Source: Promethearchaeota archaeon
GTDB lineage: Archaea > Asgardarchaeota > Hermodarchaeia > Hermodarchaeales > Hermodarchaeaceae
Assembly: GCA_048939245.1 (NCBI GenBank)
Contig: JBHLPR010000009.1
Location: 1 to 63,621, forward strand
DNA: 63,621 bases
Direction: 5' to 3'
In this document: positions 1 to 63,621 of the stretch, one piece after another
Position numbering within the stretch: the first letter of the stretch is position 1
Layout: the number at the start of each line of letters is the position of its first letter
Notes under the pieces: model-generated
Databases searched by the model: none
What the model was told of the DNA's origin: nothing
Seen by the model: only the letters and a program-made list of their open reading frames with translations
Program-made: the position numbers and the translations under genes

Positions 1-45
1 CTAATTCTGGATAAAAATCGGTATTCGGGGTATTCCCTCATTGCC

Positions 46-336
46 ATGAATGCAGCCGTCCCTTTCCTCTTGTACTTAGGAATCGACGGATTGTTAACTT
101 TTTCCTGGACGTTGCTACTGGCGCAAGTTCAACACATTTTCATGGTCTTCACCGCTATCTTCATCCTAGCTGTAACCTACTATAGTGCCGATGACACCAA
201 AGTCCGCAAACTCATGATAGGCCTTGCGATTGGAATCGTTGCACTCATAATCTTCCTGTTCGTTATTGTTCCCATCATTCTCTTAGATCCCTTGGCGCAA
301 ATCATTCTGGAATCCTATTTGCCCCAAATGCTTTGA
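46..336 (+). CDS. Small membrane protein (possibly 5'-truncated by the window edge)
   Basis: Three hydrophobic segments; its stop codon TGA overlaps the start of repeat copy 1. Confidence 0.6.
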   Translation: MNAAVPFLLYLGIDGLLTFSWTLLLAQVQHIFMVFTAIFILAVTYYSADDTKVRKLMIGLAIGIVALIIFLFVIVPIILLDPLAQIILESYLPQML

Positions 337-394
337 GCAACCGATTTTTCCAGTCGTTATATGTCGGTTTCCTAATCTTCGAAGACATATTGCT
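335..394 (+). repeat. Polar intergenic repeat copy 1 (no terminal hairpin)
   Basis: GAGCAACCGATTTTTCC at 335, GTTAT, TCGAAGACATATTGC at 379. Confidence 0.85.
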
Positions 395-536
395 GATTGT
401 AGCTTGTAATGGCAGTTTTTTCAGAATGATGAGGAGTTTTGTGCTTGTTGGAGCGTTGCCACAAGATGAATATTCAAGAAGATTGGTTTTTTTCTAAGTG
501 ATAATCCCTTTGGATTGAGTCCTGAGTACTTTATCA

Positions 537-1427
537 TTGATTTCAAATAGGAAAACCACTCAGAGATTGTTGGAGGGCTCAGTTTTGCTTCAACCACAAA
601 TCGCGATTGTTGGTGGATCGGGCTTGTATTCTATTCTTGAGAAGCCAAAAACCCAATGGATTACAACACCATTTGGTGGATCAGCACCTATTGACTTAGG
701 TGAGATATCGGGAAAACCAGTTGCGTTCTTAAACCGGCATCAATCTCCTGACCAAGGGGCTATTGCATCCCACTCAATACCACCGCATGCTGTTAACTAC
801 CGGGCGAACCTGTTGGCGCTTCGTCAACTTGGTGTGCGCTATGTCCTAGTTACCACAGCGGTGGGGAGTCTTCGTGAAAAGTTGCCGCCAGGGCAGCTAA
901 TTATACCTCACCAACTTATTGATTTGACTCAGTCTCGAACCTCGACTTTCTACGATGGCACCACCGTGTTTGAGATTGGAGGAAAGACCGTCTCTGGGAT
1001 CGTTCATATTGATGTGACGAATCCGTTTTGCTCAACTTTAAGGCGGGTCCTTCTAGGTGCTTGTAAGGAACTGCGTTTCCAGGCTGTGGATTCAGCAACA
1101 TATGCGGCGATGGAGGGGCCTCGGTTTGAAACGGCAGCGGAAATTAAGATGCTGCGCCAGCTTGGCGTTGATATTGTGGGGATGACATTGGCGCCTGAAG
1201 CGTTTCTTGCCCGTGAACTTGGGATGTGCTATGCCGCCTGTTCGGTGGTTACGAACTACGCTGCAGGGCTAGTAAAAACTCCAATTACTCATGAAGAAAC
1301 CCTTCGCACATTTAAGAGCCGTATTGAGCAGGTACAAAATGTGCTTCGCCTCGCTATTCAGAGCCTGCCGCCAACCCAACCTGATTGTAATTGTTACGCG
1401 GTATGGGAAAGTGCCACTCAGGGTTGA
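537..1427 (+). CDS. MTAP/PNP-family nucleoside phosphorylase, probably 6-oxopurine or methylthioinosine specific
   Basis: GGSG, PPHAVNYRAN, EGPRFET and VGMT motifs; VTNYAAG (Asn) rather than the TDYD of adenine-specific MTAP. Confidence 0.9.
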   Translation: MISNRKTTQRLLEGSVLLQPQIAIVGGSGLYSILEKPKTQWITTPFGGSAPIDLGEISGKPVAFLNRHQSPDQGAIASHSIPPHAVNYRANLLALRQLGVRYVLVTTAVGSLREKLPPGQLIIPHQLIDLTQSRTSTFYDGTTVFEIGGKTVSGIVHIDVTNPFCSTLRRVLLGACKELRFQAVDSATYAAMEGPRFETAAEIKMLRQLGVDIVGMTLAPEAFLARELGMCYAACSVVTNYAAGLVKTPITHEETLRTFKSRIEQVQNVLRLAIQSLPPTQPDCNCYAVWESATQG

Positions 1428-1489
1428 ACTGAGAAGATACAAGCGTTTGTAATTGGTTGAATTATTAGGAAAACTTAATGAATTTTTCA

Positions 1490-1593
1490 GAGCAAGGTGT
1501 TTTTCGGTGTGTTATCTGCCATGAATGATGCATGTCGAAGACATAAGTGCAATTCCTAATCAATGACGTGAAAGAGGATTTGTTTCGCATCAT
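1490..1593 (+). repeat. Polar intergenic repeat copy 2 (full)
   Basis: GAGCAAG 1490, TCGAAGACATAAGTGC 1535, AATGACGTGAAA-GAGGATTTG-TTTCGCATCAT 1562-1593. Confidence 0.92.
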
Positions 1594-1703
1594 GCTAATG
1601 ATGTATTCTCGGTGTTCTTTTTTGCTAGTGTACTGTTTCCCCAAATAACAAAAGGGGGCGGGAGATATGGTGTGTGGAATTCAAATAAGGAGACCTTGAT
1701 TGC

Positions 1704-2567
1704 GTGGAAGATATTGTCCTTAAGTATTCGACAGTTGATGGCGAAAAGGTGCAAGTTCAACTTCCTCCGGAAAAAACTGATATCGGATTATATGGGCGCG
1801 AAATTGTTGAGTTGGACCTCTCATCTATCGATCGACGTACCGAAATTGAAGAGCTAGATTTGCGAAGAAACCAATTGACCAACATTGATCTTGAACCGCT
1901 TCAACACTGTCCGAACTTGAAGAATCTGCGGTTAAGTGGAAATCAATTAATCCAACTCGATCTTGGTTCACTTGAGCATTGTAATCGATTACGTAAGCTG
2001 GAACTAAGTAATAATCAGCTCGCAGAAATCGATTTGACGGCACTTCAATCCTGTACTAAGCTTCGAGAACTTCATCTCACAGCTAATCGATTTCAGAAAA
2101 TTGATCTTGCTCCCCTTCACCAGTGCATGGACCTTCAAGAAATTCGGCTTAATTGGAACGCGCTTGTAGAAATTGATTTGACACCAGTAGGGTATTGGAG
2201 TCGGCTTGAAGATCTGATTTTGGACCGAAACCAGTTACAGGAAATTGATTTGACACCATTAAAACAGTGCACAGATCTTCGAACTCTCAAATTGGGTGAA
2301 AATCAATTGACTTCCATTGATTTGGAGCCGCTTAGAAATTGTCTTAAGCTAGAAATCTTGTATTTATCTGCTAACCCTTTTGAGCAGATTGATTTGTCAC
2401 CGCTCTTTTCTTGTCCGGTTTTGGGGCTTTTTTCGCTGCATCCGGGTGTTGAGTTGGTGGCGGACGCTTCGCTCAAAGATACTAAACCCATTCCACGGGC
2501 AATTCAAGAGTTAATAGACGAGATCAACTGGCAAGAAAAGGAATCTGCCCCAAGGAATAATCAGTGA
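1704..2567 (+). CDS. Leucine-rich repeat protein (22-aa repeats)
   Basis: About 9 tandem LxxLxLxxNQLxxIDLxPLxxC units. Confidence 0.92.
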   Translation: MEDIVLKYSTVDGEKVQVQLPPEKTDIGLYGREIVELDLSSIDRRTEIEELDLRRNQLTNIDLEPLQHCPNLKNLRLSGNQLIQLDLGSLEHCNRLRKLELSNNQLAEIDLTALQSCTKLRELHLTANRFQKIDLAPLHQCMDLQEIRLNWNALVEIDLTPVGYWSRLEDLILDRNQLQEIDLTPLKQCTDLRTLKLGENQLTSIDLEPLRNCLKLEILYLSANPFEQIDLSPLFSCPVLGLFSLHPGVELVADASLKDTKPIPRAIQELIDEINWQEKESAPRNNQ

Positions 2568-2901
2568 CTTTGTGGTTTTCAAAGGATCTAATGGGACTTT
2601 GGTTATTCTTGCTCGTCTTCGTTTTCGTACTCTTCAGACCACCCGATATCGGTTCGTTTGACTCGTTCACCGGAGATTAGCACATATTCACGGTTCTTGC
2701 GAGAGCGTGGTCGACGATGCAAATCCCGCATAACCCGTCCGTCAGTTTGTTTGTCATTATTTGTTTCTTCGCTCAAATTTTATCAGCTCCTGTATTGTAT
2801 GAGGTATGAATTGAGAGCCAGTCTCGGCGTCCTATTTTGACTACACATAATCGTTCAGCATAGAGTGGGATAGCCGAGATTGGATTAGGTTGATTTGTAG
2901 T

Positions 2902-3105
2902 TTATTCCACCACAACGTTTGTGGCTTTTTGCCCGCGGTCACCGTCTTCGATTTTGAAGCTGACCTTGTCGCCTTCTTTAAGCAGGTAAGCGCCTTCGAC
3001 TTCGCTACCGTGCACGAATACGTCGGTGCCGGTTTTACGTTCGATGAAACCGTAGTTACGATCGGGATTAAACCATTTGACTGTGCCTTTTACCATAGTG
3101 TTCAC
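2902..3105 (-). CDS. csp: Cold-shock domain protein (likely start ATG at 3096)
   Basis: GTVKWFN..YGFI (RNP1) and DVFVH (RNP2); GAGGTGA SD upstream of the ATG. Confidence 0.95.
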   Translation of the reverse strand: MNTMVKGTVKWFNPDRNYGFIERKTGTDVFVHGSEVEGAYLLKEGDKVSFKIEDGDRGQKATNVVVE

Positions 3106-3260
3106 CTCGATTTGCTTGAGTTGAGATGGGGTTATCTCTCAGGGATAGGTGGCTGTGTCACGCAACCGTACTGTTCCGTAGAATGTAATTCGGGGGAATA
3201 GCTGCCTAGCATGATAAGCTAAAGTTCTTCATAAAACGAAACTAAATCCTATTTGCTAAC
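3106..3260 (-). promoter_or_regulatory. Conserved promoter and structured 5' leader of csp
   Basis: Aligns with 52783-52910 upstream of the paralog; two conserved stems on the minus strand. Confidence 0.65.
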
Positions 3261-3337
3261 AACAAGAGGGAAGCTCGAGAGTGTTTATAGGTGTTGCCCC
3301 TCCTTGCATGTAGCAGTATTTTTACTTATGATTGAGG

Positions 3338-3432
3338 CTTCAAGTGGTTTTAGGGTACGTTATATGTTTACATGAATGACTATCGAAGACATACATGCCT
3401 GGAATCTTTCAAATGCTGTGAAAGATAATTTT
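3338..3432 (+). repeat. Polar intergenic repeat copy 3
   Basis: TCGAAGACATACATGC at 3383, AATGCTGTGAAAGATAATTT at 3412; right arm degenerate. Confidence 0.85.
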
Positions 3433-3541
3433 CAAGCTATTCAATGAATTTTCTTCATATCGAAACTCTTGCTTTGTTTTTAAGGAGAGAACACGCATAG
3501 GAGTGTTTCTCCTTTAACAACGACGCTGGAGTTGAAAATAA

Positions 3542-3931
3542 ATGGCTGAAGAATATGGGATGATAACGCGAATTACGTTCATCATCCATATAATCATTGG
3601 ACTCATTTTTGGAATTAGTTTCTTGGTCATCCCTGACATCATGTTACCGTTGTTTGGGATGGCTTTTGTTGATCCCACTGTGCGAATGTTTGGTGCTATC
3701 ATCATCGGTTTCACCGTTACATCAATCTTAGGCCTAATGACACGCGAGGTCGTCCGTGTGAAGATCATCATTCAAGCGGAGCTCATCTGGCTGATCTTGG
3801 GTATTATCGCTGGTGCTGTGCACTTAGTCATTCCTCCCTTATTGTCTCTGACCTTTGCTGGCGCTGCCATTGGTTCTCTAGTGATACTATTCATTCTGTT
3901 CCTCCTATCTTACTTCATGGAAATCAGATGA
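3542..3931 (+). CDS. Four-TM hypothetical membrane protein
   Basis: Four hydrophobic helices; GGAG SD. Confidence 0.8.
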   Translation: MAEEYGMITRITFIIHIIIGLIFGISFLVIPDIMLPLFGMAFVDPTVRMFGAIIIGFTVTSILGLMTREVVRVKIIIQAELIWLILGIIAGAVHLVIPPLLSLTFAGAAIGSLVILFILFLLSYFMEIR

Positions 3932-3961
3932 TAATAGCTCGACCTCAATATCATTGAAACT

Positions 3962-4003
3962 AGTCTGTCGGGATCGGAATCCCCACAGACTTCTTCTCTT
4001 TTT
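3962..4003 (+). terminator. Hairpin plus T-rich tract
   Basis: AGTCTGT.GGGAT-CGGA-ATCCC.ACAGACT followed by TCTTCTCTTTTT. Confidence 0.6.
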
Positions 4004-4073
4004 AGCTAACATAGACATCTCAACGTGTTGAGAAAGCAAAGATTGTTACGTTTTTTTGATGATTTTCAGCTCC

Positions 4074-4175
4074 GAGCAAGCAGTTGTTCCGACGATTATG
4101 TGTCAGTTTTTTGTTTCGAAGACGTTTATGCAATTCTAAGTATATAATGTGAGAGATGATTTGTTTCTCGTCGTT
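4074..4175 (+). repeat. Polar intergenic repeat copy 4 (full)
   Basis: GAGCAAG 4074, TCGAAGAC 4116, ATGTGAGA-GATGATTTG-TTTCTCGTCGTT. Confidence 0.9.
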
Positions 4176-4304
4176 CACTTAGTTGATATCATTGGATTTT
4201 TCCTCGGCTCTTATCAGGTATTTGCAAACGTATAGAAAATTAGTATACTATTTCAGATAGTTATAGAAGAATTGATTCATGGTTTGTGAATTGAGGAGGT
4301 AAAT

Positions 4305-4847
4305 GTGTTAATGATGCCAATTGGACCATTGATGATTGAACACAGGTTGATTGAACGGATGATTGGGTTAATGAGAGAGGAATTGGAACGGATTCGAGAT
4401 ACGGCGCGTGTGAATTCACGATTCATTGATACGGCAGTAGATTTTCTGAGGACCTATGCGGACAGGACTCATCATGGGAAGGAGGAGGATATTCTGTTTC
4501 GTGAGCTGTCAAAGAAATCGTTGACAGATAAGCACCAGAAAATTATGGGCGAACTGGTCGAGGAGCATGGAATTGCCCGGAAGACGGTGGGCCGTTTAAT
4601 TGAAGCGAATACGAAATACATGCAAGGCCATAACACCTCAGTCGATGAGATACTTCGCCTTCTTGAGAAACTCGTTAATTTTTACCCTGAACATATCCGG
4701 AAGGAGGATAAGGATTTCTTCATTCCGTGTATGAAATATTTTTCTCAACAGGAACAGCAGGACATGCTAGAGGAATTCTGGGCATTTGATCGGAAGATGA
4801 TTCATGAAAAGTACAAGAAAGTTGTTGATACTCTTACACTAAAATGA
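4305..4847 (+). CDS. Hemerythrin-domain protein
   Basis: EH..., HHGKEEDILF, EH and HIRKED motifs. Confidence 0.9.
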   Translation: MLMMPIGPLMIEHRLIERMIGLMREELERIRDTARVNSRFIDTAVDFLRTYADRTHHGKEEDILFRELSKKSLTDKHQKIMGELVEEHGIARKTVGRLIEANTKYMQGHNTSVDEILRLLEKLVNFYPEHIRKEDKDFFIPCMKYFSQQEQQDMLEEFWAFDRKMIHEKYKKVVDTLTLK

Positions 4848-4913
4848 AGAGATAAAAATCTAAGATTTCAAGATGTTCCCGTCCGCTCGTCAATCTGGTG
4901 GCTTTTAGGGTTC

Positions 4914-5019
4914 GAGCAAGCCGTTTTCCATGCTGTTATTTGCGCTTCTATTGAATTTCGAAGACATACATGCAGTTTCTTTCGAATGAAGTGAAAGATG
5001 ATTTGCTTCACATCATTCG
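4914..5019 (+). repeat. Polar intergenic repeat copy 5 (full; between convergent genes)
   Basis: GAGCAAGCCGTTTTCC 4914, GTTAT 4935, TCGAAGACATACATGC 4958, GAATGAAGTGAAA-GATGATTTG-CTTCACATCATTC 4984-5018. Confidence 0.93.
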
Positions 5020-5066
5020 CAAACCGATTTATGCACAAAAAACTGATTTCTCTTAAGAAGAAAGAA

Positions 5067-5948
5067 TTATCTAGCTACCACTCCGCGGACGAAGAACCCT
5101 AAGGGAATAAAACAGACCAACCCCATGATGAAGATCAAGATAATATCGACTAGAACGAACGGTGCACCCGTGAAAATCGGCTGGAGCAGGAGAAACATGA
5201 TCAAGCCGATGAATAACATACTCGCCACAAAGAGTAATCCCAATCCGCTGACATAGCCGAGAGAACTTCGCCGAAGCATTAAGCCTCCGCCAGCAATAAA
5301 GAGGATTGAGATAACTATGTCGGCAATCGACACACCAATTTCAGAAATAGGATGCAACATCGGATTTATGATTGTCCCGGCAATCACGCCAATTGCTCTG
5401 AAGATAAACAAGACGCCGAACCCAACCAGAACCAAACCGGCGATTCGTACTGGCACCCCTTTGGACAGCTGCTCGTGAATGGTTTTCTGATCAATGCTTT
5501 TCAAGAGCGTGAAAGTGCAGTATGTGCTCAGCAGAACGAGTACCACATATGATACAGTGAACACACTGAAAGGTATCCCGAAAATATAGGCGATGTAATT
5601 GTAGAGAATGTATAGCAGCGCGCCTGGCCAGAAAAGTAGACCCACCAGCTTCTCACTTTTCGTGAGCCACAGTGCAACAAGCAAGACTGGCACTCCTAGG
5701 AAGAGATTGACCACATCATTGGCAACAAACATTTGGAGAAGTTCTTCTGTTGGGTAGAGGGTGGAAGGCCAAAGCAAACCACCGAGGGACACAGCAGCCA
5801 TGAGGATGACGCTGACGAGGGTGAGCACAAAAGTAAATGTTAGATCACGCTTCACTGGAAGGTTACGAAGGTGAAGTGCGAGCGCCACCCAATTTTTTGT
5901 TTCTGGGACTTGAACCTCCATTGGAGTCGAATCAGCCATTTCGTTCAC
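5067..5948 (-). CDS. Multi-pass membrane protein
   Basis: About 8 TM helices; divergent from the TetR gene. Confidence 0.8.
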   Translation of the reverse strand: MNEMADSTPMEVQVPETKNWVALALHLRNLPVKRDLTFTFVLTLVSVILMAAVSLGGLLWPSTLYPTEELLQMFVANDVVNLFLGVPVLLVALWLTKSEKLVGLLFWPGALLYILYNYIAYIFGIPFSVFTVSYVVLVLLSTYCTFTLLKSIDQKTIHEQLSKGVPVRIAGLVLVGFGVLFIFRAIGVIAGTIINPMLHPISEIGVSIADIVISILFIAGGGLMLRRSSLGYVSGLGLLFVASMLFIGLIMFLLLQPIFTGAPFVLVDIILIFIMGLVCFIPLGFFVRGVVAR

Positions 5949-5965
5949 CTCATTTATTCCATATA

Positions 5966-6037
5966 AAATAAATGAACATTCACTTATTTATAAATCTTCC
6001 TCCCCCGAAACAAATCTTAATAAATGAATGCTTATTC
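5966..6037. promoter_or_regulatory. Putative TetR operators in the divergent promoter
   Basis: AAATAAATGAA-CA-TTCACTTATTT (5966-5989) and a related ATAAATGAAT-GCTT-ATTCA just upstream of tetR. Confidence 0.55.
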
Positions 6038-6617
6038 ACCTCTCAATATGAGAACTCGGGACCAGGCGAAATATGACGCGATTGTAAAGGCATCTATCCA
6101 GCTGGTCAATACACTCGGATTTGATGGCATCTCGATTTCCAAGATAGCGAAGAAAGCCAAAGTGTCACCAGCGACGATCTATATCTATTTTGAGAACAAA
6201 GCGGACCTATTTACCAAGCTCTATATCGATATTCGAAAGAAAACGCATCGAGGTCTCATTCAGGGAGTGCGGGATGAGATGACGATTGAACAAACATTCA
6301 AGACTATCTGGTATAACTCCTTCTTCTATCATCTCAAGCATCCTGAATATATTGTTTTTCGGGAACAGTTTGAACAGACATCGATGATGAAGAACGTCAG
6401 GGAGAATGAATTCGAGTCCTATAAATATGTCAGAAATCTCCTCCAGCGTGGCATTGACGAGAAGACCATTAAAAACCACCCATTACCCATTCTTACAGCT
6501 TTTGCCTTTATCCCTGTAATCACCCTCATCAAATATCATCGAAGTGGTATAATCAAGATGGATGAAGCCCAGATTCAGCAAGCATCTGAAATCGCATGGA
6601 ATGCCATTAGTAGCTAA
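6024..6617 (+). CDS. TetR/AcrR family regulator (likely start 6048)
   Basis: HTH IAKKAKVSPATIYIYFENK. Confidence 0.92.
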   Translation: MNAYSPLNMRTRDQAKYDAIVKASIQLVNTLGFDGISISKIAKKAKVSPATIYIYFENKADLFTKLYIDIRKKTHRGLIQGVRDEMTIEQTFKTIWYNSFFYHLKHPEYIVFREQFEQTSMMKNVRENEFESYKYVRNLLQRGIDEKTIKNHPLPILTAFAFIPVITLIKYHRSGIIKMDEAQIQQASEIAWNAISS

Positions 6618-6695
6618 CATATTGCACAAATCAACATAACCAATTAACGGGGGGAAAACCCTGGTTCAATCTGCAACAAATGCCTTTCAAAAATT

Positions 6696-6757
6696 GAGTT
6701 GCTTGTCTTTTCTCGAATTATATGCTCATAAGATTCTTTTTGAAGACTTAAATTCCA
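6696..6757 (+). repeat. Polar intergenic repeat copy 6 (degenerate)
   Basis: GAG at 6696 and TTGAAGAC at 6740, keeping the 44-bp spacing. Confidence 0.5.
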
Positions 6758-6898
6758 TTTTCATTAGGCTTTTGGCTACTTAGAGAAATGCATTTCATTG
6801 TAGACTGATTTGCTGTGAGGTAACATCTAGTTAGCACCTAAATATTGTGTTAGCCGATTAAGAACGATTTAAATATCAACAGCAAGCATAGGAAGCCT

Positions 6899-8680
6899 TT
6901 GGGAAGGTTTCGCATCTTTTTACCAAGAGGCGAACTATTTCCTATAGGAGGTAACATGGATTTGAAAAGATCCTACATTATAGCAATTGTGTTAGTAGTT
7001 ATCATTGTTGGAGGTGCAGCTGGCGTCTACTTCTTCATGAGGCCGCCACCAATAACTAACCTAATCGTCATGGGAACTACTGACTCAATAGAGACGGTCC
7101 TCGATCCCGCTAGAGCTTACGACTACTTTGCCTGGTCGATAATTGGTTCTCTCAGTTCAGGGTTAGTCGATATTGAACCCGGTTCTCAAGCAGAACCAGG
7201 CGATATCATACCTGGATTGGCAACGAGTTGGACAACGAGTGGCGCTGGATCCATATATGACTTCACTCTGAGAGAAGGCGTAACCTTCGCAGATGGATTA
7301 CCATTTAACGCATCAATCGTCAAATACACGTTCGATAGATCCTGCAACCTTACAGGTGAAGGGCTCTATGAACCTGAAGGATTTCAGCTTGGCATCGGCT
7401 TGGCTGACATTATTGAGAATGTGACAATATTGGGCGAATATTCTGTAAGGTTTTACTTGTATTTCCCCTGGGCTCCATTCTTACAAACAATGGCAGCACA
7501 AGGTTGTTTCATGGTACATCCAACGTATGCACCAATGAGTGAATTGGCTAATTACACTGAAGGTAATGCCCGTGCAAGCCATGCATGTGGTCTTGGTCCA
7601 TATCTTCTCCAAAGTTGGAGTCGTGTCGGCGGGTCAGATGAAGAGATGGTATTTGTCAAGAACCCCGACTACTGGGATGCTGCCAGTGGGCTGCCAAAGA
7701 CTGACACATTCATCATTAAATTCTATGAAAGCGACACCGCCCTTGCAACAGCAATGTCAGCTGGTGAAGTTGACGTAGCATACAGACAGCTCAGTGCAGC
7801 TCAAATCAATGCTTTTCGGGCGAATCCAGCAGTGCGAGTTTGGGAGGTAGCAGGTCCATTTATTCAGTATCTGTGCTTCCAACAGAGAACGTATCCTTAC
7901 AACGAAACTCTGATTCGGCAAGGAATAGCTGCCGCGTTGAACCGGACAAACTTGGTTGAGACAGTGTTCATTGGCACTGCGCAGCCTTTGTATAGTATTA
8001 TCCCTGAAGGGATGGCTTACCATAAGCCAACCTTTGAGGTACATGGCAGCGCAAACTACACTTACACTCAAACTGTTTTTGATCTCTTTGGCTACAATGC
8101 AACCAACAAACTGGTAGTCGAGTTATACTACGAGAGTTCAGGTCACTACCCACAAAGTGCAGAACAAGCAGCCTTTTTCAAGATAAATCTAGAGGCAAGC
8201 GGTGTAATGACTGTTAACCTAAATGCCCTCGAATGGGCAAGTTACAGAACTGCAAGAAGTGCTGGTTCAATGCCTGTCTACATATATGGATGGTACCCAG
8301 ATTACATTGATCCTGATAACTATGCTTTCTTGCCATTTGCTACTTGGCTCAACATGGGATACAATAGTACATATCCAGCAGGTGGAGTGGCGCAATACAA
8401 CCTGTGGGTTTGGGGTCGTAGTAATACCACTGATACAGGAAGACGGACCTCATATCACGCTCTACAAGATCTCCAAGCTCAAGAGTGCTCAGTGATTCCA
8501 TTGTATCAGGGTGGTGCATATGCGGTGAGCAAACTCACCATCCATGGCATTATCTTAGATATCACAATTAACTTCCGACACTGGCTCCTCTATTGGGGAG
8601 AAGAAGCGACCACTGGCCCGTTTTTAGTATTTCAAACCAACGTAATAGTGTCATCAGGCAACAAACAATTCAAGATTTAG
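6899..8680 (+). CDS. dppA: Peptide/nickel ABC transporter substrate-binding protein, family 5 (likely start 6956)
   Basis: N-terminal anchor, LDPA, YDFTLREGVTFADG, GWYPDYIDP; GGAGG before ATG 6956. Confidence 0.9.
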   Translation: MGRFRIFLPRGELFPIGGNMDLKRSYIIAIVLVVIIVGGAAGVYFFMRPPPITNLIVMGTTDSIETVLDPARAYDYFAWSIIGSLSSGLVDIEPGSQAEPGDIIPGLATSWTTSGAGSIYDFTLREGVTFADGLPFNASIVKYTFDRSCNLTGEGLYEPEGFQLGIGLADIIENVTILGEYSVRFYLYFPWAPFLQTMAAQGCFMVHPTYAPMSELANYTEGNARASHACGLGPYLLQSWSRVGGSDEEMVFVKNPDYWDAASGLPKTDTFIIKFYESDTALATAMSAGEVDVAYRQLSAAQINAFRANPAVRVWEVAGPFIQYLCFQQRTYPYNETLIRQGIAAALNRTNLVETVFIGTAQPLYSIIPEGMAYHKPTFEVHGSANYTYTQTVFDLFGYNATNKLVVELYYESSGHYPQSAEQAAFFKINLEASGVMTVNLNALEWASYRTARSAGSMPVYIYGWYPDYIDPDNYAFLPFATWLNMGYNSTYPAGGVAQYNLWVWGRSNTTDTGRRTSYHALQDLQAQECSVIPLYQGGAYAVSKLTIHGIILDITINFRHWLLYWGEEATTGPFLVFQTNVIVSSGNKQFKI

Positions 8681-8760
8681 GTACCAACCGTAAGCCTAAA
8701 CTATGACTTGATTGGAACTGATGACACCCACATTTTCTTTGGTAAAAAGGTGAGAATCGG

Positions 8761-9771
8761 GTGTCCCTAAGATCGTATATAGTCAGCCGTATCCTTATGA
8801 CGATTCCAATGATTTTGCTACTTCTCACACTCGTATTCTTCGTTGTCCGAGTTATGCCTGGTGATCCAGCACTATTGCATTTTGAGCGGCGAGTAGATCC
8901 CGCAGCTCTTGCTGAATTTCGGAGGCGTTTAGGATTAGATCTTCCCATTTTAGTCCAGTATATCAACTATCTAGGTGGGCTCCTTGTTGGTAATTTTGGG
9001 ATATCGATGCAAGACTATTCCCCCATTTCCCAACATATTGCTGCAAGGTTTCCTGCAACACTCGAGTTAACCATTTTTTCCTTGTTGTTTGCGGTCTTAG
9101 TTGGAATTGCCCTTGGAGTAACATCCTCGAAGAGATACGATTCTACTACGGATCATTCAATCAGACTTTTCGGTATTATAACCTATGCCATCCCCGTGTT
9201 TTTCTTGGGTATGGTCTTTCAGCTTGTATTTGCAGTATGGCTACATGTCTTACCGTCTGGGACAAGATTTGATCCACATTATGTTGCACCGCCAAGAATA
9301 ACGGGTCTCTACACAATTGACAGCCTGTTAACTGGTAATTTATGGGCATTTATGGTTTCCATTCGATACCTGATACTTCCTAGTGTTACTTTGGGACTCG
9401 TGCTTTGTGGAATTTTCATTCGTTTGACCCGAACTAACATGCTTGAAACACTTCGAAAGGATTTCGTAGTTGCAGCAGAAGCCAGAGGCCTTTCAGACTC
9501 CAGAATCACTTATCGTTATGCGCTCAGGAATGCATTTCTCCCAATCTTGACAATGATTGGTCTACAATTTGCAGTTCTTCTTGCCGGTGCTATTCTGACT
9601 GAGACTACATTCAGTTGGCCAGGTCTAGGAACCTATTTAGTCGATCGAATTGCTCATCGAGACTACACAGCTATTCAGGGCACCGTAGTGTTCTTTGGGA
9701 TTCTTGTGGCTGCTGTAACATTGATAGTCGACGTTTTATATGCAATCCTTGATCCGCGAATAAGACTCTAA
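8761..9771 (+). CDS. dppB: Peptide ABC transporter permease
   Basis: MPGDPA, EAA-like loop AEARGL, ETTFSWPGLG. Confidence 0.92.
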   Translation: MSLRSYIVSRILMTIPMILLLLTLVFFVVRVMPGDPALLHFERRVDPAALAEFRRRLGLDLPILVQYINYLGGLLVGNFGISMQDYSPISQHIAARFPATLELTIFSLLFAVLVGIALGVTSSKRYDSTTDHSIRLFGIITYAIPVFFLGMVFQLVFAVWLHVLPSGTRFDPHYVAPPRITGLYTIDSLLTGNLWAFMVSIRYLILPSVTLGLVLCGIFIRLTRTNMLETLRKDFVVAAEARGLSDSRITYRYALRNAFLPILTMIGLQFAVLLAGAILTETTFSWPGLGTYLVDRIAHRDYTAIQGTVVFFGILVAAVTLIVDVLYAILDPRIRL

Positions 9772-9783
9772 GAGCTGGTAAAG

Positions 9784-11049
9784 ATGGGAAACACCAAAAC
9801 AATTAGTGGTGTCTTTATTTACTTGAGACTTATTGAAGAACCCTTCCGCAATCGGTCGAAACTTTGGTGGATTGTGCTGGGCGTAATAATGGGATGTACA
9901 CTGGCTTTAGTTTCCAGCCTTATTATATTAGCTGCGAGGTCCAATAGCGGTCTAGGAATCCCAGTTGTTGTGGGAACTATCTTTTTTGCAGTGTCAATGC
10001 TAGTCACCGATTTCTTACGGACTCTCTTGGTTCGCCAGGGAACCTTGTCAACAAGAATGGGAACGTTGTTTGTGATTGGTGTTTATTGCCTATTTGGAAT
10101 CATCACAATTCCTGTTAGCATCTTTATTCTTCCTTTAGCATGGTTTGATCTTTGGACAGTATTTGTAATGGGCGGTGCTATTCTTGGAATTTTGCTACTC
10201 TTTCTCTACCATGGATATTCTATGTTGAAAGAAAGGGGTTCCCCTGGATTTTTGGCTATCTCAGGATTGTTGATGGTGCTTGCTATCATCTATATGACCG
10301 TTGTTGCGTATTGGATCGTCCCCTATGACCCCTTCACGATCAATGTTGGACCAATACTTTTTCCTCCGAGCCCTGGTTATCCTCTAGGAACTACTTCGCT
10401 GGGACAGGACTTACTTAGTAGAACCATTGCTGGCGGTGCCATCATGTTACAAGTGGCATTTATTTCGGTGGTGGTTTGTTTCTTTGTTGGAGTTCCATTG
10501 GGGCTAATCGCCTCATATAGGGGAGGAATTTTTGATCGTGTACTATCACTTGTCATGGATAGTATCTTTGCATTCCCCGGTCTGGTTCTGGCCATCGCCA
10601 TTGCAGCAATGCTCGGGCCAGGTGTTGTTAACATGGCTTTTGCAATTGCCGTCGTTTACGTCCCCTCTTACTTTAGAGTGCTCCGGAGCCAAGTTCTTAC
10701 TATCAAAGAACTCCCTTACGTCGAAGCAGCTAAAGTCATGGGTGCTAGAGACAGAGACATCATGTTCAGATATATTCTGCCTAATGCCATAGCCTCAGTC
10801 GTTGTTGTGATGTCCATTAACTTTGCAGATGCAGTTCTCACTGCTGCGGGGTTGACATTTGTGGGTTTGGGACTTCCGATTGATATTGCTGATTGGGGAT
10901 GGGACCTGACCTTTGGCTGGCATCAACTAATAACTGGCGCGTGGTGGGTTATCACATTCCCTGGCCTTATGATCGTCTTACTTGCGCTAGGATTCACCCT
11001 GGTTGGTGAAGGATTAAATGAAATACTAACACCGATGCTTAAGGACTAG
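9784..11049 (+). CDS. dppC: Peptide ABC transporter permease with extra N-terminal TM segments
   Basis: PLGT..LGQDLLSR, YVEAAKVMGA, WWVITFPG. Confidence 0.9.
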   Translation: MGNTKTISGVFIYLRLIEEPFRNRSKLWWIVLGVIMGCTLALVSSLIILAARSNSGLGIPVVVGTIFFAVSMLVTDFLRTLLVRQGTLSTRMGTLFVIGVYCLFGIITIPVSIFILPLAWFDLWTVFVMGGAILGILLLFLYHGYSMLKERGSPGFLAISGLLMVLAIIYMTVVAYWIVPYDPFTINVGPILFPPSPGYPLGTTSLGQDLLSRTIAGGAIMLQVAFISVVVCFFVGVPLGLIASYRGGIFDRVLSLVMDSIFAFPGLVLAIAIAAMLGPGVVNMAFAIAVVYVPSYFRVLRSQVLTIKELPYVEAAKVMGARDRDIMFRYILPNAIASVVVVMSINFADAVLTAAGLTFVGLGLPIDIADWGWDLTFGWHQLITGAWWVITFPGLMIVLLALGFTLVGEGLNEILTPMLKD

Positions 11050-12066
11050 ATGGAAATGCGTGCCCTTCTCGAAATTCGTAATTTGACTGTTGAATATAAA
11101 ACGCGTTTAGGCACCGCCAGGGCAGTGGATAATGTTTCCTTAACTCTTGAGGAAAACAAAACCCTTGGTCTTGCAGGTGAATCAGGCTGTGGAAAATCAA
11201 CTTTGGGTAGATCAATTATACGTCTTGTTTCTCATCCTGGTCGCATACTTGAAGGTGAAATTCTACTCAATCTTGATGAGGACGTGCCTTATGAGGAGGG
11301 AGTTGTTAAGAAAGGACAAATCGATCTAATGCAGCTTAATAATGAGCAGATGAGAGCACTTCGAGGTAGAAAGCTCGCATACATCTTTCAAGACCCTATG
11401 ACCTCCCTAAATCCTATGATTAGAATTGGTCAGCATTTTGTGGAAATACAACAAACGCACAACCCAGATATTTCTACTGAAGATGCTCAGAAGGCTGCAA
11501 GGGATCTTCTTGAAGAATTAGACATTCTTCCTGAACGTGTTTTAGATTACCCGCACCAGTTCAGTGGAGGTATGCGCCAACGCGTTATGATTGGTTTAGG
11601 AATTGCTTTGACACCACAACTGCTGATAGCTGATGAGCCGACCACCTCCCTCGATGTGATTGTGGAGGCACAGATTCTGAAGCTAATTGCAGGTCTCAAG
11701 AAAGAGTTCAATCTGAGTATGATGTTAATTACACATAATCTGGGAGTATTGGCTCAGACAGCTGATAGTATCGCCATCATGTATACTGGCAGAATTATGG
11801 AAGTGGCTCCGACTGAGGCATTGTTCAAGTCTCCTCAGCATCCATATACAAAAGCTCTACTGCAATCAGTTCCTGATGTAACAAAACCGGATAAAAAGCT
11901 CGCCTGGATTCCTGGAACACCACCCAGTCTTACTGAGCCTTTTCCGGGTTGCATGTTTAGACCGCGATGTCCGTATGCGATGGAAATTTGTGAAGTAGAA
12001 CCGCCTCCGCTGAAAAAGAGTGAGTCGGGAGGAATCGTCGCATGCTATCTCTATGAGGGGGCGTAA
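11050..12066 (+). CDS. dppD: Peptide ABC transporter ATP-binding protein
   Basis: GESGCGKS, FSGGMRQR, C-terminal GCxFxPRC. Confidence 0.93.
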   Translation: MEMRALLEIRNLTVEYKTRLGTARAVDNVSLTLEENKTLGLAGESGCGKSTLGRSIIRLVSHPGRILEGEILLNLDEDVPYEEGVVKKGQIDLMQLNNEQMRALRGRKLAYIFQDPMTSLNPMIRIGQHFVEIQQTHNPDISTEDAQKAARDLLEELDILPERVLDYPHQFSGGMRQRVMIGLGIALTPQLLIADEPTTSLDVIVEAQILKLIAGLKKEFNLSMMLITHNLGVLAQTADSIAIMYTGRIMEVAPTEALFKSPQHPYTKALLQSVPDVTKPDKKLAWIPGTPPSLTEPFPGCMFRPRCPYAMEICEVEPPPLKKSESGGIVACYLYEGA

Positions 12067-12068
12067 TT

Positions 12069-13049
12069 ATGTCTTTACTTGAAGTTAAGAATATCGTGAA
12101 GTATTTCCCGGTCCAGAAGGGCTTTCTTGATACTCTTCTAACCAAGCAAAAAGAATTTGTCAAAGCAGTAGACGACGTTTCCTTTGAAATCGAAGAGGGG
12201 GAAGTTTTCGGCCTTGCAGGAGAGAGTGGCTCAGGGAAGACAACTATGGGGAGACTTGTTGTGCGATTACTAGATCCCACAGCTGGGCAAATTTTCTTTG
12301 ATGGCAAAGACATTGCTAAGATTCGCGGAAAAGAACTACGATTATTAAAGCGGAGACTTCAGTTCACCTTTCAAGATCCTTCATCATCACTAAACCCGCG
12401 ATTGAAGATTGGAGACGCAATTGCTGATGCGCTGAGGTTCCAAGGGATTGGAACACGGAGTGAACAGAAGCAGCGAGCAATGAAGATTCTAGAACGAGTA
12501 GGTCTTTCCCCAGCTAGCTCCTTTTATGATAGGCTTCCTCATCAACTCAGTGGCGGTCAAAAGCAGAGAGTTGTGTTTGGGAGAGCTATCATTCTCGAAC
12601 CAGAATTTGTCGTCACCGACGAACCGGTTGCGATGGTCGATGTTTCAGTTAGAGCTCAGATTCTGGAGCTCATGAAAGACTTGCAGAAGGAATACAGCCT
12701 GACTTATCTTTTTATCTCCCATGATCTTGCCACTGCACGGCATGTCTGTGACCGGATTGGCATTATGTATCTGGGGAAGATTGTAGAGATTGCTGATATA
12801 GACCAAATCTATGAGGATTCACTTCATCCTTATGCTGTTGGTTTGATGGCTGCAATACCTGTGCCAGATCCTAAGGTAGAGAAGGGAGAGACAATTCCCA
12901 AGGGCGAAATTCCCAGTCCAATTAATCCACCACCGGGATGCAATTTTCATCCACGATGTCCTAGAGCTTTTGAACCATGCCCGGTGGAAGAACCCGAGCT
13001 TCGTGAAGTTAAGAAGAACCATTGGGTAGCCTGTCATCTATATGATTAA
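12069..13049 (+). CDS. dppF: Peptide ABC transporter ATP-binding protein
   Basis: GESGSGKT, LSGGQKQR, GCNFHPRC. Confidence 0.93.
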   Translation: MSLLEVKNIVKYFPVQKGFLDTLLTKQKEFVKAVDDVSFEIEEGEVFGLAGESGSGKTTMGRLVVRLLDPTAGQIFFDGKDIAKIRGKELRLLKRRLQFTFQDPSSSLNPRLKIGDAIADALRFQGIGTRSEQKQRAMKILERVGLSPASSFYDRLPHQLSGGQKQRVVFGRAIILEPEFVVTDEPVAMVDVSVRAQILELMKDLQKEYSLTYLFISHDLATARHVCDRIGIMYLGKIVEIADIDQIYEDSLHPYAVGLMAAIPVPDPKVEKGETIPKGEIPSPINPPPGCNFHPRCPRAFEPCPVEEPELREVKKNHWVACHLYD

Positions 13050-13159
13050 TCCCTGTATTACCCTCCCCCCTCCGGATCACATTCCTATATTTGCAGATAA
13101 GACACTCCAGCTCTTTTCATTTCAGTTGATGGTTTTGTCTCACCAAGTAGGTTGAAGTC

Positions 13160-13265
13160 AATAATGCTAATTATCACTTGATATCAGCCATCCTGATGAA
13201 TTTCGAAGACATACTTGCGTAGGATCTTTCAAGTGATGTGAAAGATAGATTTGTTTCACATCGTT
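13160..13265 (+). repeat. Polar intergenic repeat copy 7
   Basis: TCGAAGACATACTTGC 13203, AAGTGATGTGAAA-GATAGATTTG-TTTCACATCGTT 13231-13265. Confidence 0.92.
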
Positions 13266-13283
13266 TACTATCCTTTGAGTTTC

Positions 13284-13328
13284 GAAAAAAAAGAAAAAAG
13301 GAAGTAATGCCGTGGCAGACATCACTTC
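13284..13328 (-). terminator. Hairpin plus U-tract terminator of the 13344-13646 gene
   Basis: Minus-strand RNA GAAGUGAUGUC-UGCCAC-GGCAUUACUUC followed by a long U-rich run. Confidence 0.7.
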
Positions 13329-13343
13329 AAGGAGACCGTGTTT

Positions 13344-13646
13344 TTAGGTTGTTTTGAACCCATAGAGTGGTAAGGCTTCTTCAGGGGTCCATACTGGTTC
13401 TATGCGCATTTTGTAGCCTTTGATCGGGATGAATTTGGCCATGACCTGGTTTAAATAGGCGAGACCTTCTTTGGCCTTGGCATCATTGATTTCATAGAAC
13501 GTGTACGTTTTGATGTCATCTGCAGCAGAAATGAATTGGTATAAATGTTTGACAAATTTGGGTCGTTGAGGTAATTCTCATAAGAATACCTTGACAACCT
13601 CCTTAACCATGTGTGGGGGAAACTGGTTAGTTAGCATGACGTGCAT
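13344..13646 (-). pseudogene. Paralog of the 101-aa protein at 37728-38033, with one in-frame TGA at codon 23 (absent from the ORF track)
   Basis: Hand translation MHVMLTNQFPPHMVKEVVKVFL*ELPQRPKFVK...EGLAYLNQV...TPEEALPLYGFKTT*; TGA at 13580-13578. Confidence 0.85.
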
Positions 13647-13768
13647 GCAGTTATGACCTCCAACTTTTACTTGAGGATCTATAGATTACTCCCTATAGAC
13701 TCCCCTAATTGGATGCTTTCAAAGCCAATTTTATAAAAAGGATAAGTTACTTGTTTACGTTGGTATTG

Positions 13769-13874
13769 CTGCAGTTTTATTTTCAAGATGTTGTTCGCCA
13801 CCTTATAGGAAGTCGAAGACGTATATGCGATTTGTTACTATTAGCTCGAAAGATATGATTAGTTCCGCATCATT
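13769..13874 (+). repeat. Polar intergenic repeat copy 8 (between divergent genes)
   Basis: TCGAAGACGTATATGC 13813, GAAAGATATGATTAGTTCCGCATCATT. Confidence 0.85.
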
Positions 13875-13953
13875 AGTATTCCTTGAATCATCATCGAGAA
13901 TTCCTTTTTATTTCAAGATAACAAAGGGTTAGTATATTGGACCTCGAAGGCTG

Positions 13954-14787
13954 GTGGAGTTACCTGTATTGAATAATTCTTCGTCTGTAGATGAGTTGAA
14001 GCCGAAGACCTGGGGTGGGTTCTGGGATATCTTTGGTGAGGTTCTTGTTGACCTGCTAGACATTCAGGAGGGGCAGCGGGTTTTAGATATTGGCACTGGC
14101 GGGGGTTCCGTGCTCTATCCCCTGTCGAAAAAAGTTGGTGCATCGGGACGTGTCATTGGCGTCGAAACATGCTATCATTGTGTGGAAAATACCAATGCGG
14201 AAATCAAGCGGTGCAAGATTTGCAATTCCGTGGTGCGCTATATGGATGCTCGTGAAGCGGATTTCGAGGAGCACTCGTTTGATTGCATTACGGCAGGATT
14301 CATTGGGTGGGATAATTACTTTGACTTTAAGACGCTTGAGTATAAGAAACCCGACGACCTGATGGAGGCAATTTGTAGGTTTCTCAAACCGAAAGGGAAG
14401 TTTGGTATGAGTACGTGGCTCCTGCAGGAGGATCTGGATTGGATGTATGAGTTTCTCTCAGTGCAGTCCATTGAGTGTAAACGCAATTATCATCTTGAGA
14501 ATGAGAAGGGATGGGAAAAAATCCTATCAATAGCGGGATTCCAGAAAATACGAAGCCGCACCCATCAGGCTTCATTTACTTATGATACCTTTGATTTCTG
14601 GTGGAAAGAGATGATGGACTATGAGTGGCCTGTTACAGGCAACAACAGTGAGGTGGTTACTGATTCCATAAAGGCAGCAGCGTTTGACTCATTACAAGGT
14701 CGGTTGACGGAGACTGGCGGAATCCCCTTCAGGCGAGATGCACTCTTTGTGACGGCAATCCGACCGGACAATACACCGAGTTCTTGA
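13954..14787 (+). CDS. Class I SAM-dependent methyltransferase
   Basis: VLDIGTGGG motif I, SFDCI, LKPKGKF. Confidence 0.88.
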   Translation: MELPVLNNSSSVDELKPKTWGGFWDIFGEVLVDLLDIQEGQRVLDIGTGGGSVLYPLSKKVGASGRVIGVETCYHCVENTNAEIKRCKICNSVVRYMDAREADFEEHSFDCITAGFIGWDNYFDFKTLEYKKPDDLMEAICRFLKPKGKFGMSTWLLQEDLDWMYEFLSVQSIECKRNYHLENEKGWEKILSIAGFQKIRSRTHQASFTYDTFDFWWKEMMDYEWPVTGNNSEVVTDSIKAAAFDSLQGRLTETGGIPFRRDALFVTAIRPDNTPSS

Positions 14788-14909
14788 CTAGTGGGGGAGG
14801 TAGTTGTTCTGGACATCGTAGGTAATTCATCGATAGGTTCGAAAACACTATTGCGATTCTGGAGTATGATTCGTGCCAGGTTATCTCATGGATTTGGAGC
14901 CGTTTCGTG

Positions 14910-15689
14910 TCAATGGGTTTTGGTTCTGCGAGGTCTCCCAATAGGGCAGGCATCAATACAGATTATGCATTCGATGTAACTATTGGGTGTTGGTCGTTGA
15001 GTGAGTTTCTTTTCGACGTCTCGCACTTCCTTGGAGACATCTTGGGCTTGTGGTTGTTCGGCTGCATATGTTAGGCAGCGGGTAATTTTGATTTTGTATG
15101 GTTCTAAGGCCTTGGTGGGACAGGCTTTGAGGCATTTCTCACAGTCACCACACAGGTCATCTGTGAAAGGGTCATCAGTGGTTAGCTCGGCATCTGTGAG
15201 TATGGCAATTAATCGGATCCGCGGACCGTAGGTTGGATTTATCAAAAGAGTATTTTTCCCCTGACTGCCCATTCCACATCTCACTGCAGACGTTTTGAGC
15301 GGAATTGATAGAGTGAGGCATGTTTCATGCCCCCGCTTGGTCAGGTATTCAACGATTGTCCAGGCTTTATTTTTTAAGATTTCATAATACAGTTGATAAC
15401 GTTCCAAAGACACCTCGGGTGTTCGCTTGTCGCGATCTCGAAGATAGGTTGAATCGACGGCGATATTGAGAGATTTGTCCCACGCGTAGTACCCCAACAC
15501 CATCACGGATTTTACGTTTGGTAACACCTCTTCTGGTGTTCGCAGATTTTGAACGGTGTGGACCCAGCCATGTGGTAGACCGTGCAGCTTTTCTGGAGTA
15601 GTAATGCCCACAGTAACAAACCCCGCATCCATTGCTCGTTTCTTAAGCTCATCTGTCAGCGTCATTTTCAGCATCCTTCCAATATTCAC
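14910..15689 (-). CDS. Epoxyqueuosine reductase/reductive dehalogenase-like Fe-S protein
   Basis: GKNTLLINPTYGPRIRL, CxxCxxCxxxCP and CxxCxxxCP motifs. Confidence 0.85.
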   Translation of the reverse strand: MNIGRMLKMTLTDELKKRAMDAGFVTVGITTPEKLHGLPHGWVHTVQNLRTPEEVLPNVKSVMVLGYYAWDKSLNIAVDSTYLRDRDKRTPEVSLERYQLYYEILKNKAWTIVEYLTKRGHETCLTLSIPLKTSAVRCGMGSQGKNTLLINPTYGPRIRLIAILTDAELTTDDPFTDDLCGDCEKCLKACPTKALEPYKIKITRCLTYAAEQPQAQDVSKEVRDVEKKLTQRPTPNSYIECIICIDACPIGRPRRTKTH

Positions 15690-15774
15690 TGTTCAGGTAT
15701 TTAGTAAGTTAGTGTACAGATTCTGTAAAATGATTCTTACAGACTAAAACTGTGCGTTGATGGTATTTTGCATT

Positions 15775-15879
15775 AACCAAGCGGTTTCTCCAGTTGATTT
15801 ATGCCAGTTAATTTAGTTTCAAAGACACAAATGCCTTATCTCGAACTAACGATGTGAAAGATGATTTGTTTCACATCAT
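15775..15879 (+). repeat. Polar intergenic repeat copy 9 (full; between two minus-strand genes)
   Basis: CAAGCGGTTTCTCC, TCAAAGACACAAATGC 15819, GATGTGAAA-GATGATTTG-TTTCACATC. Confidence 0.92.
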
Positions 15880-15905
15880 ACTGTTTCGGGTGGGTAACCA
15901 ATATT

Positions 15906-16310
15906 CTAGCCAATGAGTGGCATGATCGTGTACTTCACCTGTTGGAGTCCTCGTATGGCTCGGATTCGGCTAATGAACTCGGTTACATCTTTGGCTTCTC
16001 CCTCAGCAATGAATACCTCTAGGCAATAGGTTTCACCAAGGTGTAAGTGCATATTACCAGATACAATATGGCTGTGGGCATGACGAAGGCGTGTTAATCG
16101 TTCATCGACTCCTGGCAGCTCGTGAGCGGAGATGGCGGTGATGGTGGCTGTCACTCGTCCTCCTTCAAATTGTTGGAGTTCAAATTCTGAAAGCGCAGTG
16201 CGAACCGCATCCCGAATCGCCTCTGACCGACTGGAATACCCCCGTTCCTTCATGAAGTGGTCCAATTGTTTCAGTAGTTGGGCGGTTAATGATATGCTAA
16301 TAATAGGCAT
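15906..16310 (-). CDS. NikR-like ribbon-helix-helix metalloregulator
   Basis: ISISL...GYSSRSEAIRDA RHH domain; HLHL...CLEV metal site. Confidence 0.88.
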   Translation of the reverse strand: MPIISISLTAQLLKQLDHFMKERGYSSRSEAIRDAVRTALSEFELQQFEGGRVTATITAISAHELPGVDERLTRLRHAHSHIVSGNMHLHLGETYCLEVFIAEGEAKDVTEFISRIRAIRGLQQVKYTIMPLIG

Positions 16311-16407
16311 ACAATCACATTATTAATTCAAGGGTCTATTTTTAATAAATATTATTAAGAATCGCCATTTGAATTAGCACTATCTTAATAGATGCAATGA
16401 CTATCAG

Positions 16408-18393
16408 GTGATTATTGACAAGGCGAATTATGGTCTGGGGATACCCCAAGTGCAGGACGAGTATACCGAGAATGGGAATAGTTGCACCGTGTGCGAAGTT
16501 GACTTCGAAAATGCTATTCGCCGACCTGCCTTTTGGCAGGATTACAGGGTGCTCATCATTCTTGCTTCGACGACGTTGTTCGTCTTAGGGCTTACCGTTG
16601 ATTTCTTCCTGCACCTGCCGTTCATGGCTCTTACTCTTTACCTCTTTGCGGTGTGCATCGCCGGATATTCCATTGTAATTGCAGGCATCAAAGGACTGGT
16701 CTTCCGTCGGCGGCTGAATATTGCCTTTCTGATGACCATTGCGGCGATGGCCAGTTTTCTCATTGGACATGCCGCGGAAGGTGCCGCTGTTATGGTTCTG
16801 TACTTTATTGCTGAATTTCTGGAAAGTAAGGCGAAGGAGAATGCCCAGCGATCCGTCGCGTCATTGATGAAGCTGGCTCCGGAAACGGCGACAGTAAAAC
16901 ATGATGGCGAAGAATTGCAGGTTCATGTACATGAGGTACACCTTGCTGAACTCGTGGTGGTCCGGCCTGGTGAAAAAATTCCGCTAGATGGGATTGTTCT
17001 CCGTGGGACATCGAGCGTTAATCAAGCCCCCATCACAGGTGAATCCCTTCCAGTGGTTAAGACCGTCAATGATGAGGTGTACGCTGGGACCATCAACAAT
17101 GAAGGGTACCTCGAAATTCAAGTTACACGATTATCCGATGAAACGGTGCTTGCAAGGATTTTAGCCATGGTGGAAGAGGCACAACAATCCAAGTCTCCTA
17201 CGGAGCAATTTGTTGACAAGTTTGCGAAATACTACACGCCGTCCGTCGTTCTGGTTGCAGTGTTCGTTGCGATAATTCCGCCCTTTGTGTTGGGCGTTCC
17301 TTGGATTGACTGGATTTATCGGGCGCTAGCCTTACTAGTCATTTCCTGTCCTTGTGCTCTAGCCATTGCGACGCCAGTTGCCATGGTGTCGACATTGACG
17401 AGTGCTACGAAGCAGGGCGTGCTGATTAAAGGGAGTCGTTACATCGACGGGTTGGGTAATGTTAAGGTAGTTGCCTTTGATAAGACCGGCACCTTGACAT
17501 CGGGGCAATTGGCGGTGACCGACATTATTCCTTTTGGGGAATCCGCCTACTCGGTTGTCCGGGTGGCAGCGTCAATTGAGAACTTCTCGCAGCACCCCAT
17601 TAGCAAGGCGATTGTGGCGAAGGCTTTGAATCCCGGATTACAATTGAACGCCGTGGATGATTTCACAGCCATTAATGGGCAAGGCGTCTCTGGCAGAATC
17701 GATAACAAAGAATTTTTTGTTGGAAGTGAACGATTGTTCACTGAATTAGCTATCTCATATCCTAAGGATCAAGTTCGGCGTCTAGAGGAAGAAGGAAAAA
17801 CCGTTATCCTGGTTGGTGATTCAGCACGAGCGATTGGAGCAATAGCCATTCAAGATACGATTCGCCCCACTAGTGTGAGGACTATCGAGACATTGAAACA
17901 AATGGGGATTAAAACCGTCATGGTGACCGGCGATAATAGATACACAGCTGCATTTATCGCAAAGCAAATTGGCATCGATGAATTTCATGCAAATTTGATG
18001 CCTGATGATAAAGTCAAGATTCTCAAAGAATTGCAGCAACAATATGGTGCCATCGCCATGGTGGGAGATGGAGTAAACGATGCCCCCTCGCTAGCCACGG
18101 CTGATGTGGGCATTGCAATGGGAGCAATTGGGAGTGACGCTGCTATCGAAACCGCCGACATCACATTAATGCACGATGACCTCGCAAAATTGCCTTATCT
18201 GTTTGAATTAAGCCGAAAAACGCGAAGTATTGTTCGTCAAAACATCGGAGTCGCATTAATTGTCAAATTCAGCTTGGCTGCTTTGGTCTTTCCGGGCTTA
18301 GTCACCCTGTGGTTAGCCGTAGCCATCGGAGATATGGGCTTATCGTTGGCAGTTATACTTAACGCGATGCGACTTTCCCGAGTAAGATCTTAA
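16408..18393 (+). CDS. Heavy-metal P1B ATPase (ZntA/CadA type)
   Basis: TGES, CPC, DKTGT, HP, GDGVNDAP; C-terminal TM Lys and DMG typical of the Zn/Cd subgroup. Confidence 0.93.
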   Translation: MIIDKANYGLGIPQVQDEYTENGNSCTVCEVDFENAIRRPAFWQDYRVLIILASTTLFVLGLTVDFFLHLPFMALTLYLFAVCIAGYSIVIAGIKGLVFRRRLNIAFLMTIAAMASFLIGHAAEGAAVMVLYFIAEFLESKAKENAQRSVASLMKLAPETATVKHDGEELQVHVHEVHLAELVVVRPGEKIPLDGIVLRGTSSVNQAPITGESLPVVKTVNDEVYAGTINNEGYLEIQVTRLSDETVLARILAMVEEAQQSKSPTEQFVDKFAKYYTPSVVLVAVFVAIIPPFVLGVPWIDWIYRALALLVISCPCALAIATPVAMVSTLTSATKQGVLIKGSRYIDGLGNVKVVAFDKTGTLTSGQLAVTDIIPFGESAYSVVRVAASIENFSQHPISKAIVAKALNPGLQLNAVDDFTAINGQGVSGRIDNKEFFVGSERLFTELAISYPKDQVRRLEEEGKTVILVGDSARAIGAIAIQDTIRPTSVRTIETLKQMGIKTVMVTGDNRYTAAFIAKQIGIDEFHANLMPDDKVKILKELQQQYGAIAMVGDGVNDAPSLATADVGIAMGAIGSDAAIETADITLMHDDLAKLPYLFELSRKTRSIVRQNIGVALIVKFSLAALVFPGLVTLWLAVAIGDMGLSLAVILNAMRLSRVRS

Positions 18394-18430
18394 TGAACCA
18401 TTTGGATAAGAAATACTCAACGGAATGACA

Positions 18431-18498
18431 GAGCCTTTTAATTTCTCAGGCGTTATCCGCTATTCCCTTAATCTTCGAAGACATACCTGCCACATCAT
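18431..18498 (+). repeat. Polar intergenic repeat copy 10 (internally deleted)
   Basis: GAGC 18431, GTTAT, TCGAAGACATACCTGC 18475 joined directly to CACATCAT. Confidence 0.85.
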
Positions 18499-18545
18499 GT
18501 TACAAATCTGCGCTGCTCCTTCGGTGTCGAGGATATGGGTTTTAG

Positions 18546-19487
18546 TTATTTTGCGTTCTGTTTGTAGCGTTGTCGGATTTTTGGTATGGTGTGTGTGGCA
18601 ATTGTTTCAAACTTGGGGATTTGGTCGTCGACGAAGGGGTATCCGAGGATGATTGTGGTGATGCCGGCGTGGATACATTTGTCTACAGCGTTCTGGAAGG
18701 CTTCGGCGGAATCATAGATTGAAATTGATCCGAGATTTCGGAGCTCGACTGGATCACAGAGGATATAGGAGCGGCGGATGGTGTGGGGGTCACGTCCGAT
18801 GGTGTTGCAGTGGACGTCGATTTGTTGGTTTCTTCGAGTCAATTCTGCAATGGCGCCATCTGTGATACCACCAATGCAGTTCCACATATCTGCGTAGCGT
18901 GCGGTGAGTTTGAGCATACGGGGGCCGTAGGCACCGATAGTGATGGGTGGGCGGGGCTGCTGGATAGGGCGCGGGTGCATCTGGGCCTTCTCGATATGGT
19001 AGTATTGGCCAGGGTAGGTGGTAGTGGGCTGACAGAGTAGGGCATCAACGATTTCGAGGTATTCGCGGAATCGTTCAAATCGTTCCTTGCGGGGCCAGGG
19101 GTCAAGCCCGGTCATTTTGATGCCGATATCGGTGGAACTCCCGGTGCCAAGGCCGAGTTCTAATCGTCCCTTGGAGAGATGGTCGACGGTCAGGGCTTGG
19201 CGGGCGAGCCAAGCAGGGTTGCGCCAGGTGATGGCGGTGACTAGGGTACCGATGCGAATGCGCGAAGTCTGGGCGGCCATGGCGGCAAGGGTGGTCCAGG
19301 CTTCAAAGAAGGGCATATCGGCATAAGCGGGATAGGGAACGGTGAAATGATCGGCAACCCAGAGACTTTCGAACCCAGCGGATTCAATGAATTTCCAACG
19401 ATTCACCAGCGTGTCCCACGGGGCGTTTTGGGTGGTGATTACACCGAAGGTAAGCGGATGAGAGGTTTGCGTCATAAAACCAGCCAA
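18546..19487 (-). CDS. LLM-class (luciferase-like) flavin/F420-dependent oxidoreductase
   Basis: WVADH, EAWTTLAA, RIGTLVT, GRLELGLG, PPITIG. Confidence 0.92.
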   Translation of the reverse strand: MAGFMTQTSHPLTFGVITTQNAPWDTLVNRWKFIESAGFESLWVADHFTVPYPAYADMPFFEAWTTLAAMAAQTSRIRIGTLVTAITWRNPAWLARQALTVDHLSKGRLELGLGTGSSTDIGIKMTGLDPWPRKERFERFREYLEIVDALLCQPTTTYPGQYYHIEKAQMHPRPIQQPRPPITIGAYGPRMLKLTARYADMWNCIGGITDGAIAELTRRNQQIDVHCNTIGRDPHTIRRSYILCDPVELRNLGSISIYDSAEAFQNAVDKCIHAGITTIILGYPFVDDQIPKFETIATHTIPKIRQRYKQNAK

Positions 19488-19518
19488 AGATATTATGAAC
19501 GCTTCGTATTTTAATCAT

Positions 19519-19578
19519 GAGAGACCGGTTTTTCACGGAATTATGTACAAGTCATCCAGAATTCGAAGACCTATTTGA
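19519..19578 (+). repeat. Polar intergenic repeat copy 11 (no hairpin)
   Basis: GAGAGACCGGTTTTTC 19519, ATTAT, TCGAAGACCTATTTG 19563. Confidence 0.75.
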
Positions 19579-19720
19579 AATGTTTACACCTTTAGAGAAT
19601 CAGTTTACCGCTGCTTTTATTCCAAGAATAATGTATTCCCAGTGAGAGTGAGTACTAACCCTCAGACCTTCAAACAGCATGAAGCATATATAGGGACCTC
19701 AAGTCTAGACCATCGGACCA

Positions 19721-22519
19721 GTGATGGGCATGAGTAAAAAATCTCCACCAGAAGGGTTCCTTGACTATTCGGAATGTCTAGTGAGCCTCGGTACGGACCC
19801 AGAAGGGCTGAAACCTGAAGAGGCGAAACAGAAGCTCTTGGAATACGGACGTAACGAACTCACAATGAAGGAGGGGCAGAGTCCCGTTTCGCTCTTTCTC
19901 CGTCAGTTCAAGTCGCCTCTGGTGTATGTTCTCATTCTTGCAGCTGTTGTTTCAATTCTAGTATACCATGCAATAGATGCAGTGGTCATTGCAATCATTC
20001 TCTTGATCAATGCGACTATAGGCTTTGTCCAAGAGTGGAAGGCAGAAAGAACTATCGAATCCATCAAGAAGCTTATAGAACAGAGGTCTCTCGTCATTCG
20101 CGGTGGAGAGGAGACCGAGATCCCCTCCGCCGAGTTGGTGCCTGGAGATCTGCTTCTTCTCAGAGCTGGAGAGAAGGTCCCAGCCGACGGAAGGGTGCTA
20201 TTCGAGAGCAACCTGCATGTCGATGAGAGTCTTCTCACTGGGGAGAGTGTACCAATCAAAAAAGATGTGTTCTGTGCGGTTGAGAATCCTCACTACTATG
20301 AGGAGTCCAACAAGGTCTTCGCCGGCTCGTATGTCACAGAAGGACGCGCCCGTATTCTGGTGCAGACCACAGGCGATAATACCACTTTGGGCGAAATCAA
20401 CAAGGAGCTCGCGGGTGTCGCTAAGAAAGAACCAACCATTATGATTCGATTAAAGCGATTGAGCATCTTCTTTCTTGTTGCAGCAATGCTCTTTTTGGTG
20501 CTCACTGTTGTCTTGGGGCTCTATCGGAACATACCCGTTGTGGAGCTCTTTCTGTTCTCACTATCTGCACTTGTATCTGCGATTCCTGAGGGACTCATCG
20601 CCATTGTCACCATAGTGCTCTCTGTTGGAGTCTACACGCTCTCACAAAAGAATGTCATTGTGAGAAACTTGGGTGTTGTAGAAACACTAGGTCTAGTCAA
20701 CGTCATTTGCTCAGATAAGACCGGAACCCTTACGAAAAACCAAATGATGACCCGTAGGATATTCACTCCGAACCATATGTTCGAGGTAAGTGGCTCAGGA
20801 TTTGATGTTGAAAGCGGAGGGGTCTTCCTTGCAGGCTGCGGTCCAGAAGGATGCCTGCGTTCGCCTGACCTCGATGTGAGCCTGTCGTCTCCAGAAGATC
20901 GAATCGAGGGGGATCAGCTCAAGGAATACCCCGACCTGGAAAGGCTTCTGACGATGATGGCGCTTTGTAACGACTCAGAAGTCTATTCCGAGTGTCTCAC
21001 AGAAGACGACCCAACGCGAGTCTGCACCGGAGCTGATCGGGCATGGAGGATACGAGGGGCACCTACCGAGGCAGCGCTACTGGTGGCGCTGGAGAAGGTC
21101 GGTCTTCACAAGTATGTGCTCGAGGAGGCCTGGCCACGGATTTCTGAGATTCCTTTTAGCAGCGAGAGGAAATTCATGGCTACGCTTCATCAGCCCAGCA
21201 GACTTCTGGGTGTAGAAGGAGATGAAAATCTGGTCATAGTGAAAGGAGCCCCAGAGGTCATAGAGAAGTTACTTGTGGGCCCCTCTAATACAGAAGAGAT
21301 TGTGACGGAGTTCGCTTCACAAGGGCTCAGAATGTTAGCTTGCGCGGTCAGAACTGTGCCCTCTGATAAGACCCAGATCGCTAACGGGGACCTCCGAGAT
21401 ATGACATTTGTTGGGCTCTGTGGAATCAACGACCCACCGAGGGAAGGAGTCCGTGACTATATCGAGAAAGCAAACAGTGCAGGCATTGATGTCATCATGA
21501 TAACTGGTGACAATGCCTTTACAGCCAAGGCAATTGGGCAAGAAGTGAGCATCTTTGTTGAGGAGAGAGGAGACCTGACACTCACTGGTGATGAGATAGA
21601 TGCTATGGATGACCAGCAGCTTCAGGATGCACTGACTCATGGTGCCACAGTCCTCTCCAGAACGAGCCCAATCCACAAGCTTAGGGTTGTGAAAGCATTA
21701 CAGAGCCTCGACAAGCTCGTCAGCATGACAGGCGATGGCGTGAATGACAGCCCAGCCCTAAGACAAGCTAACGTTGGTATAGCCATGGGCGTCACAGGGA
21801 CTGACATCGCCAAGGAGGCCTCCGATATCGTCCTGCAGGATGAGCGCTTTGAGGCAGTGGTCGATGGCATTGAAGAGGGCAGAAACATCCTGACCTCGCT
21901 CCGGCGTGTTGTTCTCTTTCTGACATCGACGAATCTGGCCGAGAGCTTCGCTATCCTTGCAGTACTCCTGCTCTTCACGAATCCCGTTCTTCTGCTGCCA
22001 ATTCAGATTCTTTGGGTCAATCTCGTTACTGATGGTATGCTAGACATTGCACTCTCTCTCGAGCCAAAAGAGAAGGGTCTCTTGGATGAAAGGCCAGGCT
22101 CCTTGAAGGATCGAATCCTCTCTTGGGAAACCCTCAGCAGAGCGCTCTTCTATGGTGGCATCATGGCATCCTTAGTTGTCATCATCTACTATCAGAATCT
22201 TAGCCTGCCAGAGGACAAGATTAGGACAATGATGTTCATTACTCTCATCGTGGTCCAGTGGTTCAGCGTCCAGAATTGCAGATCCCCCACTAAGTCAATC
22301 CGAGAGATGGGAATCCTTCGGAATCGATACATACTCGTCGTCTATCTCATCGACATCACACTGGTCGGAATCCTCTTTGTGGTCCCGGCGCTAGCAGCCG
22401 TCTTCAGACTTGTGCCGCTTGCTTGGTATGAATGGATAGAAGTGTTCCTATTCGGAGCTTTGGTTATCCTCCTTGAAGAAGCAAGGAAGTTCGTGGCAAA
22501 GAGGCTGCGCAAGGACTAG
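19721..22519 (+). CDS. Cation-transporting P2-type ATPase (Ca2+/Na+-like)
   Basis: TGES, IPEGL, DKTGT, KGAPE, TGDN, GDGVND, ILWVNLVTDG. Confidence 0.94.
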   Translation: MMGMSKKSPPEGFLDYSECLVSLGTDPEGLKPEEAKQKLLEYGRNELTMKEGQSPVSLFLRQFKSPLVYVLILAAVVSILVYHAIDAVVIAIILLINATIGFVQEWKAERTIESIKKLIEQRSLVIRGGEETEIPSAELVPGDLLLLRAGEKVPADGRVLFESNLHVDESLLTGESVPIKKDVFCAVENPHYYEESNKVFAGSYVTEGRARILVQTTGDNTTLGEINKELAGVAKKEPTIMIRLKRLSIFFLVAAMLFLVLTVVLGLYRNIPVVELFLFSLSALVSAIPEGLIAIVTIVLSVGVYTLSQKNVIVRNLGVVETLGLVNVICSDKTGTLTKNQMMTRRIFTPNHMFEVSGSGFDVESGGVFLAGCGPEGCLRSPDLDVSLSSPEDRIEGDQLKEYPDLERLLTMMALCNDSEVYSECLTEDDPTRVCTGADRAWRIRGAPTEAALLVALEKVGLHKYVLEEAWPRISEIPFSSERKFMATLHQPSRLLGVEGDENLVIVKGAPEVIEKLLVGPSNTEEIVTEFASQGLRMLACAVRTVPSDKTQIANGDLRDMTFVGLCGINDPPREGVRDYIEKANSAGIDVIMITGDNAFTAKAIGQEVSIFVEERGDLTLTGDEIDAMDDQQLQDALTHGATVLSRTSPIHKLRVVKALQSLDKLVSMTGDGVNDSPALRQANVGIAMGVTGTDIAKEASDIVLQDERFEAVVDGIEEGRNILTSLRRVVLFLTSTNLAESFAILAVLLLFTNPVLLLPIQILWVNLVTDGMLDIALSLEPKEKGLLDERPGSLKDRILSWETLSRALFYGGIMASLVVIIYYQNLSLPEDKIRTMMFITLIVVQWFSVQNCRSPTKSIREMGILRNRYILVVYLIDITLVGILFVVPALAAVFRLVPLAWYEWIEVFLFGALVILLEEARKFVAKRLRKD

Positions 22520-22542
22520 AGCGGAGCCTTCCGGGAGGCGTA

Positions 22543-22600
22543 AGGAATTCGGTTTATCAATGCATTATGTGTCATCCCACTAGGTATCGAAGACATATGA
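22543..22600 (+). repeat. Polar intergenic repeat copy 12 (no hairpin)
   Basis: CGGTTT, ATTATGTGTCA, TCGAAGACATATG 22587. Confidence 0.75.
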
Positions 22601-22673
22601 TTCTCTTTAATGAGAGAGTTGGTTTGAGAAGATTGATATATGTCCCGTTACCACCCAATCCCTGAAAGGCCTG

Positions 22674-23261
22674 TTGATGGTTTCAGTTGCGAAGATGGCG
22701 ATGGAATTGTCATTAGCGGTAAATCAATTTGTAGTAGCTCAAATAGATACAGAGGGGTTTCCGGTCTGGATTGTGCACCTGCTGATCTGGGGATGTTTAG
22801 TGGGACTAATTGTGGGTATCATCATCGGTTTGACGCTGTGGGCTCAGGGACGGAGGATTCGAAAGCGGGCGGGAGAGGCAGGTGTTGAAGCACCGTTACC
22901 CGAGAGTACGCGTGATCTGCGACCGTTTGGCATTCATGAGGGGTGGTGGGTGCTTATTGGAGCCATTTTTATTGGTGTAATCTGGGTGGTGGGGCCATTC
23001 ATTCAGGTGACAGTTCCAGAGTTAGCAATAGCTATTGGTGCGTTCTCGATTCTCACGGGTGTGGTGTGGTTTTTCATTTTCTATGGAGTCGTGTACCTTA
23101 TCCATGAGTACCGAAAACGTGAACGGCTATTACAGGAAGCAATTCAACAGAGGGATGTGACGGCTTCCACACCGAAGAAAACCAGGCAATGTCTGGCGTG
23201 TGGTGCGATGTTGGGTGAAGATGAGCAGTTTTGTGGTCATTGTGGGGCTGCCTCAAAATAG
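22674..23261 (+). CDS. Membrane protein with C-terminal zinc ribbon
   Basis: Three TM segments; CLACG...FCGHCG. Confidence 0.8.
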   Translation: MMVSVAKMAMELSLAVNQFVVAQIDTEGFPVWIVHLLIWGCLVGLIVGIIIGLTLWAQGRRIRKRAGEAGVEAPLPESTRDLRPFGIHEGWWVLIGAIFIGVIWVVGPFIQVTVPELAIAIGAFSILTGVVWFFIFYGVVYLIHEYRKRERLLQEAIQQRDVTASTPKKTRQCLACGAMLGEDEQFCGHCGAASK

Positions 23262-23269
23262 CGGGTGGT

Positions 23270-23338
23270 ATTTGTTTTAATACTGCCTGTCGAAGTCATA
23301 AATGCTGTTTCTTACTACCGAAATGAAAGATGTTTTTT
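23270..23338 (+). repeat. Polar intergenic repeat copy 13 (degenerate; between convergent genes)
   Basis: TCGAAGTCATAAATGC 23290, TGAAAGATG 34 bp later. Confidence 0.7.
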
Positions 23339-23343
23339 AACAC

Positions 23344-24345
23344 TCATATTTTTGAAACAATGTGATCCTTTAGAATACGAATCGTATCTAATCCTATTTG
23401 TCGAACATTCCCCACGAAAGGTAGACCGATATTGAAAACGTCTACATGATCTTTGTATTGACGTAGTCTTTCAACGACTCTCTCCGGTGGTCCCGCTAGA
23501 TCCTGCTTACAACCTGCCTCGAGAGCCTTCTTCTTAAAGTCCTCTGTGTATACCCCTTGAAGCCATTCCTGCCTTATCACATCGCGTTTTCTATTTTCAA
23601 AATCATCAGCATCCTCACCGAGGACGGCTACCATGAATCCTGTAGACCAGCCTAAGTCCTCAAAGTTGCGACCAATCTTTTCGCACATGACTCTCACGCG
23701 TTCCTTCTTTTGTGCATAGTCAGCGACTGTTCCTTTGATATAATCCACTCCGTCTGCATATCTCGCAGCTGTTTCTTCCATCATCGGTGCCTTGAGAGTT
23801 TCAGTCCCTACCCAAATGGGAATACGAGGACTTTGAACTGGTTTAGGGAGGAACATCGTTTCCTTGATGCTGTAGAACTTGCCTTCAAAACTCGGTCGTT
23901 CTGCGGTCCATAGCAGATTGATAATTTGGAGTGCCTCTCGCAATTGGAGAATTCTGGTCTTTGTAGAAGGATACGGATATCCGTAGGCTTCGTACTCTTG
24001 CTTCTTCCACCCGGCTCCGATATCAAGGGTGATTCTACCATTGGACGCGTTGTCTAGGTTAGCTACTATCTTTGCAAGAAGCGCTGGATTCCTATAGGAT
24101 TGACAAGTGACCTGAGTTCCAAGGCGAATCCTATCTGTCTGTGGAGTGAGTAATGCAAGGGTTGTCCAAGCTTCATAGCATTGATTCTCTCTGCCTCCAA
24201 TCGATCCAAAGAAATGATCTGATACGGTGAACCGATAAAATCCTGCATCTTCAGCTGCTTTTGCTAGGGTGACGAGGTCATCGTATGCATACCCTACATG
24301 AGGTTCGATACTAATGCTAATTTTCATTTGAATCACCAAGTGCAA
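23344..24345 (-). CDS. LLM-class flavin/F420-dependent oxidoreductase
   Basis: SDHF, EAWTTLA, YRNPALLAK, GAGW, PKPVQ. Confidence 0.92.
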   Translation of the reverse strand: MHLVIQMKISISIEPHVGYAYDDLVTLAKAAEDAGFYRFTVSDHFFGSIGGRENQCYEAWTTLALLTPQTDRIRLGTQVTCQSYRNPALLAKIVANLDNASNGRITLDIGAGWKKQEYEAYGYPYPSTKTRILQLREALQIINLLWTAERPSFEGKFYSIKETMFLPKPVQSPRIPIWVGTETLKAPMMEETAARYADGVDYIKGTVADYAQKKERVRVMCEKIGRNFEDLGWSTGFMVAVLGEDADDFENRKRDVIRQEWLQGVYTEDFKKKALEAGCKQDLAGPPERVVERLRQYKDHVDVFNIGLPFVGNVRQIGLDTIRILKDHIVSKI

Positions 24346-24363
24346 CCTTTGGATTAACAGTAT

Positions 24364-24467
24364 TGAAATCTAATGTTCTTCGAAGATTTTTGCTATTTAA
24401 CTTAAGTTCGAAGACTTAAGTGCAAAACCTAGTCAATGGCATGAAAGACGTTTTATTTCTCACCATT
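24364..24467 (+). repeat. Polar intergenic repeat copy 14
   Basis: TCGAAGACTTAAGTGC 24408, AATGGCATGAAA-GACGTTTTA-TTTCTCACCATT 24435-24467. Confidence 0.85.
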
Positions 24468-24556
24468 AAGTCGAATCAAGGCGACGGATTGCACCTATGG
24501 AGAATTAATCCACAGCTGCTTTTATTGAACCGAGTTCTCTCCTCCTTCGGTGATAG

Positions 24557-25327
24557 ATGGTGAATAACAGCATCTGTATCAAAACCGAAGGGTTGACCAA
24601 AACCTTTGGACCTGTTCAGGCGGTCAAAGAGCTCGATTTAGAAGTGAAATCGGGTAGTCGGTTTGGCTTTTTAGGTCCAAATGGAGCCGGGAAGACCACA
24701 ACGGTTCGTATTCTTTCAGGACTTTTAAAACAGACGAGTGGCACTGGCACGGTCTGTGGATATGACGTATCGACCCAGCGTACTTCGATTAAGGCTGTGA
24801 CAGGCCTTCTGCCCGAAACGCCTGGCCTCTACTCCAAGCTTTCTGCTGTGGAATTCCTCGAGTTTATTGGAGCATTGAATGGTCGCAATGGAGACTCGCT
24901 TCATAAGCGGATTGACCGCCTTCTTGCTATTCTGGGACTGGAAGGGCGCCAAGATGATTTACTCGAGTCATATTCGTCTGGGATGAAGCAGAAGGTTCTC
25001 ATGGCTTCGACGTTACTGCATGATCCGCAACTCGTGTTTTTAGATGAACCGACATCACGTCTCGACCCCGCGGCTTCAGCTCTAGTAAAGGAGTTGATAC
25101 TCATTCTAGCCGAGGAAACTGAAACGAGCTTTTTCATCTGCACGCACATTACCAGCTTCGCTGAGGACGTGTGTGATGTGATTGGTATTATCAATGAAGG
25201 GCAATTAGTGATCGTTGATTCGCCCCAACAAATCATTGAATCAACAAAAACAAGAGATCTTGAAGAAGCATATCTCAAAATCATTGGTGGCAAGGTCGAC
25301 CGCCAAACCTTACTTACATGGAGGTAG
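24557..25327 (+). CDS. ABC-2-type transporter ATP-binding protein
   Basis: GPNGAGKT, YSSGMKQK, FLDEPT. Confidence 0.92.
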   Translation: MVNNSICIKTEGLTKTFGPVQAVKELDLEVKSGSRFGFLGPNGAGKTTTVRILSGLLKQTSGTGTVCGYDVSTQRTSIKAVTGLLPETPGLYSKLSAVEFLEFIGALNGRNGDSLHKRIDRLLAILGLEGRQDDLLESYSSGMKQKVLMASTLLHDPQLVFLDEPTSRLDPAASALVKELILILAEETETSFFICTHITSFAEDVCDVIGIINEGQLVIVDSPQQIIESTKTRDLEEAYLKIIGGKVDRQTLLTWR

Positions 25328-27018
25328 CAGAGATGGTGCGCAAATGGCTTCAGATCGCTAAGGCGGAATTCTTCGTCTTAACTGCAAGATTCAAAGGTCA
25401 CCGGAACCTCTTCCTGGGCCTAGTACTCAGCCTTGGATTGCTCTGGGCAGTTTATTTTGCCCCTTTGGTAGTGGGGATCGTGATGGAGGTCCTTATGCCT
25501 ATAACTCCGATTCGTGTAATACTCCAAGTCATGTTTCCGGGGCTGATGCGGGCAGTGATGCTATTACTTTGGATGTTCCTCCTTATCCTCCCCTTGAGTC
25601 AGGCACTAGCAGAGATTAAGATTGGACAATGGGAGATTCTCCTTGCTAGTAATGTCAAAACCCGTGATATCCTTATTGGAACCTTTCTTGGAAAGATACC
25701 GAACTATACGTTGTATGTCCTTGTTTTGGCACCACTCTTACTCTCGCCTTTTCTACTTGCCCTGCAGGTCTCGCTTCTAGGGCAGCTACTAATTTATACA
25801 ACCCTTACACTGATGATTCTGACAATTGTTTGGCTGTCCAACATCATTTGTGCAGCTCTTCAAGCAAAACTAGGTGATTCCTCACGCGGTAACGATATCG
25901 CCAAAGCCCTCGCCCTGCTAATGGGTTTGATAGCGATTATTCCAGTACTGGGTCTACAGCTCTTCGCCACGCAGTTCTCCGTGATCTTAGGGCTAAACAT
26001 CTTCTTGGTGTTCCCTTTCACCTGGAGCGCTGACCTCGTTAGCTGGCTTGCTATCACCTTCAATGGTATTAACCTTACAGCTTCACAAATAGCGCACTTT
26101 CAGAATGTCCTGCAATTCGATTTGTTAACAAATGGGCTACTCGTAGTGGTTTTCGGTGTGGTGTGTATTGGTATTGGTCTCCTATCCGCTGAACGTCTCT
26201 TTACATACAGGATAGGGGCGCGAAGCGAAACGGTGAAAACTGTAAAGCGTGAAAACATCCTTCTACGGGGTCTCCGAAAAATCATTCCTAGCTCCTTCGG
26301 GGCCCTAGTAGTGACCAGTTTCAAGACCTTCTTCCGACAAGTTCAGAACCTCTCTAAAATCGCGATAGCACTTACCCTATCAGTAATCCTGCCGTTTCTT
26401 GTGATTCTTGTATACGGACACTATTCTCCGATAACATTAGACTCTCTTCTACCAATAACGGGTTTGGGCCTGGCAATGATGGGCATCATGGCTTTTTCTG
26501 GCTCTTCGTTTCTCGAAAGTAAGGATCAGCTTTGGATGATCCAAGCAGTTCCACGGGGGACGTCACGGTTTGTTAAGGCTCGACTGGTAATAGCATTCCT
26601 CATTGCCTTACCAATCAGTCTTATTCCCACAATGATATTAACCATCACGATGGGATTGGAGTTATTCCAATTCTTCTGGCTTTTTGGGTATGGCTACGCC
26701 ATGGTGTGCGGCGCAGCATTGTTTGGCACAGGAATCACAGCCTTGAATCCGAACTATGAGGACATGAAATCACCAATACATGCTAAGAATATGATGATAG
26801 CAAATATGACCTGCTTATTCGTTACTATGGCCAGTCCCTTGATCTTCAGTATCATCATAAGGTTCTTCATCGGCGTCTCCCTTGATACTCTTCTTGTGAC
26901 AATGGGTTTCTTGAGTGCCGCAGTCGGTCGAACAATAATCACAACAGCATTTCTGCTGGTACTCGGTACACTACTTGTGTTGGTAGGAACTCGAAGGCTC
27001 GGTCGACCTGATACTTAA
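25318..27018 (+). CDS. ABC exporter permease, multi-TM (likely start 25333)
   Basis: More than 12 hydrophobic segments; coupled to the ATPase gene. Confidence 0.8.
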   Translation: MEVAEMVRKWLQIAKAEFFVLTARFKGHRNLFLGLVLSLGLLWAVYFAPLVVGIVMEVLMPITPIRVILQVMFPGLMRAVMLLLWMFLLILPLSQALAEIKIGQWEILLASNVKTRDILIGTFLGKIPNYTLYVLVLAPLLLSPFLLALQVSLLGQLLIYTTLTLMILTIVWLSNIICAALQAKLGDSSRGNDIAKALALLMGLIAIIPVLGLQLFATQFSVILGLNIFLVFPFTWSADLVSWLAITFNGINLTASQIAHFQNVLQFDLLTNGLLVVVFGVVCIGIGLLSAERLFTYRIGARSETVKTVKRENILLRGLRKIIPSSFGALVVTSFKTFFRQVQNLSKIAIALTLSVILPFLVILVYGHYSPITLDSLLPITGLGLAMMGIMAFSGSSFLESKDQLWMIQAVPRGTSRFVKARLVIAFLIALPISLIPTMILTITMGLELFQFFWLFGYGYAMVCGAALFGTGITALNPNYEDMKSPIHAKNMMIANMTCLFVTMASPLIFSIIIRFFIGVSLDTLLVTMGFLSAAVGRTIITTAFLLVLGTLLVLVGTRRLGRPDT

Positions 27019-27184
27019 TTAGAATAAGGAGAAACAAAGTAACTTTATACAAGCAGCAACTCCTGTAGACGCTGAACTAGCCACCAACTTTCATACTGGT
27101 TCATTGTCTTCAGGGGTATACTGGTCAATGACTGAAATGGATTTCAGAATAAAGCTGATGGTTGATGGAAGGTGAACGCGTGGA

Positions 27185-27916
27185 TTGAAACAGGCGGAAT
27201 TCAGTGCAAACGGTGTACTGAGTAGTCAGAGAGAGCTGTTACCACGGTTGTATCAGAGCCACCGCCTTTTCGTAATTAACTTCTTTGCCTCGCTATTGAT
27301 GGTTCCTCTCTGGTTTCTCTGGGTAGTCTTCTTCGCAGCAGTGATTGCGGAATCTTTTCAGTGGTTTCTCCTAATAACTGCGCCAATGTGGATTGGAATA
27401 CCACTTACTGTTTTTATTTTTGGATATTGGGGGAAGGCATTTTTTGTTTATATGCGATCTGCAAAACGCTTCTTGGATGATGCAAAAGTGGATTTCAATG
27501 CCTCAAGGACTGCTGAAGATTTCACTACGTATATGAATCTCCTTTTTCCAGTTCTTCTCCCTACTATAACATCGACGCCCAATTCTGCTCAGCAAGAACA
27601 AGAGCGAGTCCACAATATAATTCGAAACCTGAAGATGGCCCCGATCATAGAAGGAGCGATCCTTGGAATCATTATCTTTAGTTTTGCCAGTTTCTTCATC
27701 AGACACCCGTATATTATCCCCAGCCTTCTTCTTACACCAATTATTCCATTTCTCTGGTTCAACTTTGCTATTATGGTGATTCGACTTGGAATTTTCCTTA
27801 GGTGGCGACAATATGTTAGCCGCTGGCTGAATCTTTATGAAAGCCTCACCACTTGGCAGGCAAATCTTGAGTTAACAATCCAGCAAAACGCGAACAGTAC
27901 CCAGAGGGATGCTTGA
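27185..27916 (+). CDS. Four-TM membrane protein
   Basis: Hydrophobic hairpins; GGTGA SD before TTG. Confidence 0.7.
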   Translation: MKQAEFSANGVLSSQRELLPRLYQSHRLFVINFFASLLMVPLWFLWVVFFAAVIAESFQWFLLITAPMWIGIPLTVFIFGYWGKAFFVYMRSAKRFLDDAKVDFNASRTAEDFTTYMNLLFPVLLPTITSTPNSAQQEQERVHNIIRNLKMAPIIEGAILGIIIFSFASFFIRHPYIIPSLLLTPIIPFLWFNFAIMVIRLGIFLRWRQYVSRWLNLYESLTTWQANLELTIQQNANSTQRDA

Positions 27917-28362
27917 TGCCGATAACACCAGATTCCTCTGATAGAACCAGTTATAGGGCAACTCGTCGAGGGAAATTCGAGATATGGTCAGCATTATTAG
28001 AAGCGTGTCTTCGAACCCCGCGAACGCAAAGTTGGCTCATGCGCAAAGTTGGTCTCAACACAGCGGCCGCTAAAGAAGCATTGAGTAGTCTCACAAGGGG
28101 AGAGCTTCTTGAGCAGGTAAGTGAGCCCACCGTGGGTATTTTTGAATTTAAGACCACTGAGAAAGGAAAAGCGGCTCTAGCCCAATATTACCAACTAATC
28201 ACATCCTTCTTCGGAACCAGACACAGAAGCCGAGTGAAGCAATATATGATCGTCTTGCTTTTCGCCCTCTCCTCTTGCTTTGTCTATGGGCAAATCGTTT
28301 TTCAACAAGTGCACAGTTTCCTTGCAGGGGGGACTCGAATAATATGCCTATCCGAAAATTAA
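27913..28362 (+). CDS. Archaeal winged-helix regulator (ArnR1-like)
   Basis: RRGKFEIW..LL...LMRKVGLN...TTEKG pattern. Confidence 0.7.
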   Translation: MMPITPDSSDRTSYRATRRGKFEIWSALLEACLRTPRTQSWLMRKVGLNTAAAKEALSSLTRGELLEQVSEPTVGIFEFKTTEKGKAALAQYYQLITSFFGTRHRSRVKQYMIVLLFALSSCFVYGQIVFQQVHSFLAGGTRIICLSEN

Positions 28363-28523
28363 ATTTGCGTGTATTCTTTTGAATTGCTGTAGACTATTCA
28401 ATCACATATTGTATAATATGTATATATTTGCGAAAGGCTTTTACGGCACAACGTGCGGATGATGGCGTCGTTCAAGCTGATGTTCGATTGCCCAAAGGCC
28501 GAAACGATACCTGGTGAAAATGA

Positions 28524-28952
28524 GTGCATACTTCCAAACATATTATTGAAGTCGCAAGAAAAAAAGTGGTTTCAGGAAAGCCAGATGACCCCCTATCAAT
28601 GATAGCCAAGAGTATGGTAGACAATTGGATTAGCAGTATTGTAATCGTAGAGAGAGGAAAACCGGTGGGAATTGTAACCGATGGGATCATATTTAGACTA
28701 ATTGCTAAAAATCGGAACCCGTTGACACTGTCGGCCAAGGATGTTATGGCGCACCCGGTTCAGACAATCCCTGAAGATGCTGGATTAGAAGAAGCGGAAA
28801 AGGCTCTTTTGAAATCTAAAGTAAGCCGATTAGTTATTGTTGATGAAAAGGGGCAAGTTAAAGGTATTGTTAGTAAAAAGGATGTTAATCGTTTTGAGGC
28901 ATATTCGTTTGCTGAAAAGCTTCTCCACCATCGACATGAAGTATTAGACTGA
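28524..28952 (+). CDS. Tandem CBS-domain protein
   Basis: KPVGIVTD and VKGIVSKKD CBS motifs. Confidence 0.88.
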   Translation: MHTSKHIIEVARKKVVSGKPDDPLSMIAKSMVDNWISSIVIVERGKPVGIVTDGIIFRLIAKNRNPLTLSAKDVMAHPVQTIPEDAGLEEAEKALLKSKVSRLVIVDEKGQVKGIVSKKDVNRFEAYSFAEKLLHHRHEVLD

Positions 28953-29043
28953 TTTCAGATTCACTAACAAATATTCATCCTGCTATCAGTTTCCAAACCA
29001 CATGGTAACTCTAATTGGGGTTTGATACTCGCTAACATTAGTT

Positions 29044-29289
29044 CTATGGCAATTCACTATTTCGTATTGAAATTCCAATTATACAAATGACAAGACCAAT
29101 AATTAATATTCCAATAGGTGGGAAAACGTCGATAATTAGTCCTGGGTGTACGGTTTCGAGTATTTGTTTCTGGATTATACCAATAACCCAGAATATGACA
29201 CCAAAAAAGATGATAAGGATTCCTGAGGCAACGAGTATTCTGGTATAGCGTTGGCTTTTTTTTAAGATATTATCTGGATTACCATCCAT
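29044..29289 (-). CDS. Small two-TM protein
   Basis: Two hydrophobic helices; GGAG SD. Confidence 0.65.
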   Translation of the reverse strand: MDGNPDNILKKSQRYTRILVASGILIIFFGVIFWVIGIIQKQILETVHPGLIIDVFPPIGILIIGLVICIIGISIRNSELP

Positions 29290-29419
29290 GATCCTTCTCC
29301 ACTAGCGTGTTCCAAGTTAATGTTTAATAAGATTATGAAGTTGGCATCTGTCTGAGGTAACGTGTTGCCGTTTGGTGAGTTAAGAAGTTTTATATTTTGA
29401 CCTGCCTAACTTTTTCAGC

Positions 29420-29435
29420 TTTAGGCGTGCCTAAA
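29420..29435. promoter_or_regulatory. DtxR/SirR-type operator upstream of the FTR1 permease
   Basis: Inverted repeat TTTAGGC-GT-GCCTAAA; a partial box (CCTGCCTAA) at 29401. Confidence 0.7.
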
Positions 29436-29470
29436 AAATAGTACAGCTAGCGCGGAAGGAGGCAGAAAGT

Positions 29471-30322
29471 ATGATTGTTGGGTTTGTTATTGCTCTTCGT
29501 GAAGGGCTTGAAGCCGCTTTAATTGTGGGCATAGTTCTAGCGTTTCTTGCTAAAACCGGTGGTACTCATCGTTATTGGCAAGTGTTTGTAGGAGTAGGAG
29601 CTGCAATTATTGTTAGCATTGCATTTGCCTTTGGATTTCAGTGGGTTGCAGGAGGATTTAGCGGACCTAGTGCTGAAATCTTTGAAGGAGTTACTACGTT
29701 GATTGCGGCAGGTTTGCTAATTTCGATGATAGTGTGGATGGAGCAAAAAGGCCCCAGCCTTCAAATGGAACTCGAACAGAAAACTGCGGCAACGATGACC
29801 GCGACGCTAGGAATTTTCTTCATTGTCTTTATTGCGGTACTTCGCGAAGGAGTTGAAACAGTCCTATTTTTAACGGTTCTCCCCATTAGTGAAGGCACGA
29901 TCTGGGTTGGGGCCCTGTTGGGCTTTGCCGTCGCGATAGGAATTGCCTACCTTTATTTCGTAGGTACAAAACGGTTCAGTCTCCGAACGTTCTTTCGGAT
30001 TACCAGTCTATTTCTCATCCTTTTTGCCGCGGGGATGATTGCTTATGGCATCCATGAATTACAGGAAGCCGGAGTCTTTCCAGTTCTCATTGAACACGTG
30101 TGGGATATCAACTTCTTGTTATCCGAGAATAGTCCAATTGGAATGGTGTTGAAAGGATTGGTGGGGTATAATGGCAACCCTTCACTTCTTGAGATAACGG
30201 CATACTTGGTTGCACTAGCCGTACTGCTAGCATATTTCGTACGACAGTATTACTCCCAATCACCAACACATCAACTCGTACATAAAGAAGCGATTTTGAA
30301 CTCAAAGTCTAATAATGAATAG
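29471..30322 (+). CDS. FTR1/EfeU family iron permease
   Basis: Two REGxE motifs (LREGLEA, LREGVET). Confidence 0.93.
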   Translation: MIVGFVIALREGLEAALIVGIVLAFLAKTGGTHRYWQVFVGVGAAIIVSIAFAFGFQWVAGGFSGPSAEIFEGVTTLIAAGLLISMIVWMEQKGPSLQMELEQKTAATMTATLGIFFIVFIAVLREGVETVLFLTVLPISEGTIWVGALLGFAVAIGIAYLYFVGTKRFSLRTFFRITSLFLILFAAGMIAYGIHELQEAGVFPVLIEHVWDINFLLSENSPIGMVLKGLVGYNGNPSLLEITAYLVALAVLLAYFVRQYYSQSPTHQLVHKEAILNSKSNNE

Positions 30323-30337
30323 ATTTAGATTATTCTG

Positions 30338-30436
30338 GAGCAGCCGATTTTTAAAAGCATTATAAGAATATTTGAATTACTTTCTAAAACCCATGAGCAG
30401 TTCTAATAAGAGATGTCCAAGATTTGGTTCACTTCA
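30338..30436 (+). repeat. Polar intergenic repeat copy 15 (degenerate)
   Basis: GAGCAGCCGATTTTT (cf. copy 1), ATTAT, decayed core TCTAAAAC, GATGT..GATTTGGTTCAC. Confidence 0.6.
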
Positions 30437-30524
30437 AAGTATTAGCTTTGATAATATCTTTCTTTAAGCTGCTAAATGCTAGTTAATTGCTCTTGAATCT
30501 GTGAATATTGGTTATAATTTTAAC

Positions 30525-31208
30525 TTATTTTTTCTGTCTGAGCCGTTTCTTAACTTTTTCACTCTTAAGTTCTCTTAAGGCATTTGTGGCAATCCAGCGG
30601 CTAGCTCGTGAATTCATCCTCCCAATTTGTTCAGCTAGCTGAATCGCCCTTCTATTTAACGCCAAGTTTCGTTTTCCAATGTTCCTTAGAGCCCAATTGA
30701 TAGCCTTCTTTACAAAGTTTCTTTCATCGTAGGATTCACGCTTGATGACTTCAAAGAACGGCTCAAAATCCACGTCTTTGGCTTTTTTATCATGAACTGC
30801 TAGTCCAGCTATTATGGTGAACGCGGCCCTTTTGACAAATTCCTCTTCCCGCTTGCTCCATTCATGCACTTTTTTGCGAGCAAATTCTGTTCTGTCAAAC
30901 AAGTTGGTGCATACCTGATCGCAGATGTCCCATGAGTTGAAATCAAGAACCCATTCTTCCATCTGCTCCTCTGTGACCAGCTCCGGGTCATCAATATATC
31001 CAGCAAGTATCCGTGCCTCATGAATTCCGGAGCCCCAAAGTTTCAGAGCCAACTTGTGGTTTCTGCCAATCTCCTTTGCGATCGGCATTAGATTGTAGAT
31101 TGATATGCCAAGGGCTCTCTCAATATTGATGCCAAAGCGGGCCATGCCTTGCCTGTTCTCCTCGTTCCGCATGGACTTGAGCTTTTGAAGTATTTCTTCG
31201 TATATCAT
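30525..31208 (-). CDS. DNA alkylation repair protein (AlkD-like)
   Basis: SWDICD, EEFVKRA, NFVKKAINWALRNIGK. Confidence 0.9.
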   Translation of the reverse strand: MIYEEILQKLKSMRNEENRQGMARFGINIERALGISIYNLMPIAKEIGRNHKLALKLWGSGIHEARILAGYIDDPELVTEEQMEEWVLDFNSWDICDQVCTNLFDRTEFARKKVHEWSKREEEFVKRAAFTIIAGLAVHDKKAKDVDFEPFFEVIKRESYDERNFVKKAINWALRNIGKRNLALNRRAIQLAEQIGRMNSRASRWIATNALRELKSEKVKKRLRQKK

Positions 31209-31347
31209 ATTACCAGCTTCTGATCAAAGTCAGCTACAACAAGTTTTCGTGTCTTGTTTGATAATCTTGAGCCCATCTGATTCCTAAAATTTCTGATATA
31301 TGATTCTACGGAGAACTTGCTCTTTTATTAGCTGATTTGTAAGGTTT

Positions 31348-31448
31348 TAGTAAGCTGTTTTCTTTTCAATATCTGCCCTCCTATTCGATTTCGAAGACGA
31401 ATATACAATTCTTGCATATGTCATGGAGATGATTTGTTTCACATCATT
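31348..31448 (+). repeat. Polar intergenic repeat copy 16
   Basis: TAAGCTGTTTTC, TCGAAGAC 31391, GATGATTTGTTTCACATCATT. Confidence 0.88.
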
Positions 31449-31534
31449 CACTTTCCACATAATTTCTTTTTAAAAAAGTAACAAATAAAAGCCTTGCAAG
31501 GAAAGTGCTACAATGAATTGGAGGGAGTTCCTTT

Positions 31535-33403
31535 ATGCGTCATCTTCGCTCTGGGATTCTACTTGTTGTGATTATTAGCCTCGTCGGAATTCGAGTAGAT
31601 TATGGAAATTATCTTATTTCAACAGCCACGCCTTTAGAATTTACACGAGGCCCTACGGTCAATCTCCTTAATTCAAGTAGTGTCACCCTTGTTTGGGATA
31701 CAGCCACCCCCACTCAGACCCAAGTTAGATATTCTACAGATCCTACTTTTAGCTCTTATACTGAAACCACTCTTAATTCTACGCTGGTCACGCATCATCG
31801 CGTTGTGGTCAGTTCGGGGCTTCTTCCGAATACGCGGTACTATTATCGTGTTGGTGATGGAACCGAGTGGAGTGCCATCTGTGAATTTACGACTGCCCCT
31901 ACTGGTGATGAACCCTTCACTTTCCTTATCTATGGTGACCACCGTCCTGTTAATGGAATAGACCCCCCAGAGGAATTAGGTCAACTTATCGATGTGATGA
32001 TTACTCATCATCCCCAGTTCGTAATTTCTGGGGGGGATCACATTTTTGGTACTGATGCTGCAGCGTGGCCAAAATATGCGGCTGAAACTGATCGTATCCA
32101 TTGTAACGCTTCGTATTGGGTGGTAATGGGGAATCATGACCAGCCAGAAACCAACAATATGGCAAAATGGTTTGAATGGCCAAACGAGGAAAGAGGTGCC
32201 TACTATTCTTTTGATTATGGAAACGCACACTTCGTAATTGTTAATCCCTACGAAATCGATCTTGACCATATTGTTATTGATCCTCAGATAATATGGCTAA
32301 AGAACGATTTAGCCGCTACGACAGCCAAACACCGCTTTGTCATTTGTCATTTACCCTTTTTCCCTACAGGTCCTCACATCGGCAACTGTGTGGACTACAA
32401 CGTTACCTTTCGTGATGAACTGTGGCAGCTCTTTGAAGAGTGTAATGTCGAGGCTGTCTTTGTATCACACGAACACTTCTATTATCGGTTACAGGTTGGA
32501 ACCATTCCTCAAATTACCACAGGGGGAGGTGGCGCGCCCTTATACAATGCCCGGCTCTTTAACACTTTTGCCACCGAAGTGTTTGAAAAAGCATGTCATT
32601 TTATTCGAGTTGACGTGAATGGAGACGAGGTCGTCTATACAGTAATTGACATATCCAACACAACAATCGATACCTTCACCACAACGTCTTCGCTCAGCCC
32701 TCGCCCTAAAGTTTCCGCAATCACTCATGAATTGTCTCACCCCCTTACTGTATCAATAACTGCTACTGTTACCCCAGGCGCACCAATCGCTTCAGTCACT
32801 TGCAAATATCGTCTCAGCACAGAGAATACCTATACGTCAGCCAGTATGGGCTTAGTGGATGGTGACCAATATGCTGTTGACATGGGTCCATTGGCTGATC
32901 AACAGCGCTACTACTACTACATCGAAGTTAATGATACCGCAGAGGCAGTGTATCAGTCATTCCTCTACTCCTTTGCCTTCGATGAGACCCCTCCGACTGT
33001 TTCTTTTCTATGCCCCGACGCTGGAGCAATACTGAATGGGACCTATAATGTTACGGTGCATGGAGAGGACGCTTTTGGCATCAGTCACATAGAAATCTAT
33101 CTCAATGATTCTCTGGTATTCAATACGTCGACTGTTGATGCAAATTGGGTTTGGAATACAACGACTGTACCAGATGGAAACTATACACTAAAAGCAATCG
33201 CATATGACATGGTAGGCAACACAGCAGAAACCTCGATTCTAGTAACTGTTAAAAATGAGTTGCAACCGCGTGATACATCACCATGGATTATCTTTGTTGC
33301 TATTGGAGTTGTCATAAGTGTCGTGATGATTGTACTAGTAATTGTTATACAAAGGCGAAAGAAACCACATAGTCTTAATACGCATAGCAGCGTTGGACAA
33401 TGA
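31535..33403 (+). CDS. Membrane-anchored purple-acid-phosphatase-like metallophosphoesterase with FN3/Ig-like domains
   Basis: GD, GD, GNHD, H and SHEH motifs; signal peptide; C-terminal TM plus basic tail. Confidence 0.88.
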   Translation: MRHLRSGILLVVIISLVGIRVDYGNYLISTATPLEFTRGPTVNLLNSSSVTLVWDTATPTQTQVRYSTDPTFSSYTETTLNSTLVTHHRVVVSSGLLPNTRYYYRVGDGTEWSAICEFTTAPTGDEPFTFLIYGDHRPVNGIDPPEELGQLIDVMITHHPQFVISGGDHIFGTDAAAWPKYAAETDRIHCNASYWVVMGNHDQPETNNMAKWFEWPNEERGAYYSFDYGNAHFVIVNPYEIDLDHIVIDPQIIWLKNDLAATTAKHRFVICHLPFFPTGPHIGNCVDYNVTFRDELWQLFEECNVEAVFVSHEHFYYRLQVGTIPQITTGGGGAPLYNARLFNTFATEVFEKACHFIRVDVNGDEVVYTVIDISNTTIDTFTTTSSLSPRPKVSAITHELSHPLTVSITATVTPGAPIASVTCKYRLSTENTYTSASMGLVDGDQYAVDMGPLADQQRYYYYIEVNDTAEAVYQSFLYSFAFDETPPTVSFLCPDAGAILNGTYNVTVHGEDAFGISHIEIYLNDSLVFNTSTVDANWVWNTTTVPDGNYTLKAIAYDMVGNTAETSILVTVKNELQPRDTSPWIIFVAIGVVISVVMIVLVIVIQRRKKPHSLNTHSSVGQ

Positions 33404-33421
33404 CAGCTCTGTTATACATTT

Positions 33422-33438
33422 ATGATTTGTTTCACATA
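33422..33438 (+). repeat. Polar repeat fragment (spacer plus right arm only)
   Basis: ATGATTTGTTTCACATA. Confidence 0.65.
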
Positions 33439-33517
33439 ATTAGGTCTATACCTTAGATAATGACTAGGCATGAATTCGCCAAATTAGGGTTAAATTTGTA
33501 GAATCTTTGAATTGTTG

Positions 33518-33964
33518 CTAGATCACATAAAAGTAGACAAAGAATGCTAAACCGAAAAGGAATGCTAAGAACCAGATTGTGATTTGAATTCGCATATGGG
33601 TACGCGTTCCACAGACTAGGGGTTTTTTGCTCGTAGCAAAGTATAGAAATCGAATCGTAAAGATGAGACCAATGATTAGCGCTATGGAGCCAAAGAATAC
33701 ATGAACTAGTGTTACTAGTGAGCCCATGCTTGTGGGAAATAGTATAAGGATAGATAAGTTGGTGGCTAATGATGGCCCCATAATGAGGAGCACCGTAACC
33801 AGCATCGACAGTGTGGCTATGCCCATGATGGTACCATGATACTTCAAAGTTCGCTTTTGAAAAACACCGATGGTCAAGAGAAATATGAGAACGATTTGGA
33901 TTATTAGATTTATATCAAAAATTAATTGTGCTGTTGAACCAAAGAGCACCATTTGAATCACCAA
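33518..33964 (-). CDS. Four-TM protein (DUF420-like)
   Basis: Four helices with intramembrane His residues (HG.IM, H..FG, H). Confidence 0.7.
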   Translation of the reverse strand: MVIQMVLFGSTAQLIFDINLIIQIVLIFLLTIGVFQKRTLKYHGTIMGIATLSMLVTVLLIMGPSLATNLSILILFPTSMGSLVTLVHVFFGSIALIIGLIFTIRFLYFATSKKPLVCGTRTHMRIQITIWFLAFLFGLAFFVYFYVI

Positions 33965-34002
33965 GAGTTCTTAGGTTCGCATAGCAGTTAAAGCTATGTT
34001 TT

Positions 34003-35355
34003 TCATCTTATCAGCTTTAGAGCGTAACTTGAGAAGCGCTCTGCTACTTTGGCAGTTGCTTTTCCTAGAGCGCTATTTTTCCGAAGGCGATGTTGAACTA
34101 AACCAGCATACATGGCGAGACGTAGTTTGTTCTCCGAAAACGCGCCTTTAAAAAGAAGGTCATGGCGGTTCGCAGATCCGCGTTGTTTTCGCCAATCTGG
34201 TTCAGTTATGTGGTTTTGCACTCGAGAGTATAATCCGGTACCAAAAATCGGGTAAGGAAAGGAATACGACAGATAATCAAGAGGGAGTTTTGATGAGAAA
34301 TCGAGTGTATCGAGGAGGGTCTCGTTTGTTTCTCCAGGATAACCTAGAATGAAGAATCCGCCGGTTTCAATGCCTGCTTGTTGGGCATTTTCTACAGCAC
34401 GACGGGCTTGCTCGAGGGTTATTCGTTTTCCGATGATGTTTAGAATGCGTTGATTGCCTGATTCAATACCAAAGAAGATACGACGACATCCTGCTTTGCG
34501 CATCTGTGTTGCTAGTGTTTTAGAGAGATGATCAGCGCGACTCAGACACATCCACTCAATATTCTGTTTATTGCGAATCAGGATATCGCAGATTTCGACA
34601 ACACGGTGTGGGTTTTGTGTAAAACAATCATCAGTGAAGAAAACACGGTCATACCCCAAATTGCGAATCTGGACCATTTCTTCAACCACATTTTTTGCAG
34701 AACGTTCTCGATAACTTTGGCCAAAAACAGGGTTACTGCAAAAATCACACAGGTACGGGCATCCCCGAGTGGAAATCATACTAGACGCAGTATAATGATG
34801 GAATGTGCGCCAATACCATTGATACTGAGAATTGGGAAACAAATCGCGAGCAGGAAGAGGAATCGAATCGAGCGGTTTGATAAATCGCCGCCGAGGATTG
34901 ACTTTAATTCGACCACCATTTCCTTTATAAGCAATTCCACTCGTACGCGCCCAAGAAGTATGTTGGAAATGACGCCGAACTAATTCCAAGACGGTTTCTT
35001 CTCCTTCTCCTAATACTACAACATCAAAGATATCCAGGAATTCTTCTGGTACTAGCGAGGGGAGAGGACCACCAGCTACTAAAAGTTCGACGCTGGATTG
35101 GAATTTTCGGGCAATCATAATTGCATGGTGGTTGATAGTGACCATCGAGTAAATTCCCAGAATTCGGGGTTTAAGTTGTTCAATTCGCCGTAATGCGATG
35201 TCAAATTGTAGGAAAGTACAATCGACAAGATCAACGGAAAAACCAGCGGTGCGAAGAATTGAAGCGAGATAGCCGAGACCTAAGGGAGGATACCGGAAAA
35301 TCGAGCGGTCTAATTCTTCGTTGAAATAAGGATAGACGAGCACAACGTCAGTCAC
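34003..35355 (-). CDS. B12-binding radical SAM protein (likely GTG start 35355; ORF track extends to 35454)
   Basis: PPLGLGYLA, GGP, LGEGE, STRGCPYLCDFC, GIESG. Confidence 0.9.
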   Translation of the reverse strand: MTDVVLVYPYFNEELDRSIFRYPPLGLGYLASILRTAGFSVDLVDCTFLQFDIALRRIEQLKPRILGIYSMVTINHHAIMIARKFQSSVELLVAGGPLPSLVPEEFLDIFDVVVLGEGEETVLELVRRHFQHTSWARTSGIAYKGNGGRIKVNPRRRFIKPLDSIPLPARDLFPNSQYQWYWRTFHHYTASSMISTRGCPYLCDFCSNPVFGQSYRERSAKNVVEEMVQIRNLGYDRVFFTDDCFTQNPHRVVEICDILIRNKQNIEWMCLSRADHLSKTLATQMRKAGCRRIFFGIESGNQRILNIIGKRITLEQARRAVENAQQAGIETGGFFILGYPGETNETLLDTLDFSSKLPLDYLSYSFPYPIFGTGLYSRVQNHITEPDWRKQRGSANRHDLLFKGAFSENKLRLAMYAGLVQHRLRKNSALGKATAKVAERFSSYALKLIR

Positions 35356-35357
35356 CG

Positions 35358-36203
35358 CTACTGACCCTCCATAATCCGCTGCAAGGTTCCAAATTGAACC
35401 TCGTATTTGCATATTCTCGTTGATTTGGGTAATTGCAGAATTATACCCGACCAAAAGATTTCAGGCTCTTCAAGGACTTCTCGTCCTCGATACGCCCGCC
35501 CTTCCGCTGGTATTTCGACGCGGAACCCAAAGTTGAGTCGGGGCGCATAAAAAGCAGCCCATGAACCCTTGATCTTAGCCCACGGTTCAATCTGTTTTTG
35601 GTCGAGATAGGTTCCGGACGCATCATAATATTGGGTAAAATGGTGTCCTCCAAGTTCGTTGGCGATGTAAATGGATTGAAGCGTATTTCGTACTATAGTA
35701 TCGAAACTTAATTTAATCACTAATTTTTGATCCTCCTTGGTGATGAAATACTGGGATTGACTCTCTCCCCGACTCTTCACGGGAATGAAAAATTGAGGCG
35801 CAAATTGCGTTCCACGTCTCGGGAAGTCCCATCGAGAAAACCAAGTGATGAATTTGAGGAATTGCCGACCTGTTTTCATCTTGTATATTTGATTATGTGC
35901 ACGAGGGAGTATCCATGAAAACGCCTTGACTGAATTACTAGAAGTGGGTTGCTTTCGTTCAATTAAATTAAAGCTAAATTTCTTTATCCAGTAGTTCTTC
36001 TTGGTTTCTTCTCCGTGTGAAACAGTTGAAGTGCCAGGAAAATAGAAATCACGGCGATATTGAAGAATTGGTGCCCCGAAACCAAGTCCTTCACCACATA
36101 AATCTAATCCGCCATCTTGAAGGGTAGGAATGAGCCCTTTTTGGATTGGAGCAGATTTTCCTTGACGGGGCTCTGGGCAATCAGATATATTGAATGAGAG
36201 CAA
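35358..36203 (-). CDS. Hypothetical protein coupled to the radical SAM gene
   Basis: 281-aa ORF ending 2 nt before the downstream start; GEGLGFGAP motif. Confidence 0.7.
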   Translation of the reverse strand: MLSFNISDCPEPRQGKSAPIQKGLIPTLQDGGLDLCGEGLGFGAPILQYRRDFYFPGTSTVSHGEETKKNYWIKKFSFNLIERKQPTSSNSVKAFSWILPRAHNQIYKMKTGRQFLKFITWFSRWDFPRRGTQFAPQFFIPVKSRGESQSQYFITKEDQKLVIKLSFDTIVRNTLQSIYIANELGGHHFTQYYDASGTYLDQKQIEPWAKIKGSWAAFYAPRLNFGFRVEIPAEGRAYRGREVLEEPEIFWSGIILQLPKSTRICKYEVQFGTLQRIMEGQ

Positions 36204-36313
36204 AAACGGGAACCTCCGCTATATGTGCTCTATTATTGGGATTTTGCGTTTTAATTGACTTTCTCTATTCTGAAAATGATTTTTGATATTTTCTCTGACG
36301 TTTAAAATTTCTC

Positions 36314-36346
36314 AACGATGTGAAAGATAGATTTGTTTCCCATCAT
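36314..36346 (+). repeat. Polar repeat fragment (hairpin part)
   Basis: AACGATGTGAAA-GATAGATTTG-TTTCCCATCAT. Confidence 0.8.
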
Positions 36347-36426
36347 ATGCTAGATAGATGAAAACGTTGACAAGAGTGATGAACAGGATAACGCACCACT
36401 CAAGAGAGTTTTTGACTAGCAAAGGA

Positions 36427-37362
36427 CTACCCTGTTTTGTAAAGGTCTGTACTCAAGTATTTTAGCCCTGAATCATTTAGCAATGTGACTACTGTGGCCT
36501 TCGGTCCTAATGCTTTCGCGATCCTAATGGCTGCTACCACATTAGCACCTGATGAAGTGCCCGCGAAGAGTCCTTCCTCTCGCGCTAAACGCTGAGCCAT
36601 TACTTTGGCTTCCTGTGTGGAAACTCGTATTATCTCGTCAATCAAACTGGAATTCCACAAAGGAGGTATAAACCCAATACCAATTCCATCGATACCATGA
36701 GCCCCTCTGCTCCCACCAGACAAAACAGGTGATTCTTTAGGCTCAACCGCCACTATTTTCACATTTGGATTTCGCTTCTTCAACACCATCGCGGTTCCCA
36801 TGAGAGATCCCGCTGTCCCAACGACTTGTACAAAGGCATCAACCGCTCCCTCTGTTTGCTCCCAAATTTCTTCACCGAGGGCAAAATATCCAGAAATCTG
36901 GTCTTGGTTATGCAGTTGATTTGTCCAGAATTTCTCTGGTGCTTCACTAATTTTACGCGCCTTTTCAATCATTGCGTCAATTAATTCCTTGGTTATCCCA
37001 TGCCCATGACTCGGAATAACTGTAACTTCAGCACCTAAAGCCTGCATGTGATCCAGTTTATCGCGACTAAAGGCATCCGAAGAGACTATCTGAAGTCGAT
37101 ACCCTTTCGCTGCACAAATAAATGCCAGCGATGTGCCTGTACTCCCCCCCGTATATTCAACTACGGTTCCACCCGGTTCCAACCGACCATCTTGTTCGGC
37201 TTTATCAATCATTGCTTGTGCCATACGATCTTTCATGCTCCCTGTAGGGTTTTCCCACTCCAACTTCACAAGCACACGACCATGCTTCTGCGGAACCACT
37301 TGCTGCAACTGCACCAATGAAGTATTCCCAATGGCAGCTAGAATATTTCCTCCTATCTTCAC
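36427..37362 (-). CDS. PLP-dependent cysteine synthase family protein
   Basis: NPTGSMKDR (PLP Lys), GTAG, AREEGLFAGTSSGAN, DSGLKYLST. Confidence 0.9.
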   Translation of the reverse strand: MKIGGNILAAIGNTSLVQLQQVVPQKHGRVLVKLEWENPTGSMKDRMAQAMIDKAEQDGRLEPGGTVVEYTGGSTGTSLAFICAAKGYRLQIVSSDAFSRDKLDHMQALGAEVTVIPSHGHGITKELIDAMIEKARKISEAPEKFWTNQLHNQDQISGYFALGEEIWEQTEGAVDAFVQVVGTAGSLMGTAMVLKKRNPNVKIVAVEPKESPVLSGGSRGAHGIDGIGIGFIPPLWNSSLIDEIIRVSTQEAKVMAQRLAREEGLFAGTSSGANVVAAIRIAKALGPKATVVTLLNDSGLKYLSTDLYKTG

Positions 37363-37554
37363 ACAACCAACCAGCCAACCCCCAAATAAGTTTCCAAAAC
37401 CTAAATACCTTATCCCAAATTTATGACCAAAAAGTTAAGCATAACTAACTCTAACGGTGTGCTTTAAAAAAGGATCATGAAATACCCCGACCTCCAGCTA
37501 AGTTTTTCTGAATGTTAAAACTCTGTAGATCAACTCTGATGTTTTATAAGGTTC

Positions 37555-37647
37555 GAGAAGATTGTTTTCATGTGTGTTATTCGCTTTTTTTTCCTTAGGT
37601 TCGAAGACATACCTGTCGTTTCTTCTCAATAAAGAATTGTTTCACAT
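37555..37647 (+). repeat. Polar intergenic repeat copy 19
   Basis: GAGAAGATTGTTTTC 37555, GTTATTCGC, TCGAAGACATACCTG 37601, TTGTTTCACAT. Confidence 0.88.
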
Positions 37648-37676
37648 ATAGAAAATCAAATTAGTTTTGTGTTTTT

Positions 37677-37711
37677 AAAAAAAGAAAGTAATGCCAAGAT
37701 GGCATTACTTT
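37677..37711 (-). terminator. Hairpin plus U-tract terminator
   Basis: AAAGTAATGCCA-AGA-TGGCATTACTTT with an adjacent A-run on the + strand. Confidence 0.75.
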
Positions 37712-37727
37712 TAGAAGAAGGAAGTTT

Positions 37728-38033
37728 TTAGGTTGTTTTGAACCCGTAAAGTGGTAAGGCTTCTTCAGGGGTCAGTACTACTTCAATGCGCAGCTTGTAT
37801 CCTTCGATTGAGATAAATTCCGCTTGAACCTGGTTAAGGTAGGCAAGACCTTCTTTGATTTTGGCATCTTCGATTTTAAAGAGCTGATAGCCTTTGATAT
37901 TATGTGCTGTGTTTACGACTAAGTATAACTGTTTAACAAACGTGGGTGTTTTAGGATACTCCCTTTTGATGTATGTCTTGGCCACCTCTGCAGCCTTGTG
38001 GGGCGGAAACTCGGTAAGTACCATGACATGCAT
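37728..38033 (-). CDS. Small hypothetical protein (101 aa), intact paralog of 13344-13646
   Basis: GGAGG SD; terminator; clear paralog in the window. Confidence 0.85.
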   Translation of the reverse strand: MHVMVLTEFPPHKAAEVAKTYIKREYPKTPTFVKQLYLVVNTAHNIKGYQLFKIEDAKIKEGLAYLNQVQAEFISIEGYKLRIEVVLTPEEALPLYGFKTT

Positions 38034-38153
38034 GTCGTTTTTACCTCCAATTTGTGCTTGAGAACCTACAGATTATTACCCATAGACTCCCCTAATTGGC
38101 TGCTAGCAGAGTAGATTCTATAAAAGGATATTTACTTTGTATTCGTTAAGTGT

Positions 38154-38250
38154 TGGTGCATTTATTTTCGAGGCGTTATTCGCTACTGTAAGGGATGTCG
38201 AAGCCACATATGTGATTCATTATAAATGACGGAAAAAATGGTTTGCTATT
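38154..38250 (+). repeat. Polar intergenic repeat copy 20
   Basis: GTTATTCGC, TCGAAGCCACATATGTG 38198, AATGACGGAAA. Confidence 0.75.
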
Positions 38251-39716
38251 ACGCTGTTTTCGACTTCTTTGCTAGATTTTTTAGTAAGTTGGTAGGATTA
38301 TCTGTTTTAGCAAGGAGTTGGTTTCAAGCAATGAGATATTCGATATCAATTCCCGTGTTGATAATGGTGAGTTTATCTGTTTCTTTGATGATTCCGTTAC
38401 CTACGTTATATATGGCTTCAGGCATAGGCTGTGAGCTGTCGGCAACGGGAGTAACGAAGGCAGAAGCGGTTATAGCGGCAGATTCGGTGTCGTCCGTATG
38501 GAACTGGACGTTTGGTGGGGCGAATATGGACTGGGGATGTTCGGTAATTGAGGTAAGTACAGGAGGCTTTGCCGCTGTGGGGTATACGCAGAGTTCTGGT
38601 GCGGGCGATTCAGATGTGTGGTTAATTCTTACTGATGAATCCGGCAATCCACAATCCAGTCATACCTTTGGTGGTGTCGATCGCGATATTGGTTGGGGCA
38701 TCATAGAAGTTAGCAGTGGTGGGTTTCTCATTGTAGGGGAAACAGAAAGCTTTGGTGCCGGTGATTTTGATGCCTGGTTAATTCGGGTTGATACGAACGG
38801 AAATCACCTGTGGAATCAGACCTATGGCGGACTGTATGATGAATGGGGCTGGACCGTCGTCGAATTGAGTACTGGCGGCTTTGTTTTTTCAGGGCGTACG
38901 GCTAGCCTTGGTGCTGGATCGTTTGATGTCTGGTTAGTACGCACCGATAGCTATGGAAATCACCTCTGGAACCACACCTTCGGTGGGACTAACATTGATG
39001 TAGGCAGAGGTATGGTAGAACTAAGTACCGGCGGCTTTGCCATTATTGGACAAACATCAAGCTTTGGTGCCGGCTTTTATGATTTTTATTTGATTCGAAC
39101 CGATGCTGATGGCAATTTGGTGTGGAGTCGCACCTATGGTGGTACAGGTCTTGATGAAGCAGCATCCATTGCTGAGGTGAGCACCGGTGGCTTTGTGTTG
39201 ACTGGAGATACCTTTAGTTATGGTGTAGGGTCAAGTGATGTATGGTTAATCCGTACCGATGCTAATGGAAATAGTCTTTGGAACCAGACCTTTGGTGGTG
39301 CTGATGCAGATGGAGGGATGGCTGTTATCGAAATGAGCAGCGGTGGCTACCTCATCACTGGTGAAACCGAAAGCCAGGGGGCGGGAGGTGCAGATTTGTG
39401 GTTGATCCGCACGAATGCTGATGGAATTGCTACTTGGAATCAAGCTTACGGTGGTGCTGATGATGAGGAAGGTTGGGCGGTTATTGAAACGAGTTCTGGC
39501 GATTTGGTGGTCTTGGGAGAAACGAGTAGTTTCGGTGCGGGGCTAGCTGATGCATGGTTGATTCAGGTCACCGAGGAATTGGCGTTGCCACCGTTTCCCT
39601 TAGAGATCCTCTTCCTTATCGTAGGTGTAATTATCATCGTTGTGATTATCGTCGTGGTTATCATCGTAATCAGACGCCGCCGCAGCAAACCTCGTAAACG
39701 AAGGCGCAAATCTTAG
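38226..39716 (+). CDS. Membrane-anchored repeat protein, predicted beta-propeller (likely start 38331)
   Basis: Seven ~52-aa repeats WxxT(F/Y)GG...ExSxGGF...G.T.S.GAG..D.WL(I/V)RTD; C-terminal TM plus Arg tail. Confidence 0.85.
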   Translation: MTEKMVCYYAVFDFFARFFSKLVGLSVLARSWFQAMRYSISIPVLIMVSLSVSLMIPLPTLYMASGIGCELSATGVTKAEAVIAADSVSSVWNWTFGGANMDWGCSVIEVSTGGFAAVGYTQSSGAGDSDVWLILTDESGNPQSSHTFGGVDRDIGWGIIEVSSGGFLIVGETESFGAGDFDAWLIRVDTNGNHLWNQTYGGLYDEWGWTVVELSTGGFVFSGRTASLGAGSFDVWLVRTDSYGNHLWNHTFGGTNIDVGRGMVELSTGGFAIIGQTSSFGAGFYDFYLIRTDADGNLVWSRTYGGTGLDEAASIAEVSTGGFVLTGDTFSYGVGSSDVWLIRTDANGNSLWNQTFGGADADGGMAVIEMSSGGYLITGETESQGAGGADLWLIRTNADGIATWNQAYGGADDEEGWAVIETSSGDLVVLGETSSFGAGLADAWLIQVTEELALPPFPLEILFLIVGVIIIVVIIVVVIIVIRRRRSKPRKRRRKS

Positions 39717-39737
39717 AGGACCAGTTCAGCCTAAATC

Positions 39738-39797
39738 GGGCAAGGAAAGTCTGAGTGTTAAGAGTCAGTCCCCTAGAATTCGAATGTGCAATTCCTC
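39738..39797 (+). repeat. Polar repeat, degenerate copy
   Basis: GGGCAAGG, GTGTTAA, TCGAA-TGTGCAATTCCT (cf. copy 2 TCGAAGACATAAGTGCAATTCCT). Confidence 0.5.
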
Positions 39798-39915
39798 ACT
39801 TATATCTTGAGTCAAGATTTTCCTTTGACCTTAGAGCTTGAGAGTCACGTGTTGTTAGGATTCGCTTAATCTGGAATAACTTAGCGTACTAAGGAGTCCA
39901 AGGCGCTAAGGCGCG

Positions 39916-40296
39916 CTATGTTTTCACTTCTCGAGGTATCATCCTGCTTGCAATGAGTACGATCAACCCTGGTATCAACCCTCCGAACACTAAACCGAGG
40001 GCGCCTGTGACGAGGAGGCCAGTTCTATGGGCGCTGGGATCACGTCGCCAGTGGAACCAGAGAAATATGTAGATGATTCCAAGGATTCCATGAACCATAT
40101 ACAGACCGATTAGAAAGTGTATGAAGATGGTGAGGAAGGCTAGTACCTCAGTTGTTGGAGGTGTTGGTAGTACAGCTATTGTTATTTCTAACATTAGTGG
40201 AAAAAAGAGGACACCGAGGAAGCCGTTTATAACGAAAAAGATTTGGAGAATTATTCCAGCAAGGACCAACGTTTTAACCGTATCTTCTTCCGACAT
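39916..40296 (-). CDS. Small membrane protein
   Basis: Three to four TM segments; GGAGG SD. Confidence 0.7.
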   Translation of the reverse strand: MSEEDTVKTLVLAGIILQIFFVINGFLGVLFFPLMLEITIAVLPTPPTTEVLAFLTIFIHFLIGLYMVHGILGIIYIFLWFHWRRDPSAHRTGLLVTGALGLVFGGLIPGLIVLIASRMIPREVKT

Positions 40297-40668
40297 TGGT
40301 TTTATTCCCTCCCTTGGCTATTATTTCCTACCGAATTTTGTAATATAAATTTTCTCAAATTGGATTAAACTTTGTGTAGAGCGAATTAGCCCATATGTTA
40401 CAATGTTGTATCATTGCTAGAATTAGCGTTATTGGAACTTCGAGAGGAGGAGGCAGATATGAGCTCACTCCATGTTTCTAAGAAGACTAATTACGTGTGT
40501 TTATGGAGGAAAATTCCCCCCTTTTATGTAGAGGAGACCGTTTTTCAGACAGCTCTGCATCATTTTGAATAGTGCTTGAGTATTTCCTTAATTTTACCTA
40601 TGGAAATCTGTTAACGATTCACTAGATAGAAATACAAATGCCATAGGACTACAGATTATTGGTATGAA

Positions 40669-41697
40669 TTGATTGTAGGAGGGTACTTGATGGTTATTGA
40701 AAAGACTATTTCGACAGTGGATTTACATACTGCGGGTGAACCGGTGCGATTTATTCTAGAGGGGTTAGGGTCGATTCCGGGAAAAACTATGGTGGAAAAA
40801 CAGAGATTCTTTGCTCGGGAATTAGATAGTATACGTACCTTGTTGATGCATGAACCCCGTGGTCACCGAGCTATGTGTGGTGCGCTTTTGACACCTCCGG
40901 TGAGCCGGGATGCTCATTTCGGTTTACTTTTTTTCGATGGTGGAGGATATTTGAATATGTGTGGACATGGGACGATTGGAGTGGCTACGGCGGTATTAGA
41001 ACAGGGAATGTTTGCTAAGAAGGAACCTTATACGCATTTATCTTTTGATACTCCTGCAGGTCTTATTCATGTAAAAATACATATTGAAATGGGGCAAATT
41101 CGAAGTGTAACGTTGCGGAATGTCGCCTCCTTTCTCTTTACCAAAGATGTTGTGCTTGAACTTCCTGGAATCGGGGAGGTTACAGTCGATATTGCCTTTG
41201 GTGGGAACTTCTTCGCATTCGTTGAGGCTTCGGCGTTACAGCTTGAAGTGGAGAAAGGAAATCTCGATGAATTAATTGCTACAGGGCTCATGATAAGAGA
41301 TGCCATCAATGCGAAAATCAAGGTTCAGCATCCTATTGCTAAGCATATTACGAGTGTCGGATTGACTGGGATTTATGGAAAACCTAAGAATCCACAGGCC
41401 CAGGCTCGAAACGTGGTAATTTTTGGTAATGGGCAGGTTGACCGGTCACCTTGTGGGACAGGAACCAGTGCCAGACTCGCCGCTATGTATGCACGAGGAC
41501 AAATCGGTCTAGATGAACCATTCATTTGCGAAAGCATCATCGAGACCCTATTTGAAGGTAAAATTGTCGCAGTTACCAAAGTTGGGCAAATTGAAGCCAT
41601 TATCCCTGAGATTAAAGGATCAGCGTATGTGACAGGATTCAATCAGTTTATTGTCGATTCTGAAGACCCCTTAAAATATGGGTTTCAGCTATTGTAA
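40669..41697 (+). CDS. Proline racemase/hydroxyproline epimerase family enzyme
   Basis: HTAGEP, EPRGH, MCGHG and DRSPCGTG (both catalytic Cys present). Confidence 0.93.
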   Translation: MIVGGYLMVIEKTISTVDLHTAGEPVRFILEGLGSIPGKTMVEKQRFFARELDSIRTLLMHEPRGHRAMCGALLTPPVSRDAHFGLLFFDGGGYLNMCGHGTIGVATAVLEQGMFAKKEPYTHLSFDTPAGLIHVKIHIEMGQIRSVTLRNVASFLFTKDVVLELPGIGEVTVDIAFGGNFFAFVEASALQLEVEKGNLDELIATGLMIRDAINAKIKVQHPIAKHITSVGLTGIYGKPKNPQAQARNVVIFGNGQVDRSPCGTGTSARLAAMYARGQIGLDEPFICESIIETLFEGKIVAVTKVGQIEAIIPEIKGSAYVTGFNQFIVDSEDPLKYGFQLL

Positions 41698-41724
41698 TCC
41701 TGAGTTGATAAAAAAACTTTGCTA

Positions 41725-41785
41725 GCTCTTCCACCCGGTGATGGATTATTTGCACTTCGATATGAATTTCAAAGACATAACCGCA
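41725..41785 (+). repeat. Polar repeat copy (no hairpin)
   Basis: ATTATTTGCACTTCGATATGAATTTCAAAGACATAACCGC, close to copy 5. Confidence 0.75.
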
Positions 41786-41910
41786 CGTTTGTTTTTAGGA
41801 TCTTGTAAACCATTTTGTCAGCTGAAATTTGTCTTCTAAAGGAATTAGCAGACTTGGTTGAAAATTCTCTATAAATAACAGAAAGACTTCGTCAAATAGA
41901 CTGAAATCAG

Positions 41911-43128
41911 TCACGATTGTTGAGAGCTTTTTGCCGTTTCAATGAGGAGTAATGAAATCAGTAGTGCGAGGATGTCGAGGGCGACGAGGAGTACCATGGC
42001 CCAGAAGAAGGAGAGGAATAGCGAACTTGCAAGGTCCATTGCGAGGATAAGTACAATACCGCCAGCCTGTCCGAAAATCATTAAAATTCCAGCCGAGGTG
42101 CCTTCGGGAATGGGTTGTGTCATTTCGGCTCCCGTTTGCAGGCCTAAGGGTAATGCGGGCATGAGGAAGAAGCCTAGTAAGAAGGAGGAAGCGAGTAGTA
42201 CGGTGTAATCGGGATGATAGGCGAGGAGAAAGGTGAAGGGGGCGGCTAGCAGGAGCGAGAGGATGATGAAGGGTTTGCGGCGTTGGTATTTATCAGATAA
42301 TGTGGGAATAATCACAGCCCCAATGATTCCGCCAAGGATCATGATGGCGCCGACTATTCCAGCTTGAGTGATATCAACAACACGTCCCGCAAGTATTTGT
42401 TCAATCCATGTGGCTACACCGTTAAAGATACCCATACCCACGAAGAATAAGACTTCAAGGATAATGAATTGTTTAATTCCGATGATGCGTCGCAGACCAG
42501 TGGTCATTTTTTCTTCTTCAGGTTCGTCGGATTCGGGAGGAGAAGGAGGACGTTCCTTGGCGATAATTAGGAATAGAATGGCAGCGATGACGGCAACAAC
42601 CGCGTAGCTTAACATTGTGTAGAAGAATCCGATGCCTACAACGGCAAAGGGGGTGACTAAGAGGCCGAGCATGATTCCAAGAAAGATAGCCATGGTTCCT
42701 AACCCAGTGGCAAGGCCACGTTCATCAGCCGGAAACCAGCGTCGAGCAATTTTGGTGGGGCTGTTAAAGACAAAGGGTTGTCCAATAGCGATGCCGGCTG
42801 AAAAAATTAGCAAAAGGAGATAGTTGGGTGCAAATACACGACACACGGCAAAGACTGCCGTGATGATTGCGCCGACACCAGCGGCGTACCGAAAGCCCTT
42901 ACTGTCAATGAGATACGCTGAAGGAATTGAGACCGGTATGTAGACGACCATGAAAATCAGTGAAAGTAGGGCTATATCGAGTTCTGTCACAGCATAGAGG
43001 CTGGCAACTAGCGATGAAATTGGGGCAAAGGTGATCCATAGGATTTGGGTCACTGCCGCGATGAACATAAACACTAACAAAACAATCCAGCGATATCCAT
43101 AAACAGGAGCTTCCATTGATTTCGTCAC
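41911..43128 (-). CDS. MFS transporter (FLVCR/SLC49-like)
   Basis: 12 TM; Y.YRW, WITFAPI, WFPADERGLATG. Confidence 0.88.
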   Translation of the reverse strand: MTKSMEAPVYGYRWIVLLVFMFIAAVTQILWITFAPISSLVASLYAVTELDIALLSLIFMVVYIPVSIPSAYLIDSKGFRYAAGVGAIITAVFAVCRVFAPNYLLLLIFSAGIAIGQPFVFNSPTKIARRWFPADERGLATGLGTMAIFLGIMLGLLVTPFAVVGIGFFYTMLSYAVVAVIAAILFLIIAKERPPSPPESDEPEEEKMTTGLRRIIGIKQFIILEVLFFVGMGIFNGVATWIEQILAGRVVDITQAGIVGAIMILGGIIGAVIIPTLSDKYQRRKPFIILSLLLAAPFTFLLAYHPDYTVLLASSFLLGFFLMPALPLGLQTGAEMTQPIPEGTSAGILMIFGQAGGIVLILAMDLASSLFLSFFWAMVLLVALDILALLISLLLIETAKSSQQS

Positions 43129-43151
43129 AATTGTGACCTCCTAGGAACCTG

Positions 43152-43174
43152 GTCTACAATTAGAATTTGTAGAC
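43152..43174. promoter_or_regulatory. Inverted repeat upstream of the MFS gene
   Basis: GTCTACAA-TTAGAAT-TTGTAGAC. Confidence 0.45.
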
Positions 43175-43485
43175 TACTAACCACAAATGGGTTATGAGTA
43201 TCTAATATAACTAGCTGTCTTCGTTTGAAGCTCAATAAATGGAATAGAAGAAGCCAATTCCTGTGGCTTGAAGATTATAGAGAGAGTGGGTCTTGGGAGT
43301 TATCCGATTTTCATTTGGGTGCGAAAACATAGCATTTCCATTTGATGAGTGGTTGTTGATTTCTTTGCGCGTGGGAGAAACTTAATAAATGGTTTCTATA
43401 GAACAAGTATATTATATAATTTATATAGAGTCGTTGGTTTACTAGTACCTGTCAATACCACCACAAAATCGGAGACCCGAACCTC

Positions 43486-44505
43486 TTGCAATTGGTTGCA
43501 CTACTCCTACCCGTCTTTGTCTTACTAATTCTGGCGAGTATTGTAGCCTTTGCTATTGGAGCAAACGATAGCACCATGGCCAATTTGGTCGGTGCTAAAG
43601 TGCTTTCACTGAGGGGCTCCGTTATTTTGGGAGCCAGCCTATTGATTATTGGAGCCGTGGTGTTAGGTCAGGGCGTAAGTACGACAATTGGTTCAGATAT
43701 GGTTACCCAGCCACTGAGCGTTGATCTTGTGTTTGTTATTTCATTAGCAATCATTGTATGGATGTTGTTCAGTGCCTACCTGGGTTACCCGATTTCAGCT
43801 ACTCATTCAGTTGTTGGGGGCATTATAGGTATTGGATTGTTAGAGGAGTTTGTTTGGGGTATACCTATTATTCGGTGGGACACCATCTCAATTATTCTCA
43901 TTGGCTGGATTCTGAGCCCACTGCTTAGTTTAATAGTTGCTTTTCTCCTTCAACGTTACATTCGTAGAACGCTTCTTTCGAAAACCAAAGGATTAACGGA
44001 GATTCAGCGAAGGGAGCAGATTTTTGGTTGGTTGTTACTGGTGATGGTTATTATTATCTGCCTAAGTCGTGGAGGGAATGATGTGGCTAAGGCGATAGGG
44101 TTGTTGACAATCTTTTTTGCTGAACCCATCGAACTTTCATTATTGTTGTTGATGGGGGGAGTAGGCATGGGACTTGGATTATTAGTTTTGGGACGACGAG
44201 TGGTTCGGACGGTTGGAATAGAGTTGACGGAATTACGTCCCAGTGCGAGTTTTTCATCGGCAACATCAGGGGCCATTGTGTTGCTTGTTGGTACGATTTG
44301 GGGGATTCCACTTGCTGCAACGCATATCCTTATTACATCGGTAATTGGAGTGGGCATGGCAAATCGAGCATCTACGAATAAGACGGTGTTACGAAAACTG
44401 ATCTTAACCTCTCTTCTTACCGTTCCCGTCTCAGCAGTCCTTGCGATCTGTATTTGGTGGATTTATCAGATAACACTTCCCTTCATATTCCTACCCGCCC
44501 TGTGA
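43486..44505 (+). CDS. PiT family inorganic phosphate transporter
   Basis: GAND and GGNDVA signatures; PISATH and PLAATH. Confidence 0.9.
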   Translation: MQLVALLLPVFVLLILASIVAFAIGANDSTMANLVGAKVLSLRGSVILGASLLIIGAVVLGQGVSTTIGSDMVTQPLSVDLVFVISLAIIVWMLFSAYLGYPISATHSVVGGIIGIGLLEEFVWGIPIIRWDTISIILIGWILSPLLSLIVAFLLQRYIRRTLLSKTKGLTEIQRREQIFGWLLLVMVIIICLSRGGNDVAKAIGLLTIFFAEPIELSLLLLMGGVGMGLGLLVLGRRVVRTVGIELTELRPSASFSSATSGAIVLLVGTIWGIPLAATHILITSVIGVGMANRASTNKTVLRKLILTSLLTVPVSAVLAICIWWIYQITLPFIFLPAL

Positions 44506-44600
44506 ATTATCATTGACTACCATTAAGCTAAGCCCCCGAAAAAAAAGAACGGAAAACCAAAAAATGGTTTTTTAGTTGTTAAATTTTCTTCCGATTATTG

Positions 44601-44616
44601 TCGCAGACGTATGTGA
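44601..44616 (+). repeat. Possible polar repeat core (weak)
   Basis: TCGCAGACGTATGTG resembles the copy 8 core TCGAAGACGTATATG. Confidence 0.4.
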
Positions 44617-44700
44617 CTAAGGAGATTATTCTGAGCTCGAGAAGCTATGTAAGATTCTTTGATTCTGTCGACTTATTTTGATTCTGAACCGTTATTCTTG

Positions 44701-45309
44701 TTAGGGCAGTAAAGCCCCGATGAGTACCAATACACCTGCGATGATAAATGCGGTGGCGGCAACGTAGGCGATTGTCGTTGTGCCGAGGTATTGTCGGGCG
44801 CGGTCACCAATGATTACACCAATACCATTCACGATTGCTAAAGCAAGAAATGCTGCGATAAGAACAAGGAGCAGTTGTCCTGTTGTAGCGGCAATCAAGA
44901 TTACAACCAGCTGGGTTTTATCACCTAGCTCCGCAATGAAAAGCAGGATAAATGCGCGTACCCATACACGGTTTCCTGGCGCCGCGGTTGACTCTTCGTC
45001 TTCTTGAGTACGTCTTATTCTGTAAACAGTAATAATGCCCAAAATTATGAAAATGATGCCTGCGATTAGTTGGATCAGTGAGAGAGGAATCAAGAATGCA
45101 ATAAGGGAACCAGCAAGAACGCCAATTATGGTTACAGTAAATAATCCACCCAATACCCCGAGGTACACTTGAACAGGTTTTCCAGTTTCAGCTACGAGGG
45201 CGAAAGTGACAATTTGGGTTTTATCTGCTAGTTCAGCAAGTAAAACTAATGCGAATACTGTGAGAAAGAGTGAAACTAGCAAGATGGACATAGATTTACA
45301 TTGTGCCAT
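44701..45309 (-). CDS. TMEM165/GDT1 (UPF0016) Ca/Mn transporter
   Basis: Two motifs AELADKTQ and AELGDKTQ. Confidence 0.92.
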   Translation of the reverse strand: MAQCKSMSILLVSLFLTVFALVLLAELADKTQIVTFALVAETGKPVQVYLGVLGGLFTVTIIGVLAGSLIAFLIPLSLIQLIAGIIFIILGIITVYRIRRTQEDEESTAAPGNRVWVRAFILLFIAELGDKTQLVVILIAATTGQLLLVLIAAFLALAIVNGIGVIIGDRARQYLGTTTIAYVAATAFIIAGVLVLIGALLP

Positions 45310-45373
45310 GAACAGTGTTTAATTGGATTTCCATCAGCTAGAAAAAAATGACGCTAGCTCGTCAAGATGACGT

Positions 45374-45859
45374 TTATAGTTCACCGATGTCTTCGTTCCA
45401 GAGCTGGGGATGTTCGTTGATGAATGCTTGCAAGAGTTCTTTGCATACAGGTAGGTCTAAATCGATGACTTTTACGCCCTGTGATTCCATGAATGTGCGG
45501 GCACCGGCAAAGGTTTGAGATTCGCCGGCAATGACCTTAGCAATTTTGAATTGCACTACGGCTCCGGCACACAGGTAACAGGGCATCAGGGTTGAATATA
45601 ATGTGGTACCTGCATAGTTGCCGATGCGTCCCGCGTTTTGGAGGCAATCAATTTCTGCATGCAGGATTGGGTTATTTTGTTGTACGCGTTGATTATGCCC
45701 TTGTCCAACGATTGTTCCATCCTTGACCAGCACGGAGCCAATCGGAATACCACCTTCTTGGCGGCTTTTCTTTGCTTGTTTAAGAGCGGCTTGCATGAAA
45801 GGGTCCATTGGTCGAATCACCATTGCATTTAATGAACGTACAATTTGAGATCTTTGCAT
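45374..45859 (-). CDS. Zinc-dependent cytosine/nucleoside deaminase
   Basis: GGIPIG, HAE, PCYLC, WNEDIG (yeast Fcy1-like). Confidence 0.9.
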   Translation of the reverse strand: MQRSQIVRSLNAMVIRPMDPFMQAALKQAKKSRQEGGIPIGSVLVKDGTIVGQGHNQRVQQNNPILHAEIDCLQNAGRIGNYAGTTLYSTLMPCYLCAGAVVQFKIAKVIAGESQTFAGARTFMESQGVKVIDLDLPVCKELLQAFINEHPQLWNEDIGEL

Positions 45860-45919
45860 TATATGCTCTTCTCTTTGGGTTCGAAGAGATGCTTATTCAA
45901 GCAGAAGGAACCCTAGGGG

Positions 45920-45985
45920 CAGTTTCAAAATTAGTAATAAGCGTTTTGTCGTTCTATTTGATATCGAATACATAAGTGCGATCTT
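45920..45985 (+). repeat. Polar repeat, last recognisable copy
   Basis: TCGAATACATAAGTGC at 45964 (one mismatch to the copy 2 core). Confidence 0.6.
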
Positions 45986-46013
45986 CTAAAGTATACAAAT
46001 GGTAACATAATTT

Positions 46014-46613
46014 CTATTCCGTGGAATCGCTGTGTTTCTCTTGGAGGTTTTCAATGATTTTAAACGAGTCCCAAAGGTTGCCTTGGAATCGAGAGAATGG
46101 AAAAATTAGAATCAATTGGATAAAGAACATGACAACTAACTGAATTATTATGAGGCCAGGTGGACCCCAGAATATTAGAATGGCATTTTCAATTTGAGCA
46201 AAGAAGGGATAGAAGAACTTAGCAGCGGCGAAGCTGGCTAAGTTGATGAGGAATAAGCCAAAGCTGAAGATGAAATAGAGGAGTAGTTGGATACTACGTC
46301 GGACAGACTGCTTTATGTTCTCTGTAAGCTTTGTATATTGTTTTGCGGGAAATGGGATGATTTCAAGGCTTTTACTAGCTAAGTAAAAATTAATTTCGTA
46401 GCTTATGATGAAACCGATGATGGTGAGCCCAAGTGCATAACAAATGGTGAGGAACATAATGAGGGGCATGCCCCAGGTTGAGAGAGATTCGTGGGGATAT
46501 TCGAGGAAGTAGATGACAACAATGAAGAGAAACCCGAGTAGAACACCAATTAATGCGAGGATTGCTTCAAGGTTGATATTGGGACGTTGGAGTGTTGCTG
46601 GTTTTTTAGTCAA
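46014..46613 (-). CDS. Four-TM hypothetical protein
   Basis: Hydrophobic helices; GGAGG SD before TTG. Confidence 0.7.
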   Translation of the reverse strand: MTKKPATLQRPNINLEAILALIGVLLGFLFIVVIYFLEYPHESLSTWGMPLIMFLTICYALGLTIIGFIISYEINFYLASKSLEIIPFPAKQYTKLTENIKQSVRRSIQLLLYFIFSFGLFLINLASFAAAKFFYPFFAQIENAILIFWGPPGLIIIQLVVMFFIQLILIFPFSRFQGNLWDSFKIIENLQEKHSDSTE

Positions 46614-46675
46614 GTGAGAACCTCCAATGGACGTTCAGGCTGTAGACAATTAAATGTGGTTTCTGTTCCTAGTGT

Positions 46676-47653
46676 TTAGTATACCGCGCGGGTGATATCT
46701 TCGAGGAAATCGAAGCGGTAATCTAAGAGAAGTTTAGGGTTTTCGACGAAGATGGTGAAGCTGTAGGTAAAAGCAAGGTAGGAGGTTGATGAGAGGACGT
46801 AGCCGGGTTTGTAGCCAAACTTTCGGGTCCAACGTTTCATGATATTTGGGAGTTTGTCTTCATAGTGGTTAAGACCGCGGTCGATTGGGAACTGGAGTTC
46901 GAATGTGTATTGGATGAGGTTGGAGGTATCTACAGCTCGACTCAGTGCTTTCCAAATTCGTTTCGGGATTGACGCGTCTTTTTCAGGTTCTGGCGTTTCT
47001 TTGCCTGTGCTTTTTTGTTCAAAGCGGAAGTTGGTTACTGCTGAGCTCATCACATTGTCATTGGGAATTAATGCGATAGTGCCATCCAATTGTCGTATCT
47101 TTGTATAGTTGAGACTTATTTCAAGAACGATTCCTTCGTTGGATCCGATTCGCACATAATCACCGACGCTGAAAGGGTCGGTAATCATCACGTATAATCC
47201 GGCGACAAAATTACGCACAGCAAGGCTAAGGGCAACACCTACTGCTAAACCTATGATGACGGTGGCGTCCCCGATGATGATTTGGATTTGTGTCGGGAGA
47301 ATAGTGGTGAATGCAACTACGGCGATCCAAACGAAGATGATACGAATTGTGAGCACAATGCCATTAATCGCATTTGGGGGGACTCGGAGTTTTTTGGCTC
47401 GGCGTCGAACAAATCGAGTGATAATACTGGAGAGGATTAGGAGAATTACTAAGATCAGGATAAGTTGGACTATTGGTAAAACCGGGAAAAGAACCACCTG
47501 TAAAGTGTAGAGGGTGTCCAAAAACAAACGGATGATATCGCCTAGCGGGTCGGTTGGTTGAAGCATATGTTCCACCTTTGTTGGTATATTTTGTTTCAAG
47601 AATTTAAGATAGTAGTCATTTTCTAGTAATATAGAGAACAGCGATGCCTCCAT
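46676..47653 (-). CDS. MscS family mechanosensitive channel (true start probably near 47566)
   Basis: NFVAG...PFSVGDYVRI...G.V.EI.L.YT...IPN. Confidence 0.88.
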   Translation of the reverse strand: MEASLFSILLENDYYLKFLKQNIPTKVEHMLQPTDPLGDIIRLFLDTLYTLQVVLFPVLPIVQLILILVILLILSSIITRFVRRRAKKLRVPPNAINGIVLTIRIIFVWIAVVAFTTILPTQIQIIIGDATVIIGLAVGVALSLAVRNFVAGLYVMITDPFSVGDYVRIGSNEGIVLEISLNYTKIRQLDGTIALIPNDNVMSSAVTNFRFEQKSTGKETPEPEKDASIPKRIWKALSRAVDTSNLIQYTFELQFPIDRGLNHYEDKLPNIMKRWTRKFGYKPGYVLSSTSYLAFTYSFTIFVENPKLLLDYRFDFLEDITRAVY

Positions 47654-47660
47654 GTGGGAA

Positions 47661-47762
47661 CTATTTAGTTATTAACGCAGCAGTAGTGAGATGAACGCGC
47701 CTTGTTACAATTAAGAGTACGGTGATGAAGAAGATGATTAGAATGAGCAGCCAGAGTTCCAA
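47661..47762 (-). pseudogene. 33-codon hydrophobic ORF, possibly an N-terminal remnant of an ArsB/NhaD-type transporter
   Basis: Hand translation MELWLLILIIFFITVLLIVTRRVHLTTAALITK*. Confidence 0.35.
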
Positions 47763-47920
47763 TTTCTTTCACAGGTTTTGAATGGTTGGATTTAGTGCTA
47801 TTAAATTCTTAATTCCAAAGGTTTTTGGTTGAATTTTGACTATTATTTTACTGAAAAAACAATGACTATTCTGAGTTGCGTTATGGCGTGTTAGTCATTA
47901 ATTTCAGAGAATGTGAGAAA

Positions 47921-48106
47921 ATGTCTGAAGAAGTAAAATGTCCTAAATGTGGTGAAAAAAAGAAGCTTCGTCTCATGCTATTGGATACGCCTGAGAATCG
48001 GAAGAAGGAGGATACGGACCCTGAGAGGATTCTTTTGGTCGCTTCGAAGGCGTTTGATGGTAAAATGGAGTGTCTGAAGTGTGGGCACTTCTGGGATGCA
48101 GAATGA
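47921..48106 (+). CDS. Small zinc-finger protein
   Basis: CPKC...CLKC; ATG at 47921 (ORF track starts at 47876). Confidence 0.7.
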   Translation: MSEEVKCPKCGEKKKLRLMLLDTPENRKKEDTDPERILLVASKAFDGKMECLKCGHFWDAE

Positions 48107-48229
48107 TTGCATATTGCTTTACAGCATAAGGAGTCTGCTTTGCCAGGCTAATCCGTAGTGAAAAACGCTGACTTGCAATGTGATATTTATGGATTTAGTT
48201 TTTGAAATCGGAAGAAAGGACGTTTAGAA

Positions 48230-50242
48230 TCATCGATCATGATCTGCCGGACATTGGTCAAGACTCCAGTAGATGACTGGGACATCGGCGACTTTGACAC
48301 CTTGGAGTAGCTTGGGAAACATGACAAGGATTGTTCCAAAGGTTGGACCGCGCACTTTCATGCGGTAAGGAGTGTTTTCACCGTTGCTGACCGCGTGGAA
48401 GCAGAGTTCTCCGCGTCCGCCTTCAATGCAATAGAAAGCGTCGCCAGGTGGGATTTTTAGTCGCCAGGTAATCTTTTTGCCTTCAGGAGTTTTTGTTTCA
48501 CAGACCGGACCTTTGGGCAGCTTGTCCAATGCACGTTCAATGATGTTGAGACTTTCTTCAATTTCCTGTCTACGACAGAGGAATCGATCGTAGGCGTCAC
48601 CGTTTGTTCTGGTGATTACCTTCACTCCGATGTCTTTGTAGGCTTCATAGGGGGTTGCTGTTCTCACGTCAAAATCGATACCAGTTGCTCGGAGATTGGG
48701 ACCGGTGACGTCGTTTTGAATAGCGGTGGTCTGGGAGAGAGGAGCAAGATTTTGTGTGCGATCGATGAAGGTTTTATTATTGAATAGGAGGTCGTCGTAA
48801 ATGTGAAGACGTTTACGGATATAACTGATGAGTTTTTCAGCTTTATCTGGAAAATCGGGTTGAATGTCGCGGCGGACACCACCGATGGTGTTGAATATGT
48901 GGTAGACCCGTGCGCCAGTGAGCTCTTCAAGAAGGAAAAGGACATGGTCGCGGTCACCCCAGATGAGGCGTTCGATGGTATCAAAACCTGAAGCGGCTCC
49001 ACCAAAACCGAGGTTCATTTGGTGACTTTGAATGCGTGAGAGTTCGGCTTGGATTACACGCAAATATTGCCCGCGAATGGGAACCTGGATGCTGGCTAGT
49101 TTCTCTGTTACACCGGTGTAGGCGAGTTCATAGGAGGCTCCATCGAGGACGCAGATTCGGGGGACAAGCATGATGTTTTGTCCCCATGTGCGGTATTCCA
49201 TGAGTTTCTCGAAGCCCCGGTGGAGATAACCGGGGTAGGGAATAGCCTCAACGACGATTTCACCGTCCAGTTTGAGGTCCATATTGAAGTTTCCTGAGGC
49301 GGGATGTTGGGAGCCGAAGACAACATCGAATTCGGCTTTACTGGGATCTGCCCCTTTGAGGGGATAGGGGGGTAACTTCATTTGACCAGCGTCTGTGTTT
49401 GTCATTTCCTCTTTTCCAGTGTATCCACCCTGAATGGCTTGGATAGCATGGACGACGGCTACACCAATTGGTTCGGGACGTGGTGGGCAGCCGGCAATCC
49501 AGATATCAATGGGTATGTATTTGCTGATGTCTTTGATGGTGTTGTAGCTGTCCCAATACGTTCCGCCGGTCATAGGGCAATTACCGAGCGCGATAACCCA
49601 TTTGGGTTGAGGCATAAGGGAGTAGATGCGGATGATTCGTTTCAGGGTCTTCGGGGTTACATAGCCCCCGACTATTAGACAATCTGCATGTCGGGGAGAG
49701 CCCACGGCTAAGAGGCCGAAACGCTCCATGTCGAAGGAGCTAGCAACCCATGGCACCGCTTCAATGAAGCAACAGCCGGTCATGTAGTTTACGATCCAAA
49801 TACTACGAGAGCGTGCCCATGAGACGGTGTTCTTTATTTTCGGAGGCTCTGGGTGTTCTAGTACTGGGGGGATGGCTAGCATTTCTGGTGTATAGTTGAG
49901 GGTTTCGGGTTTCATGGTGAGTAAGATGGGAAAATTCGTGAAAGTGAGCGCGCCTGTTGGACAGTTGTCAACGCATAAGCCACAGAAACAGCATTTCCGA
50001 AAATCAATTTGGGGTTGAAGTCCGGTTTTATTTTCTTCGCTTTTTTCTCGTTCGACCATCTCTATTGCATTGTTGGGACAGACAATCGAGCAGATCTTAC
50101 AGCCTTTACATAAGTCAGATTTGTACAGTTGTCGACCCCGGTATAATTCAGTTAGTGGCATATCGGGGGGAAACGAGAAGGTCATTGGTTTTGATACTGC
50201 GAGTCCTAGAACACTTTTTACAGCTTTAAGAAGGCGCGACAT
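48230..50242 (-). CDS. Fused NuoI-like/NuoB-like/NuoD-like protein (Mbx/MBS-type peripheral arm)
   Basis: Two CxxCxxCxxxCP; TGCCFIE...GNC...GCPPRP; GYLHRGFEKL, RICVLD, C-terminal DQCPADHDR. Confidence 0.88.
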   Translation of the reverse strand: MSRLLKAVKSVLGLAVSKPMTFSFPPDMPLTELYRGRQLYKSDLCKGCKICSIVCPNNAIEMVEREKSEENKTGLQPQIDFRKCCFCGLCVDNCPTGALTFTNFPILLTMKPETLNYTPEMLAIPPVLEHPEPPKIKNTVSWARSRSIWIVNYMTGCCFIEAVPWVASSFDMERFGLLAVGSPRHADCLIVGGYVTPKTLKRIIRIYSLMPQPKWVIALGNCPMTGGTYWDSYNTIKDISKYIPIDIWIAGCPPRPEPIGVAVVHAIQAIQGGYTGKEEMTNTDAGQMKLPPYPLKGADPSKAEFDVVFGSQHPASGNFNMDLKLDGEIVVEAIPYPGYLHRGFEKLMEYRTWGQNIMLVPRICVLDGASYELAYTGVTEKLASIQVPIRGQYLRVIQAELSRIQSHQMNLGFGGAASGFDTIERLIWGDRDHVLFLLEELTGARVYHIFNTIGGVRRDIQPDFPDKAEKLISYIRKRLHIYDDLLFNNKTFIDRTQNLAPLSQTTAIQNDVTGPNLRATGIDFDVRTATPYEAYKDIGVKVITRTNGDAYDRFLCRRQEIEESLNIIERALDKLPKGPVCETKTPEGKKITWRLKIPPGDAFYCIEGGRGELCFHAVSNGENTPYRMKVRGPTFGTILVMFPKLLQGVKVADVPVIYWSLDQCPADHDR

Positions 50243-50245
50243 TTT

Positions 50246-50734
50246 CTATTTACCTCCCACCTGATAGTATTCTTTGTTGACGTAGTCACGCCAGTTGAAG
50301 TCCTTGCGTAATGGTGGTTTTCCCTTCCAATCCTCGAGAAAAAGTGGTTTCAACATCGTATTCCCGACATAGTTGATGCCAAAGAGTTCCCACATCTCGC
50401 GTTCGTGCATTGCTGCGGATTCCCAGATGGTGGAGAGGCTCTTAATTTTGGGTTTGTTTCGGGGGATGCGTGTCGCCACTTTCGCGTATAGATTAGCTGC
50501 AAGGTGGTGAACGACATAATACGCTTCGAATTCTTTCTGTTCTATCCAGTCGACGATGGCTACTGTTAGACAACGAGAAAAGCCCCGTTCGAGGAGATCA
50601 GGAGCAAGATTTGCATACGTTGCTGGATTTGTTGCGATTGATAAGAGGTTGCCATCTATTTCGATGTTGGATATGGCATATTCGGATTTCAAAGCGCTTG
50701 ATAAGGATGCTGGCTCTATTGTTTCTTTTTTCAT
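50246..50734 (-). CDS. NuoC-like subunit
   Basis: SLSTIW..A.MHEREMWELFGI...PPLRKD. Confidence 0.9.
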   Translation of the reverse strand: MKKETIEPASLSSALKSEYAISNIEIDGNLLSIATNPATYANLAPDLLERGFSRCLTVAIVDWIEQKEFEAYYVVHHLAANLYAKVATRIPRNKPKIKSLSTIWESAAMHEREMWELFGINYVGNTMLKPLFLEDWKGKPPLRKDFNWRDYVNKEYYQVGGK

Positions 50735-50747
50735 GGTGCCAGTCTCC

Positions 50748-50812
50748 TTAGGCGTCAGGCGCCTAAAGCTTAGGTTTCCCTAAGTTTTTTCTTAGGTTAT
50801 CTAAATACCTAA
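50748..50812. promoter_or_regulatory. Cluster of TTAGG...CCTAA (DtxR-type) boxes upstream of the nuoC-like gene
   Basis: TTAGGCG-TCAGG-CGCCTAA (50748-50766), CTTAGG-TTTC-CCTAAG (50769-50784), TTAGGT...ACCTAA (50792-50812). Confidence 0.65.
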
Positions 50813-50928
50813 CGCATTTCACCAATTTCACTCGCCTCTTCAATAAACTTCGAGCTTGGGGTTCGAAAAGAAGGATCTGCTTGCTTTAGTCCACTTTGTT
50901 ACAGGCTATTCACCGTGCCAGTGTGCTT

Positions 50929-51498
50929 TCAAGATTTGTTCTCATTGGAGGAGGGCAAAGTTTTTTCATAAAAGCAACTTTTCTTATGGGTTTCTACTAG
51001 CGTATACCCGTAGGATTCGTAGAGAGCTCGTGCAGGTTGATTATCATCCAGAACGTGGAGAGCAATAACATGCAGTCCCTCATCGTGGGTCCATTTTTCG
51101 ATGGTTTCCAAGAGTAGTTTTGCTAGACCTTGTCGGCGGAATTTGGGGAGTATGTGCAGGTTATAGATCCAGGTGAGATGTTCCCTATATCGCCAGAAAG
51201 GAGCACGGTGACAGACCCAGATTAGCCCTGCGGGATGTCCTCCAGGAGTTTCACCAATAAAGACCATGTGATTTGGTGAGGACATATCGATTGGATCGTT
51301 GGCATCAAATTCTTGGTATTTCTGGCGGATTTCATCATCAGACAATGATTCAACGTTTGGTAGAGTCGTCTTGAAAGATTCAATTTGACAATGATCGAAA
51401 AAAGCTTGATCGGAAACTTGATTCCAAGGACGAGTGTGAAAGTGCATCATGATACCTTCTTCGATTTCACTAATAACAGGTGGGTGAATCTTTTCCAC
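50929..51498 (-). CDS. GNAT acetyltransferase
   Basis: PKFRRQGLA, N..ARALYESYGY. Confidence 0.9.
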   Translation of the reverse strand: MEKIHPPVISEIEEGIMMHFHTRPWNQVSDQAFFDHCQIESFKTTLPNVESLSDDEIRQKYQEFDANDPIDMSSPNHMVFIGETPGGHPAGLIWVCHRAPFWRYREHLTWIYNLHILPKFRRQGLAKLLLETIEKWTHDEGLHVIALHVLDDNQPARALYESYGYTLVETHKKSCFYEKTLPSSNENKS

Positions 51499-52068
51499 TT
51501 TTATATCAGGTGTTTCCGGAATGAATGTGTGATAAGCATGGACATGTGGTTGATTATTGGCACCGTTGTCATTATCATTCTGGTAAGCGTTATAGCCTTT
51601 GGTATATCAGCCGTATGGCCCTCGTTGATTGGAGCCCCATGGGTTCCGGTTTCAAAGAAAACAGCACAGAGGATGCTTGAACTAGCTAAAGTGACGCAAG
51701 AGGATACTGTTGTGGATCTAGGATCAGGGGATGGTCGCATCATTATGATGGCAGCTCAAAAATTCGGAGCTAGCGCCGTGGGAATTGAAGCAGATCCATT
51801 TCGTGTTTTATGGTCGCGAGGTGTAATTCGGCGTCGCGGTTTGAATGAAATTGTTGAGGTGATTTGGGGGAATTTCTTCACGAAAAGCGTACCTGATGCC
51901 ACCGTTGTAACTGTTTACCAAGGACAGTCAATTAATAAACGGTTGAAAACCAAGCTTGCTACCGAGTTAACACCTGGGACCCGTGTAGTCTCCTATAGTT
52001 TCCCCTTTGAAGAATGGACACCGGTAGAGATGATAAAAAACCCACGACTCTACCTTTACGTAATATAG
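51385..52068 (+). CDS. Membrane-anchored SAM-dependent methyltransferase (likely start 51538)
   Basis: GAPWVP, VDLGSGDGR, PGTRVVS. Confidence 0.88.
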   Translation: MTMIEKSLIGNLIPRTSVKVHHDTFFDFTNNRWVNLFHFYIRCFRNECVISMDMWLIIGTVVIIILVSVIAFGISAVWPSLIGAPWVPVSKKTAQRMLELAKVTQEDTVVDLGSGDGRIIMMAAQKFGASAVGIEADPFRVLWSRGVIRRRGLNEIVEVIWGNFFTKSVPDATVVTVYQGQSINKRLKTKLATELTPGTRVVSYSFPFEEWTPVEMIKNPRLYLYVI

Positions 52069-52141
52069 AAGAGGTTTCCTTTTAAGAAATCGTTGGGGGT
52101 TGGAGAAGCCGTTGTGATTGAAAAAGAAAAGGTTTCAGTAG

Positions 52142-52348
52142 TTACTTCTTGGTTACCTTTGCAGCCTTCGGACGTCCAGTGCCTTCTTTAAGTTCAAATG
52201 TGACCTGATCACCTGCATTGAGTACAATTCCGCCTTCAACATCGTCACCGTGAACGAAGACATCACTGTCACCATTACCACGTTGGATGAAGCCGTAATT
52301 GCGATCTGCATCAAACCATTTGACAGAGCCGTTTTCCATAGAGATCAC
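52142..52348 (-). CDS. csp: Cold-shock domain protein (likely start 52339)
   Basis: GSVKWF..YGFI, DVFVH. Confidence 0.93.
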   Translation of the reverse strand: MISMENGSVKWFDADRNYGFIQRGNGDSDVFVHGDDVEGGIVLNAGDQVTFELKEGTGRPKAAKVTKK

Positions 52349-52578
52349 CTCGATTCTCTTTTATTGGGTTTAAGTAGCATGATAACTCGAGAAGCTAGAT
52401 TTCATAAAAAACGAAACTAGATTCTGTTTACCTTCCATGCGAAGGTACGAAAATCATTTTTAGTTTTTTCGATTGTGTACAAGAGCTGATTTTCGGTTTT
52501 TGTGTTGTTCGATTTTGTTTGTTCGAGAAAGCTGATATTGGCGAATCCCGCAAGACTCAGGTCATGGGGTTGATCAAT

Positions 52579-52782
52579 TCATTCGATTTTGACCTTGGTG
52601 GCTTTGAGCCCACGGTCGCCTTCTTCGATTTCGAAGGTGACTTTGTCGCCTTCACGGAGGATTTTGAAGCCTTCGACTTCACTGCCATGAACGAAGACGT
52701 CGGTGCCGGTTTCGCGTTCGATGAAGCCGTAGTTACGATCGGGATTAAACCATTTGACTGTACCTTTTTCCATACTGTTCAC
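52579..52782 (-). CDS. csp: Cold-shock domain protein (likely start 52773)
   Basis: [20 protein letters not shown]; close paralog of 2902-3105. Confidence 0.95.
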
Positions 52783-52910
52783 CTCGGTTGTTTTCCGTTG
52801 AGTGGCTGTGTTATGCAGCCGTGCTATTCCGTAGAATGATTTCGTGGGAAGAGCTGTTGAGCACGATAAGTAAAATTTCTGTTAAAAAACGAAATTGTCC
52901 TATTTGCTAC
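52783..52910 (-). promoter_or_regulatory. Conserved promoter and structured leader of csp
   Basis: Homologous to 3106-3260. Confidence 0.65.
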
Positions 52911-53010
52911 TGTATGGATGCAACAGAGATACCCTATATAGAGGTTTCTATGTTGCGTGGATTAAGGAGATGCGGTAGCTAAGGTATGTCAAAAAATAGG
53001 AGAGGAGTTC

Positions 53011-53496
53011 TTATATCTTATTTACAAGAGGTCGTAATTTTGTGAATTGAGGATCGGTCTGAATGATGTCGAGTAGCTCGCTGGACAGCGAATGCTTTAG
53101 GGCTTTTTGGAGTTTTTGCGTTGCCGCTTTTGGTTGACCGAGTTCAATGAGGGTTAATGCGTGGTTTAGGTAAATGGTGGGGGAGGCATCATTGAGTTTA
53201 GTGGCTTTGGCATAACATTGCTCAGCTTCTTTCCATTGTCCAAGGGTGATGTGAAGGTACCCGAGATTATTCCAGTGGCGAGGATCATCGGGATCGAGTT
53301 CAGCGATACGTTGAGCAGTTTTGAGAGCATTTTGTGGTTGTTGGTATTGTTGGTAAATCGAGGAGAGAAAATTGAGCATCTCGAGGTTATTTTTATCTTT
53401 TTCAAGGAGTTTCAAAATTTGTTGTTTTGCTCGTTCCGGGTTGCCACCAGCGAGAGCGGCAACTGACCGCTGGAACAGGTCGTTTTCGGCTCCCAA
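53011..53496 (-). CDS. TPR-repeat protein
   Basis: ELDPDDPRHWNNLGY...A..CY.KA TPR pattern. Confidence 0.85.
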   Translation of the reverse strand: MGAENDLFQRSVAALAGGNPERAKQQILKLLEKDKNNLEMLNFLSSIYQQYQQPQNALKTAQRIAELDPDDPRHWNNLGYLHITLGQWKEAEQCYAKATKLNDASPTIYLNHALTLIELGQPKAATQKLQKALKHSLSSELLDIIQTDPQFTKLRPLVNKI

Positions 53497-53698
53497 GCCA
53501 TCACCTAACCCATAGATTATATCGTACGTGAATTTTAAGCGCTCTTACTTGGTGAATTTCACCGATTATTCGTTGGTGATTTCGCAAGGAGTGGAGATTT
53601 GAATCGCCTTTTTTCCAGACTTTTAGAAATCTTTCACATTCTAATTTATTATAAGCCTGAATTTTCAAGGGAGGGAATAATGTTGACAAATAGAGTGA

Positions 53699-54562
53699 TT
53701 GAAAATGGTCCTTCGCAGTATTGCCCATAATGACCCACAACTTGAACAATATAAAGAAAAGATTCAATGGTATACAAAACCGGTTGAAGCCCTTGGCTTC
53801 ACATACCAATTGTATCTCAATGAAGACCAACCAGTAGGGATTGCTTCAATCGGCCAAGAACCCATGCAACTATTCAAACCGATTGGAACTCCATTAATAC
53901 GATTGATTGTGATCGATTACGCTCAGTCTGAGGAGATCTTAAACGCGTTAGCTGACGAAGTGTTACACCTTGCGAAGTCACGAGATGTTGATTTTGCTTA
54001 CCTAGATATCCTTGCTAAACAAGAAAGGCTCGGTGAACATCTCAAGCAAATCGGATTTCAAGAATTAGCTAACCGCTATGAAATGATTCGACCGCTAAAC
54101 GATTCTGTGAAGGCTTCAGACCAGCTTCGATATGAACAGATTAGACGAGAGGATGTAAAGCAATTCTTTGTGTATATGAAAGAATTCATGAGTGGTTCTC
54201 CAGATGTTGTCTTAAACATGGTTATAGAGAACATGAAGGATGTTCCGGAGGAGATACTGGATTATTGGTATCAATCGGATCAGGCATACTTTGTGTATCA
54301 TGAGAAAGAGCTGATTGGAATTCTCGATCTGGTGCCACCTGCTGGATTTATTCAAAATATTGGAGTCGCTCCAGCACATCGGAGGAAAGGTTTCGCGACG
54401 GAGATGCTCCGGTTTTGTTTGCAGTTATTAAAAGATGCAGGAAATGAGAAAGCGAAATTAGGGGTTCATGTGGATAATAAAGGAGCAATTCGGCTCTACG
54501 AGAGCTTGGGATTCAAAGTGGATGAGCAGGTTCAGACTTTCATCTGGTGGAATACTAGCTAA
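53699..54562 (+). CDS. Tandem GNAT acetyltransferase
   Basis: GVAPAHRRKGFA, N.GAIRLYESLGF. Confidence 0.88.
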   Translation: MKMVLRSIAHNDPQLEQYKEKIQWYTKPVEALGFTYQLYLNEDQPVGIASIGQEPMQLFKPIGTPLIRLIVIDYAQSEEILNALADEVLHLAKSRDVDFAYLDILAKQERLGEHLKQIGFQELANRYEMIRPLNDSVKASDQLRYEQIRREDVKQFFVYMKEFMSGSPDVVLNMVIENMKDVPEEILDYWYQSDQAYFVYHEKELIGILDLVPPAGFIQNIGVAPAHRRKGFATEMLRFCLQLLKDAGNEKAKLGVHVDNKGAIRLYESLGFKVDEQVQTFIWWNTS

Positions 54563-54800
54563 CTTCACTTGTTAGAGTCCAAAGGGAAGTAGATTGATGA
54601 GTAGGTGCAAGAAACAGGAGTTGCCTAAGTAAAGGATCATGATGAGGACGGCGCTTAGAGGTTTCCACCAGTGGACGAAGGAATAGGCGTGGACCGATTA
54701 GAAGCGGGAGTGGTATAAGCAGAATGATGGCACAAAGTATAACAAAGAAAAGATGGACGAGGAGGGCGTCGTGCTCGCTAGACTCTAAAAAAAATGTCAT
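54555..54800 (-). pseudogene. Possible truncated membrane-protein fragment
   Basis: Hydrophobic N-terminal 40 aa followed by a nondescript tail. Confidence 0.3.
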
Positions 54801-54941
54801 AAAGCATGTCTAACGCTTTTCCCTGCTAATATGCCTTTAAGAGAAGCAGGCACTGAAACTTACTTTTCTAGCGGTCTCCGTCTTCTTTTAACCTGCCTTT
54901 GATTTTTCAGTTGAGTTAGAGTTTTAGGATTAGTCTATGCG

Positions 54942-56042
54942 ATGTCTCGCTGGATCATGCATGTGGATATGGACGCCTTCTATGCGTCGGTGGAACAGTA
55001 TCGACTCCACCCTGAATACGTTGGACTACCTTTGTGTGTAGGACCCGATCCCAAGAAAGGACAACGACGCGGGGTTGTTCGAGTTGCGTCCTATGAAGCG
55101 CGGGCTTTTGGAATTCATGCAGGCATGTCAGTAGTGAAGGCATACAGTTTGTGTCCTGATGCAGTCTTTGTGTTTGGTTCGTTTTCCAATTATGTGGAAG
55201 CCTCTGAAGAAGTGATGGAGGTTCTCCAAAGATTTGCTGATGAGAGACGGATTCGGAAGGCTAGTATTGATGAAGCATATCTTGAAATCACGAACCGCGT
55301 TAAACAGTATTCGGGTCCTAGAGCGCTGGCAATGGAAATCCAGCAGGCTGTTCGAGAAGAAACCCAGTTACCCTGCTCAATTGGAATCGCACCTAATATG
55401 GCAGTAGCCAAAATTGCTACCGAACAGAATAAACCGCTGGGAATTACTCTTGTGCCTCAAGATCCTGCCTCTGTTGCAGAATTTTTAGCTCCCTTAGACG
55501 TGACCGCCATTAATGGAATTGGTCGTGTAACAGGGAATCGCTTAAAAAAACATGGCATTAACACCTTGGGCCAAATTCAACAAATGTCGCTCCAAGCGTT
55601 ATTTGCAGTGTTTGGAAAAGGAGCTAAATGGTTGTCTGACCGGGCCTGGGGCATCGATAATCGGGGAATTGTGCGCACGGGTCCATGGCGACGAAAATCG
55701 ATGGGTAATGAACGAACTTTCCCCCAGGACGTGGATGCAAAGTCATTAGAGGTGGCACAAGAAACCTTGAATAGTTTATCGAGTAAGATCAGTAAGCGGC
55801 TCCAGTCGAAGTCTTATCATTTCCGTACAGTAACGGTGAAAATCCGGTACCAAGATTATACGACGATTCAGCGAAGTCGTACTTTACCATTAAGCACCAA
55901 TGATGCAAAGATTTTGTCGAAGACAGTGAGTGCCTTGTTTGAGGAGCATCGGAAGCCGGATAGAGCCTTACGGTTGGTTGGTGTGCGGGTTACGAATTTG
56001 ACACGGATGAATGGCCAAGCCACTCTGTCCGACTATGTTTAG
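54942..56042 (+). CDS. dinB: DNA polymerase IV (Y family)
   Basis: HVDMDAFYASVE, SYEARAFG, SIDEAY, KPLG, little-finger TVTVKIRY. Confidence 0.95.
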   Translation: MSRWIMHVDMDAFYASVEQYRLHPEYVGLPLCVGPDPKKGQRRGVVRVASYEARAFGIHAGMSVVKAYSLCPDAVFVFGSFSNYVEASEEVMEVLQRFADERRIRKASIDEAYLEITNRVKQYSGPRALAMEIQQAVREETQLPCSIGIAPNMAVAKIATEQNKPLGITLVPQDPASVAEFLAPLDVTAINGIGRVTGNRLKKHGINTLGQIQQMSLQALFAVFGKGAKWLSDRAWGIDNRGIVRTGPWRRKSMGNERTFPQDVDAKSLEVAQETLNSLSSKISKRLQSKSYHFRTVTVKIRYQDYTTIQRSRTLPLSTNDAKILSKTVSALFEEHRKPDRALRLVGVRVTNLTRMNGQATLSDYV

Positions 56043-56088
56043 CTTGGAATCAAAAGATTCATTCGGGTATCTATTCTAACAGTACGCT

Positions 56089-56385
56089 GTGGTGTTTGAA
56101 GTGTACTTCAAAGGATTATCCACCCTTTTAGACGAACCTGGTGAAACGTTTCCCCGACGCTCGGAATTGAAGATTCTTCGAGGAAAAACATTGACGAAGA
56201 CCCCAACGTGGCATAAAGCGATCATCTTGGTCCAGTTGTCAAAAGGGCGGCAGTTGCGATTGGTGGGCTGGCAATTGAATAAAGAGGGAGAGTGGCGACT
56301 GCGCCAAAAATTCAACATATCAAGAGGTTATGCTTTAAACATCTCAGAAGTCTGTGAAGCTTATGCGAATGAGTGGGAAGACTAG
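56089..56385 (+). CDS. Hypothetical protein, possibly PC4/Whirly-like nucleic-acid binding
   Basis: Basic beta-rich pattern RLVGWQ...GEWRLRQKFNI followed by a helix. Confidence 0.6.
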   Translation: MVFEVYFKGLSTLLDEPGETFPRRSELKILRGKTLTKTPTWHKAIILVQLSKGRQLRLVGWQLNKEGEWRLRQKFNISRGYALNISEVCEAYANEWED

Positions 56386-56415
56386 TTCTGAAACTAATTA
56401 TAGTATTGGAGGGTT

Positions 56416-56802
56416 TTGATGCGATTTCGTATTCCCCAATGGCTTACCCTGGAAGAAGTGGTCTTTGAAAACCCCGGTGATGAAGTAACTGGGCTTGTAA
56501 TTGGGAAATTGTTTCGGACAGCACGCTTTGGTGAAATCCCGGTATTTTTGCTCTATGATGACGAAAATGAACGGATAATTGTCATTCAAGCTTGGGCAAA
56601 GATGCTTAAAGATTATTTACAAGGCGGTTCAGGTCGAACTGGCGTCCGGCTGGGTGAAAAAATCACAATTACCTATTATGGTCGACGGGCGAAGAAGAAG
56701 CCACCTGGAACATTCTACCATGTATTTCGTCGGACTCGAAGTCACTACATTTCGAAACAATACACCTATCCGGAGAAACAAAAACGAACAAAAAAGACCT
56801 GA
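56416..56802 (+). CDS. Basic hypothetical protein, possible OB-fold
   Basis: PGDEVTG...GEKITITYYG...YHVF pattern; GGAGG SD. Confidence 0.6.
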   Translation: MMRFRIPQWLTLEEVVFENPGDEVTGLVIGKLFRTARFGEIPVFLLYDDENERIIVIQAWAKMLKDYLQGGSGRTGVRLGEKITITYYGRRAKKKPPGTFYHVFRRTRSHYISKQYTYPEKQKRTKKT

Positions 56803-56834
56803 GTTGCAAGAGGTCATGAAGTAGGTGATTAGAC

Positions 56835-57668
56835 ATGGTTATGGTAATAAAATGGGATGGTCGCTCTGAAGATTTCGATCCAATGAAAATTGTGCGTACG
56901 CTTACACGTATGGGGGCTCCTCAAGCGGTTGCAGAAGAAATTGCTGAGGATTTAGAAGATCGCGTTGAAGAGGGGATGACCACTAAGGAGATCTATGATA
57001 TGGCTGTAACCGAGCTTGAGACTCATAGTGAAGTCGTAGAGTTTCGCCGGGATCTACGGGACGGGCTAGCACGAATTGGGGGTGGATTTATTTTTGAAGA
57101 TTATATACGCCTACTCCTTGGAGAGTACGGCTACAAGGTTTCGGGTAATGTGGTTATTCAGGGTGCATGTGTTGATCATGAAGTTGACAGCATCGCCGAA
57201 CGGGATGGTGAAGTAATTTACGTGGAGATGAAGCATCATAGTGTGTTAGAACGGTACACCCCTTTTGAAGTCACGTTAGCGGCGAAGGCGAAATGGGATG
57301 ACCTGCAAGCTGGTTGTGAGCAGGGGTTGAACGATTGCCCTTTTGATCGGGTGTTGATTGTGACTAATACTCGGTTGACACAACATGCGCGTCATTATGC
57401 AGAGTGTGTAGGGATTGAGCATTTTGGGTGGAATACGCCACGAGGTCGGGGAATTGATTGGTTTATTGAAAATAAGAAACTGTATCCTGTGACAATTCTG
57501 CGGACAGTAACTGATGAGGAAAGGGATGAGTTGTATAAAAACCGAATCCTGACATTAAACCAGTTAATGAAAACAGACCCGAAATCTGTGGGGCTTTCAG
57601 AAACTCGAGTGAAGGAGTTAATTGCTGAAACGCAGCGAGTGTTTTCGTGTTGTCAGGCTGACGCTTAA
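56835..57668 (+). CDS. ATP-cone plus restriction-endonuclease-like (PD-(D/E)XK) protein
   Basis: VIKWDG.SEDFD..KI ATP-cone; FE...EVD...VEMK, VTNTRLT. Confidence 0.85.
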   Translation: MVMVIKWDGRSEDFDPMKIVRTLTRMGAPQAVAEEIAEDLEDRVEEGMTTKEIYDMAVTELETHSEVVEFRRDLRDGLARIGGGFIFEDYIRLLLGEYGYKVSGNVVIQGACVDHEVDSIAERDGEVIYVEMKHHSVLERYTPFEVTLAAKAKWDDLQAGCEQGLNDCPFDRVLIVTNTRLTQHARHYAECVGIEHFGWNTPRGRGIDWFIENKKLYPVTILRTVTDEERDELYKNRILTLNQLMKTDPKSVGLSETRVKELIAETQRVFSCCQADA

Positions 57669-57748
57669 TTTCACGTAATTTAAAAGCAACACGAAAGTCT
57701 TTTGATGGAGTTTAACAGGATTAGGCGATAATCACAGTTCCTTGAACG

Positions 57749-58135
57749 GTGGAAACTATCATGGATAACATGGATATCGGAAAGCTCCTAACGCGAATCG
57801 GTGCAATTCTCATCATTATTGCAGGATTTGTACAAATCGGTGAATATGCATTCTATAATGTGCTTGATCTGCTGAACTATGGTCAGCTTTACATCTACCC
57901 GATGGCGACGCTAATTGCTGGCGTCGTTGCTGTCATTTTTGGCTTCTTGGTCCTGTTCTTTTATCTTCGCATGGTTGATCAGAATCGGATTAATGCGGCC
58001 ATTCTCATTCTCATCTTCAGTATCATTGGAGCCGTGTTTGCCTTTGAATGGGGAATCATAGGTGGCCCTGGGGCTGTTCTCTGTTTAGTGGGAGCTATTC
58101 TATTCTTTATCGAACCTGAAACAGGAGGAGCATAA
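57749..58135 (+). CDS. Four-TM membrane protein
   Basis: Four hydrophobic helices. Confidence 0.7.
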   Translation: METIMDNMDIGKLLTRIGAILIIIAGFVQIGEYAFYNVLDLLNYGQLYIYPMATLIAGVVAVIFGFLVLFFYLRMVDQNRINAAILILIFSIIGAVFAFEWGIIGGPGAVLCLVGAILFFIEPETGGA

Positions 58136-58196
58136 GCTCCTTCCTCCAATTTTTTATAGTCCGAAAGAAGTTCCAATTAGTTGAGGCTAATCGCTC

Positions 58197-59279
58197 GTGA
58201 ATTACCATCTAATCCTCACCCGGAAATGCAATTTGAATTGTCGGTATTGTCACGGCGGTGAAGAATCCGGGTCTGATACCGAAATTCAATACACTCTTGA
58301 TGATCTAGCCAGGTTTCTCGAAGAGGATTCGGATCTTCAATTGATGTTTTATGGCGGAGAGCCTACGCTGCGGATTCCCCTGATGACTGAGATTATGAGT
58401 CGGTTTCATCGAGCCCGATACATGCTGCAAACCAATGGCCTGCTCTTGCACCATATTCCTGTGAGTTATTTGTACCGATTCCATTCAATTCTTGTCTCCA
58501 TTGATGGAGATAAGGATGTAACAGATGGATATCGATCACAGGGCGTATACGATCAAGTGATTGAAAATGTACGCTGGCTGTACCAGCAAGGATACCAAGG
58601 AGATATCGTGGCCCGGATGACTGCGTCCGAACAGAGTGACATCTATCGCGATGTGCAACACCTCCTTAATCTGAGGAGCCCCCGGTTTCAGCATGTGCAC
58701 TGGCAATTGAATGCAATTTGGGACGCGGAAGACAATTGGGTGGATTTTGACCAGTGGGTACGCGAATCCTATTACCCAGGGATTAGTCGACTGGTGGATG
58801 AGTGGCTGGTGACGATGCAAACAGGTGTTGTCGAAGGGATTGTGCCCTTTTTACCCCTAATGTATGACTTGTTAACGGGTAATCGGAGTTCGATTCGTTG
58901 TGGAGCGGGGCACGACACCTTTGCCATTCATGTGGATGGTTCGATTGGCATTTGCCCTATTTCCCCGAATTGGCCTTTTTCGATTGTGGGCGATATTTGG
59001 AAGACTAAACCTCAGGAGCTACATGATATTATGCTGCTCGATGAGCCGTGTCCATCCTGTGAGGAATTCGGGTTGTGTGGAGGGCGTTGCCTGTTTGCTA
59101 ATAAGCAACGGTTGTGGGGTGAAGAAGGCTTTCTCAAAGTCTGCGATACAGTGAAACATCTTCTTGGTTGTCTCCGAGACATCGTACCAGAGGTGCGTGC
59201 GCTTCTATCACAAGGGATTATTTCGCTGGAGGATTTCGCTTATCCAGAGTTTAATAATGGATGTGAAATTATTCCGTAA
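58197..59279 (+). CDS. Radical SAM/SPASM protein of the AF_0577 (TIGR04084-like) family
   Basis: CNLNCRYC, FYGGEP, SPASM cysteines, C-terminal NNGCEIIP. Confidence 0.85.
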   Translation: MNYHLILTRKCNLNCRYCHGGEESGSDTEIQYTLDDLARFLEEDSDLQLMFYGGEPTLRIPLMTEIMSRFHRARYMLQTNGLLLHHIPVSYLYRFHSILVSIDGDKDVTDGYRSQGVYDQVIENVRWLYQQGYQGDIVARMTASEQSDIYRDVQHLLNLRSPRFQHVHWQLNAIWDAEDNWVDFDQWVRESYYPGISRLVDEWLVTMQTGVVEGIVPFLPLMYDLLTGNRSSIRCGAGHDTFAIHVDGSIGICPISPNWPFSIVGDIWKTKPQELHDIMLLDEPCPSCEEFGLCGGRCLFANKQRLWGEEGFLKVCDTVKHLLGCLRDIVPEVRALLSQGIISLEDFAYPEFNNGCEIIP

Positions 59280-60559
59280 TGGAACCAAAAATTGAAGAAG
59301 AACAGAAATCCTTTTGGAAAGTTGACAACTACAGATACCATTCATTCTCAAGGGAGGTACGGTACTTGCCAATTGTAAAAATTCCTCAGCGTCGATTTGA
59401 AGACCGACTCTCAAAGTTTCGTCAGAAACTCGCAGAGACGAAAATTTCACATTTCGTTGTTTTTAATCCGACTCACATCTACTACCTGACCGGCTTTGTC
59501 CACATACCCACAGAACGCCCCTTTGCCCTAATTGTCCAAGATTCAGAGATCAGTTTCTTTGTACCCGAGTTAGAAAAACAACATGTTGAAGAAGAAGTAC
59601 CTAACGTGGCAAAGATTGGGACATATTTTGACTACCCGGACGCCAAACACCCAATGAAGCATTTTGCTACGTTTTTGAAACAGGGGTTGAAGATTAAGGA
59701 TAGTTTAGGGGCTGAGGCGCCTAGTAGTTCGGGGCGCTGGGGTTATGAGGGACCTAAGTTAGAGGAAGTATTAGGATTTCCCGTGAAAGTTATGCCCCAG
59801 CTATTGACGAATATGCGAGTTATCAAAGACGAAGATGAACTTGCCTGTATACGCGAATCGGCGATGTGGGGCAATCTTGCCCATCAGTTATTACAGGATT
59901 ACACACAGGTCGGGTTGAATGAAGTGGAGGTATCGACGGCGGCATCCTTAGAGGCGTCGATGGCAATGGGAAATGCATTGGGTATTGCGTATCGTCCCTT
60001 TGCAATTGGAGGATTGCCAGTACACGCGGGGTATCGTGGACAAATTGGAACCTATTCGGCGATCCCTCATGCCATGACCCGATTTACGGTGTTTAAACCA
60101 GGCGATACCTTGGTGACTGGAGCAGCTGCAAATGTTGCAGGATATTATTCGGAGTTGGAGCGCACCATGTTTTTAGGGGAACCCACAGCCAAACAGCGGA
60201 AATACTTTGACATCATGATGGAAGCTCAACAGGCCGCTTTTGACACATTTGCTCCAGGCAAGCCATGCTCAATTGTGGATAAAGCTACACGCACGGTCTT
60301 TAAGCAACACGGAGTTATGGACTTAGTGCAACATCATACCGGACATGCCATCGGCTTAGAAGGCCATGAAAAGCCGTTTCTTGATCAGGGGATGGAAAAT
60401 ATCATGGAACCAGGGATGGTCTTTACTGTGGAACCAGGAATCTATGACCGGGCTATTGGGGGATTCCGGCACTCTGATACGATATTCATCACTGATGATG
60501 GTATGGAACTGGTGACTTATTATCCGCGGGATATCGATTACTTGACCATAGAGAGCTAA
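59279..60559 (+). CDS. Xaa-Pro peptidase / M24 family protein (likely start 59366)
   Basis: YYLTGF, R.IKD.DE, HHTGHAIGL..HE, EPGIY. Confidence 0.9.
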   Translation: MEPKIEEEQKSFWKVDNYRYHSFSREVRYLPIVKIPQRRFEDRLSKFRQKLAETKISHFVVFNPTHIYYLTGFVHIPTERPFALIVQDSEISFFVPELEKQHVEEEVPNVAKIGTYFDYPDAKHPMKHFATFLKQGLKIKDSLGAEAPSSSGRWGYEGPKLEEVLGFPVKVMPQLLTNMRVIKDEDELACIRESAMWGNLAHQLLQDYTQVGLNEVEVSTAASLEASMAMGNALGIAYRPFAIGGLPVHAGYRGQIGTYSAIPHAMTRFTVFKPGDTLVTGAAANVAGYYSELERTMFLGEPTAKQRKYFDIMMEAQQAAFDTFAPGKPCSIVDKATRTVFKQHGVMDLVQHHTGHAIGLEGHEKPFLDQGMENIMEPGMVFTVEPGIYDRAIGGFRHSDTIFITDDGMELVTYYPRDIDYLTIES

Positions 60560-60572
60560 TAAAAGAGAATTC

Positions 60573-61331
60573 TTAGACTTTCTTTAGCGCCTCTTGGACG
60601 AGAGGAAGATCACAACAGCGGATGCCTTCGTAGCCTTCATGAGTAAGGTGTTTGAGGAGTTTGGCATAAAGGCGACCCCCTTTCATGCGGAAGGATTCCT
60701 GATGAAATAGGAATGTGAAATATTCCGCGTGAATCTCTTTGGCCACGTCCAAATCTTTGAGAATATATTTCCAAGCTTCGTTTTCAGTAAGCTGAAGGCG
60801 CCCAAAGAGATCTGTATCCATAATCCCAATGGGAATTTCAATTAGCCCGGTGTCAAGTTTATAGGGATCTATTCTTTGGACTGTTACACTACGATAGGAG
60901 GAGTCATAAAGAATTCCTTCGTCCTTGAACAGCTCAAGAAGCGAGGGGGTAATCCAGAGATTATGGCATCGAACCCCGTGGATGTTACCGATGAGGTCGG
61001 AAAAGAATGCTCTTTGTATATTAAATAACCCTTTGAATTGGGGATGGTCTTCATGTACGTAATGGAGTTGGAGTTCGGTGCCTTCAGTTTGAATGGTTTT
61101 CAAGGTGTCGATAATGGTATAGAGGTTAAAGAGGAATGTGGGAAGGAAGAAAGTGGATTGAAAGCCTAGTTCAGCTTCCAGATGCACGATCTCTTCGATG
61201 TTATTGTAAAGATTGAGAGCGCCGTTTTCTGCAGCTTTGAGGTCCTTTTTTGTGAATCTTTCTCGTCGTGCGAGGATGTGCTCAATGGGTTTGTACACGG
61301 AATCTGCGTCATGTGTAAGGATGATTTTCAT
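60573..61331 (-). CDS. Polysaccharide deacetylase family protein
   Basis: LTHDAD, STFF, E.QLH, G.R.H.L, YDSS. Confidence 0.8.
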   Translation of the reverse strand: MKIILTHDADSVYKPIEHILARRERFTKKDLKAAENGALNLYNNIEEIVHLEAELGFQSTFFLPTFLFNLYTIIDTLKTIQTEGTELQLHYVHEDHPQFKGLFNIQRAFFSDLIGNIHGVRCHNLWITPSLLELFKDEGILYDSSYRSVTVQRIDPYKLDTGLIEIPIGIMDTDLFGRLQLTENEAWKYILKDLDVAKEIHAEYFTFLFHQESFRMKGGRLYAKLLKHLTHEGYEGIRCCDLPLVQEALKKV

Positions 61332-61352
61332 GATGTTCGTCCTTTTGGGTTT

Positions 61353-63275
61353 TTACACTGTTTTGTAGCGTTTTTCGATGATGCGGAGGAAATCAGCAAC
61401 TGTGTGGAAGCAGGGAACCCCAAGTTCGATAAATTGTTGAAACCTATAAGCATTATTGGTAATTGCAATTGGTTTCATTTGGAGTGAGGCAGCAGATACA
61501 GCGTCGCCCATTGTGTCGCCGACAAGACACATCCGTGTTGGAGCGATTTGTAGTGATTGAGAAGCGTGTCTAGCTTGATGGGCACGTTGCATACCATGTT
61601 CGCGACCAATTACAAGATCTATAGTTTCTTCAATTTCAAGTCGTTTAATTGCGGTTCGAATATTCCGTGATGTTTGTTTAGACACGATGGCGAGTTTGAT
61701 GTTGAATTTTCTTAGCTTCTGAAAGCTATTGACAAGTGCTCTAGACCGCGAGAGTTTAGCTGCAGCCTGCTCTTCATAGGTTTCTACAATATGGCTCATT
61801 TTGGCATAATGATCGGGACTCTGTTTTTGTGCACGGTAAAGACCAATCATAACGGATCTTTCTTGCGGATGCAGTAAGTCTTTGAGGATGAGCATATGTC
61901 GTACCGTTCCCCAGTTGATCTTCAGAGTGGTTAGGGTGCCGTCGAGATCGAAAACAAGAGCCTTGATGGGTTCATCATGAAGGCGTTTTTGTAATGCGCG
62001 GATATTCTGTTTATATCGATTCTGAAGAGCTATCTTGGGTTGTCTGGCTTTGGGGAGAAGTATGTTTAACAGCCGGGATATTATGCCATAGAACAGCTCA
62101 GGGGGATCTTGATAATGGATATCTGTTCGGTTATTGCGTTTGATGGCATGCCAGAGCATTCGCAGCCAGACTTGGGGATTTGTACGGAAATAGGCACTGA
62201 ATCCGGGAAGAAGCCAAGAAAAGCATCCTTGAGTTCCTCTGTGATGGAAAAGTGGAAAACTAGAATCAGTTGGGTCAGGCTCCCATCCATATTCTTGACC
62301 GTGCAAGAGGTATTGGGGAAAGTCAAGGTTCCATGCTGTAGCCAGTTCAAGACTTCCCCAGAACTTAGGATTCAATTCAATTAGATAATAGTCTCCACTC
62401 TCTTCGTGTCTACGAAATTCGATCATCAGTGGACCAGACCAAGAAAGGTTTAGTGTGATTTTTCGTCCCAGATCATAGATTGGTGATTCGGGCTCATGGC
62501 ATGCGACCAGGCTAGGCCCACCACTGGGTTGAGTTTCTATAATTCGGCGATGTACGTACTCAGCGAGAACATAACCGCCAGCGGCTACTGTGAAGTAGCC
62601 GGTTCCTGATCCAGGAATGAATTGTTGAGCGATTAAGGGTCCGCTTCGTGATGCGACAATTCGCTCAATGTCTTTTGCGTGAAATGCGTATTGAGGATTT
62701 GCAGCATCTGAGGTGCCTTTCACGACGAGAGGTAATCCAATGGTGTTGAGGACTTCTTTCCATGATCGTTTTGTTATTTTTTCGGTTTTGGGATAAAGGA
62801 CTCCTGTTGATTGGCTGAGTCGATCTAGTGTGGCTTTATTTGCAGCCTTTTTGATAGCAGTATGAGTGGGGGCAAGGATTACGCCGTTTTTGCTCAGTGA
62901 TTTTCGGTAATTGGCTAACAACACTGTATCAATGAATCCCACTGGAACGACGATGGGATTGTATTGGTCCATTAGATAGCCGATTTGCTTGAGATAGGTA
63001 TTTTCATTTTCGTAGGGATTGGCGATGTGGTAGCGGTGGTCGAGGTATCGAGAAAAGACTGGCGAACGCCAGTGAGAGAACGCGCCTATTGTAGTATATT
63101 TCATTCTCTTGAGCGATTTAATGATGGGATAGGCTTTTCGTTGATTCGCGGAGACAATTAGAGCAGTGATTTTTCCTCGCTGGGCCCCAGTTAATTTTTT
63201 TCTTGTACTACTGGAGGTCGCTACTAACCGAAATGCTTGATCCGAATGGCCCAGGAGGGGTTGCATGAGTATCAA
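61353..63275 (-). CDS. ATP-grasp ligase fused to a HAD-family hydrolase
   Basis: IGLPLVVK, QQFIPG, LIELNPKFWGS; C-terminal FDLDGTL and VGDT..D. Confidence 0.85.
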   Translation of the reverse strand: MILMQPLLGHSDQAFRLVATSSSTRKKLTGAQRGKITALIVSANQRKAYPIIKSLKRMKYTTIGAFSHWRSPVFSRYLDHRYHIANPYENENTYLKQIGYLMDQYNPIVVPVGFIDTVLLANYRKSLSKNGVILAPTHTAIKKAANKATLDRLSQSTGVLYPKTEKITKRSWKEVLNTIGLPLVVKGTSDAANPQYAFHAKDIERIVASRSGPLIAQQFIPGSGTGYFTVAAGGYVLAEYVHRRIIETQPSGGPSLVACHEPESPIYDLGRKITLNLSWSGPLMIEFRRHEESGDYYLIELNPKFWGSLELATAWNLDFPQYLLHGQEYGWEPDPTDSSFPLFHHRGTQGCFSWLLPGFSAYFRTNPQVWLRMLWHAIKRNNRTDIHYQDPPELFYGIISRLLNILLPKARQPKIALQNRYKQNIRALQKRLHDEPIKALVFDLDGTLTTLKINWGTVRHMLILKDLLHPQERSVMIGLYRAQKQSPDHYAKMSHIVETYEEQAAAKLSRSRALVNSFQKLRKFNIKLAIVSKQTSRNIRTAIKRLEIEETIDLVIGREHGMQRAHQARHASQSLQIAPTRMCLVGDTMGDAVSAASLQMKPIAITNNAYRFQQFIELGVPCFHTVADFLRIIEKRYKTV

Positions 63276-63314
63276 CTATATTTGTACATGTTCGATGATG
63301 TTTTGATTGTTTCC

Positions 63315-63621
63315 TTAGCGAGGTTTGCATATCAATTCTTGGATGTACAAATCGAAGACTTTGTTTGTGTGCGCAGGTTGAATGATCATTGCTGTGTCAA
63401 CTCCTCGTCCTGATCCACCTAAGGCAAGAACGGGTTGATTCATTGGAATCAACCCTGCATCTGCAGCCATTAGGGTGATTTCGACACCCACTTTGACACC
63501 TTGTCCAAGCATTTTGAGAGCGTTTGCTATCAGGATTGCAGGACCGATGATGTCGAATTTATTTCGAATTCCACGTTCAACGCCACTGAGTACGTGGCTG
63601 GCTGTGAGAATCGGGACTTTG
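63315..63621 (-). CDS. Pyruvate-kinase C-terminal (alpha/beta)-like archaeal protein, partial
   Basis: GQGVKV..EI.LMAADAG...GG..RG.DTA...ELICKPR; runs off the window. Confidence 0.8.
   Translation of the reverse strand, partial: KVPILTASHVLSGVERGIRNKFDIIGPAILIANALKMLGQGVKVGVEITLMAADAGLIPMNQPVLALGGSGRGVDTAMIIQPAHTNKVFDLYIQELICKPR

Follow-up and report, generated by a model that had tools for sequence, protein, structure and literature searches.

The window analyzed here, 63,621 nucleotides of a Hermodarchaeum-type Asgard archaeal chromosome, carries ~23 copies of a junction site of ~110 bp, all in one direction, over 46 kb and raises the question of what kind of system joins the genes between them. 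Among platforms that gather single-gene cassettes and rearrange them, only integrons are well understood, and their defining features are the integrase IntI and folded attC sites. The original prediction, made from sequence alone, was that the repeats are non-attC, integron-like recombination or insertion sites of which the recombinase lies outside the window. The reading that we favor, at a probability of roughly 0.6, is a new integron-like platform for site-specific movement of cassettes, the enzyme of which is unknown.

Distribution of the Junction Site

An nhmmer profile built on 21 copies identified 23 places in the window, between 332 and 46034 and all 23 on the + strand (Table 1), and the predicted array of co-oriented intergenic repeats over 46 kb is thus upheld. 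All of the starts listed in the prediction were recovered with the exception of ~39780 (TCGAATGTGCAATTC), which is a degenerate copy at most and is below the profile threshold; those at 6740 and 44601 are weak, and the two fragments described as hairpin-only, at 33422 and 36314, are both real. The exact 8-bp core, TCGAAGAC, has 17 matches in the window as compared with 2.05 expected and a maximum of 6 in 100 shuffles. Thirteen of these matches are intergenic + strand copies (range 379–37601), and the other four (2944 and 28007 on the − strand, 55917 and 63352 on the + strand) are chance matches inside coding sequence. The site copies are intergenic apart from edge exceptions, the first copy, which includes a stop codon (334–336), and the last, with a right arm that extends into the 3′ end of the 46014–46613 gene.

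Elsewhere in the 2.5-Mb genome, a metagenome-assembled genome (MAG) that is 88% complete, nhmmer found five further copies, restricted to the short contigs C121, C50, and C106 (three in C106). A position weight matrix of the core, used to look for a "primary" site elsewhere than in the arrays, returned only chance coding matches. Of the 14 species in the genus, 13 carry the site; none of four sister-genus genomes does. Copies on the same contig share one strand in 21 contigs of relatives, apart from a single partial exception, and in 22 metagenome contigs; among ~250 copies there is essentially no inverted one, and the uniform strand is not due to chance. Scatter through the genome or on both strands, which would have refuted the prediction, was not seen; the copies are clustered and co-oriented. 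A scan of viral contigs gave no matches, no near-identical strain was present among the metagenome contigs, and no circular contigs were found. Because all of the genomes are incomplete MAGs, the ends of the arrays and the copy numbers are uncertain.

Anatomy of the Site

The site comprises three parts: a left arm of ~50 bp that includes the blocks AGCAAGCCGTTTTTC and GTTATnTGC, the near-invariant asymmetric core embedded in TTTCGAAGACATA, and a right arm of ~60 bp that includes ATAnnTGC, a T-rich stretch, and an 11-bp inverted repeat, ATGATGTGAAA-N9-TTTCACATCAT. These arm blocks are in fixed register in >200 noncoding copies from 13 species; the copies are 60–80% alike, with a longest run in common of ~13 bp.

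RNAalifold applied to 21 copies gave no pairs and no consensus structure, and the left half folds no better than its shuffled versions (minimum free energy −9.4 versus −9.6). No covariation was found in the right-arm hairpin, where pairing is no greater than independent columns predict, and this element is therefore a sequence-conserved inverted repeat and not a folded-strand signal. No 11-N-11 dyad is present at the core with spacers of 2–10 bp, the best mean complementarity (4.7/11) being in the right arm with a 9-bp spacer, and no inverted recombinase-binding elements adjoin the core. Terminal inverted repeats are at the level of shuffled sequences (8.48/12 versus 8.39/12), an Rfam scan of the entire window at gathering thresholds gave no matches, and a tRNA scan gave nothing. 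A match to a known MITE, attC, or noncoding RNA family would also have refuted the prediction; no Rfam family, attC ends, or terminal inverted repeats were identified.

Table 1. Sites, cassettes, and flank identified in the window
Feature	Position	Strand	Core	Evidence and remarks
Site copy 1	332–427	+	379	nhmmer; left arm holds stop codon of ORF 1–336
Cassettes 1–6	428–13167			Pfam; common to relatives in other order. 1–3: phosphorylase; LRR protein + cold-shock gene; unknown 129 aa. 4–6: hemerythrin; membrane protein + TetR; five-gene Opp/Nik-type ABC transporter
Site	1488–1606	+	1535	nhmmer
Site	3341–3459	+	3383	nhmmer
Site	4070–4186	+	4116	nhmmer; right arm co-inherited with hemerythrin cassette
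Site, top-scoring copy	4910–5024	+	4958	nhmmer
Site, weak/partial	6694–6767	+	TTGAAGAC at 6740	nhmmer, E 3e-4
Site	13168–13274	+	13203	nhmmer
Cassettes 7–13	13275–24369			Pfam; comparison with relatives. 7–9: small gene-poor unit; methyltransferase + Fer4 protein; NikR + P-type ATPase. 10–13: luciferase-like oxidoreductase; P-type cation ATPase; zinc-ribbon protein; second luciferase-like oxidoreductase
Site	13769–13883	+	13813	nhmmer
Site	15773–15889	+	TCAAAGAC at 15819	nhmmer
Site without right-arm inverted repeat	18427–18510	+	18475	nhmmer
Site without right-arm inverted repeat	19518–19633	+	19563	nhmmer
Site	22544–22658	+	22587	nhmmer
Site, right arm truncated	23254–23350	+	TCGAAGTC at 23290	nhmmer
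Site	24370–24475	+	24408	nhmmer
Cassettes 14–21	24476–45919			Pfam; comparison with relatives. ABC/wHTH module + CBS + FTR1; DNA alkylation repair; phosphatase + radical-SAM module + PALP enzyme; small paralogous unit; repeat-rich surface protein and others; MFS + PHO4; GDT1 + cytidine deaminase
Site, degenerate core	30336–30454	+	TCTAAAAC at 30383	nhmmer, E 2.5e-9
Site	31344–31460	+	31391	nhmmer
Right-arm fragment ATGATTTGTTTCACAT	33422–33437	+		3′ part of inverted repeat
Right-arm-only fragment (inverted repeat)	36310–36352	+		nhmmer, E 0.03; cassette boundary
Site	37551–37654	+	37601	nhmmer
Site	38159–38248	+	TCGAAGCC at 38198	nhmmer
Site	41740–41838	+	TCAAAGAC at 41769	nhmmer
Site, weak	44564–44660	+	TCGCAGAC at 44601	nhmmer, E 1e-3
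Left-arm copy, partial	45853–45887	+		nhmmer, E 0.2
Last detectable site	45920–46034	+	TCGAATAC at 45964	nhmmer
Conserved chromosomal right flank	50929–63621			GNAT, csp, TPR, GNAT, DinB, and others

Cassettes and the Conserved Flank

The cargo consists mostly of transporters, proteins of metal and ion homeostasis, and accessory enzymes. The cassettes are often multigenic, with a median unit of 1.5 kb and a largest one of 6 kb in the window. The genes are divided almost evenly between the strand of the repeat (128) and the other strand (125), and the earlier view that the repeats are unlikely to be promoters or terminators held, the strand of the site being independent of the direction of the neighboring genes. 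In the explanation that we favor, the cassettes would be self-contained, with promoters of their own and genes on either strand.

The right flank is syntenic with a contig of a relative (G003_C67) at ~73% identity; it is outside the array and anchors it to a fixed locus. An apparent "insertion" of a cassette gene within this flank (52.4–52.9 kb) proved to be a tandem duplication of a cold-shock gene and no cassette event. No conserved gene was found at the left ends of the arrays, and the sister-genus locus that is syntenic with the flank contains no array of any repeat.

Exchange at the Site

Identical gene order in relatives, a further outcome that would have counted against the prediction, was not seen; relatives hold the same cassettes in different orders, and the breaks fall at the repeat. 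Comparison of 128 sites from 11 species gave 50 pairs with a common left flank only, 36 with a common right flank only, and none in which both were genuinely common; within this sample, cassettes are common to species but neighbors never are. In pairs that share the left flank, identity is ~0.75 through position −1 and reaches background by +8, whereas in pairs that share the right flank it is at background through −1 and rises past the core. Change-point mapping placed the left boundary at −7 to +11 in 15 of 30 pairs and the right boundary at +19 to +38 in 13 of 27, and positions +8 to +17 are linked to neither flank. The exchange zone is thus broad, from the core to ~+35, with left linkage ending at the core and right linkage beginning 20–35 bp beyond, and the right arm is for the most part passed on together with the cassette downstream of it. 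The site at 1535 is chimeric, the left half being common to G011_C39 and the right half to G003_C83, G006_C9, and G008_C66; the left half of the site at 18475 is co-inherited with the NikR/P-type ATPase cassette, and the fragment at 33422 is located exactly where a cassette in common with G008_C66 begins.

Between species, the nucleotide identity of the cassettes is 82–88% as compared with 67–70% for a syntenic core locus and 73% for the flank of the array itself. The cassettes are ~15–20 identity points "younger" than the core genome and therefore move horizontally.

Search for a Recombinase

Neither the window nor the 779 kb of contigs that bear arrays yielded a recombinase, and no IntI, serine recombinase, or Y1/RAYT transposase was detected in the 88% complete MAG. 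The predicted location of the enzyme outside the window is compatible with this result but its identity is unproven. The only tyrosine recombinase in the MAG is XerA (contig C82), which scores 274 bits against NF040815 (cut-off 220); it is also the best match to the IntI model TIGR02249, at 164 bits against a cut-off of 265 and with model region 178–236 missing. Of the 14 genomes of the genus, 12 yielded XerA, whereas four sister-genus genomes have no full-length orthologue and only one weak partial match (E 5e-19). The xerA gene is unlinked to any array, and a search for the genome's own dif site that relied on inverted-repeat structure and on resemblance to the bacterial consensus turned up nothing convincing. 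If, as we infer, a site-specific enzyme acts on the repeat, it has not been identified and would work in trans; no candidate other than XerA could be detected, and the case for XerA is weak.

Discussion

What the data show directly is the array with its clustering and polarity, as well as the chimeric halves of the sites, the shuffled order, and the horizontal spread of the cassettes; that a site-specific recombinase acts at or just to the right of the core and that there is a circular intermediate are inferences. In the proposed mechanism, the 46 kb would consist of mobile gene cassettes arrayed on the chromosome, with a single type of ~110-bp recombination site at their joints. Two direct copies would recombine and release what lies between them, one gene or more, as a circle with one hybrid site, and the circle could then insert at any site copy, whether in the genome that it left or, after DNA transfer, in that of another species; insertions would always have the same orientation because the core is asymmetric. 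Several points weigh against this reading: no enzyme has been identified, the core is not flanked by dyad-symmetric arms such as classical tyrosine and serine recombinase sites have, the exchange zone is broad, neither a circular cassette nor an alternative junction was observed, and the genomes are all incomplete MAGs.

The main alternative, which remains possible, is that homologous or homology-facilitated recombination swaps the flanking genes at the repeats after interspecies transfer, the repeat being conserved for some other reason, for example as an insulator, terminator, or protein-binding site. It is supported by the location of the exchange in the most conserved part of the repeat, by the breadth of the zone, which is not a single phosphodiester bond and would also fit crossover or branch migration, by the failure to find a dedicated recombinase, and by the lack of dyad symmetry in the core. 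However, copies as divergent as these have little continuous identity to offer, and on the left the linkage breaks off sharply at the core, though the left arm also holds conserved blocks. Homologous recombination cannot account for a site between nearly all cassettes or for the virtual absence of inverted copies, and no other function suits a site that holds one strand regardless of the direction of neighboring genes. The integron-like character of the sites in the original prediction is therefore supported, but the choice between a dedicated enzyme and homologous recombination is unproven.

A sub-case of the favored reading, which we regard as unlikely, is a module array driven by XerA, the chromosome-dimer resolvase being hijacked as in IMEX or the pdif modules of Acinetobacter. 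XerA is the sole tyrosine recombinase in the MAG, and the four sister-genus genomes, without its full-length orthologue, are also without the repeat. Against this, the core has no 11-N-11 dyad, the spacer of the right-arm inverted repeat is 9 bp, exchange maps to the left of that spacer, and xerA is linked to no array. It is very improbable that the repeat is a MITE, REP-like repeat, small RNA gene, promoter, or terminator that is locally abundant by happenstance; it is short, intergenic, and degenerate, with a hairpin in some copies and + strand T-runs that could end transcription, but it lacks terminal inverted repeats, an Rfam match, and an associated Y1/RAYT gene, is clustered on one strand and not scattered in the genome, keeps that strand independently of gene direction, and has two halves that are inherited separately, with different neighbors. 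An ordinary integron or integrase-less attC cluster (CALIN) with divergent attC sites is all but excluded, despite the array-like layout and the report of integrons and CALINs in ~8% of Asgard MAGs, with Hermodarchaeia among the hosts of two-attC CALINs (Ghaly et al. 2022, Sci Adv, PMC9668308), since ends of the type RYYYAAC…GTTRRRY, 50–150 bp apart, were present at 1 of 123 sites per strand (~3 by chance), this single match falling outside the repeat, no attC-like fold was seen by RNAalifold, left-half free energy, or hairpin covariation, crossover is in mid-site and not at the 3′ GTT (G|TT), genes are not co-oriented, and no IntI was found in the MAG or the array contigs.

The system that we propose nevertheless resembles sedentary chromosomal integrons and CALINs, the archaeal ones of Ghaly et al. 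among them: small accessory-gene cassettes are arrayed in one direction at a locus on the chromosome, the junction site is specific to the lineage, related species share and reshuffle the cassettes, and many of the arrays have no integrase next to them. It differs in the absence of attC ends, attC fold, and IntI. An integron attC moves as a whole with the gene upstream of it, whereas each half of the Asgard site travels with its own cassette because exchange is in mid-site; and in place of mostly co-oriented promoterless ORFs there are genes on either strand, with their own promoters and often in multigenic units. Accessory-gene modules bounded by recombination sites are also a feature of the plasmid pdif modules of Acinetobacter and of Xer-exploiting IMEX such as CTX phage. 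Those systems use a housekeeping recombinase encoded elsewhere; in the Asgard genome XerA is the only tyrosine recombinase found, with no evidence that it acts on the site. The dif or pdif site is a 28-bp sequence with an 11-6-11 dyad, in contrast to ~110 bp without such a dyad here, and pdif sites alternate in orientation, whereas the Asgard copies are all direct. As in loxP and FRT, an invariant 8-bp asymmetric core would set polarity, but there are no inverted recombinase-binding elements beside it and exchange seems to reach 20–35 bp rightward. The long conserved arms could, as in complex att and res sites, bind accessory factors. Partitioned cargo is not a feature of aloposons (PMC8813620). 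No published description of this array system was found in the literature searched.

A bolder form of the favored reading, which we regard as possible but less likely than not, is that Hermodarchaeum-type archaea have a gene-capture platform that is mechanistically unrelated to integrons and moves promoter-bearing cassettes between species. In this form, the double-stranded site, which is long, unfolded, and asymmetric, would be cleaved at the core or right next to it by a recombinase of an unrecognized family or by XerA with accessory factors on an unconventional site.

An integron-like outcome has been reached here with a different site and without IntI, and the predominance of transporters and metal and ion homeostasis genes among the cassettes points to niche adaptation. 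If the enzyme were found, it would define a new site-specific recombination system and a possible tool, and would provide a concrete mechanism for the heavy flux of accessory genes in Asgard archaea.

Array of Junction Sites

The motif TCGAAGAC has 17 matches in the window as compared with 2.05 expected in a motif count. Thirteen of these are intergenic, on the + strand and inside 379-37601, and the other four are isolated matches in coding sequence. Alignment of the surrounding regions revealed a longer element, and a site profile HMM trained on 21 copies matches 23 places in the window. When the 2.52-Mb, 122-contig assembly was scanned, matches outside the window were limited to three short contigs, C121, C50 and C106, the last of which begins inside a site copy. 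Because all 23 window copies are co-oriented and the only others in the assembly are on these three contigs, the array is real, clustered and polar. Its GC content agrees with that of the genome. The original prediction had placed a copy at each of a series of coordinates, and these held with the exception of ~39780, which is a degenerate copy at best; the two fragments that it described as hairpin-only, at 33422 and 36314, also held and are genuine right-arm remnants lying exactly on cassette boundaries.

The source class consists of one family with two genera. With a sequence-only covariance model the site was found in 13 of the 14 species of the genus, with 1-32 copies each, and in none of the four genomes of the sister genus; BLAST gave no site in 22 other genomes of the phylum, and there was no match in the viral contigs scanned. 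In every one of 21 contigs from relatives and 22 metagenome contigs the copies are all co-oriented, apart from one partial match. Synteny between the right flank of the window array and a contig from another species shows that the array occupies a fixed chromosomal locus. The sister-genus locus syntenic with this flank has no array.

Positions of the site elements (relative to the conserved core) and of other features (window coordinates unless a genome and contig are named; G000, source genome; G008, genome of another species, with C66 its contig carrying shared cassettes)
Feature	Position	Strand	Description
Left-arm block	about -44 to -29		AGCAAGCCGTTTTTC
Left-arm block	-23 to -15		GTTATnTGC
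Core			TTTCGAAGACATA; contains TCGAAGAC, conserved 93-99%
Right arm	+13 to +15		TGC, then TT
Right-arm inverted repeat	+27 to +57		ATGATGTGAAA-N9-TTTCACATCAT
Site array	332-46034	+	23 of 23 profile matches on this strand
Syntenic right flank	50.9-63.6 kb
Mini-cassettes	13203-13813, 37601-38198		paralogous, ~600 bp, ~75% identical, junction sites at both ends
101-aa ORF	37728-38033	-	in one mini-cassette; no intact ORF in its paralogue
Repeat protein	38226-39716		496 aa, membrane-anchored, six 52-aa (156-nt) tandem repeats (WL.R.D..GN..W..T.GG)
38-nt motif	19584-19621, 24489-24526		79% identical; directly upstream of two different transporter cassettes (P-type ATPase; ABC module)
Csp (cold-shock-domain) genes	52142-52348, 52579-52782	-	tandem in conserved flank; one in nearest relative
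Third Csp gene	about 2920-3125	-	within cassette
ORFs over Csp genes	2890-3201, 52519-52839	+	103-106 aa
Ferredoxin/NuoB/NuoD fusion	48230-50734	-	one 670-aa protein; fused ferredoxin, NuoB-like (20 kDa) and NuoD-like (49 kDa) domains
Two genes in one cassette	G008:C66, 20.6-22.4 kb		genes 36 bp apart, no site between
Their window counterparts	4147-4843, 23333-24418		separate cassettes
XerA gene	G000:C82:20500-21441		only tyrosine recombinase in MAG

Cassettes and Neighboring Genes

The median unit between sites (n = 114) is 1.5 kb long, and 54% of the units contain a single gene. Genes are on the same strand as the repeat in 128 cases and on the opposite strand in 125. The window cassettes encode transport and ion-handling proteins (an Opp/Nik-type ABC transporter, two P-type ATPases, NikR, FTR1, PHO4, GDT1 and an MFS transporter), together with TetR, hemerythrin, two luciferase-like oxidoreductases, a radical-SAM module, a PALP enzyme, proline racemase, a phosphatase, a deaminase and a repeat-rich surface protein. 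The gene for the 496-aa repeat protein, which has no match in Pfam, is the most widespread cassette gene in the genus (8 contigs). The 38-nt motif may be a common operator of the two transporter cassettes that follow it. The + strand frames over the Csp genes are probably spurious antisense frames. The gene for the 670-aa fusion protein adjoins that for a 30-kDa subunit, and the domains suggest that the two form an unusually fused group-4 hydrogenase or complex-I-like module.

Site Structure and Exchange Point

The anatomy of the site was derived from a core-anchored alignment of 128 copies from 11 species. The right-arm inverted repeat folds strongly in ~38% of copies; its pairing is no commoner than independent columns predict, and there is no excess of compensatory changes. 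On these pairing statistics, we infer that it is likely to be a duplex protein-binding palindrome and not a folded-strand signal. The left half of the site folds no better than shuffled sequences, and neither a consensus structure of the copies nor terminal inverted repeats were found in the site.

Many window cassettes are common to relatives but are present in other orders, homology blocks stop at sites, and no adjacency of cassettes is conserved between species. Over all site pairs, 50 share the left flank only and 36 the right flank only; one further pair has both flanks in common, but only as an artefact of overlap. Pairs that share the left flank have an identity of ~0.75 through position -1, which falls to background by +8, and pairs that share the right flank are at background through -1 and climb after the core. 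In change-point mapping, left linkage ends at -7 to +11 in 15 of 30 pairs and right linkage mostly begins at +19 to +38 (13 of 27 pairs), with variable positions +8 to +17 linked to neither flank. Each site is therefore a chimera whose two halves belong to different cassettes, and these boundaries place exchange at the core or within ~35 bp rightward of it. Separately, the two genes joined in the G008 cassette are in separate cassettes in the window, and therefore sites can be lost or gained between genes.

Mechanism and Alternatives

Site-specific recombination is the reading that we favor, with a probability of about 0.6; both the recombinase and the circular intermediate are inferred. A cassette would be excised as a circle with one site and would integrate at other site copies, with the asymmetric core setting the polarity of insertion.

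The main rival, which remains possible, is that homologous crossover takes place in the most conserved stretch once DNA has been transferred. In its favor are the broad exchange zone and the failure to find an enzyme; against it are the sharp left boundary, the fixed register of the arms across species, the absence of inverted copies and the fact that almost every joint has a site. The asymmetric exchange zone would also be compatible with a mixed model, in which strands are first exchanged at the core, branch migration then proceeds to the right across the conserved right arm, and a host enzyme performs the resolution.

With respect to the enzyme that site-specific recombination would require, neither the window nor 779 kb of contigs carrying arrays yielded any recombinase gene. 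The MAG, which is 88% complete, has six TnpB-like genes, no Y1 transposase or serine recombinase, and one tyrosine recombinase, XerA (NCBIfam). XerA is full-length in 12 of 14 genomes of the genus, and the four sister-genus genomes (80-83% complete) yielded no full-length orthologue and one weak partial match. This co-distribution with the site makes XerA a candidate. However, the site architecture is unlike that of a Xer site and there is no evidence of XerA activity there, so that a role at the site is unlikely. XerA occurrence is patchy among Asgard families and across the phylum, and a Xer recombinase appears to be absent from many Asgard lineages.

Known elements were rejected. The site is not an attC, as the defining ends and an attC-like fold are absent, exchange is mid-site, genes are not co-oriented and no IntI was found. 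It is not dif-like because the core has no 11-N-11 dyad; a MITE or REP element is excluded by the clustering of copies and the lack of a Y1 transposase and of terminal inverted repeats, a known RNA by the absence of any match in the window, and a promoter or terminator of adjoining genes because site strand is independent of gene strand. Integrons based on attC and CALINs are reported to be enriched in Asgard MAGs (Ghaly et al. 2022, PMC9668308), but the table in that study has only 2-attC clusters for Hermodarchaeia, to which the present arrays of 7-23 sites do not correspond. No description of this cassette system was found in the full-text literature searched.

Cassette Exchange between Species

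The enzyme and precise chemistry have not been identified, and the array is likely to be a real cassette platform, integron-like yet non-integron. Cassettes shared between the source genome and four congeners have 82-88% nucleotide identity (up to 94% over 2.9 kb), as compared with 67-70% for a syntenic core locus in the same four and 73% for the array's own flank in the nearest relative. Because cassette identity exceeds that of both core locus and flank, the cassettes have been exchanged between species and not merely rearranged.

Follow-up and report, generated by a model that had tools for sequence, protein, structure and literature searches.

Positions 4914 to 5019 of the window, the whole 63,621-nucleotide stretch of DNA analysed here, hold a single copy of an approximately 120-nt intergenic repeat. 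This copy lies between a hemerythrin cassette (ORF 4305-4847, + strand) and the next cassette (ORF 5067-5948, - strand). In the window, nhmmer locates 16 clear copies, each of them on the + strand (E values from 1e-21 to 2e-3), and six additional weak copies on the same strand (E < 0.05), whereas no - strand copy with E < 5 was returned by the same search. The weak copies, scattered over 19533..45986, suggest that the array extends to at least ~46 kb. Matches to TCGAAGACA with at most one mismatch number 44 in the window, compared with 16.2 +/- 3.8 in shuffled sequences, and none of 100 shuffles reaches 44. All 16 clear copies reside between called ORFs, the flanking genes being on either strand, and two of the 16 contact an ORF at their ends (23261; 38226-38247). 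The copies, and the parts of the copy at 4914..5019, are listed in Table 1.

Table 1. Junction repeats in the window and the parts of the copy at 4914..5019.
Feature	Position	Strand	Remarks
Full junction repeat (5' half, T box, middle segment, H inverted repeat)	4914..5019	+	nhmmer E 2e-21; 95.8 bits
GAGCAAGC box, 5' edge	4914..4921	+	AGCAAGC mean pairwise identity 0.48
GTTAT box	4935..4939	+	23 nt (45/64) or 24 nt (15/64) 5' of TCGAAGAC; identity 0.80
T box TTTCGAAGAC, first exchange zone	4956..4965	+	identity 0.86
Middle segment rTAnATGC-nnTTTCT-linker	4966..4984	+	subtypes, co-moving with neither flank
H inverted repeat, 5' arm AATGAAGTGAAA	4985..4996	+	arm pairing
Asymmetric spacer GATGATTTG, second exchange zone	4997..5005	+	identity 0.86
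H inverted repeat, 3' arm CTTCACATCATT	5006..5017	+	arm pairing
5' half and T box only	349..403	+	T at 379-386
Full copy	1503..1591	+	T at 1535
Copy with degenerate 3' arm	3356..3431	+	T at 3383
Full copy, arms GTGAGA/TCTCGT	4088..4172	+	T at 4116
Full copy, 10-nt spacer	13178..13262	+	T at 13203
Full copy	13783..13871	+	T at 13813
Full copy, left partner of alternative joint 15862->4158	15790..15877	+	TCAAAGAC at 15819
T-side-only copy	18447..18495	+	T at 18475
T box and degenerate 3' part	22558..22626	+	T at 22587
Copy	23263..23336	+	TCGAAGTC at 23290
Copy	24385..24462	+	T at 24408
Copy	31369..31445	+	T at 31391
H side only: inverted repeat, no 5' half, no T box	36309..36344	+	
Copy without 5' arm	37572..37647	+	T at 37601
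Copy	38167..38247	+	TCGAAGCC at 38198
Six weak copies	19533-19580, 30371-30435, 39751-39810, 41743-41789, 45855-45890, 45945-45986	+	E 0.0025-0.044

Spacing and conservation were evaluated with an alignment (A1) of 64 full copies from seven genomes, which omits one of 65 eligible copies that carries a ~20-nt insertion in its middle segment. In this alignment, conserved boxes are interleaved with near-random linkers of nearly fixed length. Mean pairwise identity is 0.86 for TTTCGAAGAC, 0.86 for the spacer, 0.80 for GTTAT and 0.74 for the 5' arm, and is lower for TTTTTC (0.67) and the 3' arm (0.63), compared with 0.26-0.39 in the linkers and 0.24-0.27 in the flanks; the overall likeness among copies is ~60-80%. 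An earlier note, made from the letters of the window, had described conserved blocks joined by linkers that vary in sequence while keeping their length, and the alignment bears this out. Uniform decay with freely varying linker lengths, which the note had named as the observation that would speak against its view, is the opposite of the pattern displayed by the 64 copies.

Most individual distances also agree with those described before. In the copy at 4914..5019, GAGC begins at 4914, GTTAT at 4935 (+21, as noted earlier) and TCGAAGAC at 4958 (+44), and TGAAAG follows at 4992, 34 nt after TCGAAGAC. The distance from AGCAAG to TCGAAGAC is 43 nt in 42 of the 64 copies and 44 nt in 12, with a range of 40-45; because 43 or 44 nt prevails, the GAGC to TCGAAGAC distance, earlier given as 42-46 and mostly 44, is mostly 44-45 nt. 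From TCGAAGAC to TGAAAG, the reported values of 34 (44/64) and 36 (8/64) were recovered, but 33 (8/64), 35 (2/64) and, in one copy each, 27 and 30 occur as well. TTTTTC precedes GTTAT by 11 in 60/64, and GATTTG precedes TCAC by 8 in 62/64. The terminal inverted arms around an asymmetric 9-10-bp spacer were likewise confirmed: the arms are 12 bp long, and the spacer measures 9 nt in 49/64, 10 nt in 8/64 and other lengths in 7/64. In the copy at 4914..5019, arm pairing reaches out to 4983/5019. The ~21-23-bp spacing of GAGC, GTTAT and TCGAAGAC is a measured quantity, and the two-turn phasing of ~22 bp proposed for it may be its meaning. The T module and the H module are also found separately, with 29 of 117 copies being T-side only and 12 being H-side only.

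Inverted arms raise the possibility that the repeat acts as a folded single strand, either as a DNA hairpin resembling those of attC or IS200/IS605, or as a small RNA or RNA hairpin produced from the repeat. The 12-bp terminal arms are able to pair in 76.6% of 757 cells, the copies all lie on one strand, and the hairpin is the sole stable part when a 121-nt copy is folded, pairing being confined to the last ~37 nt. However, shuffles yield equal arm complementarity (76.8 +/- 0.6%, with 323 of 500 shuffles at or above the observed value), and no covariation between the arms was detected in the 64-copy alignment, whether by score or by percentage paired. RNAalifold predicts no consensus pairs for the 64 copies, and the top pairs in a mutual-information scan of the alignment are neighbouring columns, with no complementary long-range pairs. 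The 121-nt copy folds no better than shuffles, either as DNA of each strand or as RNA (z = -0.59, -0.88 and +0.29). The DNA or RNA hairpin, which had been offered earlier as the alternative to a recombination site, is therefore unsupported, because the arms lack covariation and the whole element does not fold. The arms vary independently, and those of one junction are often of different origin; this behaviour fits two putative protein half-sites on duplex DNA.

Searches for known RNAs and for partner enzymes of folded DNA point the same way. No Rfam match at the gathering level was found in the window. In favour of a folded RNA there is a sub-threshold match of the arms, read on the - strand, to SNORD2, a C/D-box RNA, which at 25.9 bits stays below the gathering score of 37. 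Small RNAs of this type are marked by a C box (RUGAUGA) and a D box (CUGA) next to guide regions, and CUGA is absent from the repeat consensus on either strand; a C/D-box small RNA was rejected on both counts. A promoter and terminator scan of 4800-5100 returned no sites with its bacterial-type models, archaeal promoters being outside its coverage. In the genome to which the window belongs (G000, 88% complete), there are no matches to Y1 transposase (PF01797), reverse transcriptase (PF00078) or Cas1 (PF01867). Elements of the IS200/IS605 type (PATEs) were rejected, since PF01797 is missing from G000 and the only hairpin is the one without covariation. We consider a folded strand highly improbable as the functional form of the repeat.

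Within this genus of uncultured archaea, a profile of the repeat identifies 234 copies in 14 of 15 genomes, at 0 to 36 copies per genome, and none in four genomes of the sister genus. The genomes are without exception fragmented bins from metagenomes, with a completeness of 72-91%. In G000 (2.52 Mb), all 21 nhmmer matches fall on four contigs (C42, C106, C121 and C50), namely the window's contig and three small ones, and across 18 contigs 116 of 117 copies share the orientation of the other copies on their contig. This distribution led us to reject a dispersed repeat of the REP or MITE type. G000, G003 (contig C67) and G012 (contig C17) all carry the array at one place, upstream of a shared conserved gene block and with its orientation kept. 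A scan of public collections with the pattern TCGAAGAC-N30-38-GAAAGAT-N0-1-GATTTG, which may omit records very near the window and has little bearing on close relatives, yielded isolated matches, 10 of them in unrelated genomes and 9 in contigs from metagenomes. None of these exceeds 15.4 bits with the repeat profile or resides within an array.

Arrays of co-oriented gene cassettes have this repeat at their junctions. Cassettes range from ~0.5 to 8 kb and often carry several genes, with ~40% of genes on the opposite strand according to rough ORF calls. Cassettes of the window reappear in the arrays of other species with their orientation kept and their order altered; for example, 14 window segments map to contig C66 of G008 in scrambled order. 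Among ~6,200-6,800 pairs of copies, which lack independence since an orthologous junction can enter from more than one genome, the left flank is common to 14, the right flank to 4, and both to none (at least 85% identity).

Change-point analysis places the switch between shared and unshared sequence in two zones. For 17 left-sharing pairs, 12 breaks fall at -12..+10 around TCGAAGAC, four at the 5' edge of the repeat and one at +47, whereas six of eight right-sharing pairs break in the H zone (+33..+65) and two at the T box. Breaks at +32..+66, a span that includes the spacer (+42..+50), are seen in 6/8 right-sharing and 1/17 left-sharing pairs at a resolution of ~ +/-10 bp, and most left-hand breakpoints are at TTTCGAAGAC, ~34 bp 5' of the inverted repeat. 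The two zones coincide with the two most conserved stretches (0.86 each). Junctions that carry only the T box or only the H repeat likewise swap partners at the box they have, and for T-only junctions the exchange lies within a common core of ~10-12 bp in at least five separate comparisons. The earlier note had proposed a multi-protein DNA site and had set the inverted arms and asymmetric spacer beside tyrosine-recombinase core sites. This view is partly supported: DNA is indeed exchanged at the element and the inverted repeat is one of the two zones, but it is neither the only nor the main exchange point.

Metagenome assemblies provide further joints. One contig of assembly X2 has only three listed differences over window positions 1-386 and then matches contig C106 at 30 of 30 letters, and it therefore switches directly after TCGAAGAC; the cassette bin 668-1334 has a depth of 0 in X2. 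The joint 15862->4158, present in assemblies X4 and X3, falls in the H spacer. The X2, X3 and X4 joints come from assembled contigs whose shorter side matches over 29-45 letters, so related species may be their source. Parts of the window have no contig cover in X3-X5.

The middle segment moves with neither flank. Similar middle segments (at least 80% identity) account for 8.9% of within-genome pairs versus 4.7% (p = 0.002). A target-site duplication, in which the middle segment would be copied with each insertion in the manner of CRISPR repeats, was rejected because adjacent junctions are no more alike than non-adjacent junctions of the same genome (0.637 versus 0.655; 43 versus 358 pairs).

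A search for a matching enzyme found one gene with a PF00589 domain in G000, an ORF of 315 aa on contig C82. It passes the archaeal XerA model (274 bits, cut-off 220) and scores below the cut-offs of integron-integrase models (164 versus 265; 118 versus 435). A single conserved XerA-type recombinase, encoded away from the array, is present in each of 13 of the 15 genus genomes. No full-length PF00589 match resides on array contigs in the 15 genomes, the sole match there being a 67-aa fragment on contig C51 of G009, ~7 kb from a copy, and no IntI integrase was found in the same set; since these bins are 72-91% complete, neither absence is proven. Serine recombinases (PF00239) give no matches in G000, and its six TnpB-like genes are all off the array contig. 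An H-like site outside the arrays, which might serve as the chromosomal dif, scores 16.8 bits at best, compared with 28-52 for array copies. Judged by sequence, the host XerA is the only candidate enzyme of a known type, and an enzyme of another kind would be equally possible.

Cassette movement might also proceed with no dedicated enzyme, if the repeats merely supply homology for general or microhomology-mediated deletion, circularisation and reinsertion, and if the boxes are conserved for other reasons or by gene conversion. Breakpoints do lie in the stretches of highest identity, they form more than one zone and include the 5' edge, and no array-linked recombinase was found. Moreover, a middle segment unlinked to the flanks is what short conversion tracts would leave, and the slight within-genome excess of similar middle segments tends in the same direction. 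However, if conversion kept neutral repeats similar, the similarity should be even along their length, and identity is 0.86 in boxes versus 0.3 in linkers of fixed length. The exchange core of T-only junctions is short for homologous recombination, and the left breaks cluster at the 10-bp T box rather than at the longer, 33-bp H block. We regard recombination through homology alone as unlikely.

Alternatively, the repeat could serve a host chromosome function, for instance as a barrier to replication forks or as an insulator or domain site; it would then be a polar element that binds protein, and exchange would be a by-product of stalled forks. Strict co-orientation whatever the gene strand and a fixed chromosomal locus beside a conserved gene block would suit such a role, as would boxes that resemble putative binding sites on duplex DNA. 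GC skew is positive over the whole window, which gives every copy the same direction with respect to the skew; however, the skew has no inflection there. Against this role, the copies coincide without exception with cassette boundaries and travel from species to species along with the cassettes, and a copy number that varies so widely within a genus and falls to zero in the sister genus would be odd for chromosome maintenance. This role thus appears improbable.

We favour the interpretation, with a probability of roughly 60%, that the repeat is a cis-acting, double-stranded junction site with two separable modules in a chromosomal mobile-cassette array. The T module consists of a ~70-bp left arm, in which GAGCAAGC, TTTTTC and GTTAT keep constant distances and which closes with TTTCGAAGAC. 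The H module is a segment of ~55 bp whose end is formed by the asymmetric spacer GAT(A)GATTTG and the inverted arms of 12 bp that flank it. Cassettes, each with one or several genes pointing either way, would be excised and reinserted at junctions, such that each retains its orientation and changes its neighbours, with exchange occurring at or beside TTTCGAAGAC and in or beside the H spacer. The boxes are putative binding sites for a recombinase plus accessory factors, and the enzyme would act in trans. The asymmetric conserved spacer would set direction, and a spacer as conserved as the best box is expected of a direction-setting overlap that must match between partners. On this view the repeat resembles neither eroding leftover sequence nor a folded RNA; it appears to be a recombination site of a new kind.

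Some observations weigh against a site of this kind. No recombinase was found linked to the array, the H spacer is variable at 9-10 bp and is unlike canonical tyrosine-recombinase cores, no H-like dif candidate was found outside the arrays, and the middle segment is unlinked to the flanks. Two exchange zones 34 bp apart, together with 5'-edge breaks in 4/17 left-sharing pairs, fit no single known site-specific mechanism, and they are also the outcome expected of recombination through the longest identical stretches.

A broader proposal, which we put forward tentatively, is that one Asgard genus possesses a cassette-capture platform that is not an integron. Its two-part duplex site (T box plus H inverted repeat) would be served in trans by a host enzyme, either XerA reused at a site other than dif, with an overlap of 9-10 bp, or an undescribed recombinase, and tens of cassettes would be stored and shuffled at one fixed chromosomal locus. 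A second repeat array, the vps4 array, is present in G000 (C19:12.7-22.5 kb, and again where contig C54 ends) and in 10 of the 14 other genus genomes. Its repeat is unrelated in sequence, has the invariant core GCAAAGACTAAAGAAGGCGTT, and occurs in 1-5 copies per genome versus up to 36 for the repeat described here. A crossover core common to the T box and the vps4 array was rejected, as only AAGAC is shared and was taken as chance. If the proposal is true, the two unrelated arrays would make cassette stacking without a private integrase a general habit of the lineage.

To our knowledge, the storage and reshuffling of individual gene cassettes is so far well understood only for integrons, and those described from archaea rely on attC and IntI parts of the bacterial type. 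The arrays studied here swap neighbours between species and between samples at one fixed locus with co-oriented junction repeats, and literature searches at abstract level yielded no account of comparable arrays from Asgard or Hermod archaea. An enzyme, if found, would either extend the work of the chromosome-resolving XerA to a further task or be a new recombinase whose substrate, of ~120 bp, is defined; each outcome would be of interest both for archaeal genome plasticity and as a tool. Because the boxes and breakpoints have been mapped, these ideas can be tested directly with oligonucleotides and one recombinant protein.

Several mobile or repetitive elements share some features with the repeat. 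The Aloposons of Heimdallarchaeum (PMC8813620) are tRNA-targeting giant-gene transposons, and were rejected as unrelated to the repeat. Like REP/BIME and MITE elements, the repeat is short, non-coding, intergenic and multi-copy, and has a terminal inverted repeat. Unlike them, it is undispersed and in one orientation, its copies sit at cassette borders, and it lacks terminal inverted repeats at both ends.

Tyrosine-recombinase core sites, of which loxP is one, provide a closer comparison. As in dif and loxP, inverted arms of 11-12 bp surround an asymmetric, highly conserved spacer; the two 12-bp arms are each conserved on their own (0.74, 0.63). Exchange may take place in or beside that spacer (resolution ~ +/-10 bp). 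The cores of these recombinases have a fixed spacer of 6-8 bp, whereas that of the repeat is variable, at 9 nt (49/64) or 10 nt (8/64). The archaeal dif/XerA site is given as 11-6-11 in Cortez et al. 2010 (PMC2958812). In contrast to dif, the H repeat has no dif-like counterpart outside arrays, and a second exchange zone lies at TTTCGAAGAC. Mobile elements that use the host Xer include IMEX and pdif modules; sites in pdif modules alternate in orientation, whereas all sites here are direct.

Lambda-type attP sites carry arm-type and accessory sites, and other candidates for comparison are tandem accretion arrays, CIMEs and tycheposon-like cargo arrays. The repeat resembles attP as a long asymmetric site with several boxes at fixed helical spacing next to the crossover. 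It resembles accretion arrays and CIMEs in head-to-tail stacking and in co-oriented hybrid junctions whose halves belong to different neighbours. It differs from both in that no array member carries an integrase and the target is neither a tRNA nor the 3' end of a gene; tRNA-anchored accretion was rejected because there are no tRNA genes in the window and 20 array loci. The att duplications of accretion arrays are near-identical, whereas the copies here are only ~60-80% alike.

Integron attC sites are imperfect palindromes over their whole length (R''-L''...L'-R') that form one single-stranded hairpin, with the core consensus R'' RYYYAAC and R' GTTRRRY at their two ends; IntI, a tyrosine recombinase with an extra domain of its own, is encoded where the array begins. 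The consensus of the 64 copies lacks such cores at its ends, with GTTAT being internal and followed by nnGC. An attC site was rejected since there is no whole-site imperfect palindrome, no R''/R' end cores and no structure signal. Crossover in integrons takes place in R', whereas here there are two exchange zones, TTTCGAAGAC and the H spacer. The cassettes, at ~0.5 to 8 kb, often multi-gene and with many genes on the opposite strand, also set these arrays apart from integrons. The genomic arrangement is nonetheless like that of sedentary chromosomal integrons and of CALINs, which are attC clusters lacking an integrase, among them the archaeal ones in Ghaly et al. 2022 (PMC9668308), a paper that describes Asgard archaea as enriched for cassette arrays. 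In both cases, co-oriented short repeats stand between unrelated accessory cassettes and the cassettes recur elsewhere reordered with their orientation kept, and, as in CALINs, no integrase lies beside the array. The co-oriented repeats of the window separate independently mobile cassettes, and integron-like genomic behaviour, with no adjacent integrase, appears to be reached here by a different site that is duplex, built from boxes and equipped with two exchange points.

The repeat at 4914-5019 is best read, with a probability of about 0.6, as a junction site of several boxes that acts in cis, as duplex DNA, within a mobile cassette array; exchange would take place at TTTCGAAGAC and in the spacer of the terminal inverted repeat (H). 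All of its motifs and both arms were found in the window sequence where the earlier note had placed them. With up to one mismatch allowed, TCGAAGACA has 44 occurrences in the window versus 16.2 +/- 3.8 in shuffles. When a profile from five copies was iterated over the 2.52-Mb genome of the window (G000; cut-off E up to 0.01), 21 matches were obtained, 16 in the window and five on small contigs (C106, C121 and C50), with no copy elsewhere in that genome. The window copies all lie on the forward strand, ranging from 342 to 38247; a laxer search added six weak forward-strand copies reaching about 46 kb and found no reverse-strand copy in the window with E < 5. The exact octamer TCGAAGAC likewise occurs 15 times on the forward strand of this contig versus twice on the reverse strand, compared with 75 versus 82 occurrences on the two strands of the remaining genome. 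By called ORFs, the clear copies are all intergenic, irrespective of the strand of the adjoining genes.

Features of the junction repeat, its cassettes and a second array (break positions are relative to the T of TCGAAGAC)
Feature	Position or spacing	Strand	Count	Source
GAGC	start 4914	+		window sequence
GTTAT	start 4935	+		window sequence
TCGAAGAC	start 4958	+		window sequence
TGAAAG	start 4992	+		window sequence
Inverted arms, spacer GATGATTTG between	4985-4996 and 5006-5017	+		window sequence
AGCAAG to TCGAAGAC	43; 44		42/64; 12/64	64-copy alignment
TTTTTC to GTTAT	11		60/64	64-copy alignment
GTTAT to TCGAAGAC	23; 24		45/64; 15/64	64-copy alignment
TCGAAGAC to TGAAAG	34; 33; 36		44/64; 8/64; 8/64	64-copy alignment
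GATTTG to TCAC	8		62/64	64-copy alignment
Spacer length	9 nt; 10 nt		49/64; 8/64	64-copy alignment
Left-sharing break	-12 to +10		12/17	change-point
Left-sharing break, 5' edge of repeat	-54 to -80		4/17	change-point
Left-sharing break, copy without T box	+47		1/17	change-point
Right-sharing break, H arms and spacer	+33 to +65		6/8	change-point
Right-sharing break, both copies without H repeat	T box		2/8	change-point
Nucleoside phosphorylase, LRR protein, hemerythrin	window			cassette genes
Opp-type ABC operon, methyltransferase	window			cassette genes
NikR, two P-type ATPases, two luciferase-like oxidoreductases	window			cassette genes
vps4-promoter array	G000 C19:12771-22383, C54:15220-15406

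For comparison of copies, array contigs were taken from six other species. A profile search gave 117 copies on 18 contigs, 116 of them co-oriented within their own contig; 76 carry both halves, whereas the left half alone (up to TCGAAGAC) is present in 29 and the right half alone in 12. The alignment comprises 64 full copies, one of 65 eligible being omitted for an insertion of about 20 nt; two full copies on small G000 contigs and one copy spanning two fetched pieces also lie outside it. The proposal that conserved motif blocks are joined by variable linkers of near-fixed length holds across these copies. Mean pairwise identity is 0.86 in TTTCGAAGAC, 0.86 in the spacer, 0.80 in GTTAT, and 0.74 and 0.63 in the arms, and it drops to 0.26-0.39 in the linkers, near the flank values of 0.24-0.27. 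These swings between box and linker are the opposite of uniform decay with freely varying linker lengths, the pattern that the earlier note had named as refuting.

The alternative that the element is a DNA or RNA hairpin is not supported. For a 121-nt copy, predicted folding is no better than for shuffles, whether as DNA (either strand) or as RNA; pairing is confined to the terminal arms, and RNAalifold predicts zero consensus pairs for the 64-copy alignment. Standard pairs occupy 76.6% of cells in the 12-bp arms versus 76.8 +/- 0.6% with partners shuffled among sequences (323 of 500 shuffles reach or exceed the observed value), the arm covariation score is 0.158 versus 0.165 shuffled, and the four combinations at the most variable arm position pair are roughly independent. 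A mutual-information scan of the alignment found no complementary long-range pairs. Rfam gave no match at gathering level and, below threshold, only a C/D-box match around the arms; the consensus is without a D box. Because covariation between the arms is absent, the inverted repeat reflects each arm keeping its own consensus rather than selection for pairing, and the arm data fit two half-sites on duplex DNA. Independent variation of the arms speaks against a DNA hairpin of the attC or IS200 kind and likewise against an RNA stem; a mechanism acting through a folded strand, for which the terminal arms offer the only pairing, is very improbable.

Of the 14 other genomes in the genus, 12 gave BLAST matches to one 106-nt copy; there was a single 21-nt match (E 0.0098) in one of four sister-genus genomes, and none among 22 genomes from other families of the phylum. 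A sequence-only covariance model built on the 64 copies (E up to 0.001) detected 234 copies in 14 of 15 genus genomes (0 to 36 per genome, 23 in G000) and none among the four sister-genus genomes. When two large public collections, from which close relatives may be missing, were scanned with the motif, only isolated matches of low score came back, 10 in one and 9 in the other, all from unrelated organisms. The gene block at 53.7-60.6 kb of the window is conserved in 13 of 14 other genomes, and in two of these (G003, contig C67; G012, contig C17) the block has repeats upstream, oriented as those of the window are; thus the array is at one fixed locus. A site of polar chromosome function is a distinctly unlikely reading of the one-sided orientation; GC skew stays positive over the entire window and shows no inflection. 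Of 15 bins of 4 kb, 14 have positive skew, which rises to 0.15-0.19 beyond 40 kb, and the G-rich strand carries all repeat copies (window 1-63621).

The genes between copies have unrelated accessory functions and lie on both strands. Inter-repeat segments of the window recur in the arrays of other species with their orientation relative to the repeat kept and their order changed; on one contig of a congener (G008, C66), fourteen window segments were matched at scrambled positions. On that contig (21335-21372), the hemerythrin cassette is separated by 37 nt, with no repeat, from a luciferase-like gene; in the window a separate junction repeat accompanies each of the two (4847-5067; 23261-23344), so junctions can be lost and cassettes fused. 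One small cassette occurs twice in the window array (13263-13782 and 37648-38166), each copy bounded by junction repeats; 13340-13571 and 13590-13738 match 37724-37955 and 37977-38125 at 75-76% identity, and an ORF of about 100 aa lies at 37728-38033 (reverse strand). A 496-aa ORF (38226-39716) with no Pfam or NCBIfam match starts directly at a junction repeat and contains six tandem 156-nt units (38613-39493), 61-72% alike, which makes its product a repeat protein. In an early cassette, part of a 103-aa ORF (2992-3125 of 2890-3201) is paralogous to 52235-52368 and 52669-52802 (87% and 63% identity), and its homologs in the arrays of other species match both window places; the array may therefore extend to about 53 kb, beyond the last repeat found.

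All copies were compared pairwise in five segments, with flank sharing set at 85% identity or more. The left flank is shared by 14 pairs, the right by 4 and both by none, and between species no junction retains both neighbours. In aligned pairs that share one flank, identity ends abruptly. Breaks were placed by a change-point model, with the family's column conservation as background, in 17 left-sharing and 8 right-sharing cross-genome pairs, which are not independent and are resolved to about +/-10 bp. Where a junction has only the T box (4956..4965) or only H, partners still change at that box, so both appear to be real exchange points. The segment of about 35 nt between them falls into a few subtypes linked to neither flank; its duplication at each insertion was ruled out (adjacent junctions 0.637 versus 0.655 non-adjacent). 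Recombination through the longest identical stretches, with no dedicated enzyme, is the main rival and is unlikely. It accounts for the multiple breakpoints and for a middle segment free of both flanks; however, it leaves unexplained the box-and-linker conservation, the fixed spacing, and exchange inside a core of about 10 bp at T-only junctions.

Assembled contigs from four public metagenome runs, from four studies, were compared with window 1-20000; they have short sides of 29-45 letters, may partly derive from related species, and speak to presence, not frequency. A contig from run X2 has only three listed differences over 1-386, beyond which 30 of 30 shown letters equal the start of C106, a cassette switch directly after TCGAAGAC (379-386); X2 depth is 0 at bin 668-1334, which belongs to the window's own next cassette. 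A contig from X4 and X3 connects position 15862 with 4158 across a single letter, both ends falling within H spacers of different copies, and two further joints between copies link 1557 to 4992 (12 letters replaced) and 3303 to 4985. Contigs from X2 and X4 also join 7058 back to 4662, with an identical 25 letters between; these ends lie away from repeats, within genes for a solute-binding protein and a hemerythrin, and the joint may reflect either another gene arrangement or a paralogous sequence from some other organism.

The claim of a multi-protein recombination site with a tyrosine-recombinase-like core is retained in part. The inverted arms, the breaks mapped to H and the asymmetric spacer, conserved equally to the best box, agree with it. 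As a crossover region, the spacer would have to match between partners and set orientation, which would explain the strict co-orientation. Three features tell against a canonical tyrosine-recombinase core: the spacer is 9-10 bp and varies in length, exchange has a second zone at a distance of 34 bp, and no linked enzyme was found. The only PF00589 gene in G000, on contig C82, scores 274 bits with the NCBIfam model for archaeal XerA (cut-off 220) and is below cut-off for integron-integrase models; orthologs occur in 13 of 15 genus genomes, none on array contigs. The few remaining integrase matches are off array contigs, except on contig C51 of G009, where a fragment of 67 aa lies some 7 kb away from a copy. 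No serine recombinase, Y1 transposase, reverse transcriptase or Cas1 was matched in G000, provisional absences in a genome 88% complete, and its six TnpB-like genes are all on other contigs. An H-block weight matrix found no comparable site outside the array (best 16.8 bits versus 28-52 inside); therefore H does not mimic a chromosomal dif visible in this 88% complete genome.

With its arms and the asymmetry of its spacer, H is similar to a dif or loxP core, but it differs in spacer length (dif architecture after Cortez et al. 2010, PMC2958812). A vps4-promoter cassette array, found on two G000 contigs and also in 10 of the 14 remaining genomes of the genus, behaves in parallel with an unrelated repeat, only AAGAC being common to its core and the T box. 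That repeat has an invariant core, GCAAAGACTAAAGAAGGCGTT (17 copies, 10 genomes), and two copies part directly after GGCGTT. A third co-oriented family of about 90 nt (82-91% alike), at 389, 1296, 3544 and 4921 of the 5.4-kb G000 contig C52, may be coding sequence or another junction repeat. Literature searches turned up no account of arrays like these in Asgard archaea. In its behaviour the window's array is akin to integron or CALIN arrays (Ghaly et al. 2022, PMC9668308), but it departs from three of the four defining integron features: attC structure, R cores and, in genomes 72-91% complete, IntI. The array belongs with cassette arrays that have junction recombination sites.

Follow-up and report, generated by a model that had tools for sequence, protein, structure and literature searches.

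A small gene cassette in two diverged versions within a repeat-bounded array of a Hermodarchaeia genome

The described systems that lie closest to the locus considered here are integrons and the Xer/dif modules. Archaeal integrons were reported in 2022, and possess IntI as well as attC sites that fold canonically (PMC9668308). Their attC sites are imperfect palindromes that form, as single strands, a bulged hairpin with R''/L''-L'/R' boxes (PMC9668308), and the clusters of attC sites that have no integrase (CALINs) include archaeal, Asgard-enriched ones (Ghaly et al. 2022, PMC9668308). The archaeal XerA/dif site consists of two 11-bp inverted arms on either side of a 6-bp spacer (PMC2958812). 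Integrons are the sole gene-cassette platform for which we found a description in the literature, and for Hermodarchaeota we found no paper about cassette arrays of the kind described below.

The genome that carries our locus comprises 2.52 Mb in 122 contigs and is 88% complete. The window, i.e. the whole stretch of DNA that was analysed, is the entire contig C42 (63,621 nt). A composite repeat of ~115 nt is present in 17 copies at 0.3-38.3 kb of the window, all on the plus strand (nhmmer, E <= 0.001), and weaker copies extend to 46 kb. Beyond C42, the repeat is restricted to three small contigs (C121, C50 and C106), and is co-oriented on each. It consists of an upstream half (U), which carries GTTTTTCC and GTTATnTGC motifs, followed by the core TCGAAGAC, a linker of ~25 nt and a hairpin. 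The hairpin has arms of 9-11 bp and a loop or spacer of 9-10 nt in all five good window copies. Genes between the repeats lie on both strands, some cassettes contain operons, and cassettes reach several kb. We compared the window with other genomes of the same Hermodarchaeia genus (G003, G006-G009, G011, G013 and G014). Across the genus the repeats are all co-oriented and limited to one locus type, and window cassettes reappear in relatives in different orders, for example along G008:C66. In one two-gene cassette (15819-18485), a NikR-like regulator and a P-type ATPase travel together, and the block 15893-18485, which is 81-85% identical in G003:C54 and G008:C66, terminates exactly at the core.

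The region past 46 kb is mosaic too. Genes on the far side of this apparent array end (44500-52500) match relatives blockwise on different contigs, and 48215-50828 matches G006:C9, which is itself an array contig; the variable region may reach further than the recognisable repeats. A stretch of ~190 nt at 47876-48106, with a 76-aa ORF whose zinc-ribbon matches are weak, is found again in at least nine genomes of the genus (76-83% identity), sometimes twice, and is present inside arrays as well (e.g. G006:C58:15625-15809, directly before a repeat). An Rfam search returned no family match anywhere in the window.

The first-pass annotation of this DNA had singled out a repeat-to-repeat unit at 13.2-13.9 kb as being duplicated some 24 kb away. 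The two units (13203-13820 and 37601-38205; 610 and 597 bp core to core) are indeed homologous, with 13294-13832 matching 37678-38217 at 73% nucleotide identity (BLAST, E 7.9e-79, also in the reciprocal search), and the common layout described for them is confirmed. Minus-strand hairpins followed by T-runs, which resemble terminators, are found at 13328-13301 and 37711-37685. The two leaders have the 18-mer ATAGACTCCCCTAATTGG in common (13695-13712 and 38082-38099), and a TATA-like box lies ~21 nt upstream of it in both units. The genes outside the repeats were said to differ and they do: an OppF/DppF-type ABC ATPase and a methyltransferase in one case, a PALP enzyme and a repeat protein in the other. 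A minus-strand gene of ~100 aa had also been assigned to both; its frame is present in both units, but in the 13.3-kb copy it contains an in-frame TGA.

In BLAST, global and multi-instance alignments the homology neither extends beyond the repeats nor ends at positions unrelated to them, and in 100-nt blocks of the global alignment the identity is 60-85% within the homologous range and ~40-55% outside. These sequence comparisons support the view of the unit as a discrete mobile cassette whose ends lie in the flanking repeats. The in-window pair alone places the right breakpoint only within -45..+25, and the comparison across genomes is much stronger evidence for mobility than this pair.

Unit 1, which we call the alpha type, lies between the OppF/DppF-type ABC ATPase gene and the methyltransferase gene. 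Its left-hand repeat (nhmmer match 13170-13276) begins with a U half at 13153-13202 (plus strand) that is not common to other units and that we assign to the dpp-side block. The core TCGAAGAC of this repeat follows at 13203-13210 (plus), and then come the linker and a hairpin with a 9-bp stem (13211-13262, plus), for which fold prediction gives arms at 13235-13243 and 13254-13262 and a 10-nt loop. The linker/5'-arm subtype found at 13203 recurs at 3383 and twice in G008:C66 beside unrelated content (94% and 89%), and the 94% match to the linker and hairpin, G008:C66:16727-16789, is followed by other content. The co-inherited body of the alpha cassette occupies 13263-13820 on the minus strand, and contains terminator, gene, leader and putative promoter, together with the next repeat's U half as far as the core. 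Within it, a terminator-like hairpin (13301-13328, minus) precedes a T-run (13291-13300), and the gene for a small ferredoxin-like protein of alpha type is at 13341-13646 (minus). The conserved 5' leader, which starts at ~13712 and has a possible stem-loop, and the TATA-like box (13730-13741) together span 13647-13741 (minus). The U half and core of the right-hand repeat (13763-13820, plus) are co-inherited with the gene: six instances are alike as far as the core and unlike after it. The right-hand linker and its degenerate hairpin (13821-13881, plus) have a different affinity, in that the 3' part belongs with the methyltransferase block and not with unit 1; the 3' arm and the methyltransferase block are shared with G009:C66.

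The premature stop in unit 1 is codon 23 (13578-13580). All alpha-type relatives have Gly at this position, and a single base change, GGA to TGA, would explain it. Because of this in-frame TGA where relatives have Gly, the 13.3-kb gene is probably a pseudogene, unless the TGA is an assembly error.

Unit 2, the beta type, lies between the PALP (cysteine-synthase-type) enzyme gene and the gene for a 496-aa repeat protein. Its left-hand repeat contributes a core and linker at 37601-37650 (plus), with a hairpin that has no 5' arm. The co-inherited body (37678-38205, minus) ends in the core variant TCGAAGCC (38198-38205) and contains a terminator-like hairpin followed by a T-run (37685-37711, minus), an intact beta-type 101-aa gene (37728-38033, minus), and the conserved 5' leader with a TATA-like box at 38117-38127 (together 38034-38127, minus). 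After the core, a degenerate linker and hairpin (38206-38261, plus) are homologous, with indels, to those that precede the same repeat-protein gene in G007:C43. Upstream of the PALP gene is a junction that consists of a hairpin only (36309-36353, plus), without U half or core, where the blocks of relatives separate in the loop or 3' arm. The 496-aa protein next to unit 2 is membrane-anchored and contains six tandem repeats of 156 nt (52 aa) at 38613-39493; it has no Pfam match.

The 101-aa protein itself has nothing above threshold in Pfam or NCBIfam. It is reminiscent of DUF3303 (PF11746) in being a small alpha+beta protein of ~100 aa with a predicted beta-alpha-beta-beta-alpha-beta core, and 6 of 25 homologues gave weak matches to this family (best E 0.0055), none of which reaches the Pfam threshold; the query gave none. 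We rejected membership in DUF3303, since no match exceeded the Pfam gathering score. An AlphaFold model of the beta protein (25 sequences; pLDDT 92.5) has the topology beta-alpha-beta-beta-alpha-beta-alpha, and in Foldseek its only neighbours were generic ferredoxin-like folds (PII, IsdG/ABM, ACT; TM 0.3-0.5). The leader upstream of the gene is conserved in four instances. Its predicted fold (13647-13712 and 38034-38099, minus strand) has 19 pairs, at which we saw wobble-compatible changes only and no compensatory ones. In this fold, the 5'-terminal CCAAUU is paired with an AAUUGG that immediately precedes the GGAGG ribosome-binding motif, and the pairing encloses a 10-bp stem-loop. The promoter and the transcription start are assignments that we infer from these signals. 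On this prediction the cassette is a self-contained, backward-facing expression unit, with TATA-like box, leader, gene and hairpin/T-run terminator.

Within the window, some features of the two units could suggest that one is a recent copy of the other. A recent segmental duplication within the array, by which the unit was copied 24 kb away and then drifted, would fit the common layout and the near-equal core-to-core length, and also the observation that the right-hand U halves are nearest neighbours in the window (0.72). The right-hand repeats had been described as sharing sequence variants, and this holds for one half of them. Their U halves are 0.72 identical, where the mean for the window is 0.575 (sd 0.06), and this value ranks second among 120 window pairs, but their downstream halves are at 0.60 against 0.61. 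The left-hand repeats of the two units resemble each other no more than copies of the family generally do. Likewise, the suggestion that the copies at 13813 and 38198 are sisters does not survive the addition of relatives; they are nearest neighbours only among window copies, and in their upstream halves only.

The alpha and beta proteins are 63% identical and fall into two subfamilies, each with closer relatives elsewhere. The alpha protein is 91% identical to P0007 and 88% to P0008, both metagenome proteins, and 87% to the G007 copy, and the beta protein is 85-86% identical to P0002, P0003 and P0006 (metagenome or MAG proteins). Because both copies are closer to proteins from other genomes or metagenomes than to each other, a recent duplication does not explain the pair. 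Nucleotide identity of 73% and protein identity of 63%, set beside 87-91% and 85-86% to relatives, speak against it, as does the tree of U halves, which parts alpha from beta and gives each of them partners from other genomes. We therefore abandon duplication within the array, and regard a recent event of this kind as highly improbable. The two units are best read as old, separately inherited alpha and beta versions of one cassette.

Copies of the cassette family are found in five other genomes, or species, of the genus (G007, G009, G011, G013 and G014). The cassette in G007:C109 is complete and matches 13232-13827 at 84% (BLAST), and those in G013:C110, G009:C134 and G011:C19 are all cut by contig ends. 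On every flank that can be compared, namely in G007 and on one side each of the partial G013, G011 and G009 copies, the neighbours differ. More remote homologues of the protein are spread over other Asgard families, with several per genome, and a metagenome scan for contexts of the beta subfamily yielded a single weak locus. In G007:C109 (locus L027, 1777-2370), the gene is ~90% identical to the window alpha gene, yet the U half is nearer to beta (0.84 versus 0.72). This cassette is a possible mosaic, and hints at exchange between cassette paralogues. Two decayed members are also seen: in G011:C39 (L035, 5752-6111) what is left is the 3' half of the gene together with the terminator, and 1602-1823 of G014:C31 (L033) is a leader remnant and U half alone, between two repeats. 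Damaged copies of the family within the genus comprise one with a nonsense codon, one truncated and one without the gene. That copies within the genus are often damaged suggests that the cassette gene is dispensable.

The position of the cassette ends was examined in the six right-hand junctions and five left-hand junctions of the family. In all six right-hand junctions the homology passes through promoter region, leader and U half to TCGAAGAC, with unrelated sequence starting immediately behind it, so that the right end always lies in or next to this 8-bp core. At the left end, the sequence to the left of the core is unrelated in 5/5 instances, and common sequence starts at or just after the 3' arm of the hairpin. 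The first-pass annotation took the moved unit to be the gene plus its right-hand repeat. This is correct for ~50 nt upstream of the core, which are co-inherited with the gene, but not for the linker and hairpin after the core. Trees of the two halves of the repeat agree with this division. In a tree of U half plus core, the six right-hand repeats form one group (support 86/87) with a single long-branch intruder, and within it 38198 pairs with the G007 copy as beta (98/99), while 13813 joins the G011, G013 and G014 copies as alpha. In a tree of core plus hairpin half, the six right-hand and five left-hand repeats are unclustered, and each set needs four changes, the same as shuffled labels.

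We then widened the comparison to 79 repeat copies, taken from the window, from the three small contigs and from 18 loci in genus relatives. Flanks were measurable in 3003 pairs, of which 33 have the left flank in common, 24 the right and 0 both. Pairs with a common left flank have a U-half identity of 0.72 and a hairpin-half identity of 0.60; those with a common right flank have 0.58 and 0.66, respectively; and the background of pairs that share neither has 0.58 (sd 0.06) and 0.62 (sd 0.07). For the 12 left-flank pairs without indels, the maximum-likelihood breakpoint is at -5 to +8 from the first base of the core. (Ungapped maximum-likelihood mapping fails on pairs with indels, giving many spurious values of -45/+53, and the mapping therefore rests on these 12 clean pairs and on gapped profiles.) In about one-third of the pairs with homologous left flanks, the U half is at background similarity, which may reflect fast divergence or a third exchange point.

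On the right-hand side, homology starts exactly at the core in several groups (4116 with G009:C134, and 23290 with G003:C54), and in others the first shared bases lie in the loop or 3' arm of the hairpin (G008:C66:20606), or beyond the hairpin. The hairpin-only junction at 36309-36353 is informative here: G008:C66 matches the left block up to and including the 5' arm and loop, and G013:C110 has the right block from the 3' arm. The methyltransferase block beside unit 1 splits in the same way, at the 3' arm of the hairpin, in G009:C66. Since chimeric and hairpin-only junctions break in the loop or 3' arm, the repeat would appear to have a second exchange point in the hairpin in addition to a main one in the core. 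The hairpin half is weakly linked to right-hand content (0.66 versus 0.62), and thus a model of circles exchanging at one site does not explain everything. A further composite junction, at ~6170-6290 of locus L040 (G003:C83), has a core and linker of 15819 type, then ~40 nt of the start of a 4116-type cassette, and then what belongs to a different cassette. An internal deletion, at a distance from the core, appears to have produced it.

Taken together, the two units are probably diverged members, alpha and beta, of one cassette family in a genus-wide Hermodarchaeia pool, housed in a gene-shuffling array that is site-specific and not an integron. On this reading the core would be where conservative site-specific exchange moves cassettes, probably by way of an excised circle that is taken up again at another core, and the hairpin, with its inverted arms and 9-10-nt spacer, would serve as a second point of exchange, used less often. 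We saw neither an excised circle nor an empty site, nor polymorphism within a population. The two copies would have entered the array, or diverged, long before the present species arose, and the alpha copy would later have been inactivated by the GGA-to-TGA change.

The main rival to this proposal dispenses with a dedicated recombinase altogether. The repeat would then be an intergenic element with some other role, and the shuffling would result from homologous or microhomology recombination and gene conversion at its conserved blocks. The two stretches of the repeat that are most conserved are also those in which the breakpoints fall (the background match of the core is 0.90-0.97), as homology-driven exchange would predict. 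It would also accommodate the several classes of breakpoint (core, hairpin loop and left edge of U), the internal deletions that fuse cassettes away from the core, and the fact that we found no array-linked enzyme. Nevertheless, a core of 8-11 nt in repeats that are otherwise ~60% identical is very short for such a process, yet no clean left-flank case breaks anywhere else. Throughout the genus, all copies share one orientation and are found at one type of locus only, their fixed modular spacing resembles that of a protein-binding site, and 0/57 shared junctions keep both neighbours. On balance, we consider exchange driven by homology alone unlikely, and continue with site-specific exchange as the preferred reading.

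Site-specific exchange calls attention to the recombinases of the genome. The integron integrase model TIGR02249 (IntI) hit a single Xer-type gene, on C82, with 90.7 + 71.6 bits against a cut-off of 265, leaving model positions 177-237 unmatched. IntI, a tyrosine recombinase distinguished by an additional domain, was not found in this 88%-complete genome, and the Xer-type gene on C82 is the sole match to PF00589. This gene (L003:1117-2064) is an XerA orthologue, with 274 bits against a cut-off of 220 for NF040815 (recomb_XerA_Arch), which is single-copy in 12/14 genus relatives. As the sole site-specific recombinase detected in the 88%-complete genome, it is the default candidate enzyme. No recombinase is linked to the array on C42, whose left end runs off the contig, and the first 5 kb at the array start in G006:C58 contain none either, only ABC, Ras-like GTPase, aminotransferase and MarR genes. 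Serine recombinase profiles had no match in the genome. A search elsewhere in the genome for a dif-like, single-copy relative of the hairpin gave only chance-level matches with three mismatches.

We also considered whether the repeat could be an attC site. For three of four repeats tested, folding of the whole repeat on either strand gave z-scores of -0.4 to +0.9. The fourth, 13153-13276, gave -2.3 to -2.4, a result due to its intact terminal hairpin and not to a whole-site fold. Only the terminal hairpin of ~30 nt folds, and it is degenerate at 13813 and 38198. By inspection, the repeats contain no RYYYAAC...GTTRRRY (R''/R') pair. The attC/integron reading was rejected on the grounds that the repeat lacks the bulged-hairpin fold and the search of the 88%-complete genome yielded no IntI.

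The conserved hairpin raises a different possibility, which we treat as a minor rival: that the unit is a non-autonomous single-strand or rolling-circle transposon (PATE/IS200-IS605-like or HUH-type), with the hairpin at one end and U plus core at the other, that inserts beside a core and has become stacked head to tail. Strict strand co-orientation, breakpoints in or beside the loop of the hairpin, and a right end that regenerates the target core are what such an element would produce. The genome has no match to the Y1 transposase (PF01797), and none to PF04986, PF14214 or PF02407 (Y2, Helitron-type and viral Rep), the latter being a weak result, since the controls gave no matches either and are uninformative. 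Furthermore, the hairpin is at one end only, the copies are not dispersed in the genome, and the linker/5'-arm module is common to unrelated cassettes. These properties make a stacked transposon improbable. A MITE or classical transposon was rejected: the copies are co-oriented and found on C42 and three small contigs, and the unit has no terminal inverted repeats.

A broader proposal is that the array represents an independently evolved gene-capture platform, neither IntI- nor attC-based. Its site of ~115 nt would have two exchange points (TCGAAGAC and the dif-like hairpin spacer), its cassettes would pass between species as self-expressing packets, and its enzyme would be a co-opted XerA or a member of an unrecognised family. 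To this fuller picture we give about even chances. What is new here is the linkage of half-repeats to cassettes, the second exchange point, the self-contained expression unit and the old alpha and beta lineages. Being small, the shortest in the window array, and recurrent in several species, the cassette makes a convenient natural marker: it pins one end to the 8-bp core, tells the repeat half that moves along with the gene from the one that does not, indicates that cassettes can be complete expression units, and reveals the second exchange point in the hairpin. These boundary facts can serve the design of recombination assays and the search for the enzyme, and they are relevant to how Asgard archaea gain and shuffle accessory genes.

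The array has much in common with integrons and CALINs. Many co-oriented sites stand between unrelated accessory genes at one chromosomal locus, cassette orders differ between related species, and cassette decay by nonsense mutation, truncation or gene loss is common. Each site of the array combines parts of two cassettes, which meet at a short core, and, as in integrons, one cassette occurs in different contexts with its junctions at a fixed point of the site. On the other hand, the genes of the Hermodarchaeia array lie in both orientations, cassettes can be several kb long with several genes, and the cassette described here has promoter-like and terminator-like signals of its own. Unlike in integrons, the part of the site that travels is on the 5' side of the ~100-aa gene, and there is a second exchange point in the hairpin. 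Aloposons are unrelated to the array. The pdif modules of Acinetobacter plasmids have sites in alternating orientation, whereas the sites of the array are all in direct orientation. Xer/dif modules in general (IMEX elements, pdif) resemble the array in the presence of an XerA orthologue and in the inverted arms of the hairpin, which looks like a recombinase core site, with breakpoints in or beside its spacer. However, the spacer is 9-10 nt in 5/5 good window copies and not the 6 bp of dif, and the commonest breakpoint is a separate, non-palindromic core of 8 bp.
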